The notes under the pieces: generated by a model
Seen by the model: only the letters and a program-made list of their open reading frames with translations
Told to the model about the DNA's origin: nothing
Database searches by the model: none
Program-made: the position numbers and the translations under genes
In this document: positions 1 to 64,000 of the stretch, one piece after another
Layout: each line of letters starts with the position of its first letter
Numbering within the stretch: position 1 is the first letter of the stretch
Assembly: GCA_012295275.1 (NCBI GenBank)
Contig: CM022670.1
Coordinates: 24,490,001 to 24,554,000, forward strand
Source of the DNA: Chrysomallon squamiferum
Lineage: Eukaryota > Animalia > Mollusca
Direction of reading: 5' to 3'
Length of the DNA stretch: 64,000 nucleotides

Positions 1-709
1 TCATATAAAGATACTGTCTTTATCAATATCTTTTTTTTTTTTTAATGTAAAATAAAACCACAACCTTTACTTTGTTATATTACCGTATACGTGACATTAA
101 CGATATTCTGCTTGCAGTTAAAGAGAACAAGGTAACGATGATTATATGTTTTAATGAGATCATTTTGCTGTCGATTCTGACGCGGTGAGCTCTGAGATGT
201 GAAGTTTTTGTTTCTGCTGCGACTCATACAGCTGGCCAGCGTGTTACAGGATCAGCCCAGAACCAACACGATGTTATTAAATCTGTGACATTCTAGTAGC
301 GTTCTAACAAATTAACAATTTCTCAGTGTAATCGAGGAAAAGGTCAACAAAAACATTATGGATTCTCTCTGACTGTGCTTGTGTTTCTGCAGTGCCAGAG
401 ACGTCATTAACAAAATACTTAGTGACTGTGCAATAGTCTGTATCGTCTCAAAAAATAATTCATTACAGTCTCGTCTTATCTGATGTTTTCTTGAAACATT
501 TGATATATAATCAAATAAAAATAATTCATTTAGTGACATATTTTGAGAAACCTCCACACCTACACATAATATCTATTTTAGCACAACATTTCGGGATAAA
601 CATTAAAAAAGGTCTGAACACGTGGTCGCAAGTAAATGCATTAAAACAATTAAAAACAATATTAATATCGGAAAAATGAAACGCCTATTCTCAAATTTAG
701 CTCACTTAC

Positions 710-973
710 CTTTTGTATATACTGATATTGAAAGTTTGGGTGTGACGTATCTGACACGTCTACGTTAAATGATACAGTTTTGTTAACAGTCTGAGATGCC
801 AGACTCTGATTACTGACTCCAGCGGAGAGAGATCCAGGTCCAGCACTGTACGAATGATCGGGGGCAACCTGCTGAGAATTACGTCTCGTGTTCGTCCTAG
901 AATTGCTGCTGGATCGTCTCCTTGCTTCTCGGTTTTTGCGAACTATTGTTCCCGTCCTTCCTAGCATGGACAT
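710..973 (-). CDS. Putative variable first coding exon A (88 aa, MSMLGRTGTIVRKNR...RRNS...KTVSF...YIQK) of an unidentified spliced gene
   Basis: ATG at 973 with in-frame TAG 7 codons upstream; consensus donor AAG|GTAAGT at 710/709, phase 0; paralogous to exons at 5903, 13600, 20415, 31588. Confidence 0.8.
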
Positions 974-2002
974 AGCGTTTTTATAAAAAAACTAATCCTT
1001 GGAATGTTTTAAACAATGCTTTTTATTCACTCGGGATATGAAATTCAGTAAATATACATTACTATCTTTGTCCTTTTCAAAACAAACTTATAACTTCCAA
1101 AAATAAGTTTCCACATTAACGTTTCAGAACCTGTTGCTATGTTAAAAACAATGACTTTTCAATTTCTCCAGCACTTTAAATGTTTTCCCTTATACGAATG
1201 TTTTTTTATACAAGCTTAAGTTTTATAAAACATTGCGTCCTTTTGCATTCGAAGTAAATAAGTCAACTGGCTTTCATTAAAAACACTTTTATACAAAGTA
1301 TTCAGAAATAATTAAAATAGTCTTAAGTTTCGCCAGTTTCTTAACATCAAGACCTTCCACACCGAAGTATTTAAAGTAATCTTGCGTAACCGCCTGAACA
1401 CGAGAACAAAAACTTTCGAAAAGCCAAAACGACGGCAACTGACCAAACAGTGACCAAAGGTCCAATTATTAGATTCCAATTAAGGAGATTCGGAGCAAGC
1501 ACGTGTTTTGGAATCGAGAGCGTACATCAAGCGTTTTTCGCTGACCTTTCGGCTGAGTCGAAAAATCAATTAATTCATTTAACGGGTCCTTTGGAAAAGT
1601 GGTCTTCTGAAAGACGACTAACAAGGTTTGTCGCTCTGAAGGTGTAGCAGGGGAAAGGTGGTGAGGAAAAAGCTGCTTGACTTCTAGACGACAGTGAAAA
1701 TGAAACATGATGGAAGCGCGCAGTCTCCATCACACAGCACGGCGTGTCGCACCAACTCATCTCATCTCATTTTCACCCCCATCTCATCCCGTCACGTGGC
1801 ATCTCTCTCGGAGAATTAATAAAAATGATTTTTATTGAACATCTTTGACACGCAATATACACTCAGGCAGTACTGGAATACACATAACAAATTGACGATA
1901 ATGACAAGTTAATTAAAGTCAGATCGAAAAGTGACATTTATATGTGAAATGCATTCAGTAGACAAATATATTAGCAGAGTAAGAAACAGTACACGCTATA
2001 TA

Positions 2003-2900
2003 TATCGTACTAACAGTACATTGTAGTATTAATGTACACGACAGTATAAATAGTACTAATTGTACACAATTGTATTAATTGTACACGACAGTGTAAATAG
2101 TACTAATTGTACACGACAGTATAAATCGTACTAATTGTACACAATTGTATTAATTGTACACGACAGTATAAATAGTACTAATTGTACACGACAGTATAAA
2201 TCGTACTAATTGTACACAATTGTATTAATTGTACATGACAGTATAAATAGTACTAATTGTATACAATTGTATTAATTGTACACCACAGTATAAATAGTAC
2301 TAATTGTACACAATTGTATTAATTGTAGACGACAGCATAAATCGTACTAATTGTACACAACTGTATTAATTGTAGACGACAGTATAAATCGTACTAATTG
2401 TACGCAATTGTATTAATTGTACACGAAAGTATATAAATCGTACTAACTGTACACAACTTAATTAATTGTCAACAACTGTATTAATTGTACACGACACTAT
2501 AAATCGTACTAATTGTACACAACTGTATTAATTGTACTAATTGTACACAACTGTATTAATTGTACATGACAGTATAAATCGTATTAATTATACACATTTA
2601 TATTCATTGTTCACTGCAGTATGTATTAATCGTTCTAACTGTACACGTTTGTATTCATTGCACGTGCAGTATTAATCGTACTAATTATACACAATTATGT
2701 TAAATGCATAGAGAGCACTATTAACCATTCTAATTGCTGACAATAGTATTAACTGTACTAATCATACTTATTATACACGATTGTATTAATTGTTCATTAC
2801 CGTATTAATCGTAATAATACTAATAATTGTGCGTAATAATACTAATTCTACACGGCTATTTTGATCGCATTAACTGTACATGATTATATTAATCATACTA
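2003..2900. repeat. Composite minisatellite (47-bp and 28-bp units built on TAATTGTACAC), decaying rightwards
   Basis: Unit ACAGTATAAATAGTACTAATTGTACACAATTGTATTAATTGTACACG starts at 2041, next starts 2088 and 2116. Confidence 0.9.
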
Positions 2901-3516
2901 ATTTATCGAACATATAACTGTATGCTGAATTGTATAATAACACCAGAATTTTAGTTGAATTTGCAGAATCAAAAAAAAAAAAAAGAAAAAAAGAAACAGA
3001 AATCAAATATATTAGTAAAACCCATTATGAATACGCCAAACACATTGTGCAATACAATTTTGATTCAAGTTAGAGATAACATATAATTAATTATAATATA
3101 AACAGTTCACGTCAGAAACGAAACTTGTTATTGGGTAGTTTATGCACTGCGCATTCTACCTGATCAATGAGTAATAACCACAAACAGTTTGTTTATTGTG
3201 GCTTTATTCTCTGTAAAGCAAATTTGCTTTCTTTACTTCTCTTTTATCACCTACCTTTTCATCACAAAATGGCTGACGTGGTCAAGATCTATTTTTTAGG
3301 CAGTGGCTTTACGATATTATTTGAAATAGAGATCGAATCTTATAAAAACAGTTATTCGCCTCTGCTTGAGATTACCATGAGATCGAATCTCGAAAAATAA
3401 AGGAAGGGAGCAGTTTCCCGTTTTATGGCTAATTAAATAGATACGTAACAGATATAAAATAAAAACTACATATTTCGCAATATTATACCCATATATACAC
3501 ATATATACATAAAAAT

Positions 3517-3549
<33 letters not shown>

Positions 3550-3864
3550 CAGGTACCGGACCAACGATCCGGACTCCTTGGGGCCTGAGGCATTCCGGAT
3601 TTCTGGATTTTCCGGTTTTCTGATACCAATGCATCTAAATAGGTAAATAATTAGGCATAAACATTTTAAAACTAAAAACATAAAGAAAATTGACGATACA
3701 CAACTGTGGCGACTCGACACGTAAACAATGCGGCGAGTTAATGAACACCATTTTTCGGTTTTCTATGAAAATAGCGTCGGGAAAAAAAAATAGCGCCGGG
3801 AAAAAAATTCCGGTTTTCTAGTCTTTCCGGATTTCAGGAAACCGGATAATTGGTCCGGTACCTG
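3550..3864. mobile_element. Non-autonomous DNA transposon (MITE), TA target duplication, Tc1/mariner-like; copy 1
   Basis: TIR CAGGTACCGGACCAA / TTGGTCCGGTACCTG flanked by TA on both sides; second copy at 39255-39596. Confidence 0.85.
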
Positions 3865-3914
3865 TATATGTTCATAGATACACATACGATGCTGTGTACA
3901 TTCAGACAAAGATG

Positions 3915-3936
3915 TATACATACGTACACACATACA

Positions 3937-3970
<34 letters not shown>

Positions 3971-4137
3971 CATACATACATACATACATTCATTCATACA
4001 TATATACATTCATTCATACATAAATACATACATACATACATACATACATACATACATACATTCATACATACATACATTCATACATACATACATACATACA
4101 TACATACATACATACATACATACATACATACATACAT
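3915..4137. repeat. (TACA)n microsatellite
   Basis: Direct reading. Confidence 0.95.
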
Positions 4138-5167
4138 GCTTGCAGAACTACAGAATTACCAGAAACACTCACATTCGCACAAATAAATCGTAAAACAGCT
4201 GTCGTTATTTTAAAACACAAGAGTTGCTATAAGCAGTGCAAAGTGAATCTCTATATGTCATCGTTCTTGGTCAACAAAGTAACGACAAAAAGCCACGCAA
4301 CAAAAACACGCATTGAAAACAAAACGAGCAATGAACGTTTAAAATACATCAGTAACAAAAACTTGGTACAAAATACAAAAGGTTATGATCAGGAAGAATT
4401 TTCCGGTGACATTTAGTTTCTTTGGTTTTTTTTTTTTTTATTATATTGCATTGTAAATAATTAATGAAATAGCAAAATAGAAATTATAAAATAATATTTA
4501 TGCAGTAAGAAGACAGTCTTTTGATATATAAAACGATGTGACAGAAGAGTTGAAAATGCAATTTCACGAGCTTGTTTATTGTAATTATATTTTGGTATCG
4601 GGAAAAAGTGGTCATTAGAAACTAATAAGCCAGTTATTTGGAATTTAACTAAGACGAAAAGTATTCTTTAACAACAGTGAAACATCACGGCACTGAAAAT
4701 TTGTTTTACTCATTAATTGACTTAAATTGCGAATTCTGTGCATAGCGTTCATTAAGAAAAGGATCAGTTAGTATCATAAAGCAGGTCTTACATCCTTAAC
4801 GGAATGATTAAAATGATCAATCTACGACATTAAATTATTTCTTTGATCTGCCCTGTAATCTCAGTTAATCAATTGTTTTCCTTCGTTTCATTGTTGGCTT
4901 CTTGGCACTGTGTATTCCACAATGCTTTGTGATCATATTAATTGCTTATAATGAAATCTCATCAAAAAACTGCATTCCTAAGTTAGGACGAGCTGCCTGA
5001 AATTTCTAGATCAATTGAATTTGTATAACCTTGGAAACAGCAAGATATAACAAATATGTCTTCTTCGTTAACCTTGGGTAAAAGATTCAACAGTTATTTG
5101 TTTTGACGCGTTTACTCATTGAACATTATTTTAAGTATTTTATTTTAATAATATGTAGACTAATTAC

Positions 5168-5228
<61 letters not shown>

Positions 5229-5275
5229 TTATAAAATAATAATAAAATAATAATAATAATAATAATAATAATTAT
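5168..5275. repeat. (ATT)n followed by (AAT)n microsatellite
   Basis: Direct reading. Confidence 0.9.
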
Positions 5276-5597
5276 ATAAACATTTTTAGTTTTTAGAAAA
5301 AAAATAAAAAATAAAACATTGAAAAAGAAGCCCTATAGACCGATATTATTAAAACATATTCTATTCAATGTTTTACTCAGGAACTTTCGCTACTTTACTT
5401 ATTCTCTTAATTACTGAACATATCAAAATGAGGTTAAGCTACTATGTGTAAAAAATACATCAGAAAAAAACAATGAGTATATTCCCTAGTTAAATCTAGG
5501 AACTGTACCGAAGATCTATATCCATTCCGCAACACAATCACGTTTTTTAATTTAAGGGGGCTGCAAAAGGGGACAAAGCTGAGAAAACGACTCTGAC

Positions 5598-5903
5598 CTC
5601 GTGCAGGGACAGACTGTCGGGTCTGTGCACCTGCTCCACGTCCAGACTGAACGACACACTCTTGCTGGGCGAGGGAGACGGCTGAGGGGTGAGGCAAGGG
5701 CGTGCCACGGTTTCCGCGCTGCGGCTGATGGAGCAAGGTCGGAACGACTGCGTCGTAACTGGCGACATCGTCGGGGCCGACGCACGTCGTAGATGATGAG
5801 CGTTCTTGTGAAGCCGGGTTTGTTGTCGTGAAAGTCCGTGTCCGTGTGAACGCCGCCGATTTTTCCGAACTACTGTTCCTGTTCGGCCCAACATGGACAT
5901 CAT
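5598..5903 (-). CDS. Putative variable first coding exon B (102 aa, MMSMLGRTGTVVRKNR...RRASAP...KSVSF...SLHE)
   Basis: ATG at 5903/5900 with in-frame TAA 7 codons upstream; donor GAG|GTCAGA at 5598/5597, phase 0; GC-rich island in AT-rich flanks; N-terminal codons differ from exon A almost only synonymously. Confidence 0.8.
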
Positions 5904-6910
5904 ATTGTGAAACCACTTTTTTTAAATAAATGATTTTTATTTCTCTGTTTTCTTCCTTTGACTTTTATATTAGTCAGTACATCGTTTAACTTTGCTTTGA
6001 AAGAATTCTCTCCAATGTACAGATTAAAATAACCATATTATCGTTTACAAAAGTTTGTGAAGATCATCATCAGTTAGTTTCTGTTGAAGATACAAGATTC
6101 AGGTTATGCGAAACTAACCATTTCTAGTGCAGAAAACCCAGATATTCATTTCGTTGCATATAAAAACCATTAACAGCCATCAGTTCTTGCAAAATGTTCG
6201 TAATACACGAATCTAAACGTTCTGCTATTTCTTGATGATTATTAAAGCAGTATTGAAGCTTCCAAGACATTCGGGAAATTTCCTCCACAGATTGGAACGA
6301 TGGCAAAAAGCAGAATGATTCATTCATAATGAAATTAAACAAACTATCTTCAGGAATGGAATAAGAACAATTCGTACTCAGTTACCCTTTGACTACTAAA
6401 AAAAGACGTGTTATGTGTTTCGGTTTTTTACTTTTCAATAAATGCAATCTAAACTGATATATCATGTAGCACTTCGACAAAAATTGTCTGAACAAATTTT
6501 AGCAAAAAATGCTCAGAACAGATAATATTTATCAAGTCCTTTCAGCTCATGAACTTACTGATTTACTTTCAAATTTTTTTTTTTAGTTCATTAAAACATA
6601 GTTATTGCTTGGAACATATGTAAAATTTCAACATCAAAGATGCACACAAGTGGAGAAATCCCGAAAATAAACATCCAAATCCTTAGTGTATCGGTGTTTT
6701 TAAAACTGAACAGACTGCAATAGATCATTTTCCTAAACAAAAACTCTTCAAATCGTTAAAATGATTCAGGCAGTTATAATCCAAAACAGCATAAACGAAT
6801 ATAAGTGCGTTCTTTTTTTTTTTTTTATTATTATTTCCATGTAAATATTATAACTCATAACTGTAACTTCCCCAAAGTAAGAGAATCATTAAAAAGTCAT
6901 TTTGGGTCTT

Positions 6911-6940
6911 TTCACGTGCGCCTCGACGAGTGATTGGCTG
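6911..6940 (-). promoter_or_regulatory. Possible promoter elements ~1 kb upstream of exon B
   Basis: CACGTG at 6913-6918 next to a minus-strand CCAATC box at 6932-6937 in a small CpG-containing patch. Confidence 0.3.
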
Positions 6941-7786
6941 AGCAAGAAAACATTCCACAATGCAACAGCAGCGTGTCAGGATGATTCCCAAGAATCATAA
7001 CTGAAACTGTCTCACTACGCATTGAGCCCAGTTAACGAAAATAACAGAAAATTGTTCAAATAGCGGGTTGAAATCCTTGACATTTTCCCCGGGGAAAATG
7101 AAACTACTTTTGTACGCTTTAAGCCTGCGGTCAAACGGTTCTGCTGACAATAGTAAGTAAAAATATCATCTGACATTTAGTGTCTGTTTCAGCGAAGAAC
7201 GAATATGAATAACCCACACGATAATTATTTTATTCTGTATTTTTAAAAAAAAACATCAACACTGGCTATATTTCACCTACATTCTGATACTTTGTTATTG
7301 TGAAAGTTATTAAAATAAATCTCTGAATTTAGATTATTCGGTCACAAATCTTTTGGAAATTGTTACAGTTTATTTTTGAATTCCGGGTTCATTTTCGTTT
7401 CAGCGATCGAAAAAGAGTCATATTTAGAATTCGCCTATAATCGAAAAGGGTATAAAAAAAAATTAAAGAAAATTGTAAAAGAAGAAAACTATGTCGAATA
7501 TCCAACAGTTATTATAAAGTATATATAAAGAGTAAGAATAAGAATGGTGACAACAATATACAAAGTATTCTAAAAAAAAAAGAAAATGGACTAAATTCCA
7601 ACTGCAATTATTTCAAGAAAATTGCTTTCTGAAGATAAATCAAATAACTGATCATTTTAGATAATTAAAAAAGTATAGAAAATAACAGATATTTAAAATA
7701 AATAAATAAATAAATAAATAAATAAAATAAAATAAAATAAAATAAAATAAAACAGATAAATACAAATAATACAAAAGGGAACAAAG

Positions 7787-7824
<38 letters not shown>

Positions 7825-8272
7825 CAGGGCAAACAAGTTTTATGGGCTTCAGCATATAAAACAGCTGTATAAATTTTCCAATAGTCACGCATTTCGGCAT
7901 TAATGAGCTGGAAATTAAAACTTCTGGCTGGATCTTTTTGCCTTTGGGTGGAGCAGCCTAAGTCACGATACGCTACAGCTTGGCGGTAATCGCGGGAACT
8001 TTCAGGTTCCGTTAATTACTGGGAAATCGCTTGCGGCCCAAATTGTCTTTTTAATTGGGAACCACGAGTGTGCGAGATTAATGCCGTACAACTGCAGTAC
8101 GAATACCCACGCAGCAGAAGAGATTATTAGTTCTAACTTCGTTGACACACCAAGACGGATTCAGCACAAGGCGGGCAACACAGAGATTTTCACTTACACT
8201 GTTGTTTTGTTTGTTTTTTTAATTTGATTTGGTATACTTTCTAAAATTATTTTATTTTAATTAACTGTACCG

Positions 8273-8275
<3 letters not shown>

Positions 8276-8360
<85 letters not shown>
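8276..8360. repeat. (CT)n microsatellite
   Basis: Direct reading. Confidence 0.95.
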
Positions 8361-9744
8361 CGACTGTAATACAGAAATGAAAACGCTTTAACCAAGAACT
8401 GTAACTGCTGTATTAAATGCACAGAAATTTTCTTTTGAGAGATACAGCCAACAGAGGAGTAATTACTGCAGGTTTAAAGCCAGACAGAAAGCAGTGAAAT
8501 AAATTCTTTCACTTAAAAACAAATCTGACTCGCTGTTAGCGAGTTCTTTCAAACCGAATACAGCAGATAAGGTAATTTAACATAATTTACAAAAGCTGAT
8601 TTAGTTCGCGCTTTTCGTTTTTCTTTAAGTGTTGATTTCTTTCCAGTCTTCATAAAATCAGTATAAAATGTTATTACAGGTAAGTTTCAGTCTATTGCTT
8701 TGCATAAGAATCACCAGAAAATAAAAACGAAAATATAGCGCTAGAAAAATTGTTAGAAATGATAATACTATTTCAGTTTTGTCATGTTTTGTTCCTCACT
8801 CGAAGACAAACATATACAGAAGTTACTTAAATGCGGCATAACAACAACAACAACAACAACAACAACACTAGTAATAATAATAATAATAACGGTAATACAA
8901 CATTAATATAATATTAATAAGAAGAAATAGAAGTAACAATAATATATTTGTATATTATATCCTATTTTTATAAATAATGCCAACTTGAATTCTCTTTTTT
9001 TATATATATTTTTATTTCATTTTCATTTATATTATTTTAATATTCATTTATTTATTCTTTCTTTCTATTTTTAGTCTGAGAATTTAAACACTACCCTTTT
9101 TACAGAACAGTAATAATAAAATAATTTGCTCCAAGCAATTGCAGGCAAATTTTGATTTTAAAAAAAATTTTTTACGACGAAATAATTGCAGCACCGAGAA
9201 ATGTGTGTAATGTTTGTACCTGCACGCTCTGCAAATGAAAGACTGTTTAGAATTCAAAGATCACTTAAATGTCATTAGATACATTTTCAAAGCACTTTTC
9301 AAAAAGCTTTGTGTCAAAAGAACTGTTGCCCTCCAGCTATGTTACTAACCTATTATGTTGTGGAGCCAGAAAAAGAGGGGAAAAAAAATACACGAAAGCT
9401 TCTGATTTTTCTTTGTTTGCTGAACTCAACAAATGCCTATAGAAAGATCTTGGCTTCTTAAACTTGAACATACATGAATCAATTCACTGCCTAATGCAAA
9501 ATCGAAAACCAGGTTAAGGAATGAAATGTTAAAATATCAGTTAAAAAGTGATAGGGATTTTGGCCGTGGGTTCCCAAACAGAATGCTATTTATGTGACAG
9601 AACGCAGTAAGTCGAGGATTTTAGTAATAGCATGTTAGTAATGTGAACATTCCGTTAAAACAGGTAGTCATGTAATAGACTATTAATAATTTGAAGGTAC
9701 TTTTTAAAACAGGCAATTACAACAAATTTATAACAACACCCTCT

Positions 9745-9780
<36 letters not shown>

Positions 9781-12334
9781 AAACAAAAACAAACAACATA
9801 ACAATGACAAGAGCTCGTTGTAAAGAACAAAATGAATGTGAATCTTAACAGACATTTATAAATTTCTTTTTCCACTTCACTGTCACCGAAATAACAAATC
9901 ACTAGGAGTTTAACAAAACCTCATTACGTTAAACACTGACTGCTATTAAATATGAAAAATACAGGAGATGTTTTGTATGATAATTAAATAAGAGATGCAA
10001 CTCCGATGTCAACAGGGATTAAGTATACATGGTTGCTCTTGAACGGGTAATTCTCTGTAACTGTTATTTGTTAATCTTAACTATAAATTGCATTTTGGCT
10101 AAAACATTTATCATTGTAATGATTATAATTTAATTTAATAAACAACAGCAACAGTTCATAACTAAAAATAAAGTAGTATTAACCTTCGGTATTATTAATA
10201 AAAAATAGAAAGTGGAATTCAAATTGTAACTGATAAGATAATGGATGATATGATGATGATGATTTATGATTACGATGATAATGATGATGATAATGTTAAT
10301 GGTTACAATAATAACCATAGTTGCTGGAGGTGATATTCCTGATGCTGATACTGATATTGACGACGACGACAATGATGATGTAATGATGCTGATAAAGTTG
10401 AAAAATAAACAAATCAGGAAAATATATACAACACTCAAAGCTATAAAATGCCACTGTAAACGTGGCAGATATGGTAATTCAAATGACTTCAGTGCCTGAC
10501 ATGCGTCATCTTCCTGTCGAGACCTTTTACCAAGACTCATAAATATTTTAATAATACTGTCAAATAACGTTCACTGTGTTGACATTCATTCTCTGTCAGA
10601 CACCCTTCGCGACTTTCTGGTAATTTCATAAGTCTGTCAGAACCTTGCTCGTACTTTCAACGAATGTACTGCGTCTGACGTCAACCTCGCATATCATACA
10701 AGTCTGTGAGTAAATTCATGTACAATAATATTTAATATTTATTTAGCTGTTACAGATATTGAACACTTCGTTCTGCATGATCGTAATGAAATCATAGGAA
10801 CTTACGACTGCGAAATGCATTATTGTTTTTATTCTTTTCCCCCTACCTTTATATTTACTGAAATATTTTATGATTAGTTTTGATTGTGTGAGCAGAAAGC
10901 AGTGACATGTTTACAAGAGTGGAGTATCTTGAGTGAAATGTTGAGGTATTGTGTCTTTAAACTATTTATCTTATATATATATATAATTAGAGAAACGAGA
11001 AAAGCGCTAGCGTTGACTCATGCTAACTAGATTTTTAGCACTCGCAACACAGGCTTTTTTTTTTGCTTGTTTTTCGTAATTTTTTCTGGAACAAATAGAT
11101 GCGATGCATATATAGCACCATAGTCAAAGAGAGATGAACAGACATGTTTATTTACAGACAAATATCAATAGTTTGAAATTGATATGTATGTATGTATATG
11201 TGTGTTTATGTGTGTGTGTGTGCGTGTGCGTGTGTGCGTGTGTGTGTGTGTGTGTGAAAAGATAGATTTGACTAGGTCAGAGAAAAATAATTTGAGTATT
11301 CAGATAACACAGTATCCAGTGACTGGGCATAACAAATCCCCCTCATCCTACAGTTAATCACTATTCCATGAAACAGACTTATCTTTCCTAATGTATGCTG
11401 CCGTTTGTCTGAAAACGACAGTTACTGGTACAATAGTCAATTAAAACACTGAACATCTTCATTTTCTTTATCAAGAATTTCAGTTGCTTTACTATTAAAT
11501 TATCGCATTTCCACTTTATTCTGTTTGAAAGAAAACTCTAACAGTCATGAATATTTGTTTCAAAGCGACAAAATGTTCAGTCAATGTTTACCATCTAATA
11601 TGAGATACGTTTTTAGAAATTACTCTTCAAGTCGCTGCTTCTAAAAGCCTTTCTACAAAGCCAACTGACTTTAAGCTTCGCTGATCATACATACTTTTAT
11701 TTATTCATTTTTAAATTTTTAACTGTTATACATCAAAAAGAATACCATTGATATATTGGAAAACATTTCAGTTAAAATGTGCTTAATTATGATGTTTTTA
11801 ATACACAAATTGCTGTGAGCTTAATACTAATTTTAATGGTATAACTTGTATGACATTTATTAGTAATGTAATATAATCGTTATGAATTATGCCACTCAGG
11901 CAATGCGAAAATTGTACAGACGACCATAATTTCGTGAATAAAAAAATCTTTAAAACATTTTAAGAAATATTTAGAATAATAATAATTATTCTTCACCGCC
12001 ATGATATATTTAATTTTGTTTTCTATTTTCGAAATTAAAAAACTTTCAGAAATATTTCATAACCTTTTTTTTTTATGAAACCCAAATTAAAGTTTGTTCA
12101 TTTTTCTTTCAGTTTCCCAGTATATTCCGGTTTATTAAAATAAAAAACTGTCAGTTAATCACAATAATCATCATGATTATAATAATATCACAATAAAGCC
12201 ACGTTTCTGTTTCAAATCTGGTGACGGTAGCGGCACCGTCAGAAGACTGCGACAAGTGTCATCGCGAGCGTTGATGACATCATTGATGCAAACGAAAACA
12301 TCAGTTTCTGTTTTATACAGCTAGAGCCAAGTGT

Positions 12335-12740
12335 ATACACCCATACACACCCATACACGCATGAATACATACATACATACACATACGCTAATACGTACAT
12401 TATTAAACAAACATGCAGATACAGACGCATAAACACCTACATACAGAAACATACTTTGTTGTGCACACCCATACAGATATGTACATTATTAAACACACCC
12501 AAGTACATTGTTATTATACATACATTATTGTACACACTTGTACACATACACACCCATACACAGATATGTACATTAATATACACATATAGACTCATATACA
12601 CTCATACACACATATTTACATTATTAAACATACAGACACATATACACCAATACACACATACATATTCATTATATACACATAACAACATACACACTCATAC
12701 ACACATACATATATTATTATATAAAGATACATAAATTATA

Positions 12741-12784
<44 letters not shown>

Positions 12785-12820
12785 CCATAAACACAAACAC
12801 TGCATCCACATACATACACG
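12335..12820. repeat. CA/TA-rich low-complexity tract with (CA)n
   Basis: Direct reading. Confidence 0.85.
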
Positions 12821-13336
12821 TTTCATATTTAAAAAACACATCATATTGATTTATGCTACACAGGATTATACGTTGTGAAATTTCCAGAAATATCGAATGA
12901 AGAATTTTGCATAAAGCTGAAATTTTGTCGAAATCTTTTCTGAATTTAACGCATTCATTTGTCCTTCATTTTTTGGTTACGTGGTCAATTAGTAACGATT
13001 TGAAATAAAAAAAATTTACTGGATATTAACTGGGCACTTTCCACGGTATTTCAGTCTTTATCAGAAGAATATTTACCAAAATCAAACTAATACATCAAAA
13101 TAATGTTATAGAATTTCAAAGAAATCAGACAATAGCTGTGTAATCAATCGTTTAAAATAAATTTACCCTGAATACACGCAGTATATTCATGTATATGTAT
13201 GCATTTGTGAATGTATGTATTTGTGTGTGCAAGAAAACTATACGAAACTTTTCAGAGAAAAATTTACATGCTTTTGAAAAATTTAGTTTCTCGTCTGTTT
13301 AACAACATTCAGACAGTGATCTCGTACACAACAAAC

Positions 13337-13600
13337 CTTTATTTCGAGAAAAACCTCGGACGATTTCGACATTTTACCCGATACCTCTACAGCAGCATCT
13401 TTGACAGCGGATTTCAGCGATAGCTTGCCCATGCCTAACGGGACATCCTTGCTCTGGCCACCGATCGGAGCTCGTGGGTGATGGTTGACTGCAAGGGGAG
13501 CCGAGTATCTTCGAGCAGCTAGTCTCGTTTTCGTCCGACGAATGGTGGAACGATTCCGGCGAGCAATGGTACCTTTTCGCGCCAAAACTGAAACACTCAT
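13337..13600 (-). CDS. Putative variable first coding exon C (88 aa, MSVSVLARKGTIARRNR...RRYSAP...LEIK)
   Basis: ATG at 13600 with in-frame TAA 3 codons upstream; donor AAG|GTTTGT at 13337/13336, phase 0 (an earlier GAG|GTATCG, also phase 0, is an alternative); shares N-terminal and RRxSAP motifs. Confidence 0.7.
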
Positions 13601-15930
13601 TATGAATTAAAGTTCGTTGGCTTTCCAGTATCGATGATAGAACAATTTATGATATTTTCGTATGGTCGAAGGTGTTATCCATCCTCTGCTCACACGCAAA
13701 GTAAAAAGGGAAATGAATTATGTCGCAGCTTCGAGGAGAGTAGATATTTGAGTAGAAATTTTGAGTCGTGTGAAGATTTCCATCTGTTTTGTGCACAGCA
13801 GCAGAACGATTAATATTTTCTGCCACTGAGATATCTTTAGCATTAGAAGACGTCTTCACATTCACTTTGCTTAGTGAGGCAATTTTTCAAACTGATGCTG
13901 TACTCTGAGTACAGTTATTATTGCCAGACCTGTGTTATTCCAAAATGCGTTATGTCGAGAAAATACACATTTGTTTTAAGTCAGATATTTTTAATTTTTT
14001 TTTTTTTTTTTTTAAATGCGAAATTGAAGACATGTAGATACTCGTGATAAATGATAAAACATTTAAGCGCACGTTTTATGGAATCTGTTGAAGGTGTTGC
14101 TGGACAACATCATTTAGCGTGTCTCTCCCGTCCAAGGTGATCCATCTTCGATCACACAATGGAGGGTCATCATTTACGACATTTTTTTTTTACAATGATT
14201 TACACACGCTGATGGTGTCTGAGATAAAATTGCATCCGCCAAGTTTTCATAATAGTAGCTAATCAACAACCATCTCGTCGCTTTTAAGAGCAGGACGGAA
14301 TAATATCCCAAGGTTTGTGTTAACACTGATCCATTGTCCATACTGTCGTCACCAAAGTCGTAAATCTCAACCAGAGCAAATGTGGCTGAGAGGCTTCTGG
14401 TTATCGTTACAAACGTATCATCCTTTTAATTAAAAATCTCTCCCAGCTAATATATAGCTTAAGAGAATAGAGAGTACGATGGGTGACGTAACTGGCAATT
14501 ATTTGAAAGGTAATCAAAATGAGATCAGCGTATAAGGGGGGAACATGTGATGATAGTAAGAGAGTGATAGTAGAGACCAAAATGGGAAGAAAAGTGAGCG
14601 AGAAAAAAAATGAAAAATGAAAAAAACAGACTGACATTAACAATCCGCGATATATACAAATGTGTGTGTGTGTGTGCGTGTGTATGTGTGCGAGAGGGAG
14701 GGACAGAGAGACACAGAGAGATAGAGAGAGAGACATGTCGTGGACAAGTAACGTAGAATAACATAATACAGGGTAGTGAAAACACACCTCCCCCAGTTAC
14801 ATTCCTCATTCACCAAAATCCTCATAAACATTCTGCATTGTGTTGAAACATGAAGTGTAAATGTCCAGTGATTTGACATCAGAGATTTGTTTTGTTTTTT
14901 AATATAAAGCAATAAGCTCGTCACACTTTGTTCAGGTGTCTCATAAGTGCTGGACAGTTATTAATATGTCGTAGTGGCAGAACACGTAATGCGTTTGTTA
15001 TAAACCGCACTGCTCTGAGCGAGATGTGAACAGTCTCGTCTGAAGTTATATCACATGTTTACGTGTTACGTCTACCATTTAGGCCAGATTCGGACGATCA
15101 TGTGTACAGCGATTATAATCTCACCGGATATTTCAGGACAGTAATTGTCTCCTTTATTAATAGCAGGGCTTTAACGTATTATTCATTTATTTCCATAACT
15201 GAGTTTATTCATTCTAAATATCATGCCAGTTCAAATAATTAAATATGCGCATCCCATCCAGACGGACAGTCAGAGACACAGACACACACACAAACACACT
15301 CTAGCACAAATACATGTAATATATACCAACATAATGCACACGCCATTTATACCGTCAAGTGAGAAAGTACCCCGCTGATAAGAAACACAGTGCAAGCACG
15401 TATCTACAGGATAATGAAGGATACAACCATGCGACAGGAATTCATTTAAGCAGTGAATAAGAAAACAAACTAGCCACTCACGTATAGTAAATGTGCTATG
15501 TCAGTTCAACGCTAGTTATTACTCTCGAGCTTCAAACCATATTCGTGCGAATGGCAGTTAAAGTAAGTATATCAGGAATATTACGAGAGCATCAGGAGTA
15601 TTTAATACGTTTATTTTACGATCGATAACACAGAAGATAACAGTTATTTTCTACGTGATGAATGTCTGGAGTGTAATGCGGTGATGCACAAATGGATGTC
15701 GGTTTTACTCATATATATCATAATATAAACTGCATCTGCATACAGTGCATTGATTTATAATAATGAAAGACGTTATATACTTTTCAGAGATTTATAAATC
15801 TGAACAGTTTTGCATGCCATTGCTTGTAAAAGTACATTCATATATAAATAATACATACATACATACATACATACATACATACATACATCCACACACATAC
15901 ATACATCCACACGCATTCATACACAAAGTT

Positions 15931-16130
15931 GTCGTGAGGGCCGAATGGCCTGCTACGGAGGGCGGGCTATTGGGTGGCATAAGTTCGAGTCTCGTCAGCG
16001 GCATCTGACTTTCTCCTCATGTGCCAGTGCGTTCCCGAATATTGTCTATATACTGAGACTAATAAGAGACACATGAGACAGAGATGTTCAGTCCTAAATA
16101 CATACATACATACATACATACATACATACA
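15931..16130 (+). mobile_element. tRNA-derived SINE candidate with (TACA)n tail
   Basis: 5' GTCGTGAGGGCCGAATGG resembles a tRNA-Ser/Leu 5' end and A box; B-box-like AGTTCGAGTC at 15982-15991; TCAGCGGC can pair with the 5' end; ~100-bp body then TAAATACATACATACA tail. Confidence 0.55.
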
Positions 16131-17338
16131 CACAGTACAAAATGATGGACGTGGATAGCTGTTATCCTTGGGTCCATGCATCATTTATAACAGTTAATGA
16201 GTGTTTACAGTTGTACGCACTAAGAAATAATTGTGTCAAAACCTAAGCCCAAAGACAACTGCTGTAATGACCTGCAGGCGAACACGTCTGTTTGTGATGA
16301 CGACAAGAGTTCATTTGTGCTCGATACCTTGATAAACAGTCATTAAAAGCTTCTCGCTGACAAACAAACTGGAACAGGACATGAAATGCAGTACCCTCCA
16401 GTGAAGTCGCTCACAGAAATATCTGCAGATGGCATTGTTTCTTGATAATTACTGTGAAACGGCTGTTTATTAAAATCTCCACTCAAGCGTCTTTTGACAA
16501 CACGCGAACCAAGGACGTATTGTTTGTGGGCAAACACAGTGCGTACGAGTGTTTTTCTCGATCGTAGACCAGCTAGTAAGAGTTTTGTAAAGAATCTTTG
16601 TTAACGGCTTAATGCACAAGAAGAAATGACGCAAATATTAACATAATTATTATTTACCCGCGAGCTTAGTATACGTGGCAAATACAGAATATTGTTTAGA
16701 AATTGCACTGAGGCCTTTGAAACAGGAACTGCAGTTATGAAAAATACATAGTATATGTACATACTTATGCATTATATACGTAGAAAAATACACGCATGTA
16801 TATGGAAATTCCTAACCATGTCGGGTTTATGTTTGACAAAATAGTCGGAGCTCGGTGGTATCGATGGAAGGAAAGGATGACATCTGGTTTAAAGACATCT
16901 CAACATATTTTAACATTTATCACTAGCAAATCTCAGGCATCTGATTTTGATATAAAGAGAAAATCTTTTTTCACATTACAGGGTACACTCGGTGGTTAGT
17001 CGTTGTTTTATATGCTCTGTCTGTCTATGTACATAATATACAGCTTGACATTCTGATGTCACTGTATACTCAGTAACATCTACAAATCGATGCATCAATA
17101 ATACATAAAAAAAATTGCAGAAGGCTGTGAATTATTCACAACGAAACGAGATAAATGTTTTAATTTATTTATAAAATATGACACTAAGATTGCAGGTATT
17201 TTACACAGGCGTGCTATAAATAAAAGACTGATGAATATTTGCTCGACAAGACAATATACTATTGTTATAGGTTTAGATTTGACATTATTCTTTCTGCCGT
17301 GGTCAAATCTTAGTGTTGTGAGCGTCACAAAAAGAACC

Positions 17339-17398
<60 letters not shown>

Positions 17399-17753
17399 AA
17401 CAAAAAAGACACTAGCGAGTATGTATATAAAATAATCACATATACAAGAAAACACCAGTGAAATAGTACATAAAAGAATAACACAGTGTGTGTCTATGTG
17501 TGTTTTACTATATACGTCTGAAATTCCAAAAACATTGCCATACCCGAATAAAAGATTTATTCAATATCCTTTATTATAATTTACTTTTTTAGACAGTGTC
17601 AAGATACCAGTATTGCTAAACATTCATTTCAAAAATTAAAATAAAGGACATAACAAATAATGATGTATAATGGAGTTCGCATCATATGTCTAAACAGTGA
17701 TTCCTGTGTTTCCGTTTATAAGAGAATTTTTTTCCTGTTAATAATTCGATAGA

Positions 17754-17787
<34 letters not shown>

Positions 17788-19129
17788 ATCTTTTGGTCTA
17801 TTATTGCAAACCTAAACCTTCATTATTAACAACACATAACGGTTTTTATATAGTTTTTCTAATAACAAACCCGGCATGCACTGTAATAACGGTACAAAAA
17901 ATATTAACGTAAAACCAATTGACGTTGTACAAAATGGATCCTAGACCCATTTTCGTTATTTTACGTGTGTTGCTCGTTTCATTAACAGGCTTCTTGATGA
18001 GTAACGACGCTGGTATAAAACGCTTTTTTTTTTCTTCTCCTCAGTTTTAGGAAATATCGACCAAAGAAAACATGGCATATCGAAATTTGTTATTTTCGTT
18101 ATCAAGACATTATCACCATTAACATTTCCGCCAAACTTTCATCTTTGTATCAGTGCTGAAGTTATTATTATCATTATTATGATTATGATTATGATTATTA
18201 TTATCATTATTATTATTAGTAGTATTAATAGTAGTAGTAATAATAGTAATAGTAGCAGCAGCAACAGTAGTAATAGTAGTAGTAGTAGTAATAGTAATAT
18301 TATTATTATTGTTACTTATTATTGTTGTTGTTGTTGATGATGGTCTTACGGTCCTTGTTATTGTTGTCTGTATAAAATTAAAAAAATATATATTGTTATT
18401 AAGTTATTAATATTGTTTTTTTCCTTTCTCTTTCCTTTATTTTTATCCCTCCCTGTTTAATTTCATTTAACCATTTATTTCATTTTGGATGCTTTTTTGT
18501 TTTCTTAAACGCAAATGAAATGTTTAACATCTCAATCAATTACAGAGATAACTTTTCTTTGACAGTCCAAGCAACCATAGCCGTTGTCTGTTGTAGTGTG
18601 AAATGAAGTAATAAAATAGTCAACTTTTAAAAATGAATTTTCACTGACAGCGTATTTTCTTTTTCATGGGAAGATTAAAAAAAGTTAAAATTGATAGCAG
18701 ATTTAAAATAAATTAAAAAAAAGATGGCACAATAAATTACAGCATAATATAATATAATATAATAAATATAAAAATTAGAGAATGAAAAAAAAAAAAACCA
18801 AAACCTGAATGATAACTGAATGATATTGAATATCTTCATAATACTTTGAATTTTATTTATTTAATTAATTATTTTATTTTTGGCCAAAAAATAAGGTTAG
18901 GAATGAATACCTGATTTATTCATTTAATTATGTCTGAATGAATATTTTGAAACCAACTAATTTAGATAAATAATTATCTGAAAATGAAAACTGGCACATT
19001 TACCACCATCGATACTACTACTTTCACCACGGCCACAACAACCACTCCTAGTGCAACCCTACTGTTACTACTACTACTTCAATTTCAACTACAACCACAG
19101 CTACTACTACAACTACTACTACAATGATG

Positions 19130-19180
<51 letters not shown>

Positions 19181-20157
19181 TTAATAATAAATTAATATCG
19201 ACAACGATTACGATAATAACGAAGATAATGCTAATAATTATGATGATGTTACGACTATCTCTACGACTATCAGTCATCACCATAAAACACTACCATCAGT
19301 GCTGCTATCTGACCCCTTTAGCTAATAATAACCATAATAAACTGTCACTGATTCCTCGAGACAATGTCTGACCAAACCCTACATCATCTGTGTCGTGTTC
19401 CACTATAAAAAAGAAAAAAAAGCAATCCACTCTGTCTGGGAGATGCGCCACGGTTTCAAATCAGCTTCCTGGTCCTTGGACATGATGGGTCTAGTAATTG
19501 TCCTCAGTTTATCAGAAGACGCTGCTCTGTTATAATATCACTGTTTCCTTCCTGCTGGTGCCGATTCAAACTGTCTGGATGCTGTTTGCTGGTTTACATG
19601 AGCGTCTATTTTGGCCAGCACGGTTATGTTAATGAAGAATGGATCAGTCGTGGACACTGTTAGTGTTAGTGGTAGTGGTGGTGGAGGTGGAGGTGGTGAT
19701 AGTGGTAGTAGTAGTAGGAATAGTAATGATGATGATGTCGATGATGAGATGAAAATAATAATGAAGATAATAATTAGTTGTTACTATTATTAGCTTGGTT
19801 TTTTATTTTATTTTTATTTATTATTATTATTATATATTTTGGTTTTTTGGCAAGCTCCTAAAATTATTCATTCATTTTTCTTTCTTTTTTGCTGTTTATT
19901 GCTCTTTACTAACAACAATCAGTGGCATTCTAGACTTTAGCAACGACTCTTTTTCATTTTATTAATATGAACTGGTAAATGATATGTTACCACTAAGCAA
20001 TATATCTAGTTCTATATTACAGATTTAGCATCAGTAACCTTTTGTCTTAAAAAAACCTTCAGATTTCAATACTTACATAAACAAAACGTACTGTTTAACT
20101 ACATTAGTACACCAAGATGATGACCGCACGGAACTCTTATCATTTGATTTAACTCAC

Positions 20158-20415
20158 CTGCAACAACGACGGTCTCCTTAGACTGTCCACGGAAATGGGA
20201 TTCCGCGTCTCCAGACAGAACGAGACGCTTTTGCAAGGAGCGGGAGTGAACGAGAGAACTTCAGACGCGGAGAGTGGAAGCAGGTTGGGCGAGGCAGCGC
20301 TGGGCTGGAGGACCATGGGTGCCGAGCCTCTGCGGGAAACCTCCGGCGGTCTAAGAGCACTGCAAGTCGACGCCCGGCGGTTTTTACGAACAAGAGTTCC
20401 AGCTCGTCCCAGCAT
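20158..20415 (-). CDS. Putative variable first coding exon D (86 aa, MLGRAGTLVRKNRRAS...RRGSAP...KSVSF...RRPSLLQ)
   Basis: ATG at 20415, in-frame TAA upstream; perfect donor CAG|GTGAGT at 20158/20157, phase 0; all three shared motifs present; GC-rich. Confidence 0.82.
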
Positions 20416-23400
20416 GACGACACAAAAAAACAACAACAACTGCTTGTTACGTTTTCCTAAAAGTTACGCTTGCTGAGCATCAATCTATAACTGTGTTGTA
20501 AGTACTGCTCGGAAACGATTTCGTTATGTCATTAGCAGCAGTTCTTGAATTTTGCCTGAATCATCCGCACGTCGTAATGATTTCTTTTTGAAATAAATGC
20601 ATATACCAGTCTTTTCCTTTCGGTTTTTTTTTTTTTTTTTTTTTTTTTTTGTTATTTTTATGAGGAAATTAAGAATTCTTTCTTATACGGCTAGTGACAC
20701 ATTTTAAAGTGATTTTAATTGCTTTCAACACAAGTCACTTCCGATTGTGACATCATAATTGATTGTATTTTGTGGATTCTCATAAAACTTAGTAATTGCG
20801 TTAAGGTTGATGTTCTTCACTGCAAGAAGGCATTACGACATTTTAGCTGCATGTCAGATTAATACCTCTCATCGTCAAACCTGCTTCTTGCCCAGTCCAG
20901 GGTCGGAAACAAAAGCTCTGCAAATATCACTTTCTATCAGATTATATATTTCTGTCATGACATTAAGACGAGTCACGATGTTATAAAACACATCCTTCTT
21001 TCACGGAAAGAGACGTGACGCTAATTCCAATTCATCAAGTATACAGTTCCTGCAACCTGATTAACACAGGTCCGTGTTTCTGAAGAGTCCCGGGTTTGAC
21101 AAGCCGGAATCACTTTTTTCTTTTCAGCACAAGAAATAGACCTTAGGTTAATAAGTGTAGCAGACCTTTGAATATTGCAGTCACGACAGAAACCTTTTAT
21201 ATTTTATTTCAAACTTACGAAGATCGAAATTAAGTTTTCTTGAAAGATAAATCTATTTTCTTTTAAATTCTCAGGGAATTAGTATTAGTTATTGGTTGTT
21301 TCTTTTGTTTTTTGTTTTTTTTTAAATAAAACTGTAACGTTATAACAATCAATAACAAACTGGAATGTGTAGAATATAGCGAAAATTTCCTTTTTTTAAA
21401 CCAACAGAACAGATCGTAATTATTTTAACAATGAAGTTCCAACCAGTCTCGTTCCTCTTGAATACTAATTAAAAAAAGATTCTTTTTTTGAACCTCTCCG
21501 TACACCTCCTATTGTAGAATTAATACAAAATGTTTTGAGAGAAGGATAATAATTTGGTATGTTTAAGTAAATATAGGGTATTATTCCAATATTTAGCAAG
21601 AACAATAATTGTTTCTTATATTCAAGTATTTAAGCTGCTGTTTGCTAAGATAACTTGGGCTTTTAGAAACACAGTATGGTTTAAACATACTTTTAAATCT
21701 AAATTTCAGTTATTAAATTGGTGGTTCCTCTTATAAAATAAGTAAACGCAGATTCAAAAGTATACAAGAAAGGAGACAGCAAATGTGAAGTATTCAAATT
21801 TAAATACTATTAAGATAACTATAAAGGCTGTAATATTATCACTGTGACAACCATAAAGTAAAAATCACCAAGAGAAGAAGACTTATATATAAATTCGTTT
21901 TCGAAAGCTTTTCCAAACAGCGCTTAAGAAAATTAACATTCAAAATTTGTCACCGTTTTTTCATAATATTTCGATATCCTTGAAAATATCCGTATCTTCA
22001 AATATCTAAAACTGCAGCAAGAAGACGTAAAATTCATTAAGTTAATAAGAAAATGTATCTGCTAAAGGCACCATTAGTGGCTGTTGTTTTCGTACTATGC
22101 CACTGAATAATGGATTATCTTTTTTGTGCCGAGATTTTTTTGTTTATAATAAATCACATATAAACAGTAATTTCTAAACACTGGAAACCAGCCAGGTGAG
22201 ACCAGTAACTACTCAACATTTCATCACTCAAAATATCCTTAAACTTCCATAAAATTGATTAATTTTTCTATTATCTAAATTTTCCAAACATTATTTTCAA
22301 AACAGAATTCTCATACAAAAGATACCCGACCTAAACGTCATCTGCAAGGAACAATAGCCGATAAAGAAAAAAAAATCTCTTCAGCATTGGCATAAATATT
22401 ATGTAACGACGCATGCGCAGATGCTAGGGAATCTGTACAGCATCGTACGAGACACGTAGAAAAAAAGTCCTACGCAATCACTTTATTATTGATGATGCAT
22501 TTTCCCAAATCATTTTATTTTCTAAACGGATAGAATTGTATCGACATATTGTATTGGCAAGCATGACATAAAACAATTATCTCGACGCTTTCGACACGAA
22601 AGGGTTGCAGCCAGTTGACGCACACTGAGCAGAAAATTGTTCTTTCTCAACTCTTTAAGTAGCTTTTCTGCACAAACGAAAGACGGATTGTGTTTAGATT
22701 AACAATAACAAGAAAACAAGTCAAACGCTGCCATGAAAACAAATAAAGCGACGTTGTCACGTTAGCGTTCTTCGTAATTCACAGCAGGGAAATAAAAAAT
22801 ACTTCAGATGGAAAGAAATTAGACGTACAAGATGTGATGTGATATCTATACGTTTCCGTTTAGTTATTAAATAAAAATAAAGATAATAACAATAATGATA
22901 ACAGTTCAATATCGACATTTTTGTACTTTAGTTAGATATCTAATTTTGCCTGTTTATTCTGCAATTTCGTGTTAAGTGTATTTCGGAATGTTTATTTTTA
23001 TAATTTTATTATCTTTGTCTCTTTATCTTTTATTTCTGTTGCTTTTTGGCTCCGTTTAATTTTTCTTCATTACACTTTAATAACGTTAGTCACCTTCTGT
23101 CACGATCATTATTACTTTCTTCGTGTTTGTGTCATTTTCATTTTCTTAACAAGCCACAGGAGTCGATTCATCTTCCATTTTGAAAACCAAACCCATTATA
23201 TGAGACTAATGTGTATTTGTTACTGTTTACTGTTCCTTAGCGTGTCGTTTAAACCTTCAGAAATCTTGGCTTATGTAATAGATATGATTGTTACTAGTAG
23301 ATGGTCATCACCATTAATTTTTAGTGTTAGCTAATATTGCCCCCAAAACCCCCCACAAAAAAGACATAGATATTATATTGTTTGTTTATCACATGTGTGA

Positions 23401-24708
23401 TTCTTGCTATTACTTTTTATCAACACTAAGGCTCATAGTCAGTAATAATAATCATGCAAACATTCACATAAGATATAATATATATCAACGACGTTCTTCA
23501 GAGTGAAGTTTGAACTTCCAGTAAAACTGGTATACTTTGATATGAATATTGAACGCTCAAGTAACAGTGGCAAAAGACAGATTATAACACGTGTTACAAC
23601 TGACCAGTTTTTCTACGTTTAATAATACTGACCTATGAAAATAAGGAGACGTCATGGCGCTACGTAGTCGTCGACGTATTTAAGATGTTTCGCAACGTGT
23701 GTTCTTTCCGGCGTGTCAGGAAAAGCTGACGTCGTGATGAAAATAACAGGTGAAAGTTCTGAATGATTTCGTCTACTCCATTCATTGCCAAAATTCCCCT
23801 GAGGCTGCCGGGCTTCAAATTTTCTTCGTTAATATTCCGAGCAATTATAGCTGTTCGTTAAAACTGCTAACTCCAGTGCCATACTAACGATTCAAAACGC
23901 AAAATTAAGTTTCTGAAGTAATTGTCATACAAAAACTGGATCAGGAAAATATCTAACATAAAAACTGGAATTATTTTTTTTTTTATTCGTTACTGAAACA
24001 CTGTTAATTAATAAACGTATTACCGCTAAACATTTCTGAAATCTAAACTTTGAAAAAACCAAACCACCAGATACTGTAAAATAAAAATTCTACTGCTCTT
24101 CTTACTGAACAGATTTTTAAAAAAATTAGGAGAGAAACAGCAAGTAAATTACCACAGGCCAGTAAATCATTGTTGTGGGCATCATAAAATAATAATGATT
24201 AAATCCTACAGAGTATTAATAAATGCAATCTTGTTAAATGAAGTTCTGGTTTTCTTTTTTCTTTTTCCTTTTTCTGCAAAAGCAGAGAAAAGAGAGTTGG
24301 CCAGTGAATTGTCTGTTAATTATCTCACAATGTTCCATGTGTTCTCAGTTCAGAAGATACTAACTGTTTGATAAAAACCACTGCGTCCATAAAGTAGTAA
24401 CCACAACAAATTTTATGTTACAAAAAGATGTTGCAAAAGCTTATTTCCTTAGACAAAGGACTTTCAGTTATAATCTTTTTTTTTTCTTTTTACTCTTCTT
24501 AGATTTTTAAAGTAATTCGATAGCAGTCAATTCCGTGGATTTTGAGTCTTGCACGTAAAAAAGTACAGTTTATGCAATGGCAGTAGTGAAGTCGTTCTAG
24601 ACTACTGAACACCAACAAGGTAAACAATATAAGAAAACTAAACCCCAACAAAATACTGAAGAAAAAAATAACGCTTCAGTGATTTCATTAACATCCGAAG
24701 AATAGCAC

Positions 24709-24718
24709 AGAGAGAGCG

Positions 24719-24800
<82 letters not shown>
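24709..24800. repeat. (GA)n microsatellite
   Basis: Direct reading; similar tracts at about 26673-26744, 36482-36577, 55585-55647, 58270-58360, 61459-61555 and (CT)n at 35583-35682, 46481-46560, 62012-62090. Confidence 0.95.
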
Positions 24801-24804
<4 letters not shown>

Positions 24805-25140
24805 AACAGAATAGCACAACAGTTATAACGTGATCATTACGGTATCCTGGTTCTGATTACGTCATCTGCTGAAGAAGATATATTAACACATGCACTGAAT
24901 GGTAACTAGGTGTGTAGATATGTAGGCAGATAGGTGGACGGATAGATAGACATGTTAAAGGTAACAGATTAAGTAATAAATATTACAATTCAAATTAAAG
25001 TAACAAATAAATTTATAAGGAATTTAACTAAAACAAATAAACGAAATGTTTTAAAAGGACAACAAAAAATGGTAAAACTTGAAAATATCAAATGAAAAAA
25101 AAAAAAAAAAAAAAAAAAAAAACAAAATTTCAAAAATAAA

Positions 25141-25177
<37 letters not shown>

Positions 25178-25737
25178 CAAACAACAAAAACAACAACAAA
25201 AAGGATAAATAAAAACAAACGAACAAAAAAAAAAACAGAGCATTCTTAATCTGTTCTACGTCTTCATTTCCAACATCAGTCGTACCTGTATCTTGTTTTT
25301 GTGAATAAAACGGATCTGAACTAACGTGTGTGTAGAAACGCAGTCGTATTAAAATGTATCCGGGTTACATCTGGTGAAATATCAAGCTGCAAGGCCCACG
25401 CTAAACGATGTAAAATTGATTAGACACTGTAAGTTTAATTTCCTGATGACGACCAATTTCCTTTCATTCTGCCGTTCTCCACATCGATATAGTTTCTACG
25501 ATCTGCACAGGAAAACAATTACTAGTGATATTTTAGCGAACCGGAGAGGTTATTAATAAAAACAATATAGTAATAAAAAATAAAAAAACGGTAGTTTTTC
25601 AGTTATTAAAAATATATATTACTGATGTTTAAGCTGATAAAACCAATTCAAGTTTGTACGAAGGCGTTCTGATTAATTTGCAGGCAACCACAGACACAGC
25701 ATTTTCTTAAATATACTGTCTCTCCTTCTTTCATTTC

Positions 25738-25775
<38 letters not shown>

Positions 25776-26662
25776 GTACACACATATATATTGTTTTATA
25801 TTATATTTAGACCGAATTTTCAAACTGTGTAACGTCTTTTAAAACAGAGCATATTAATATTTTTTATACAGTTAACAAATCATAATTGCTTGTGCAATTG
25901 TCTTTTTGTAAAACAAATTTTTTGAAACAGATTGTATAATTCTTGTGAAAGTAAGAAATAAACATACAAACAAAGACTGAAGAAAGAAAAAACAAAACAA
26001 AACAACAACAACAACAACAACAAAAAAGAAGCAATTCACAAGACTGTTGTCCTTAATACCAAGAATCAGATACGGTTAATGATGTCATTTATATAAATAG
26101 TATTTATTAAATACAAATTATGGTTAACATACGTTTATATTTAACATTATAAGTCGGTATTTAAAAATATGTTTCATAGAGTTAAATAAATACATTGTCA
26201 ATTTCCACAAATGTTTTAATATATATGTACAATACGAAGAATGATAACTGTTTATAATCTGGTTAATTAACTTGTTATTATTTATATTAGATTTTTTTCT
26301 CGACACGAAGACGTAATGCTGTTTAATGATGTCAGCATTGTTAAATAATAAAAAACAAACAGATAAATGTTACGATGTTTTTAGATGAAAACTAGAAATA
26401 CTGTTGATCCTCTATTTCACGGACTAATTAGGGGAGAGCACCGGTCCGGAAAATGCAAAAGAGGAGAAACCGCGAAATTAAACATTAACACTAAGATTTA
26501 CCCGAAACATTAAACTTTAGAACACATAACAGCTGCATAATACAAAATAAAAGACATAAAGACAATATAAAAAAATGTCATACAGTATATGTAAAGAAAA
26601 ATGTACGGTTAGAGTGGGTGAAGTTTGTTAGGTTAGGATGGGTATGGGTACAATTTTAAAAT

Positions 26663-26746
<84 letters not shown>

Positions 26747-27411
26747 GAAATGTAAAATTATTTATTTATTCAGTTTTATTTATTTATTTAATCATATCAG
26801 CCATTTATTTTTCCAGTTTTATTTATTTATTTATCTATCAGCCATTTATTTGTATTAGTAATGGAATTTCTCTAAAGAAATAGAACGTGGAAACTGCCTG
26901 AAACAAGTAACAGAGATATTAATTATAAGATTTTCTTTGTGAAATAAGCCGCAGGAAGCAGATTCGTGTAATCTTAGTGCTGTGTTCTTCACCTTGGCTC
27001 TTTATTATTCCCGTTTTCCCATTTGTTTGCTTTAGGAGATTATCATGATGATTAACATTTATTAAGTGTTGACGTACTCACAAAAAAACAACAACAACTA
27101 CAACAGAAACCATTCCTATTTCCATTTAAAGCTACAGAGATTGATATAAGAAACTGTTCTAAGCAAATATAAAAGCAATCAGTTTATTTTATAGTGAAAA
27201 CAGACCGCGTTAAGCTTGACTGATGTTTGTCAATGGGTTTTTGAAGATCAGTATTCAAGATCTGAAACGAAGATTCTTTTAATTGCAGCTTCTAGTTAAA
27301 AGAAACTGTATATATATTCTGATTTAGTTCAGTAGTGTTTTGATTTATTCATTTAAATGTCTCTATTGCTTAGAATTCACCTACTCTGGGTGTTTTTTTG
27401 CTTTACACTCA

Positions 27412-27554
27412 ACATACATACATACAATATTATACATACACATACATACATACACACATACATACATACATACATACATACATACATACATACATACATA
27501 CATACATACATACATACATACATACATACATACATACATACATACATACATACA

Positions 27555-27588
<34 letters not shown>

Positions 27589-27616
27589 CATATATATATA
27601 CACACACACACACACA
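27412..27616. repeat. (TACA)n microsatellite
   Basis: Direct reading; similar tract at 29815-29985. Confidence 0.95.
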
Positions 27617-28065
27617 TCTTTGTTTTACTTCAATCAGTGCAGAAAGCAAAGTTACATTCGATTGGAAAGTTTTCTGAATAATGCATATTGTCTCGAAAGG
27701 TCAGTAGGGCGGACCACTTAAACCATAAGCAGTGTATAAGCTGAAGATTGCCTATTTTAAATTATTAATCTACAATTAACGTCTGCAGTCTGGCTCAGTA
27801 CAGTGTCTGGTCATAAGTAATTAACGTTCAGGCAGGCGCTTGAAATACATAAGATTATTTATGCATATGCTTGAGAATTAGTTTCTGTGATATATGTATA
27901 TGTGTACAATAATTAAAATACATGTTGTATCGGTTGAGAGAGAAAGAAAGAGAGCAAGAGAGAGAGAGGGAGGCAGAGGTAGACAGCAGCAGAGAAACAA
28001 GAAACTAAACAGCAACATGAACACGTCTTCGTGAGAGAGTGACCGTCATACACAAAAAGACTTAC

Positions 28066-28122
28066 ACCAAGACGCTTATTGATCCGGTAAACCTCGCACT
28101 GACGTTGGTAACGGTGTTTCAT
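28066..28122 (-). CDS. Possible short unrelated first exon (19 aa, MKHRYQRQCEVYRINKRLG)
   Basis: AAAATG with upstream in-frame TGA; donor GGT|GTAAGT at 28066/28065, phase 0 like the five paralogous exons; no sequence similarity to them. Confidence 0.25.
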
Positions 28123-29915
28123 TTTACCCAGTCATATTCGGTTCAGTTCATCAAAGCCGATTAATCAGCGCGTAATAACTCGATCATGCAGAATATAACA
28201 AGACAAATGCAGGAAGGTTATTTCAGAGGTATTTCAGTCGCGGTTACCAGATAATGGACAACTGCTAGAAGTGCCAGAAAACCCGTGTCATGAAAGCTTA
28301 GAGCTTCCTTTCTTTTTTTTTTTTTTTAAATTATGTATGGAACTGTCAATAACTGGTTTGAACGCGAGGTGATAGTGGTCGTTTGGGTTACGCGAAGTGT
28401 CAACAAAGCAGATAATACGTTTTTGGAAAAAGTGAAGCAGAAAAAAATAATTAATGATCGTCTGAATTCTTATTTCATTTTGACGTTAAATTTTAAGGAT
28501 GGATAAGAATAGATTTTATTTCTTTCAGTCTTGCTTTTCAATTATGTCTTTTATTCGGTCTTGCATAATTCCTATTTTTCTTTCTCTCTTTCGTTTCATT
28601 CCTTTTCTGCCTTTCTTTCATTTTTTTTTTTCTAACTTTTTATCATTCTTTGTGCCACATTCATTCGGGGAAAGAAAAAAAAAAAAAAAACAATTATACT
28701 TTCATTTTAATCTTCGTTTTTTTTATTTGTACCATACTTTCATTCATTCATTCATTTATTATTCCTTTCTAAATTCTTATTTCTATATTACGTTCAAAAT
28801 CTGGAACAATCAAGAAATTAATGTACGCTTGATAAGATATTCACACGAAAGAGTGAACTATTTAAAAAATAATAAAAAATGTAATCACGTGACTACAGAC
28901 GCAGATGAAAGAAAGTATAATGAGTTTGCGCTATCAGGATAATTTACTGATTTAACTTGAACTAGTCAGATGTTAAGACTTTTTAACATGGAATATATGA
29001 TTCATGTCTGATCTAATGTAGCATAAAAAGTGAAGTAATGATAAAATTAAAAGTAGATTCTTCATAAAATACGAGAGATGGATCAAGATTAAATATGAGA
29101 TTAAATGTTGCTATGCAAGTACTGCTGCTGCTGACGGTGTCATAACTACAACAACAACATATAGCAGTAATACTGCAACTACTACAGTTACTTAAGAGTA
29201 ATTACAATAATTACTACTACTACTATTTCTACTACCACTACTACTACTACTACTATTACTCCTGCTACTACTGCTACATAAATAAATAAATAAATAAATA
29301 AAATATTTTATAATCAAATACAAGATAAATATATTTTATAAATCACTTAAAACAGTCGTATAAAATCACTTTTTTGCGATGTCTACAAAAAAATCCAGTT
29401 TAGAGATAACAAATTTTCCCTTTCGTGCTCGGTTTGATATCGGCTGTTTAAGGGCGCTTTAAAATATCTCTTTCAAATACTTAAAAGGTTTCCATGGTGG
29501 CAAATAAGACGCGAATCTAACTCGCAATAAACTAAAATCATTGCTTCTGACCTTCTGTAGGGAAATAGAGAATCTTTTGACAATCTTCGCGCGTACACTG
29601 AACAAATATCAAAGGAATGCTGTGTGTATTGGCTGTGTGTATTGGCTGTTTGTATTTTTAATGTCTTCTTCCCTTTGTCATCTTGGTTATATATTTTACA
29701 GAATAAACTATATGTAATTTAAGAGTTTATCTGGGGTTTTAAAATATGCCAATAATTAGGTTCGAATGCACGTTCTAAAGTAATATGATGAGAAATACAC
29801 TTACATATACGCCTGCATACATACATACATTCACACACATATTCATAAATACATAGATACTTACATATTCATACATACGTCCATACATACATACATACAT
29901 ACATACATACATACA

Positions 29916-29990
<75 letters not shown>

Positions 29991-30329
29991 CCGTACAGTA
30001 TAAATATCAAGCAAATGTGGAACTACAGGCAAACGGACATGTACAAACACCTCAAATGAAAATAAGGAGTAATTTGATTTAAAAAAACACACGTATAATA
30101 ATATTTTTCATGAACTAACAGAAATATTCAAAACGTTAAATATTAAAGAAAACAGTATGTTTTCCGTCACTAGTTTCTACAATGAAATATAATGAGTTCA
30201 TAAATATTGAATAAAATCCTGAACATTAACAAAAATATTTATTGATATTTCACTTTCTTTCGCTTTTATCTCCATTAGTTTCATTATAAAAATAATTGGA
30301 AAAATGAAGAAAAAATATAATAATAAAAA

Positions 30330-30332
<3 letters not shown>

Positions 30333-30393
<61 letters not shown>

Positions 30394-30415
30394 TATTATT
30401 ATTATTATTATTATA
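30333..30415. repeat. (AAT)n abutting (ATT)n
   Basis: Direct reading. Confidence 0.9.
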
Positions 30416-30975
30416 ATAAAAATAAATAAATAAAACGAAAAACGTTAGAGAGACAAAAAAAGAGAAACATTATCATCCATAAGGAAGCAAACATTAAAAT
30501 ACCAAGATCTTCAATGCTAATTTAATAACGAATTCAGTCTTTCTTTTTCTAGCACACACACGCACACGCACACACATTCACTTTATTGTTCAAGGAACCT
30601 TTTACAATTATTAATAATCTGCTGCAAAGTTAATAATAATAGCCCCCAAAAACCCTAACAAGAAAACAACACAAAACCCCCACCACAAACATACAAGAAC
30701 AAAAGAAATAAATAAACTAGAATAAATAAATGTAAAGTAAATAAATGAATGAATGAATGAATAAATAAATAAATAAATAAAATGACGCAAAATGAAAACA
30801 AAACAATAACAGATATAACCATTCATAGATACAAAACAGTATGACAAACAATTAAAAATGAAATCCTTGAAAATATGTAAAAATTAGAACCGTAACAGTA
30901 ACAGCAACAATAACAACGACAACAAACGGTAACAGTTATTACAACAGCAACAACAGCGTTGATAATAATAACAAC

Positions 30976-31006
<31 letters not shown>

Positions 31007-31300
31007 TTTGAGATTATGGGAAGTTAATGCCGTTATCCCTTTCATTGTATTATCTGAAAATTAGTTTTCAGTGATGACGCAAATAGTAGCATGTTTTGCA
31101 CACGAATCATTATTAGTATCTCTCTCCTAAGATTATATGGACATAATTAAACAGTTTATTTCCAAATGTTTTTTTTTTTTTTTTTTTCTAGCCAATGTAA
31201 ACTCGTCTTGGCTGTACACATGTGCCTCCTGGATTAAGAAATGCAGATTAATCTGACACACACAACTGAAACTACTCTAAACTGAATTGAAAAAACTTAC

Positions 31301-31588
31301 CACTTTTACAGCTTTCAAAGAGATACATTCACCGATTCTTACACTAGGGACAAGAGATGTGCTGTTGGCGTTGATCTGCGGCGCCGGTTCCACATTGAGA
31401 GATTTCGATGACGTAGGGTGGTCCTGTGATGAGCAAAACTTTCCTGCCAAATTCGAATCCGATTTAAACACCGGAAGTGTCATCGGCGGGTTTAGAACTG
31501 GCGCCGAACATCTTCGCGTCGTCTGTTTGTAGTTGGACGACTGCCGACGTCTGTTCTTCCTGATAGTAGTAGGTTTCCGAGACAACAT
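31301..31588 (-). CDS. Putative variable first coding exon E (96 aa, MLSRKPTTIRKNRRR...RRCSAP...AVKV)
   Basis: ATG at 31588 (AAAATG), in-frame TAG upstream; donor GTG|GTAAGT at 31301/31300, phase 0; shares RKNR and RRxSAP motifs. Confidence 0.75.
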
Positions 31589-32364
31589 TTTCAAATCTGA
31601 CTCAACAATTTTATTCGGAAAGCCGCACAAAATTCGCGTAACTAACTACACGACATCGCAAAGACAGGAGGAAAATACTAAGAACAAAAAGAAGAAGAAA
31701 AATCATTTCGAAAAATCAAAAGGACGAAACCAAAATAGCCAATCGATTGGAAATAGAAAAATCCACACCAAAATAACTGTACTGAGTCCCTGTTTCCACA
31801 TTTAACGACGACACTCCTTGAATATCAAACGAAATAAATTTCCCAAAACAAGAACGAGCTGATAAATATACTTGGAAAGTTGCACACGACGTTTGCCCAC
31901 GCCTGACAGCGACTGACGAGCTGTGGTGATACACACGTTACTGCGGTAGATTAAAATTCTGTCCCCAGTTTCCCCAGGCACTGTGTTTAATAACAGCATA
32001 CCTACATACGACAGGCAGGATAAAAAAAAATAAATAAATAAACGTCGATTTTTCACTCGTGTCTAATTTTGTCAGCACAATAAATGAGAACCACGTGGGT
32101 CGTAAAAAAAAACCTCGCTGTCTACTATGTAATGAAAGGAATTTACTAGTTTACTCTTTGTATTCAGTCTCTAATAGTAACCTCGCCAGAAGCAGACGAC
32201 CTTCCCATCTTCTTCACAGTGGCGGTTTGATTTTTAAATTGAACGACTGCATTCGCGAAACAGTCATCTGTTGACAGACAATGACAAAATATAAAACTGT
32301 AATCGATTTTTCTTCATTAGTTAAAAGCGATTATTTTGTTTCATAAATAATAATAATAATAATA

Positions 32365-32421
<57 letters not shown>

Positions 32422-34271
32422 TACAAATAAACATACGTAACATCCAGGCAGTGAAAAGCCACTTAACCTTCTGGAAATGAAAATCAAAGTATCTGTTTTA
32501 GCAATCATATCGTGAACCAAAGAAAGACCTTTTCGTGTCCGTATACGTCCACAAAAATTAAATATTTCTTTCGGAAGCAGTCACTTCCATTATACTCGTC
32601 CGCTTGAGTTCTGTGATTACCTGCGGCGAGCAGTTTGACAACTCGTTAAGACAATCAATTACTTACACTGCCAAGAAAATACAGTCTTAAGAGGATTCCA
32701 AGACATTCTCGTGAAATGCATTTTGTGTGTTCCGTTAGTTAAGGTGCGGTTGTTGTGATATTTATAATGTTAATTGACTTATGTACGTACACTTGACTTA
32801 TATATTATATACAGACATAGACAAATACATGCACGCATACATAAATACATACATGCATACATACATACATACATACACACAGACATATATACTTGTGTAT
32901 ATAAATAACGATAGACTAATAAAGAGAATGGGAATGACGGAAGGTAAGAAAAAGAACGATAACTGAAAAAAATCACTGCAACATAAGAAATTAAAAATGA
33001 TATTGCTACATTATTTAAATGTGTGAATTATCAAACGTCGAGCATAATCTCAAATTTTTTCCTATCTAGAACAAGATTTTTTTTTTTTTTTCTTGTCCAA
33101 AGCGAATTGCGACAGGAACAGCTTGACAAACGACAAATGACAATGATGGGCTGAGGATTATCTGATCGTAACCTCGTTTGCCTATTTCACTTGGTCTTGC
33201 CGTCTGCCATTCTGTGTCATTACGACTGGCAAGTAGAACATTACATGTGTATATGCAACTGGCTATAGTGAATCAATTATTTCGCTGACTGCGTAGATTC
33301 ATCAGATCACGAAGTGCAAAATCGCAATTTTCGTCTTGCACGCTATGACGGCCAATGTAACGTTTGCCCGGCTTCAATTATTGTCTCCATAGGCTCGCTT
33401 TAGTTTCAGTGGTGAAAAGAACACAGCGGGGAAGAACAGATCATTAAGGATTTTTATTTAAAAAAACCTACAGTGCTGTCATCTTTGACGTGGGCAAAAG
33501 AATTTTAAAACAAACATGAAAACTAGCATGACGAATCAAATAAACAGCAGCAACAACAACGCCAATAAAGAGATCTATTTAACAAAGTAATAAAAATGAA
33601 ATGAAATAATGTAAAATGCAACTGAAGAGAAAAAACAAAAAACAAACAAAAAAAACAACAAACATTTTTGACATTCAATCAATTATTTTCTAGTAAAAGA
33701 GAATATAAAAACAAAAACTGAAACAGAGTAAAGAAAGAACAATAATCCCTTTCTGAAACATAGAAACAAACAACCAGCCGGCCGACCGACCAACCAAAGA
33801 ACAAAACAAACAACAAACAACAACAACAAAAAAAAGGTTCGATTAAACTTCAGACAACCATTTGTATAAATGAACTGGAAAATGTCAAGCTGGGCTTATT
33901 TTATTGTTACCATTTACTGGACAGAAATGAATGACGGAATGTTTGTTTTCAGTGACATTTTAGCAGGTATTAGATTTTAAATGACCAAGAACTAATCTAG
34001 GCTTTCGCTATATCACAAAAGCAAAAAAAAAGGTATTTTCACTTGTCTGAGAATAATCAAGAGGTACTACCATACATTTATCAAGCATACTTTATATACA
34101 TGTAGCTTAAAATGGTATGTATCAAATAAACTTCGAATCACTCACAGAGAAAATAAACAGATAATAAGCAAATCTGTGAATAGGTAAATTTAAGTGCTTG
34201 AATGAATAATAACGTAATTCCTAAAAGCCAAGAGCCTCCATTTACCTTTCCATTTCTGTTACCTTAAGAAA

Positions 34272-34272
<1 letters not shown>

Positions 34273-34341
<69 letters not shown>

Positions 34342-34345
34342 TTAC
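34273..34345. repeat. (ACT)n microsatellite
   Basis: Direct reading. Confidence 0.95.
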
Positions 34346-35581
34346 TACAACTTCTTCTGCTTCTGCTTCTTGTTTTTACTGCTACTATTAGTGATGATGA
34401 TGATGATGATAATGATAATAGTAACAACGACATGGAAATAATAATATCATCTCAATACTAACAACACTATGTGTTAATGAACAAAAAGTATACACTTCTT
34501 TCAATACCGTTCACTGCTTAACAGACAGATACGACAACTGCAGGGGAAAATGGCCATTAAAAATATATATGTGTATACAGTTAGTGCTATGTGTCCACAG
34601 CCGTCGACCACAAACAAGTTTATTGCTTCAGTCTCTTGAGAATAAATCGGAAATAAAAAAACTATAAAACAGACAAAACGGCTTATTTGTTTAATAGGAA
34701 CGTTCATATACCTAATGGAGTCACTCTACATGGGTTATTTTTCCTAAATATAAATATATATGTGGCATAAGTGTCTGCCGTATGTGAGTTTCCCCTTAAT
34801 TCTTTCCATCATTTGTTATATATATATATTTTAAATTTCTTCCTAAAAAAATAAACCCCAGAAAAACAAAACTGAAAAGGGATTACATTAGATTTTTCGT
34901 TGACAGAATAGTTAATGCTTTTCCATTCAAGGGTGTCAAGCTGCAGAATATCGTCAAGCAAAATTCTTTTTATAATGATTCAGGATTAGTGTAGAATGAA
35001 AGACAAAAATAAAAAAATTTGACATCTAGCACGAATAATAAAAAATACTCTCAGATATACATTATTCACAAGTAATTATAAAAAGATGAATATCTCTGAG
35101 TAATTATGCACATACATCTGTAAACACACACAATCACACTAACATATACGCACACACATACACCCATGCATACGTACCTACACACATACATACATACATG
35201 CTTACACACACACACACACAAACACATACATATATATATATACATGCGTACAAAATAATGCAGATGACTAATCAGAAGAAGATAATATATTATATATCTA
35301 GGAAACGATACACCTTTAGACACGTATTTATTAATTGACACTGAAAACTGCTAAATGTCGTACTTTTATGTATTATTCATGTTATCACGGTCAGATGCCA
35401 ATCTATCTGACGCGACATGATGATAAATGAGTATGGTAACAGTTTTGAAATTCTGCTCTGGTTTTTGAAATTTGTAGATGTATGTGACTTCCAGAAATGA
35501 AATTATAAATATAAATTGATTATTTAATATATAATTTAGATTTATTACAGAGACTATGATCATCTTAGTTTTGTTGTTATT

Positions 35582-35685
<104 letters not shown>

Positions 35686-36260
35686 CCCCATAGAAATCAA
35701 ATTTAAAAAAAGAAGAAAGAAAAGAAGGATAAACCTTTAACCCCATCTTTCATATTTAATACCGAGCAGACCTCCAAGGCCAGCTATTTGGTGAATGAAA
35801 ATTGTTTCTAAATCAATATCTAATCACATTTTCTTCGTTTGGCGCTCGTCTTCAACACTGCTTCAACAGATCCATCTAAATGACAAACCGCTACATCCTT
35901 TTTAACGATGTCGACAGCGTGCACGTCATCACGGTGACGCCAATTACCAGACAATTTGTCCTCGAGTGAAACTGCTCATTTAGTACTAACTAGGTATGCC
36001 GTTGTCATCATTGCTATGCAACTGCACGGCCATGTAATCGAAAGATGGAAAAAAATAATGTAAAAAGGCAACTGAAATTGCTATGTTAAAGGCAAGAGAA
36101 TGGATGTTCTAAAAACAGCGAAATAGTCTTGACAAGATTATTTGCTTTTTTTCTGATGCACTTCATAATGTCTGACATTAAAATAATTTGAATCGTTGAA
36201 ATATTTAAAATCTATTCAGCCTCTTATGCAATATTGGATATTTATATTTTTACTACTACT

Positions 36261-36319
<59 letters not shown>

Positions 36320-36478
36320 ATATACTTATATAACGGACAGTTGTATTGTGCACGATTAAATAACGGCCATAGTCTAGCAAACTGAATTGAAATCGATATA
36401 ACTAATTAAATTTGAACAAAGTATGAACAAAGCAATAAAATCCCATGTAGCAAAATGTTTTTTTAATTTTATAATAAC

Positions 36479-36580
<102 letters not shown>

Positions 36581-38761
36581 ATAAAAATAATAAGAAGAAT
36601 TAAAAAAAAAAAAATGAAAAAATGAAAACATTAACGAACAAAAACCTTCCAGCTGTTATTTGATTTACATAACAAAATATACTTAGTTACCTTACAATGT
36701 TTAATTTAGTTCACATTTAAAAGCTAAACAATATTATTTACTCGCTTTGATCTGTGTATGTAAACAAAAATATCGCTGAAATATTCTACCAGGTTCGTTA
36801 TAACCAAATACAACCGGAGGATATTTTCACTACAGAGTATGTTCTAAATATATTAGACTTGTGTTTATTTAAAAAAAAAAAAAAAAAAGTAATCGATGAT
36901 ATTAACATCGTCATGTAAGTGGAAGATGAGTACTAATTCAGAATTAATACAATAAGAGAATCAGGTTACTGTTTTTATTTTTGGACTGTACTGAAAGATA
37001 CCTTATAAAACTTATGGTTGTTTTCCAATACATACGATAATTTTGTCAAAATTCGGATTATATGTATGTCTTTGTTTGTGTTTTGGGTACATATGCGTGT
37101 GTGTGTGTGCGTGTGTGCGTGGGTGTATGTATATGTATGCATATATATATGTATGTATGTATGTATATATATATATATGTACGTGAGTTTATATTTACTA
37201 CAGTTTTATAAATACTGTTACAAGTGGTTTTGTATTCTTCCTTCAGACATTCGCACGATTTTATAATCGTTTGATTTAGTTGCAAAATGACATCATTTGA
37301 TTATATCAATTTAAGATAAAATCAGATAGATTACTGATTTTTGGTTAGTACTCTGAATCTGTTCGGAAACTAAAATAATTATGGAGAAGAAAAGTACTAT
37401 TGAAAAAGATTTGTTTAGGAAAAGATTGACATTTTAGTAAAACTGTAATGATGATTCGTGTGTGTGTATGTGTGTGCGTGCAGGCATGCATGTGTATGTT
37501 TGTGTAACGAATCTTAATTTAAAACACCATCATTAAAAAGTGGCAAACACCCACATCCACTCAATTCCAAGGCGCTACAGCTTTGATATTTCTACATCAT
37601 CTTGCGAAATAAAAGTTTATAACAAAGACAATCACTTTAAAAAAACGTTGAGACAGCTAGGATTAAAAGGAAATCGATTTACGAAATAGAAGAATCAAAC
37701 AATTAAGCGAAATAACTCTTCTTAACTCTAAAAGGTGCCTTCTCTGTAATAAAACGTATCAACTTTTCTCATGCAATTTAGTCTGTAAGAAAGGATTAAT
37801 GGCAAAGACATTCGTCTTATGATTCACTCTTTCTGCAAGAACTGCTAAATGGTGAGAACACACGTTCGTCTTATGACTTCAGAGTTTTAGAAAGCGATTT
37901 AGTTGCATGCTGTATGTGTGGGGGAGATCTCGCATCCACAGCACATTATACTGTAGGCATTCTCGTTATATCTGAGTATTTTCGTATACGTGATAGTTTT
38001 ACATTTGGTGAAGAAGACATAAGGACCTGAATGTTATCGATTTTTCTCTGAAGTTAATTTAAAACAGAAAAATGACAAGCGAAAAAAAAAAAAAAAAAAA
38101 AAAAAAAATAAAATAAAACAATAAATTAATCAAAACGGATTAATAGGCGATGTTCATAAATCTGTGAGCTAAATTATTTAATTTTTATGCTTCTTGTTTT
38201 TCTTTTTTCCCCTTTTTAAAAATTTACTAGTAAAGTAACTTATAGAAAATGTGAGGGCGGATTTTCATTTTCATTTGGATGAAAGTAATCTGCAGAATCA
38301 AATGTTTCATTATAATAAAAGTATCCAAATTTTTAAAAGATAAAACAGTTCCTGTTTGTTGATCTTTCTCTGCATCCACGAATTAAACAAGTACAAGAAT
38401 AAAACCTACAAAGATCACAGGCTAAGAGTGAGAATGCTGCGAAAATGAAATAACCAGAAGCCTGCTTTAGTATTTCTGTAGCAGTGACATTTAAATAAAA
38501 AAATAAACACTATATTTAACATTTGTAGGATACATGTCTTAGTTTTATTAAAAATATTCAGTTCATATTATAATAATAGCAAAAGAAGTTAGGCTTCCAA
38601 AGCACGCACAGAGTAAAATAAAATTAAACGTTGAAGTCGGGTTCTGTTTCTTTCAGTCGTGCTTCTCTTCCCCACCTGAAGCCCAACAAAACAACAACAC
38701 AAAATAAAAACACACAAACTACAAAGTGAAATAAAAAAAAAAATTCTGTTTTTATAAAATA

Positions 38762-38805
<44 letters not shown>

Positions 38806-39254
38806 AACAAACAACAAAAAAAAAAAAAAACCAACGAAACCATAATAACAAAAAGAAAAAAAGCAATTAAAAAAAACGTCCCTTCAACAATGTTCTATTT
38901 ATAAAGGACGGGCAAACAGTTGTCAAAACGCCGTGACAGCCGAGCTCAACGCAGTCTGAAAGGTGATATTTAAGTCGGTGTTTCACTGGAAATAGCCGTA
39001 ATCAGCAGCAATTAGCAGGAAATGCAGCTGACACAAAATGCAGGAAGTCATCTGTATTAGTTAATTGTTGATATCTGTGAAAGTAACAATGCATGATAAA
39101 CTGCACAGTTACACAGTAAAGTGCAGGCGGGTGGTGGGCATATGGGGAGGAGGAGCCAACCACTCAGATACGATGTAAAAAATACCTTAAATATGACATT
39201 ACTGAGAAATTATTAACATACATGCATATATAGATACATATATACATGTATGTA

Positions 39255-39596
39255 CAGGTACCGGACCAATTATCCGGACTCCTTGGGGCCTGAGGCATTC
39301 CGGATTTCTGGATTTTCCGGTTTTCTGGTACCAAAGCATCTAAATACGTAAATAATTAGGCATAAACATTTTAAAATTAAAAACATAAAGAAAACTGACG
39401 ATACACAACTGTGGCAACTCGACACGTTAAACAATGCGGCGAGTGAATGAATGCCACGCGGCTTGAAAGAGTAGTTCCAGTCTGGTGAGTACCAAAACAC
39501 CAGCGCGCGCGAACTATGAAAATAGCGTCTGGAAAAAACTTCCGGTTTTCTAGTCTTTCCGGATTTCAGGACGCCGGAGAATTGGTCCGGTACCTG
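39255..39596. mobile_element. Same MITE family, copy 2
   Basis: Same TIRs and TA flanks; internal sequence nearly identical to 3550-3864 apart from an indel/replacement region near 39450-39515. Confidence 0.85.
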
Positions 39597-39988
39597 TACA
39601 CACCCTCACACCCACACATCCACACCTCCACACACCCACACATCCGCACACCCACACACCCACACCTCCACACATCCACATACGTACATAATAGATAGAT
39701 AGCACATACATAAAATAAAAATTATGTATATGGGAAAATCGTGTTCGTCCTTTTTATAGCCACTTAGATATTTTTATATGTTAATTATAATGTGTGATTT
39801 CATGTACTAGACATTATAAGTAATTTCTATTGCCTTTATAGTTAACAAACATGTATATTATTACATTTACATAAGTAATTCTAGAGGATTTTGTTCAGGT
39901 GTTTTTTTATTTTATTTCTTTTTTTTGTTTTGTTTTTGTTTGAGACTTTATATTATTTATAACAGATTAAGTTGTGTAATTAAGTCTA

Positions 39989-40066
39989 TATAATATAATA
40001 TAATATAATATAATATAATATAATATAATATAATATAATATAATATAATATAATATAATATAATAT
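39989..40066. repeat. (TATAA)n pentanucleotide repeat
   Basis: Direct reading. Confidence 0.95.
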
Positions 40067-41055
40067 GATATTTATTGCATTGGAATGCAATGGAATGCAA
40101 TATAATATTTAATGCGATGGAATGCAATATAGTACAAGATATTAGTATTTTTTTTTATATAAAAAAACCCTAATAACGCTAAAAAAACCTACATAATTTA
40201 AAGCTGTACAAATTTTTCATCTTCTTTCAAGTCTAGGAAATCCTTTTTTCTTGGTCGAATGATGTAAGTCGGATTAAATTCCGTGTGTTTTCTACTTAGC
40301 AGTGACATTTACACAGATGTATTTGTATTTTAACGACATTCAGACATACGACGTAATTACAGATGGGTATTAGCGTTTTTAATGGACTTAGATGCAAGAA
40401 TTGATTAAATATTAAATTCGTTATACTTATTGATAAAGGAATTACGACATGCATAAAAGACCGGGATAAATAATTCAAAGTAGATTTAAAAGTTTATGTT
40501 ACATAGGTACAACAAAGAACTTCTTAAACTTTTTTATAATTTTATTCGGTTAAAGAAAAAAAATTTGGTTTTGTGTGTAATATAATTATTGAAAAAAAAA
40601 GAACAAAAAAAATTATAATGTTGAATCGTGTAACAATAAATATAACATTAAACAAATAAATGAAAACATCTGAAAATGTTCAGAATATATGCACACCTAT
40701 AAAAATGTCCTTAATGTTTATCATTATCATCATTAACACCATTATTATTGTCCTTATAAGTATCATTAGTATCATTATCATCGTCACCTTGAATAAAACA
40801 TGCTAAATGCAAAATGACAGAAATGTTTGAGTGTCGGTATTTGTAATTATTTCAAGCATTTGGTGTAATGAAATGAAACGGAAAAAAAAAAAAACATAAT
40901 AAAGAAAAAGAAATTAAATTAAACAACACACATTAAGTCCTTACTTTTGACACTTCAGTTTTTCCCTCTTGCTGTGTTTTATTTATGAAAAAATCATTTC
41001 GAATGAATTGTATAATACAACAAAATAGATAATGAATAATCAGCACAAAATTATA

Positions 41056-41090
<35 letters not shown>

Positions 41091-41639
41091 CTTTATTTCA
41101 AACAGAAATTGGTAGATATTTGTAGTTAATCGTGTTAACAGCTATTATTATTGTTCTACTTTGTCTGTTAATGCAGAGCTTTTAAAGATCAAACATCACA
41201 TTTAGATGTATGAATCTAAAATGCACGTGAACGTTCCCACAAGCACGTCGGCCACTCCGCACTGACGCAATCATATCACAAAGTAGTTAACTAATAAAAC
41301 ATCCCCAGGGAATAGCAAATGGAACAGATTCATACAGACTGATAGAAAGACGAATGGTTAGACACTAACATGTTTGTTCTTCTACCCTGAAAATTCGTAA
41401 TGCATAGACCTATGTGTATATCAAAGAGACATTTAGGCTTGCACATACGCACACACATACGCACACACATACGCACACACACACATACGCGCACACACCT
41501 TCCCACACACTTATATATTTATTACATATATAGCATTATCTCTTGTACAGTAGATCTTACTTTAAGAGAGGGGGTAAATATTTAAGTAGATATATAATCA
41601 GACAATACTGTATGAAATCAGACATGCAGTACGCATGTC

Positions 41640-42030
41640 TTATACATAAAACAGATTTATGAAATCAGATAGTCAATACTTATGTCTTAGACAGAAACAG
41701 ACAAATGATACCAAAAAAATATCAATACTTGTGTCTTAGATATAGAAAGATATAGCATATCAGATAAATATCAATACTTGTTTTAGATATAAACAGATAT
41801 AGCATATCAGAAAAATATCAATACTTATGTTTTAGATATAAACATACATAGCATATCAGAAAAATATCAATATTTGTGTTTCACATGTAAACAGACCTAT
41901 CATGCCAGAAAAATATCAATATTTTTGTTTCACATGTAAACAGACCTATCATGCCAGAAAAATATCAGTACTTATGCCTTAGATAAAAACACACGTACGT
42001 TTTCGGACATAGCTATATTTTAGAAATAAA
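41640..42030. repeat. 49-bp minisatellite
   Basis: AAAAATATCAATACTTATGTTTTAGATATAAACA...CATATCAG units start at 41811, 41860, 41909, 41958. Confidence 0.85.
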
Positions 42031-42371
42031 CATACGTATGATACAAGAAGCATTTACGTCCATAAAAAATAGGTCTAAACAAATATAGCAGTCTAAGATT
42101 GCAATGGTTAAATGGACTCTGAATTTGACTGATAAACCAGACGTAGGCTTCCTGTGTTCTTTCAGCGGTTAGTACTGGAAACATTAGTTCACATTAGACG
42201 CCGAAGAAGATTGCTTTTGATAGTGGTAATTAGTTTTCTCCATTGGGAACAACAACTTCTGGCAGGTAATTTGAAATACAGATGTATAATGTTTAAGCTG
42301 GGAGATGTTTCTGAAAACTTTAATGATATTACCAGCAGTGTTCACTTGAAATGCAGGCATTGTTTGTTTGT

Positions 42372-42491
42372 GTATGTATGTATGTATGTATGTATGTATG
42401 TATGTATGTATGTATGTATGTATGTATGTATGTATGTATGTATGTATGTATGTATGTATGTATGTGTGTATGTATGTATGTATGTATGTAT
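42372..42491. repeat. (TATG)n microsatellite
   Basis: Direct reading. Confidence 0.95.
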
Positions 42492-43674
42492 GTGTCTGTG
42501 TGTGTATGTACATATGTATGTATGTTTGTTTTATGTATACATACATGCATGCACGTTTTTTTGTATGTATGTATGCATGTATGTTTGTTTGTTTCTTTGT
42601 TTGTTGATGCATGAATGTGTGTAACTGTTTTGTTTATTTAGATTCTGAATTAAACACTATGGTAATATATGTCAGTATAAAATAATGTTGTAATCGTCCA
42701 GCGAAACAGGCAGCGTTTTAACATTTAAAAAAATGCAGTAATTATTGGTATAAGCGGAATATTAGACGAACAGATCAACAAATGATGATAATAATAATAA
42801 TAATAAACAACCAGTAATAATCTGATGTTCATTAGACATTACTGGGATTTAAACCCTGACATTTCTTGTTTATTTCACCCGCAAACTTTGTCGTTTTTAT
42901 TCTCTGTCAAACAATCCTCTTTCCATAAATATAATTTAAGATGTCTGTACAAGCAGCGTGCTTTGATATTCTCTCTGCGAATGACGTGATCCAGTCGTAT
43001 AGGAGGACAACAAAAGATGCAACTTGAGTAGTTTCAAAAATAACCAAATAACAAACTTCACTACAGTGAATTGAAACAATTTGTACAAACTCTTGTCTAA
43101 TGTTTCAGCCTAGACTTGAATAGAGCTCAGTCCTCTGAGATCAGCTCAAGCCACGTTCAGTAAGTTTTTTTTTATTATTATTTTTTTATATATACGTCAT
43201 CAACTGCGCCATCATTTCAAAAGACTAAGATCGTTTCAGATATGGAATCGATATCATGGAACGACGCGACTGACGTTCGACTTCCTCTGAACAAGAAATT
43301 TTCTTTAAGCTGTTACTATTTTAAAATGTAAGAACACAAAGAACACGAGAAAGAGAAAAGAAGCAAACGGAAAGAATTTAAAAAAAGAAAAAATTGAAAA
43401 AAAGAAAGAAAAGAAAGAAAAACAACAACGATAAACACACACACACACACAAAAAAAAAAAAAAAATATCATTGAAGTAAATAAATAAAAGTAGATGTAG
43501 ATTTTATGCCTTCTTTATGTAACTGTATATTGATTATGTCATTGTTGATGTGTTTATTTAAAAATTAATAATAATAAATAATTTTATTTTTTTTATTATT
43601 GCAATTCAGTGCATGGCCCAAACCTCACCCAATTCACCACCCATCTGCAGCTCTTCCTTACCCGTCAACTGTCG

Positions 43675-43699
43675 CCCCCCCCCCGCCCCGCGCCCGCCC
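43675..43699 (-). other. G-quadruplex-capable GC-box cluster
   Basis: Minus strand GGGCGGGCGCGGGGCGGGGGGGGGG: four G runs with 1-3 nt loops, overlapping GGGCGG boxes. Confidence 0.5.
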
Positions 43700-45323
43700 G
43701 GGGTTGCTGAACTTTAATTTTACAGAATACAGTTTCATGGAAAACAGAATATAAATTATAAAATATAAATTTCACTGGGGTGAACATCTTTTTTTCTTTT
43801 TATCCATTACGTCTGAAGAAATCGAAGAATTTATTTTATGTGACCTTAATGTTTCTTTCAACAGCACATTTACCAAATGTGATATTTATTGTCAAATCAT
43901 AATTTCGAGATTTATTGATGCGTCCGACCTAATAAAACTGGTTACGTAACGCAGTGAGATATGCACTTAATTATTAAATGATTTAACAGTGTCGTTCTCT
44001 CGTGAATTTTTTTCCAGCAAACATTAAAACAAGCAGTAATAAAAACTGTTACAAATGTCTGCGTTAAAATAAGTGTGGCGTGTAGAATAAGCTTCTTATA
44101 TTTTTTTTTTTTCAAGAACTGTATGAGACTGTGTAGTATTTTAATATTCTGCTTCAATGGATTTCGTAAACTTTAAAACGCCGAGAGCGTAGAATAAATC
44201 TCCTGGATTAGCGTTAATAACATACAGATCAGTAATATTGTTATAAATGCAGACAAATTCGATTTAAAATACGTCCCAAGGGTAACAATGCATATATATT
44301 ATATATATGCAAAAAAAAAAAAAAAAAAAAAATTACATAATATTTATGGATAATAACGAAAGTGCTATAATATTTTGCGTCACTGAATTTAATGAAATTG
44401 TTTAATAAAAAGAGCGTAAAATACGATTGTCAAATTGGATTTTTTTGACGAAAACCCGTTCATTTGCATTAGTATTAAATTTGTTTTCGTTTGATCCGCT
44501 GCTTGATTTAAGTAGGCAGCACAAATGTCATCTCCAGACTAGGTTTAGCGTGAAATATTGGTACGTATTTGTTAAAAGGCTCGTTTTGCTAACCAGAACT
44601 AATGAATATTTAATTACGTTCTCAAGAGAATATACAGAGACAATTCGTTTCTTAGAGATTAGTTTTAAAATTTTCATCTGAGTTTTACCAAATGAGTAAA
44701 ACCACAAAGCAATGTACATTTGACACTTTCTGCTGAAATATTAATTACAGAATTTAAATGATACTTTTATTATTATTCTTAAACATCTATTTTGCATTAC
44801 ACAAGGCTGCTTAGAATCTATCCTTCTTAATTTATAACGGTTTTATAGATTGATGTCTTACATATAATTAAACATTCAAACATAAGTAGAAGTAAGAAAG
44901 TAATAACCGAAGTATTAAAATATAATAAAATAAAATGGGGGAAAAAAATAAATAAAATACAAACCAAGGGACATAACTGTGTAAAACTGAGAAAGAACAA
45001 ACGACATGTAATTACAGTTCATTGATAGCGTTTTTGTAGCAACAGAACCCATAATTCTTATATACAGTAACTGAATGACAGCGAGATATGGAGCTGGATT
45101 TATATATATATAGACACACATAGAGTATACAAATATGTAGTTTTCACATATTCAGCAAATAAAAGAGAGAAGGAGCAGCAAAATCACTGGTTATAATGAT
45201 GACAATAAAAGTGCGCAGAAAATGGACTTTTATTTAATTTTAGTTTAGAAAGAACTGTTCGTATTAAGATAAAACGACAGTAACTGTAACGGTTTATTCG
45301 TAAAGTCATTATTCTGGTAAAGG

Positions 45324-45401
<78 letters not shown>

Positions 45402-46475
45402 TAATAATAATAATAAAAATAATAAAAAAAATGATAATAATAATTGTATATTTTCAAACCTTCGGACATTTAATTATTAAATATCTAACAGAAATAAGGA
45501 TTATGATATATAGAGAAATGTAATGAATTTTCCAGAAATAAAAAGACATCTAAGGAAAATATTTCATGAGAATAAAACATCTCGGTAATTCACAGAAGTT
45601 CTAACACATTACTGACTGACAGCTTCAATTTATTGCTTTTTCACTTTTTTGTATTTGGACGAATCACGAACACACACACACACACACATACATACATTAC
45701 ATACGTTCGTATCAACGTACGTACGCTAGTATAAAGAAAGGAAACCTCTTCATTATTTATTAATATTTATATAAAACAACATTTTCGAATCTCATAAGTG
45801 CGACATTCATATGATTACATAATCTGCTCTTCACTTGGCTTATCAATATTCGTATTTTTTTTGTTCTTGTGGGTTTTTTTTCTCTCGTCGTCATACACCA
45901 ATAACTTAGACACTTATTATTATAAAAGCTGGTCTGGACAACATTCGAAGCCGTGAAAACGTCGCATCTTGACAGGATTATCAATTTGTGTCCAACTTAT
46001 GTAGTTCTGACGTGTTAACACTTTATCAGACATCCAGTGACATACAAACCTGTCGACGGACCATTAAACTAGACAGAACCTGCCTTAATTGTTAATTGTA
46101 TCTTTTCAGTACAGGCGAAGATTGACCTTTTGTGACGTTGCTTGTTCGTAATCCAGCATCACGGGGGAAGTTTATTAAATTGTCCACCTCCCTCGTATTA
46201 AAGTAGTTGGAGTAATTGGTCCATTATCGTGTTTGCACGTGTGTTAAGGACAGCTTGTTAACACACGTCATCGCCTGGCGCAGTTCATTAATGGCGCATC
46301 AAACATCTCTTAAGCAAAGGCTTTAGCTATTTTATAAAATTATCAACAGATTTTCCCCATTATCACCCATTTCACCTTGCCCAAGATTATCCTTCGTTTA
46401 ATGTCGTGAAAGTCATCTTCAAAAAGGCAAGTATAAGCTTAGGTTGTTAAAAGCTTTTATAAATGTGAAATAGGT

Positions 46476-46562
<87 letters not shown>

Positions 46563-47183
46563 AGTAGCATAATGAAAATAAATAACACTTTGACTTCTAT
46601 TATTGATGTTCTTGATCATCAGCTATTACAACTCGTACTACTGCTGTTGCCGCTGTTGTTGCTACTATTACTACTACTACTGGTACTATTGTAACAATAA
46701 CACCAAAACAAAAACAACAGCAAAAATGACAAAGATGTAGTGATGATTATAACGAGAGTCACTGCCATAAATACAAATGAAGTGACAAATAAAACGGCGT
46801 AAATAAATAATAATAATAAAAACATTTTCACATACGTATCTATTAATACGGACAACGCTTCGCAATGTCCCCGAAAAACAAAAGACCACAAATTAGTTTT
46901 CGTTTTTTTTTTTTTTTTAAACAATCTTCAGTAACCCAGCAAGAGTTGTTCCTCTTTAATAGGTTTTTGAACGCATACGTTTCGTATTTGCTACGTTAAA
47001 CACTGAACTTACGAAAGTCAAGAGGGGATATATTAAGAACAGTCACCTTATCCTAGAAGTTCATTATTCTGTTATTCTTGAAAAATAATTATAATTTTTT
47101 CGACCTTGGTACGGACTCAAATCTAGGTGACTGCGTTTTAGATAACATATAAGATATACAAAAAAGAGAGAGATTTGACTCAC

Positions 47184-47226
47184 TTATGAACGTCGAGTAT
47201 ACTTGAACCACGATCCGCTGCCGGCG
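47184..47226 (-). other. Candidate 43-nt internal exon (coding or UTR)
   Basis: Long polypyrimidine acceptor CTCTTTCTATCTGTTTCTCTCCTATTAATTTAG| before 47226, GC-rich body, donor TAA|GTGAGT at 47184/47183. Confidence 0.35.
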
Positions 47227-50029
47227 CTAAATTAATAGGAGAGAAACAGATAGAAAGAGATTTTATAATTACAGAACTGTGGCACGGTGTTAGCGTGAAC
47301 CCCTCAGGCGTGACGGGTCACAGAGCTCGTAGAACTAAGACACTTTAATAATTTCACAGTCCACACGATGTAATAAGATAACAGTTTGTACAGCTGAGAT
47401 GTATCAGTTATTCTGTTTTGCGATTGATTTATAATTAAAAGGAAATCGCCATTTGCTGTTCTTTTAATCTATAATGTTTTGAATTTTTAATTATCATTTA
47501 TCGCTTAAAGATTTAAATATTTTCTCTTCTGTCAATTATGTTCTGACTGCCTGAATTTGTTAATGCATACGCCGATGTATATACTAAAGGGACATTTATG
47601 CTGAGAAATAAAAAGTTACACACACATACACACCCACACACACATACAGAGAGACACACAGACACATACTCACAACACACAGAGACACACACACACACAA
47701 CACAACACACAAATTATATTCAAGGCAATTCTGTGATCTCTAGATCTCAGCCCAAATTTTTATGGAGAAAGGTTATAAATAAAGTCTGTACTCGGATCTT
47801 TGTCAGCCAGCGCACTGCTCATAAATATATCTGTATGAAACATAAACATAATTCGTTTCTAAGTTAATTGATAATACACATTAACGAGCTTTCGAAAGAA
47901 TAAAAAAAATAAAATTATAATAACAAAAATAAATAAATAAATAAATAAATAAACTTAAAAGAAATAAAATTAAATTAAAAAAAAATAATAATACAAAAAT
48001 AAAAATATGCATACCTAGCGTGAAGTAAAACGTTAACATCCACTCCCTCTGACCCACCTTCGAGACGATTTCCCATTTATGCCCTAGCACACAAATGACA
48101 TTTTCTGTGTGTGTAAAAATAACAAATCGGAATTTGAATTCTGACAAATGTAAGTTTCATCTGTTGTTAATAAAAGAAAACCGTGCCCATTCGGTTTAAA
48201 TCGGATTTGCATCATCTAAGTACCATGTTGTTTACCGTCTGGTTTAGAAGGTTAATCCGAATTTATTTTCTGATAAAGATTGCTACTATTACTAGACCTT
48301 AATACCGCCTCCGTTATTAGTACTATATTACTACTACTACTACTACTACTACTACTACAGTCACCACCACCACTATTACTACTAGCGCTTCTGTTACTGT
48401 TACTTCTACTATTCAACACCATCACTCCTGCTACTGTTGTCACCATTTCTACTACTAACAGCATCACCACCATTAATCCAACTGCTATTTCCAGTTGCAG
48501 TAGGAAAAAAACTAAGTACCCCCCCCCAAAAAAAAAAAAAATAAAAAATAAAAAATATAATGAAAAATAAAATCCCGAATTTTTCCATTAATATTCTTTC
48601 TCCTCGCAACCTCCAGACTAATTATGGGAAATACGATTACTGACACGTCACAGTGACGTCAAAGGCGTCGTGAAGTTCAGTCTAAAACGTAACTATTGAA
48701 CATCTTAACATACGAAAAATTACACATTGATTCTCTAAATATATACTTAAAAAAAATAATAAAAAAAAAAAAAAAAATAAATAAATGAATAAATACTACT
48801 ACTACTACTACTACTACTAATAATAATAATAACGATGATGATGATGCAAATTTTGATCAGAACTTCATACATGTGTTCATACTGTATGCACAGATACCTA
48901 ATTAAAATAGTAAACTAACAAACTAATGATAAAGCGCCAACAAGAACTAGCAGAGGTAGCGTAAGAATTCTTTATACTGATAGTTAATGCTGAATCCACG
49001 TAACTTGTAGTTATTAATTCTTGAAGGAAACAAATGCAGTTACATATAGGTGTAGTTTTAATTGCACTGTGTCACATTTTCCTTATCGATTCTGAAGACA
49101 AAACCAAATTATTTAGCAACAAAGTGTCCTAATGAACTAGCACAATCAATTTTGCAATGTCTAATGAGCTCTTTCATATCGTAATTAACTGGAGAAAAAA
49201 AAAATATACGTAGGCAAAAGTATTCCTCCACGAAATCCTATATGCATGCATTTTCATTGAGGGGAATGAAGATAATAAAAAAAAAAAATAATAAAAAAAA
49301 ATAAAGATTTTATTAAATAATAATAAAACTACCGTAATTGTTTCGAATGGTTAAAAAGAATATGTGTATGTGTGTGTGTGTGTTTTGAGAGTGTGTGTGT
49401 ATATGTGAGTGTATATGTGTGTGTGTATATATATTACTTGTTATATATATATAAAACAACTTAACACAAACAGTCATGACCATGATCAATGCCTGTATCG
49501 AAATGCCAATCACCGGTACAAAATGAGAACTGTTGTTTCCAAAGTACGTGTGTGACGAGAAAACCTTCACTTGACTGGCTCTGTGTGGAAGACAGCGTCC
49601 TTGGACGGTACATCTTTTAATACAACCAATTGGATTCACCATCACGAAGACGCGTGAGGGTAACCAAGAAACACCCTTTGATCCAGTATCGATCACTTGT
49701 GGAGTAGCTGTCGCAGCCACACATTCAATTACGGGCCTACTGGAGCATCTGTGCTGGAATTACTTTCAGCTGAGTAAAAACTCACATGCAAAAACCTTAA
49801 AGGTAACGTGAGTCAGTAGTACGATACACACAGTGGTGCATGTCACTTGCGGCACTCGCAATCCTTTTTTTTTAATGGAAAGCAAATTTGTTCACTGTCA
49901 AGCTGTTAGAAGAATATTTTTTTTTTATCAAATAACGAGATCTTAAACATGTCTTACATTTAAAGTGTTTTATTTCGTTTATAAATAAACAACGTTAAAA
50001 CGTGAATAACCAGCATAAATAACTGATAT

Positions 50030-50345
50030 TGTATAAATGGAAATTTAACAGTTAATTGCTCGAAATAAATGGTACAAATGGGTGCAGTGCATGTGTTTAA
50101 GTCCGTTTTTCGTTCAGTCACGAGCTTCTCTCAGCTGTGTTGATCAGATGACATGAAGACGTCATACGTGCTTGTAGTGTTCAGATTCTCGTTTTTCTTC
50201 TGCTTCCATTTAGACTTAACACTTTTGTAATTTACCCTTCCGATATGTCAAGACGAATAACAGTTGAAAAAGAATAAAACCAATAATAAACAAAAAAGAA
50301 AGTTTGTGTAGTGAGTTTAAGAGTCTGAAAAGAAGAGGAGATATT
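50030..50345 (+). repeat. ~310-bp dispersed repeat, copy 1 (copy 2 at 56865-57180)
   Basis: AAATTTAACAGTTAATTGCTCGAAATAAATGG...AAAAGAAGAGGAGATA matches 56865-57180 with few substitutions. Confidence 0.9.
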
Positions 50346-51307
50346 TCATTTATAAATAAACAACTTTAAAACGTGAATAACCAGCATAAATAAGCGATAT
50401 TGTCAATGAAATTCGCAGCTTTTATCCGACTACATTTTATTTATTTATTTTGAAGAATAACAACAGCAGAACAACCAAGAAAAAACATCAATAAAACGGA
50501 TGAATCTCTTTATATATATATATATATATATATATCAATGGTTTCCTATTTGTCTATTGATTTTCAGTCCCTGCCTCAATTATTTAATAATTAGTCGTAC
50601 CTAATAATAATGACATCATTGACCACAATTTTTTTTATTTGTCGATTTTCTACACGTTTTCATAAGTCGATGAACCAGATGTGAAATTCCTTCTGACATA
50701 ATTATCTCAACACATTTATATTTTTACATCTAAGTAAGTATGTGCCTTTCTTTCCCCACGTGAAATCTGTTTGTATAACGTAAGACACAAACATGTAGGC
50801 GGTACATCTTATCAGTATGATAGATCGATATAATCGTTTGTCTGAGCTTCTTTACCAAACTCATAAGAAGCTTTAGGTAAAACGAAAAACCAATCAACCG
50901 AAAGTCTGACTAAATTGTAAACTGTTACGTTATGTTTGATAAACATATGAAATTGTATTTATTTATTTAATTTTTAAATAAATTTATGTTTTAATGATCG
51001 AAAGAATACACTGAACTGAAAATCAGAAGTTAGAGATTAAATCAAATGAAGATAACAACAACTAGAACAACAACAACAACGATGATAATGAACATAATAA
51101 TAATAATCAAGGTAATAAAAATAATATATACTACAACTAGTGGAAGTAGTAGTAGTAATAGTAGGAGTACTTGTTAGTAACAAAATTCCTAAATCACAAC
51201 ATGATTTATCAATAAAAGAAAAATTCAGTTTAAGAAAAAGTAAGAAAGAACACATATTATACAAACTGAATTGATAAAACATTTAACAGAATCATGTAAA
51301 AAGATAA

Positions 51308-51640
51308 CATTATTTTCTGTTTTTACATGAACAAAAGAACTTGATTCTAAGTAGTTCATTTGTTTTAGAATGTAAATTTGCATGGCATAGTTTTTGTTTG
51401 TTTGTGTAGGTGTATTTGTAGGCGTATGTTCTAGCACGTAAATGGAAAACAGGCCGACATTTTCTGTATGTAAAAATAACAAATAAACATTTAACTGAAT
51501 CTTGTTAAAAGAAAACAACACATTATTTTCTGTTTTTACATGAACAAAAGAATTTCATTCTAAGTAGTTTAAGTTGTTTTAGAATGTACGTTAGCATGGC
51601 ATAGTTTTTGTCTATTTGTGTATGTATATGTGTAGGCGTG
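51308..51640. repeat. Degenerate tandem duplication, 213-bp period
   Basis: CATTATTTTCTGTTTTTACATGAACAAAAGAA...GCATGGCATAGTTTTTG at 51308 and 51521. Confidence 0.8.
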
Positions 51641-51979
51641 TGTGCTTGTGTGTTAGTGTACGTTAATGCGTTTGCAGGTTTGCTGACATCTTCCTTCTTT
51701 TTTCTTGAACCAGATAATATATACAAACTTTTAATTTTTATTATTAATAACGTTGTGCTTTATATAAGATACACTCATGTTGTTAACGTATCAGTGGTAT
51801 GTATATCTTCCTTTCACAATAAATATGTATTTTTTCAATCCGTGCTTTCTTTATTATCAGTCTAATTTAAACGTATGGAATCAGTTACGTGGAACAGGAG
51901 CTTAATGCAATTCACTGTCGTTCGTGAACTTGGAAATAAAGAACCGCAAGCTATTCTGAGGACCATTCTACTGGATATA

Positions 51980-52762
51980 CAGTGGTACCACGATTTACGA
52001 GTGCCCCAACTTACGAGTTTTCCGAGTTACGAGCAGTCGCACGGTCGAGTTTTTGCTTTGAGTTGCGAGCCAAAATCGGACTTACGAGCGAGCTTTGGAT
52101 ACGCTGCCGCTAGTTGGCGCAACGAAGAACACAACATCCGCCCAGCATCCCGCAATTCACTCGTTTGCTTCAAATGGTTACCTCGCCGTGGAAGCATCTC
52201 TGTTATGTTGTGCTCGCGTTTTGTGCAGTATTTTTCCAAATTTCTATAGATCCTAAGAGACTGAGTGCAAAGAACAGTGCTGAGAAGAAGAAGCGGATGA
52301 TGTCTATTGAATTAAAGGATGAAATCATAGAAAAACATGAGCGAGGTGTGCGTCTAGTAAACATGGCTAGGCAGTACGAACGTAGTACATTACGATATGT
52401 ACTATACTGAAGCAGAAGGAGTCGATAAAGGCTGTAACTCCAGCCAAAGGCGTTAAACAATTTCTAAGCTGCGGACCTCTGTCCATGAAAAGATGGAGAA
52501 ACCCTAATCCTGTACACTTTACAAAACCAATTTATTTCCTTACGTTCTCTTTTATTTTGTTTTTATGCAATATTTGTCATCTATACATTCATTTTTCTTA
52601 TTTAAAAACACGTTACAAAACATTTGGGTGGTTTTGGGGATTGGAACGGATTAATGGTATTTCACTTAATTTCATTTTGAAAAATTGATTTGATATACGA
52701 GCAAATTTGAATTACGAGCTCGGTCACGGAAAGAATAAAACTCGTAAGTCAAGGTACCACTG
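51980..52762 (+). mobile_element. Internally deleted Tigger/pogo-family DNA transposon
   Basis: TIRs CAGTGGTACCACGATTTACGAG / CTCGTAAGTCAAGGTACCACTG, left TA flank; contains transposase N-terminal remnant. Confidence 0.88.
52246..52500 (+). pseudogene. Tigger transposase N-terminal (CENP-B/Psq-type HTH) remnant
   Basis: PKRLSAKNSAEKKKRMMSIELKDEIIEKHERGVRLVNMARQYERST then, across frameshifts, TICTILKQKESIKAVTPAKGVK and ISKLRTSVHEKME; no DDD catalytic domain. Confidence 0.8.
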
Positions 52763-52963
52763 TTTTCTGGATCCATCTCTAAGCAGAAGATTCGATACAA
52801 TCCCATGCTGTACCATCCATATTTGTTTTGCTAATACAGCTCTAATCCTTGCGAATTCAATGTGGATCCATCAGGATATAACCATTCAGATAAATGTATT
52901 GAAAATGAAGTAGAAACTATTTTTAATATTTCATTTGATATGTTTTAAAAATTAATAATAAAA

Positions 52964-53019
<56 letters not shown>

Positions 53020-53994
53020 AATAACAAAAAAATGTTCAGCTGTCATTCTTAGTTACAAGCGATGACATGTCATGGTATTTATTCGTACCACTCCAGATAC
53101 ACTTTAAAGTAAAAATACAGGACGCCTTATTTATTTTTATTTTATTTTTTCTTCTTTATAATAATTTAAGGAATTACACGGTAATATCCTTTCTTTTTAT
53201 GAGATTAATATAAGTTAGATAAGTAATATTATTACATTTGGAATGAAATAATAAGGAAACGTTCGGGCCGTAATTCAAGTAAAAAAAAAACCCAAAACCC
53301 AACAAAAACGAACAAAATTAAAACACGACATTTAGATACGTTTTTATTCTTTCGCTTAAGAACCTACAACCCAAAGGCTTCTCGAAATCTCTGTTTAAGA
53401 GCACAATATTTATTTTCAGCTCAACTCATCCTTGATTTTATTTAGATACGACCCAGATGAGAAGCATGCTCGCAGGTACTTTGAAATCCATATGCAAGTA
53501 ATTACACAGTCTTGGATAATGTCGCCTCTGTCGTTTGCCTTGAGCAACAGCAGGCAGTTTATAAGGAAAAGCCATGCATTAACGTTCTCCACAGTTCGGA
53601 TTCTCGTTCTATTTTGAGAAAATCTTAGCAGTTCATTTATTTTATAAAAAGAATCATTATATTGCATTTTTACGCTTTCGGTTTGTGGTAATATTATAAA
53701 AGGAGTTTTTCTGGGTTTTCAAAAAATAAAAAAAATAATAAAAAAATTCCGCCTTAAACCACGATTCTTGTTCTATTTTATAGAAAATTAAAAAGAAATT
53801 GCATTAATTTAATTGAAAGAAAAGAAGAAAAGAGGGGAAATAGAAAAGAATTCGACTAGATGTAACAGAATAATCCATTTCTATCCGTAAATTAGCAAAG
53901 AAAAAGAAAATGTCAGTGTAAGAAAGAATAAATAATAAACAAGACTAAACTGAAAGAAACTAATCTAATCTAATCTAAGTAAACTGAACATAAT

Positions 53995-54213
53995 TTAAAA
54001 CTAAACTAAAACTAAAACTGAAACTAAAACTTGAACTGAAACTGAAACTGAAACTAAAACTAAAACTAAAACTAAAACTAAAACTGAAACTGAAACTAAA
54101 ACTTGAACTGAAACTGAAACTAAAACTAAAACTAAAACTAAAACTAAAACTAAAACTAAAACTAAAACTAAAACTAAAACTTAAACTTAAACTTAAACTA
54201 AAACTAAAACTAA
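53995..54213. repeat. (AAACTA/AAACTG)n hexanucleotide repeat
   Basis: Direct reading. Confidence 0.95.
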
Positions 54214-55581
54214 ATTAATCGTTGGAAACAAGAAAATACGACAGATAAACAAAGAAATAAATATTAATCACGAAATCAAGAAGAAAACTAAATGAAAATA
54301 ACATCACTGCATTTCTGATACAATTTCTCTTGACCGAAATATTTCATTTGTTGTTAAAATAATACTCTAGGGAATTTTGCAGTCCAGTAATAGTGTAATA
54401 TTATTGTGTAACTGGCCGAAATGAATTGAAATTTTACGCCAACAGCAGCTGGACACGCATTTTGTTGCTTCTATAAATACACTGAAAGAACGAATGAGTC
54501 ATCTGGAGTGCAGCAAATCCTGTCTTGACTTTCTTGAATGGTTTGTTTATAAGGTCCTTGATGGAGAGAACTAAACAAACAGAGAAACTAAATGATATAT
54601 AGATGACAGAATGAAAGTGAAAATTTGTATGTAAGTTAATGGATAAATAGGTAGTAAATTGAGACATTAAATATAGAATGAGAGTAATGGCAATAGTAGT
54701 AGTAGTAGTAGTAGAGTAGTAGTAGTAGTAATAGTAGTAGTAGTAGCAACAACAGCAGTAGTAGGAGTGATGGTGATAGTAGTAGTAGTAGTAAGTAGTA
54801 GTAACAACAATAATAATGATGATTATGAAAATGACGATGGTGAAGATGCAGATGCTGATGACGACGTTTAGTAGATCACACCATGCAAACTCTTGTCTAT
54901 TCGATTGCAGTTCACAGTAAATAGGATTCAAAGTACCACTCTGTTATAAGAAATATAGCCCATACTCACTTTTTAGTAAAGTATTGTTTTAGCAAAGCCT
55001 ATCAAATCCAAAGTCAGTAGATTTAATGAGAGTTCACTGTGAAAAAGGAGAACAAATTAGAGATCATGGTAATAAAATTATAAAACAAAATACTAAACAT
55101 TTTACAACGAAAGGAAAGAAATATTTTGTTCTTTAACAATGTTAAATACAAAGCAGGCAAGGGTGTAAATGTACAGATATATGAATACTGTCACTTTTAT
55201 TTATGCAGCTTCCAATTTACTAAACATTTGTTTAGATGATTCGAGATGCTGAAGGCTTAAAACCAGTGCATTTTAGTATACAGTAATTAGCGATCCTAGG
55301 GAATGATAAACTAAGCTATACTACCCTATACATCACTACAGTATGCCACACCAAACCCTAACATGTAACAGCATTTCACACAACAGCAGAGTAAGCTACG
55401 TTTGCACTATACTTTATCAGATTAAAGGATTCAGTGTAATTAAATAACTGTTCTGTCTTGTCTAGCGACAATTTGTGACTTTTAAGAGCTGTGTCAAGCA
55501 GAGGTAAAAGATACGAAGAAGGGAAATAGCCTGAGTTATATAGCTTTACGTTGCAATTTCGCTTTAGTTAACAGAAAAGCA

Positions 55582-55651
<70 letters not shown>

Positions 55652-56036
55652 TTAGCAATATATATCGGCTAATGTCTGATTAACATCTGACCTGAATTAC
55701 TTTTGCAGTATACAAATTATACTGATACGCGGAAGATGGTCAGGCGTTTATATCTTCCTTCTTCTTTGTAAAATACGTCTCCTTCATTAAAGAGTGAAGT
55801 AAAACCCCAATAAGAGAAAATTGCTTCTGGCTGAACAATATATTCACCATAAATGTTTTTGATTAACGAATCAGAGGGATTTTCTTTGAAGTCGTCGATT
55901 CTGGTAGAAGTTCCTGCAGGGAGTGTTTCATTTAACGCGATTCAGGCCGTGACATTTAAAAATTCATTTTGTATACTAATTGTTAGATTATAATTTATAA
56001 TAGGCAGTGTTGTTATACTGATGTTTGTTTGATGAT

Positions 56037-56079
<43 letters not shown>

Positions 56080-56788
56080 CATATATTTATCTGGTATAGA
56101 AAAATGTTTGACAGTGAAACCATATTTTCAGTTATTAATTCTTGAATACTGATAAGGGCTGGTTTCATTTCGGTTCCTGGACACCAAAAAGAACCCACTG
56201 TCGATTATCAATAAACAGAGGTGCACATCCCATGAAAACTTAATTATTTATGTATATATGAACACAGATGCTTACACATAACATATATATATATACACAT
56301 ATATATATATACACATACCCACATACACACATACAAACATACATACACACATTTATCTTTGTATGACACATATATACATTTCCACAAACTCACACATTGC
56401 AAATAAGTCATTAATGCTTAGAGAAGCAAATTTACCACAATGCTAGAGGTGTTTTTCATGTACCACGTTACCTTAACTTTTAATAATTTTTATTTCTCTA
56501 ATTCTGAATAAAATTGATATTTTTTTTTCCTTTTACTTGTCAAGTTTTTCTTTTCTTGTTTACTTTTGAATATAGTTTATACATTATTTCATTCAATATT
56601 AATTGATGCAGTTATTAATATTCCTTAAGGTCAAATAGGCGTCAGGGTTTACTCCCAAATTGTAGAATTCCCATTTTGTCGAACTGCTAAATAAGGTTCA
56701 GTGGTCTTATTGACATGCATGTTTTTACCTCAGTCATTATAATGAACTGTTCCAGATTATTTGGAAACCAATTATTATAGTATAGATA

Positions 56789-56832
56789 CAGTAATACCTC
56801 GCTTAACGATATCCCACTTTGACGATTTTGTT
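56789..56832 (+). mobile_element. Isolated Tigger-like terminal fragment
   Basis: TA|CAGTAATACCTCGCTTAACGAT resembles pogo/Tigger TIR starts; no partner end found. Confidence 0.4.
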
Positions 56833-56864
56833 TTGATTTTTAAAAATTTTTTTTTTTACAGATT

Positions 56865-57180
56865 ATATAAATAGAAATTTAATAGTTAATTGCTCGAAAT
56901 AAATGGTACAAATGGGTGCAATGCATATGTTTAAGTCCGTTTTTCGTTCAGTCACGAGCTTCCCTCAGATGTGTTGATCAGATGACATGAAGATGTCATA
57001 CGTGCTTGTAGTGTTCAGATTCTCTCTTCTCTTCTGCTTCCATTTACACTTAACACTTTTGTAATTTACCCTTCCGATATGTCAAGACGAATAACAGTTG
57101 AAAAAGAATAAAACTAATAATAAACAAAAAAAAAAAAAGTTTGTGTAGAGAGTTTAAGAGTTTTAAAAGAAGAGGAGATA
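56865..57180 (+). repeat. ~310-bp dispersed repeat, copy 2
   Basis: Direct-orientation near-identical match to 50030-50345. Confidence 0.9.
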
Positions 57181-58263
57181 ATCAGCATGACTGTGTGTAA
57201 GAGAGATATGTCAGTTTACTTTGGTTAGCGATAATGAATTAATAATGTTATGTGCGGACGCATTTTTTTCTTTCAGTATGCATTAAAAATACGTAACGCG
57301 TTTACGGTAAAAAAAATCTTACTATTATCATCTATATTGTGATTTTAGATTAAAAAGGATGAAGAGAACAGAAACATTTTTGTTTAATGTGTATAATTAG
57401 TAAGTGAACTGGTTTCTCTCTTAGAATTAGCTCTGAGATGTGTTTTTAATCGATCATAAAATTTATTATTATTATTATTATTTTTTTTTTTTTTTTTTTT
57501 TAACGGAAAGGAAATATCGATGAATTTGAAATGACAACTAAATAAGAAGAATAAAGAAACCAGATTTATGTAAATTGGTAAATGAACCATGGTCCTTTAA
57601 AATCAAAACTTGTATGAACATGAAGATGCCAAGTTCATTACATACAGAGGTAATCAGGTATTTCGGTCTGTGTTGTTTTATAAAAGATACATTAGTGTTC
57701 TCCAGATACAGAACCAGAGTTACTGAGATACAGTTAAAAATATACTCGTTGAGAATTAGATCTGAAATAGTTAACAGTCGCGTAGTATACGAAGAAGGTA
57801 AAAATTTAAAGATGAAAGAAAATAAAAATAAGACACACACACACACGCAATAGATTATTACAAAATTCTAAACAAAATTCTGGCCTCTTCACATCCCAAC
57901 AATTGCTCCACCATTAATACATTCCTATCTCTATGTGTAACCACATGTGTAACTCAAATTAAGAAAAGAAAAAAAAAATACACAGATAAAATGTGTGATG
58001 AGTGCCTCTTCAAAAAATAATTTCAGTTTATAAATCTGACACGTACGATATCGCATGCTGATCCACTGATAATGAACTAACAGTGTTGTTCAGTTGTGTG
58101 ACTTTGTGACACATGAACTTTAAGCTGCAGGCTTTGAAGCAAGGCTAACATGCCTTAAGGCAAAAGTAACGACGGACAGAAAAGAGAGGAACCTCAGATT
58201 GTTTATGTTAAATTAACACTTAAAACAAGCTGAACTTCTCGCAGCAAAATTAATATGTTAGTG

Positions 58264-58362
<99 letters not shown>

Positions 58363-59632
58363 TGAACACGCTAAAACATTAAATATTTCATATGATAAAA
58401 TTTGTTTAAAATATACAGTAAACAATAACAAAAACAAGTAGAACAAAAAATAAGCAATAATTTCTAAATAACGTAAAAATTAAAATGCCAGCTCACTGTT
58501 GTTCAGTGTGATTGGAATTCAAGCATCAAGAACTGATTTAATTTTTAACGCTGCCGATAACAGCATGGAAACATCCAAAGGACAGGAGGTTTTTCAATCG
58601 ATCGTTCTTACACCAAATATGTAAACAGATTTAGAAATCTCCAAAATGTGTTTGAATTAGTGTAGTTTTTTTTAACATTACTGAAATGTTAGAAATTATC
58701 AGTTTAAATAACTTTAAAACCACAGGCTACCGAATTTGAAAGTAAGAGTAATAATAATAATAATAATGATATTAATGTCAACACACGTATTTTCTTTTTT
58801 ATGCATCTAAATATTCTCGGTGATTACCAAAATTTAGAGATAATGAAATTCAGCTCTATATTTTAACAATGTTAACGTATTATCCTGTTTATGGGAATGT
58901 TTACATAAAAAGCCAACAATCGCGTATCCTCATTCCGTTTAATTAAAATGTTAAATCATATACAACGCTTAATAATGCCTTATAACTCGTACATACAACA
59001 TTTGTTGACAGCAGTCTTTTATTAAAACGTTTTTCGTTTTTTCCTGTATTTTAATAACATGTTTTTGAATACTCTTGCAACAGAGCAAAGATTGCGCGTA
59101 AATACAAACTCATATATGTAGTAATGACATTTGTCATGGGTTACTGAAGCGAACAAGGTTTCATGATTGAAATGCAATTTGAAATATAATCTCACATGAA
59201 TGCATTACATTTAACGGAGACATATGAAATAATCCAGATTAATTTTATAAGTAAGCTACAATCTGAATGCCGTTCTAAGCAGTTTTAATAACTTAATAAA
59301 CGTGATTGTATTGTGACAAGTAAGACTATTTGATGACAATACAGTGACTTAATTTTGATGTCAGACTATCTGAAGTTAAGTTACATTAAATTATTCGATT
59401 TTGTCTGTTAACATAACAAACATTAGTGTGTTTTCACACCAGAAACTATCCCAAAAAAAGAAATATTCAGATATCCTAGATATTTGTTTTTCAGTTTAAT
59501 AAACCTAATTCACATCAGAGTCTGTTGATGAATTAGTGTATTTTGAAAGATAAGTTAGATTTGGCAAATGAATTGAATGTGAGGACACACACACACACAC
59601 ACACGCCCTCCACCCACCCACACACACACACT

Positions 59633-59671
<39 letters not shown>

Positions 59672-60269
59672 AGACACACACACACACATACTGAGAAACC
59701 CACTCACACAGAACACTGACCATCTAAAGTGATCTGTCTCTCCTACGAGTTGTGTTCGTGATTTTCCAACACGAACACGTGTTAATGTGTCACGTAAATG
59801 GAGCAAATTAAGGCCCAACGAATCTCATTAACGTATATTTCAAATCAAAGTAGATGGTCTGAAATATAACCAGTCTGTTTAGAACAGTCCTCAGATGGAC
59901 TTATAGCCGGCAGGATGAAAGTTGTAAAGAGAAATCAATATTCAAATGTCCACTTCGAGTACTCATATAACTTTATCTTCAAGTTAAGGCATTAACGTCT
60001 AGACTCTTCACCACGAGCCTCAGAGATCTAAACTGTCTGCGTGCACTTGTAGAAGGATCGTATTTATAATGATTTGATTGTAGCATTGCATATACATTGT
60101 TACCATGAAAAAGGAATCTCGTTTTGTTTACGTATTATGAATATGATTTCTTTTATTATTTCTTTATTTTATTTACATATACACCATCGTTTAAAGTTTT
60201 TCTAATTTATTATTTACTTTAAAAAGAAACTTAGGATGAACAATTATCACAAAAATGTATTACTAGGTA

Positions 60270-60422
60270 TATGATTGAAAGACAGAAGACTAATAATAAT
60301 AATAATAATCATAATAAGAGACTGTATATATAGTCTTTTATTATTATTATTATTATTATTTTTATGATTGTAATTATTATTTAATTATTATTATTATTAT
60401 TATTATTGTAATTATTTTATTA

Positions 60423-60473
<51 letters not shown>

Positions 60474-60508
60474 TGTTGTTATTATTAGTCTTCTGTCTTT
60501 CAGTCATA
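60270..60508. repeat. Foldback / inverted repeat with internal (AAT)n/(ATT)n
   Basis: TATGATTGAAAGACAGAAGACTAATAAT (60270-60297) matches the reverse complement of 60481-60508 at 27/28; central AGACTGTATATATAGTCT hairpin near 60319-60336. Confidence 0.75.
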
Positions 60509-60898
60509 CACACTGAAATTGCAGAAGATCCGTGATATCTTTCAGAGATTCTCATTCGAGCAGGGATTTGTAACACACGAAACACATTAATCATCATTTT
60601 CTCCTGGCAGCAATAAAACTGAACAAACTACTAATTAGGCATTTCTGGAGGAAAGTCTTAAGGCACACAGTCATCCGCAAACTCTTCTGGGATCAGAGGA
60701 TCTGGAGACAGGCAACACGTTTCTGCGGACACTGACAAACAGGAACAGTGTACCCTTAACTCTTTAATTAATGAAATACAGGCGAGAAAAAGAATTTTGT
60801 AAAAATTCCTACAACGCTAATTAATTAAATAAGTTAAGATTATATTTAATTAACTGGAATAAGAAGATATCTATGCACGTAAAGATTTATGCAAGCAT

Positions 60899-60945
<47 letters not shown>

Positions 60946-61454
60946 TGTATACGTATACACACATACACACATTCATTATACAAACATACAAATATACATA
61001 CATACACATACGCATACATATACATACATACCTATAATATATAATATATACACATACATATCAAGTATACAATCATATACATGTTTGCTATACATACAAA
61101 TAAATACATACACCTGTACAATATCTGCTATGCATACTGAAAATGTATTATATAGATTTAATGTAATTAATAAATACAATTCAAAATAAAAATGAAAGGT
61201 AATTGCTGTTAATGAAATAGGACATTAGTGAAGTAAATCCTCAGAAAAAAAAGAAGTAATCGCGTCATCCTTAACAATTACGTTACTAACGCTAACAATG
61301 AATCACGATTTATGACGTCATATGACACGACCTTTAATCTTTTCCGGTCCTTTATGATGTTGTAAGTAATGAAAGGAAAGAAGGGTTAAGGATATCTGTG
61401 TTTTTATACAGTTTATAATTAATGATGATTCAGTATATAATTAAATGAGTATTT

Positions 61455-61556
<102 letters not shown>

Positions 61557-62009
61557 TGTGAATAGAAACTGACGCCTTTTAATGTAAAGTTTAGTCATCT
61601 TTTATCAATGAAAAGAAACAACAATAAAATAATTTTAATCGTTTAAATCGGTGTCCTTTCCAGATAACTGGTACTGCAGTTATGTCGATTACTGTGCAGC
61701 ATTCTGCATGCCGTAATCCACTTGTAATCCAAGTCACATTAAATTTAACTATTTCCTCTTCATTTTCTTCGATGAGAGGAATTAGTAAGATATCACCTCG
61801 TTTTAATGTGACACTTATAGGCTATCAGCTGTCAGTGAGTCTCAGGGGAAAAAATCAGTAACAGTATCAGTTTAAATCGAGAAATACTTACTTAAACTGA
61901 ATTAATGAAGTTATATGATTCCTGTGACATACTTTAAACTATCTGTTGTAATCCTGTCTCTCAATTTCTTAATGCTCTGTCGTTGCATCTCTTCTTCTCT
62001 GTCTCTCTT

Positions 62010-62097
<88 letters not shown>

Positions 62098-62112
62098 CGC
62101 TTTATTTCTTTT

Positions 62113-62143
<31 letters not shown>

Positions 62144-62415
62144 CGAAATGTAAAATCAACTAAATATAGCAATTTACTCAATCATCTATTTCAATACAGA
62201 TTAACGGACGCAGCCACCGGCATATTGGACAGTATGCTTTCTATTTCTGCACAAAAGATTCCTTGTTAACAAGCGTAGATCGACACATCGGAAGAAAACC
62301 GAAAGTGTATAATCGATTTCATTTAATAACCGTGGAGGCCACTGTATGTACAAAAAAGATTAATTCAGTTTGCCTGCGGCAATAACAATAACAATAATAA
62401 TAATAATAATAATAA

Positions 62416-62446
<31 letters not shown>

Positions 62447-62634
62447 AAGAAGAAGAAGAAGAAGAAGAAAAAGATAAAAAATAAAAATTAAACAAAAAAT
62501 CAAATCAAATCAAATATAGCAATCAATCAATCATTTAAAAGTTAAAAAATTGAATTTCTCTATGTCGTAAATTTTTACTGTTTATTTATCCAAAATTACA
62601 TTTAATAAAAAAATTAAATACGATAAATAAATTC

Positions 62635-62857
62635 AGATTATGGAATCAATATCCAGGGTAACTAAAAAGGATATTTTAGATAAAAGATCATCTGTATTTT
62701 TAACAAAACTATTTACAACTGGTTTTAAATAATATTCAGTGTATTCGGAAATGTTATATCAGGGGTCGGCAACCTTTTGGAGAGAGGGGGCCAGACAGCT
62801 ATGGAGTGATATGGAGGAGGGCCAAGATATCAAATATATTACACACACACGCACACA

Positions 62858-62937
<80 letters not shown>

Positions 62938-64000
62938 GACCTCTCTCTCAATTTTTTCCTCAAGACTGAGCACCTAAAAAGGTTTAAAGAAAAAACAACG
63001 AAGTTAATGTAATAACTGGTGTCCACGTGTTCGGTTGGCGGGCCGGACTAAAACCCCTCGCGGGCGGGATGTGGATCGTGGGCCAAAGGTTGCCGACCCC
63101 TGAGTTATATGATTCGATCCACAATCAGAGATGACTGGTCGACCGGGTGGTATGCTGTTATCTCTCCATGTTTCAATGGACTTGTGTATCTTTGGGAATA
63201 GATAAAATTTTCGAGTCTGAGATTCAAATCGTGATGCTAGATAGTTCATCTGTTTTTTTACTTATACGACCTTTTTCCTGTGAATGAACACTATTTCTGT
63301 TAAATTTATTTCTATTGGTTTGCCAGATGGCTTCGTCCAATTTTGTATTATTTAGTTGCCTTTGGGCTTCGCGGATTTAATTTTCCCTTGATAAGATAAC
63401 AGTTACTGATCCCTCGTCTGCGTTTTGATTATTATTTTGCGCTTTTTTTTTTTTTAGACAGTTGAGAGATTTTGTTTATTTGAATAAACCGTTAATTTTC
63501 GAACATTTTCATATACATTATTGTAAGTTTTAACTATCTCGGGATCTATATTTGAAAGATGGGGTGTTCAACCGGAATTTTCTGCGAATGGAGATTTTTC
63601 TCCTCTTGAGTCTCTAAAATAACCGGCTAGTTTCACTTCATGTTCATTACGCCGTTATCGAAGAGTGCTTCTAAACTAGTTTTGGGTTGGAACAAAATTA
63701 AGGCCTCGGTCCAGTAGTGACCTTTCGGCGTCGTTAGATTTACGATGCTTGTATCTAACCCCTTTATTATGATGGTTATTTCCTTTACCTGAATTTAGTT
63801 TAAATTTAAGACATTTAACCAATTTAAATATATTCTGTTAGATGTACCTTCAGTCCAATGGATTAGATTGTGGATTACTTTCAAACTCGTTGTCTGGGAT
63901 TGCGGGTATTATATTTCTGTTCCTCAAAGTTTTAGCTGCCATTTTAATTTCTTTTAAAAAAATTAATTTGCTTTTTCCTAAAAATAAATAATAATTTGGA
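62635..64000 (-). mobile_element. Decayed Penelope-like retroelement (reverse transcriptase remnant), running off the right edge
   Basis: Minus-strand fragments in expected order: SLLDRGLNFVPT (~63690-63725), IIIK.ADEGSVTVIL (~63395-63440), FYLFPKIHK...PPGRPVISDCGS (63115-63210), then YNISEYTEYYLKP..SFVKNTDDLL...FLVTLDIDS (62640-62758); frameshifts and deletions. Confidence 0.85.
62760..63102. mobile_element. hAT (Charlie-like) MITE inserted in the Penelope RT
   Basis: TIR CAGGGGTCGGCAACCTTT / AAAGGTTGCCGACCCCTG; 8-bp flanks TGTTATAT and AGTTATAT (7/8); internal (CA)n. Confidence 0.88.

Follow-up and report, generated by a model that had tools for sequence, protein, structure and literature searches.

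Five tandem paralogous 5' coding exons, putative alternative N-termini of a TMEM272-like membrane protein in Chrysomallon squamiferum

The exon array

The window analysed here, a 64-kb stretch of the Chrysomallon squamiferum genome with 32% GC, carries five mutually homologous 5' coding exons in tandem on the minus strand. The exons were designated V1 to V5, and the peptides they encode are referred to as heads. The features of the locus are listed below (a slash marks the exon end; E values are those of the head HMM).

1..709, minus strand: start of the presumed common intron; TMEM272-like constant exons would lie beyond position 1
710..973, minus strand: V1, nearest the presumed constant region; 88 codons; RRxS sites; KTVSF at 781-767; donor AAG/GTAAGT; E 3.2e-11
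5598..5903, minus strand: V2; 102 codons; RRASAP, SRSAETVAR, KSVSF at 5663-5649; weak donor GAG/GTCAGA; E 1.4e-21
13337..13600, minus strand: V3, the most diverged; 88 codons; RRYSAP; without KxVxF; donor AAG/GTTTGT; E 7.2e-7
20158..20415, minus strand: V4; 86 codons; PPEVSRRGSAP; KSVSF at 20232-20218; donor CAG/GTGAGT; E 1.2e-17
31301..31588, minus strand: V5, the most distal; 96 codons; RKPTTIRKNR, RRCSAP, KSDSNLA; without KxVxF; donor GTG/GTAAGT; E 3.7e-16

The coordinates, start peptides and lengths of the original prediction were all reproduced for the five segments, as were the in-frame stop upstream and the GT directly behind the last full codon in each of them. The spacing, described there as about 5-11 kb, corresponds to measured gaps between neighbours of 4624, 7433, 6557 and 10885 nt. 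GC peaks coincide with all five exons.

Of the 3415 segments in a six-frame translation of the window, a profile HMM trained on 20 heads, all from other species, matched exactly V1-V5 (E 1.4e-21 to 7.2e-7), the next-best segment having an E value of 2.4. Because exactly these five segments are matched, their homology, judged at the level of sequence, is not due to chance. No sixth or relic head copy was found in the 64-kb window by protein HMM, tblastn or nhmmer. Among the families shown by a repeat search of the window were simple repeats and a single minisatellite.

All five exons end in phase 0, that of V2 at a weak donor. The consensus MAG/GTRAGT was matched at 9/9 positions by the V1 and V4 donors alone among 4204 minus-strand GT sites; the V3 and V5 donors match at 7/9 positions and the V2 donor at 6/9. 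A second phase-0 donor candidate for V2, located 33 nt upstream (after 5631), has the same score as the 5598 site. As a weak observation, 0 of the 30 substitutions listed for positions 1-1246 in one other DNA data set fall inside V1, five more being unplaced and 17 of the 30 being bunched in one 80-nt patch. Three RNA runs yielded no contig over positions 1-3300, which carries no weight in either direction.

The constant body and its identity

Protein searches with the heads returned named TMEM272-like proteins at E 4.5e-12 to 8.4e-11. The named matches (8 of 12) are all molluscan and all have a TMEM272-like body behind the head. In an Atlas search with the Patella body, the nearest clusters were also TMEM272-like (scores 0.95-0.93). 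From these sequence similarities, V1-V5 are identified as N-terminal regions of a four-pass membrane protein of the molluscan TMEM272-like type; the gene, which the original prediction could not recognise, can now be named as TMEM272-like. The orthologue bodies contain four hydrophobic stretches and the conserved motifs YLxxCPxEPxxPIY and NWC. No Pfam family was found above the cut-off in four full-length orthologues, and PDB sequence searches gave nothing convincing.

A first structure model was poor (pLDDT 60), and its fold searches gave unclear matches. The better body model is confident and helical (pLDDT 84, pTM 0.73); Foldseek returned no match to it at E <0.001. It resembles tetraspan proteins as a four-helix membrane bundle, aligning with 8yt8_S, a chain of the dystrophin-glycoprotein complex which we take to be sarcospan, at Z 10.0 (rmsd 3.4, 128 aligned), with ROM1 at Z 8.7 (3.3, 131) and with CD20 at Z 8.4 (4.4, 137). 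However, unrelated bundles score alike (ORAI 9.0, ScdA 8.8), and the tool asks for about 13 for helical bundles. Among 46 relatives, two gave a weak match to Pfam Tetraspanin (best E 0.0017). A relation to the tetraspan fold is a lead only.

No match to the constant body was found anywhere in the 64 kb (best HMM E 0.7, best tblastn E 0.15), which agrees with the earlier observation that no second exon is repeated between the heads. In orthologous gene models, different heads are found on the same body. In Patella vulgata isoforms X2-X5 (XP_050416669, ..671, ..672 and ..673), an identical body of 219 residues follows four distinct heads, all of which bear the motif. The bodies of X1 and X2 of Haliotis rufescens, which have consecutive accessions, show 0 differences, as do those of H. 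rubra P0004 and P0097; the Haliotis species together have three head types. The Patella and Haliotis isoforms are automated gene models. The H. rubra accession numbers lie far apart and may derive from two annotated loci.

A family of tandem genes, each head with downstream exons of its own, would also fit the distant H. rubra accessions as two gene copies. It is, however, scarcely credible here: 64 kb without a body exon between or around the heads comes close to refuting it, and the bodies are identical across isoforms of one species.

The splice junction was compared as well. The read-through peptide and the spliced protein diverge at Val (GTN) in 7 of 7 pairs, as predicted for a phase-0 donor. 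Lottia 153478 (V2 class), 153479 and 153480 are consecutive models with the body only on 153480, and their order matches that of V2 then V1 in the window. The Lottia V2-class exon may not end in phase 0, since its peptide has no Val behind KSVTF.

The orthologous gene models and the absence of private second exons in the window lend strong support to the core of the original prediction, namely variable 5' coding exons for short disordered heads joined to a single constant part that lies left of position 1. We infer from the orthologues that V1-V5 are spliced to the body in C. squamiferum. The best explanation of the whole, to which we give a probability of roughly 0.78, is that tandem-duplicated head exons would each be spliced, one per transcript, onto one shared TMEM272-like exon set left of the window, and that the shared exons would encode the four-pass membrane body. 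V1-V5 would be alternatives rather than exons in series, because each head begins with its own ATG. One gene would then likely yield five proteins differing only in a floppy tail.

Head classes and age of the array

Several heads have counterparts in other gastropods, according to a head score comparison with 100 shuffles. The V2 class includes Batillaria P0065 (score 200, next 70) and Lottia 153478 (178, next 85); its clade has a support of 100/97 in a first tree and is left without resolution in a second. The V4 class includes Haliotis isoform X2 (182, next 118), with a support of 92/96 in the first tree and 89/50 in the second, and the V5 class includes Patella isoform X4 (98, next 54). V4-like and V5-like proteins were also seen among the relatives, on contigs that have the same two lengths. 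In the alignment, V1 has RRRSSSNSR in common with Haliotis X1, Patella X3 and Lottia 153479/153480, and it ends in IQK like the Patella and Lottia heads; among relatives from named species, none scores V1 clearly best. The nearest relative of V3 is P0053 (score 115), and its link with Patella X5 is weak (64 vs 62). No clear orthologue of V1 or V3 was found among the named relatives by head score.

The V3 branch is very long in both trees (2.5-3.5). It is conceivable, though very improbable, that only V1, V2 and V4 are live, with V3 and perhaps V5 being decaying duplicates or part of another TMEM272-like paralogue. The long branch of V3 and its lack of KxVxF would fit this reading, as would the similar head MFVRKGTTLRKK carried by a second molluscan TMEM272-like paralogue. 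Against this, V3 and V5 have both kept the ATG, the open frame, RRxSAP and the phase-0 donor, V5 matches Patella X4, whose body is the X3 body, and the window contains no second body.

A single clade of the five window exons was rejected (p-AU 3e-66; 6e-5 with named taxa only); lineage-specific clades were not rejected for the four Patella heads (p-AU 0.16) and the three Haliotis heads (p-AU 0.07). In the named-taxa tree, 16 of 22 forks stayed open. Since distant gastropods possess counterparts of V2, V4 and V5, the array is judged to be old. Bivalves, octopus and one chiton have one head type each among the matches returned, the single Octopus head being unlike those of the window. A single head exon, such as that of bivalves, octopus and chiton, probably gave rise to the array in early gastropods.

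Head choice, head function and comparison with known systems

The choice of head is probably made by alternative promoters. CpG density upstream of V1-V5 ranks at 0.95, 0.19, 0.87, 0.79 and 0.99, respectively, at the high end for V1 and V5 and at the low end for V2. The regions upstream of the exons have neither DNA similarity nor a GC-containing 8-mer in common across at least four of the five, and no shared motif was found in them.

Alternatively, a single upstream promoter could drive a non-coding leader exon that is joined to just one of the five heads as a second exon, in a mutually exclusive way, followed by the same body. Oyster records suggest 5' non-coding variants upstream of the head exon: one protein has four accessions in Magallana gigas and three in C. 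angulata, and the sole difference between O. edulis X1 and X2 is 14 additional residues at the N-terminus. Acceptor-like sites are also present upstream, at 89 nt from V5 and 128 nt from V3. However, 7-15% of random 300-nt tiles contain such sites at the V5 and V3 thresholds, the threshold reached by V1 and V2 is met by 72% of random tiles, and V4 has no site; moreover, an upstream acceptor would also suit leader exons that are private to each head and driven by their own promoters. Choice by splicing is considered improbable, and alternative promoters are preferred.

The heads are predicted to be disordered and basic; in a Haliotis model, residues 1-8 and 12-118 are at pLDDT <50. No Pfam family was found in any of the five heads, and an Atlas search with V2 gave no score above 0.76. 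RRxS, the consensus of PKA-type kinases, is present in 5/5 heads. The protein phosphatase 1 (PP1)-type motif KxVxF is present in 3/5 heads (V1, V2 and V4, where this RVxF-type motif falls in predicted disordered region), V3 and V5 being without it, and in 21 of 28 relatives as against 3.5-7% of shuffled peptides. In the excerpt of PMC4794898, KSVSF is the listed RVxF motif of a Plasmodium protein, where mutation cut PP1 binding by ~70%. We rate it at about even odds that the heads lie in the cytoplasm and are disordered and strongly basic, that RRxS sites are kinase (PKA-type) targets, and that KxVxF in V1, V2 and V4 docks PP1. Exon choice would then set the phosphorylation, trafficking or partners of one membrane protein per cell type. 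A bolder picture, of an ancient gastropod promoter-choice cassette that puts one of five paralogous phospho-regulatory tails per cell on one tetraspan protein, three recruiting PP1 and two not, so that exon choice encodes signalling by cell type (perhaps by neuron type, or stochastically), is doubtful. If true, the locus would be protocadherin-style with an intracellular kinase/phosphatase switch as its variable part, and would offer a first mechanism for the orphan TMEM272 family.

The layout itself is of a known kind. In clustered protocadherin and UGT1 loci, too, variable first exons that resemble one another stand in tandem, and each is spliced to a common set of constant exons, but their variable exons, about a dozen or more, encode a large folded recognition domain, whereas the window has five exons of <310 nt for predicted disordered tails. 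No folded recognition domain (cadherin, UGT N-domain or Ig) was found in V1-V5. Protocadherins are chosen stochastically among promoters in single cells. The likeness to protocadherins proposed at the outset holds for the layout and not beyond it. Chelicerate sDscam, as described in excerpts of PMC4835542, also has invertebrate tandem 5' cassettes on a constant region, but these are two- or four-exon Ig-domain cassettes whose promoters were tested there, and the protein is unrelated. DPP6/DPP10 and KChIP variants are the best functional analogy: in excerpts of PMC3973911, their alternative first exons encode short, variable cytoplasmic N-termini that precede a constant core. These are, however, channel subunits of known function, and the variants within one gene are not described there as mutual paralogues, whereas V1-V5 are all paralogous.

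The locus would add an invertebrate case of variable first exons where duplication has acted on a short linear-motif tail, with classes recognisable across distant gastropods, and a clean natural experiment in which exon duplication diversifies regulation rather than recognition. It also gives a handle on TMEM272, as the isoforms yield testable predictions of PKA-type sites and PP1 docking. Its interest is limited in that alternative first exons are common and several isoforms are already in public gene models. Titles and abstract openings of the literature under the TMEM272 name contained only association-type mentions, with nothing on this locus and no account of the heads as a paralogous array.

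The one metagenome locus (L001) obtained from 107 pattern matches was rejected as chance, having 56% GC and neither head motif nor body.

The closest likeness in public records is that of Patella X2-X5 and Haliotis X1/X2, likely from the orthologous gene, with the same head motif and junction position and several heads per body; these are unlabelled isoform lists, whereas the window gives five heads at the DNA level.

Putative variable exons and other elements of the window

Five homologous minus-strand coding exons, V1-V5, were located in the window, and the coordinates, codon counts, upstream stops and donors claimed for them in the original prediction were exact for all five.

Putative variable exons of the window; each has an ATG start, an in-frame stop before it and a phase-0 GT after it
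V1, 973-710, minus strand, 88 codons
V2, 5903-5598, minus strand, 102 codons
V3, 13600-13337, minus strand, 88 codons
V4, 20415-20158, minus strand, 86 codons
V5, 31588-31301, minus strand, 96 codons

On alignment, the other exons were 26-35% identical to V1, and L-x-R-x-x-T-x-x-R-x-N-R and R-R-x-S were common to all five. A HMM built solely from 20 heads (the N-terminal peptides encoded by such exons) of other species matched exactly V1-V5 among 3415 six-frame segments of the window (E 1.4e-21 to 7.2e-7; next match E 2.4), and wider protein and DNA profiles detected no sixth copy or relic in the window. Perfect consensus donors were present at 2 of the 4204 minus-strand GT sites of the window, namely those of V1 and V4; the V2 donor is weak (6/9 consensus positions).

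Between V1 and V2 (1982-2669), a repeat search identified a minisatellite whose spacing alternates between 19 and 28 nt. Another, dispersed repeat, some hundreds of bases long, occurs twice (about 3317-3830 and 39270-39700) with near-identical ORF text. Broken minus-strand frames at 63000-64000, in which the motifs FYLFPKIHK and PPGRPVIS occur, are presumably Penelope-like retroelement reverse transcriptase, and a frameshifted plus-strand peptide at about 52290-52500 may be related to a Tigger/pogo-type transposase N-terminus.

Gene identity and arrangement in relatives

Searching with the five-peptide alignment matched 12 proteins among 7992 candidates scored; all eight named matches were molluscan and ran on into the same membrane body, and three of them were called transmembrane protein 272(-like). 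A word-free profile search returned 22 proteins at E ≤0.001, and the Atlas clusters nearest the Patella vulgata body were TMEM272-like (scores 0.95, 0.95 and 0.93). The gene, left unnamed in the original prediction, thus appears from the molluscan protein matches and Atlas clusters to be TMEM272-like. No part of the TMEM272-like body was found within the window, so it must be encoded outside and, judging by strand, would lie left of position 1. The named heads nearest to V1-V5 belong to gastropods, which makes a gastropod source of the window likely.

Public gene models of Patella (isoforms X2, X3, X4 and X5) carry four different motif-bearing heads on 219 identical body residues; X1 was not among the matches listed (20 in one search, 52 in another). 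Isoforms X1 and X2 of Haliotis rufescens differ in their heads and are identical in their bodies, and a third Haliotis head type was found in H. rubra on a body identical to that of H. rubra X2, under a distant accession number. Of three consecutive Lottia gene models, the first has only a V2-class head, the next only another head, and the last a further head followed by the body; this matches the order V2 then V1 and is the pattern expected of a gene finder meeting such an array. Other proteins, one set V4-like and one V5-like, are encoded on contigs that share the same two lengths. Read-through peptides and spliced proteins diverged at valine in 7/7 pairs, as a phase-0 GT donor predicts. The orthologous models of Patella, Haliotis and Lottia therefore indicate that the predicted layout, variable 5' exons joined to one constant part, is largely right. 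Among the sequences retrieved, bivalves, octopods and the chiton each had a single head type (the two Octopus isoforms, X1 and X2, share a head and differ in a short internal insert); heterobranch snails and Batillaria had at least one head each among the matches listed.

The Lottia model 153478 (P0044) lacks the valine after KSVTF, and its peptide end would fit a phase-1 donor, unlike window V2. The Plakobranchus and Elysia orthologues P0068 and P0082 are TMEM272-like by sequence, and their name, 'TBC1 domain family member 2B', is likely misapplied. A second gastropod paralogue (P0074, P0099, P0105, P0119) has a diverged body and a related head starting MFVRKGTT. One to four PPxY motifs, which are WW-domain ligands, occur in the N-termini of distant TMEM272-like proteins (P0111-P0115, P0117, P0118, P0123) and are absent from head-bearing orthologues; they provide a lead that the wider family might bind NEDD4-type ligases.

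Predicted properties and proposed choice of head

In the Haliotis X1 model, pLDDT was <50 at almost every position up to residue 118, and the net charge of the first 25 head residues ranged from +5 to +9. RRxS, a PKA-type consensus, is present in 5/5 window heads. A KxVxF motif was found in V1, V2, V4 and 21/28 relatives, against 3.5-7% of shuffled peptides. One study lists KSVSF as the RVxF motif in a Plasmodium protein and reports that mutation cut the PP1 binding of this protein by ~70% (PMC4794898). The body has four hydrophobic stretches and was modelled confidently as two short and four long helices (pLDDT 84, pTM 0.73); the heads have no long hydrophobic start and so would be cytoplasmic. 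Tetraspan membrane proteins were among the best structural neighbours of the modelled body (Z 10.0, 8.7, 8.4), a resemblance that is a lead only, because unrelated bundles score similarly.

In the proposed mechanism, a cell would transcribe one head exon and splice it past the other heads to a common acceptor, and head choice would thereby set the kinase and phosphatase wiring of one same membrane body. Alternatively, the exon might be chosen by splicing, from one upstream promoter and a non-coding leader exon joined to one of five mutually exclusive exons; this less likely alternative to separate promoters draws on oyster records, which give some indication that non-coding exons precede the head exon. 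CpG ranks upstream of V1-V5 were mixed, and acceptor-like sites upstream of the exons were near background frequency. A GC-richer block at 1543-1917, ~570-940 nt upstream of V1, is a candidate promoter or leader exon; it lies within a contig that shows only 12 differences in 859 nt in data set X1. In one other data set, of unrecorded type and ~3% divergent, 0/30 listed substitutions in 1-1246 fell inside V1, which argues weakly for constraint on V1, since five more are unplaced and 17 of the 30 crowd into one patch.

The exons are arranged as in Pcdh, UGT1 and GCNT2 (PMC1885805) and in sDscam (PMC4835542), but the variable unit of the window array is no folded domain; the N-terminal variants of DPP6/DPP10 and KChIP appear the closer working likeness (PMC3973911). 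No paper on the locus was found by title or abstract start among the papers listed on TMEM272 and on exon layout, a scope that mostly excluded subscription papers; isoform tables in supplements could list it.

Age of the head classes

Pairwise scores placed Batillaria P0065 (200, next 70) and Lottia 153478 (178, next 85) with V2, Haliotis X2 (182, next 118) with V4, and Patella X4 (98, next 54) with V5; the link of V3 to Patella X5 barely exceeded the next best (64 against 62), and V1 had no clear named partner by these scores. In a 33-row tree the V2 clade had support 100/97, and V3, V5 and Patella X4/X5 were set apart from other heads (97/95). A single clade of the five window exons was rejected with all rows (p-AU 3e-66) and with the 8 rows without looked-up names left out (p-AU 6e-5). 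Against an early origin of the classes, that reduced 25-row tree was mostly unresolved, and with this set neither Patella's four heads (p-AU 0.16) nor Haliotis's three (0.07) were rejected as one clade. Taken together, the class assignments and clade rejections indicate that at least three head classes were likely in place before limpets, abalones and caenogastropods diverged in the early Palaeozoic, with later turnover.

In the nemertean Lineus longissimus, isoforms X3 and X1 (P0103, P0104) of a TMEM272-like gene are identical over a 222-residue body and differ in their N-termini, one of which carries the head motif seen in molluscs; the use of alternative heads may thus predate molluscs.

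Follow-up and report, generated by a model that had tools for sequence, protein, structure and literature searches.

Five homologous exons, A to E, in a 64,000-nucleotide stretch of Chrysomallon squamiferum DNA (the window) very probably serve a single TMEM272-like gene of gastropods as alternative first coding exons, and each would be spliced in phase 0 to shared membrane-domain exons to the left of base 1. The exon chosen would set the N-terminal tail of the protein. The exons form a tandem array in one orientation, have 86–102 codons each and carry shared motifs (Table 1).

Table 1. Exons of the array and the segments compared, in window positions; a slash in the donor sequence marks the exon end.
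Feature	Position	Strand	Description
Exon A	710..973	-	88 codons; N-terminal motif, RRNS, KTVSF; donor AAG/GTAAGT, phase 0
Exon A 15-codon N-terminal motif	929..973	-	segment quoted in the original prediction
Exon B	5598..5903	-	101-102 codons, two adjacent ATGs; donor GAG/GTCAGA, phase 0, weak
Exon B motifs	RRASAP 5789-5772; KSVSF 5663-5649	-	
Exon B 15-codon N-terminal motif	5856..5900	-	segment quoted in the original prediction
Exon C	13337..13600	-	88 codons; RRYSAP 13513-13496; donor AAG/GTTTGT, phase 0
Exon D	20158..20415	-	86 codons; RRGSAP 20334-20317, KSVSF 20232-20218; donor CAG/GTGAGT, phase 0
Exon E	31301..31588	-	96 codons, most distal; RRCSAP 31516-31499; donor GTG/GTAAGT, phase 0

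Each exon has its own ATG with an in-frame stop 2–19 codons ahead of it, which excludes internal coding exons, and all five frames stay open to a GT in the same phase. The donor of exon A, the copy nearest to the inferred shared exons, is one of only two perfect scores among 4204 minus-strand GT sites, and the exon ends in IQK, as do Patella X3 and Lottia immediately before their shared region. With a cut-off of 5/7, the donors of C and E just qualify (the same score is found at 124 of the 4204 sites), and that of B lies below it, so the 3' end of exon B is putative. A tail profile run over the window recovered exactly these five exons (E<=3.4e-16); the next hit had E 7, by which a sixth copy was ruled out. 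Three RNA runs over 5400-6300 (exon B) gave no alignments. The sequencing sample X1 is DNA, a contig being unbroken across the exon B donor. Of four variants in exon B in a second DNA sample, three are synonymous.

As judged from homology, the exons likely code for a disordered tail at the N-terminus of a TMEM272-like membrane protein of molluscs with four helices. The sole longer match of exon B is a 305-aa scallop protein of a family that the sources name TMEM272(-like), and scallop proteins match exon D at E 4e-14 to 7e-12; the tails are homologous to those of the proteins so named. An identity as a small heat-shock protein, a phosphodiesterase or a glycogen-targeting subunit, suggested by motif resemblance, was rejected, the homologues found being TMEM272-like. 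In the structure model of Haliotis X2, residues 1-110 have block pLDDT values of 39-53 and are followed by four long helices (146-168, 178-206, 214-247 and 264-307). The fold was compared with the tetraspan folds of sarcospan, tetraspanin, CD20/MS4A and Orai. The VIA matches (Orai best with Z 10.6, sarcospan 10.1, PRPH2-ROM1 9.1, CD20 8.9, with BAR domains intermixed) lie below the Z of 13 that chance can give for helical bundles and look like generic ones. No Pfam match at E<=1 was obtained for any of the five exon peptides, and only four scattered matches at E<=0.01 and no family model were found across 49 family members. Searches for a solved structure related by sequence found none, and Foldseek gave none at E<=0.001. 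In the ESM Atlas, exon B matched nothing over 0.76, and the scallop protein matched, at 0.92-0.96, clusters without names from molluscs, nematodes and rotifers.

Annotated proteins of other gastropods have the arrangement proposed here. Four Patella vulgata isoforms were retrieved (X2, X3, X4 and X5, X1 being absent from the set), with different homologous N-termini on the same C-terminus, and Haliotis rufescens X1 (P0065) and X2 (P0051) likewise have different homologous tails on one C-terminus. These proteins (XP_050416669, -71, -72 and -73; XP_046329119 and XP_046329120), annotated as TMEM272(-like), belong to the same family as the window exons and have the same motifs and junction position. 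Their tail types correspond to A, D and E; the B-type tail was retrieved from Batillaria and unnamed proteins only. Unlike these isoforms, exon A here has lost the SAP. They come from automatic annotation, in which no array is described. It is in the annotated isoforms of these other species that different tails are seen on one shared downstream part, and the claim of the original prediction that the exons have translated products is supported indirectly, through the same isoforms. The TMEM272-like genes of Lineus longissimus and of decapods (Macrobrachium, Panulirus) also place alternative N-termini on one C-terminus, and one isoform opens with a related MSML-x-R-x-GT motif. Their alternative N-termini are of another type and match nothing in the window (best E 0.29 or none), and these genes showed no array of homologous copies.

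The original prediction started from the N-terminal motifs of exons A and B, and its codons were verified exactly. Over 15 codons the two differ at seven codons synonymously (9 nt) and at one non-synonymously (ATA/GTA, I/V); the differences fall 3/0/7 on codon positions 1/2/3, and pS is 0.74 (near saturation) and pN 0.03. When 10 random substitutions were simulated, at most one residue was altered in 2-6 of 200,000 trials, a figure inflated by the choice of the segment for its amino-acid match. Motif conservation in other molluscs is therefore better evidence than the simulation. The same pattern extends to all 10 exon pairs over 13 codons (pS 0.69-1.20 vs pN 0.04-0.40). Linkers and flanks had been said to lack similarity. 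For the 300-nt flanks this holds (z <= 2.2 in all 20 comparisons), but beyond codon 15 three of the 10 exon pairs retain DNA similarity (z 3.6-6.0), and A and B have K[TS]VSF and an RRxS site in common outside the N-terminal motif. Motif-masked linkers of paralogues are unrelated (z <= 0.7), with a mask that missed RRASAP of exon B and took away part of the diagnostic stretch of exon A. DNA similarity across copies and flanks without codon-position bias, the mark of a recent repeat or transposon, was not found, and the statement that this is no recent repeat family stands.

Counterparts were assigned by a tree and by region identities; best-hit scoring of whole tails fails to assign those of exon A because the shared motifs dominate. 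Exon B clusters with P0072 of Batillaria plus four unnamed proteins (support 95/98), exon D with Haliotis X2 (94/95) and exon E with Patella X4 and P0096 (99/92). The counterparts of exon A (93/75) and the unnamed P0106 beside exon C (90/84) are weakly supported, with linker identities of 31-35% and 20-25%, overlapping the paralogue range. Patella X5 is collinear with exon C up to the donor, but at E 0.37, and Patella X2 and X5 are unplaced in the tree. A single species-specific clade for the five exons was rejected (p-AU 0.008) in a test that kept 23 of 36 tails and dropped 11 unnamed proteins, Lineus and Patella caerulea; in the tree of named species only, two of 20 branches are starred. The grouping of B, D and E with counterparts in other gastropods, together with this rejection and the saturated synonymous sites, indicates that the duplications are old, as the original prediction had proposed from constraint at the protein level. 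Two scans of metagenome contigs, with the tail alignment and with a gastropod full-length alignment, found no orthologous locus.

The further claim that selection is confined to short motifs was not upheld, being true of paralogues only. Between counterparts the linkers are conserved (identity 40-51% for B, 66% and 34% for D, 65% and 43% for E), as against 15-29% between paralogues. Selection, as read from these alignments, acts on linkers as well as on short motifs, which is seen between close counterparts of the same exon.

The tail exons might instead belong to five paralogous genes in tandem, with the membrane-domain exons of each gene lying between them. The 5-11 kb spacing could accommodate small genes, and whole-gene duplicates exist in the family, since in Pecten another TMEM272-like protein, P0040, comes from a contig equal in length to that of P0007. 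Against this, no membrane-domain exon was found in the 64-kb window, between the variable exons or elsewhere, with a constant-region profile searched over 2853 six-frame pieces (best E 0.13). In planted controls, with the profile built without gastropods, 21 of 30 20-residue gastropod pieces were recovered at E<0.003, and in 24 of 30 cases the control scored above all pieces of the window. The single C-terminus of the limpet and abalone isoforms also contradicts separate genes, a reading that is largely refuted already and that we regard as extremely improbable. As the window holds no membrane-domain exon, the most likely reading of A to E is as alternative first coding exons with shared exons left of base 1.

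The exons could instead be mutually exclusive second exons behind one promoter and a non-coding leader exon (or a spliced leader), with the choice made by splicing. Acceptor-like sequences upstream of E (31678) and C (13729) would fit, and for this reason some copies may follow a non-coding exon. However, the 150 nt ahead of A, B or D contain no acceptor-like site, and A, B and C each have a GC-rich island upstream (1551-1825, 7926-8175 and 15876-16100, respectively); these islands may be separate promoters. We consider a common leader very improbable. Such second exons would give the same protein products as first exons. There is also a very slim chance that not all five exons remain in use, with A (which has no SAP) or C (which sits on a long branch) being decaying relics and the likeness of A and B a trace of old gene conversion. 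Exon A is without the RRxSAP that its nearest counterparts keep, the terminal branch of C is 1.9-2.25, and the N-terminal motif of B counterparts, e.g., Batillaria, is more diverged than the form common to A and B. Decay is opposed by the open frames, the perfect donor of A and an exon GC of 0.46-0.60 vs 0.28-0.37 in the flanks; and with synonymous sites of A and B saturated and one residue differing, constraint has outlasted any conversion.

Under the preferred reading of alternative first exons, a single ancestral first exon would have been duplicated in tandem early in the history of gastropods to give the array, and each copy would have its own promoter. Each exon would be joined in phase 0 to the shared exons for the four-helix membrane domain, and its choice would decide which disordered, probably cytoplasmic tail the protein carries. 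The tail is predicted to be a phospho-switch platform, with a basic N-terminal patch, an RRxS kinase site within a 14-3-3-like RRxSAP and an RVxF-type PP1 docking site. RRxSAP occurs in 29 of 36 tails and an RVxF match in 24 of 36. Exons B and D carry both; A has RVxF without SAP after its RRNS, unlike the other copies; C (the most diverged of the five) and E have RRxSAP without an RVxF match. The RVxF pattern looked for was [RK]x0-1[VI]{P}[FW], conserved and in a disordered region; A, B and D match it, and C and E do not. According to the source of this consensus, the short pattern is found by chance in ~25% of proteins (PMC4794898). The 14-3-3 consensus RSXpSXP (PMC4482762) is fitted only loosely by RRxSAP. 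As described in the same paper, the N-terminal region of PPP1R3D holds both an RVxF and a 14-3-3-type phosphoserine motif, as the tails do; it is an unrelated protein, and binding was tested there, whereas here there is a motif match only (PMC4482762). The differences among tails in RRxSAP (kinase/14-3-3-like) and KSVSF (PP1-docking-like) motifs make up a predicted regulatory code, in which the motif content of each copy would adjust, from one cell type to another, how the membrane protein is trafficked or regulated.

The array likely adds a case to the known variable-first-exon design of UGT1, GCNT2 and the protocadherins, in which tandem homologous first coding exons of one orientation are spliced to one constant downstream set; here the splicing is by inference. 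GCNT2, with three variable exons, is nearest in scale, and none of these genes is related in sequence to the window exons. Their variable part is a substrate-binding or adhesion domain, whereas here it is a tail that is short (86-102 residues), disordered and predicted to be cytoplasmic, and paralogous tails have only motifs in common. The paper on UGT1, GCNT2 and the protocadherins reports duplications specific to single species, birth-and-death and, in the protocadherins, gene conversion, whereas copies B, D and E seem to have been kept in different gastropod subclasses. We put forward, only tentatively and as a rather doubtful extension, that five intracellular tails, exchangeable on a single tetraspan protein, became fixed early in the gastropod radiation. 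The variable part would then be a combinatorial phospho-switch code (presence or absence of the 14-3-3 site and of the PP1 dock), maintained one-to-one between subclasses and selected according to cell type, and not a recognition domain under birth-and-death evolution.

The isoforms are already present in the automatic limpet and abalone annotations; full-text literature searches, mostly at listing level, turned up neither an account of the array nor a function for the family. The array would be an invertebrate case of variable first exons with a predicted disordered regulatory tail as the exchanged part. It would also provide a natural series for following how short linear motifs survive linker divergence after exon duplication. 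For this uncharacterised membrane family, the conserved kinase, 14-3-3-like and PP1-docking motifs, predicted in the tails and kept or lost by individual copies, may offer a first concrete handle.

The window is AT-rich animal DNA (GC 0.27–0.38 per 2 kb) with many microsatellites, and its five homologous exons, A–E, are GC- and CpG-rich islands (GC 0.46–0.60 vs 0.28–0.37 in the flanks). Motif scans and a profile search found no sixth related exon in the window. An in-frame stop lies 2–19 codons before the ATG of each exon, so none of the five can be an internal coding exon, and each ends at a phase-0 GT. The donors of A and D are the sole two perfect scores among 4204 minus-strand GT sites; those of C and E score 5/7 and that of B lower. 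Non-coding GC/CpG-rich islands (1551–1825, 7926–8175 and 15876–16100), 0.6–2.3 kb upstream of A, B and C, are candidate promoters or leader exons in which no strong donor was found.

Positions of the five homologous exons in the window
Exon	Position	Strand	Basis
A	973–710	-	motif scans and profile
B	5903–5598	-	motif scans and profile
C	13600–13337	-	motif scans and profile
D	20415–20158	-	motif scans and profile
E	31588–31301	-	motif scans and profile

Elsewhere, the window holds two MITE-like copies of a ~320–350 bp element with terminal inverted repeats (3549–3870 and 39255–39600), a minisatellite (1999–2703; 47-bp period, 14.7 copies, 28- and 75-bp sub-periods) and a dispersed repeat pair, ~85–90% alike in translation (~50030–50280 and 56866–57113). 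Two broken frames, 51866–52688 (+) and 63004–63261 (-), had no Pfam match at E<=0.1; we take them to resemble the starts of a pogo/Tigger-type transposase and a Penelope-like reverse transcriptase, respectively.

The sole longer match of exon B was a 305-residue scallop protein (E 0.063), whose N-terminus matches all five exons in turn (E 2e-12 with exon D). The family, named TMEM272(-like) by the sources themselves, gave 42 hits in one search and 29 in another, and has no Pfam model. Its top matches among named species come from gastropods, and the genome is accordingly treated as that of a gastropod. A Haliotis homologue model has ~110 low-confidence residues, the part that the exons encode, followed by four long helices, and fold searches with it returned generic helical bundles only. 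The basic, signal-less start and the modelled helices would place this N-terminal tail in the cytoplasm.

According to the original prediction, A and B diverge almost solely synonymously over their first 15 codons (A 973–929, B 5900–5856, both minus strand). Indeed, seven codons differ synonymously (9 nt) and one non-synonymously, with 0.74 synonymous (pS) and 0.03 non-synonymous (pN) differences per site, distributed 3/0/7 over codon positions 1/2/3. Ten random substitutions left at most one residue change in 2–6 of 200,000 trials, a figure inflated by how the segment was selected. Over the first 13 aligned codons, the ten pairs among the five exons gave pS 0.69–1.20 and pN 0.04–0.40, and the 300-nt flanks showed no relation in any of their 20 comparisons (z <=2.2), as had also been claimed. 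With saturation-level pS against low pN, and counterparts in other gastropods, the A/B codon pattern is real and the exons are old and constrained.

The further claim that selection is confined to short motifs was not supported. Paralogue pairs share 15–29% of linker and 41–88% of motif residues, whereas linker identity between counterparts, the same exon type in other species, is 40–51% for B (5 proteins), 66% and 34% for D, and 65% and 43% for E, so that constraint also covers exon-specific linker segments. Linkers of more distant counterparts (Patella X4 and Pomacea, 22–24%; A, 31–35%; C, 20–25%) are little or not above the paralogue range. Three of four exon B variants in a second DNA sample were synonymous, two of them in the first 18 codons, and the remaining one changes R to P in a linker; four variants are too few to test.

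The tree built from 36 tails placed B with Batillaria and four unnamed proteins (support 95/98), E with Patella X4 (99/92; joined by Pomacea X2 at 86/75), C with one unnamed protein (90/84) and D with Haliotis X2 (94/95); A grouped weakly with Haliotis X1 (93/75), and Patella X2 and X5 were not placed. The related tails of the unnamed P0107 and P0108 formed their own clade (100/99), which may stem from a different lineage or a separate duplication. Resolution was low in a reduced tree of 23 rows from named species, with 2 of 20 branches starred, but on these rows a single group of the five window exons was rejected (p-AU 0.008). From these groupings and this rejection, we infer that at least B, D and E predate the split of the limpet, abalone and caenogastropod lineages. 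Bivalve, octopus, chiton and heterobranch snail hits have one tail of this type each, within a search depth that limits statements of absence.

A profile of the constant region, the shared C-terminus with the four-helix membrane domain, found nothing among 2853 six-frame window pieces (best E 0.13). As planted controls, 30 gastropod pieces of 20 residues were searched with a profile from which gastropods had been left out: 21 scored E<0.003, and 24 ranked above every window piece. We therefore expect to find the constant exons beyond A in the downstream direction, to the left of base 1 of the window. Patella vulgata isoforms X2–X5 carry differing homologous tails on one C-terminus, as do Haliotis rufescens X1 and X2; isoform models of this kind usually rest on RNA-seq. 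Exon A ends in IQK; the same three residues precede the shared region in Patella X3 and Lottia, and the read-through gene calls of D and E counterparts and Haliotis X2 run into valine (GT) at the same place. Judged from sequence, the most likely reading of A–E is a single TMEM272-like gene with a five-way variable-first-exon array, not five genes.

First-exon choice, probably by promoter, would exchange one tail for another while the membrane domain stays the same. RRxSAP, present in 29 of 36 tails, is a predicted basophilic kinase site, RRxS presumably being a PKA site. It resembles the 14-3-3 consensus, given as RSXpSXP (PMC4482762). K[ST]V[ST]F is a predicted PP1-docking motif, with the RVxF consensus matched by 24 of the 36 tails. 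About one protein in four carries this docking consensus by chance (PMC4794898); that it is conserved here in four classes of molluscs speaks against a chance match. B and D have both motifs, A lacks SAP, and C and E lack RVxF. Exon A (710–973) reads RRNSQQ vs RRGSAP in its nearest counterparts of Haliotis, Patella and Lottia, and has lost the 14-3-3-like motif in its lineage while retaining RRxS.

The layout is the same as the variable-first-exon layout described for UGT1, GCNT2 and the clustered protocadherins (PMC1885805), although the array has no sequence relation to them and its variable part is a disordered tail. Among the literature listings for TMEM272 and for first-exon arrays in gastropods, none described this array or a function for the family. 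Homologues in Lineus and decapods have alternative N-termini as well, so promoter choice at the TMEM272-like gene may be older than the molluscs. Another N-terminal type, which begins M-[SA]-[GF]-..-[IV]-[GA]-S-R, is found in Lineus (P0025, P0027, P0059, P0026), Macrobrachium (P0029, P0031), Panulirus (P0034, P0037), Lingula (P0039) and Pecten (P0040). In the nemertean and the decapods it alternates with the MSML-x-R-x-GT type among isoforms of one gene, and in Pecten it is on a separate paralogue. A two-way first-exon choice may accordingly be ancestral to protostomes and may have been divided between duplicates in scallops.
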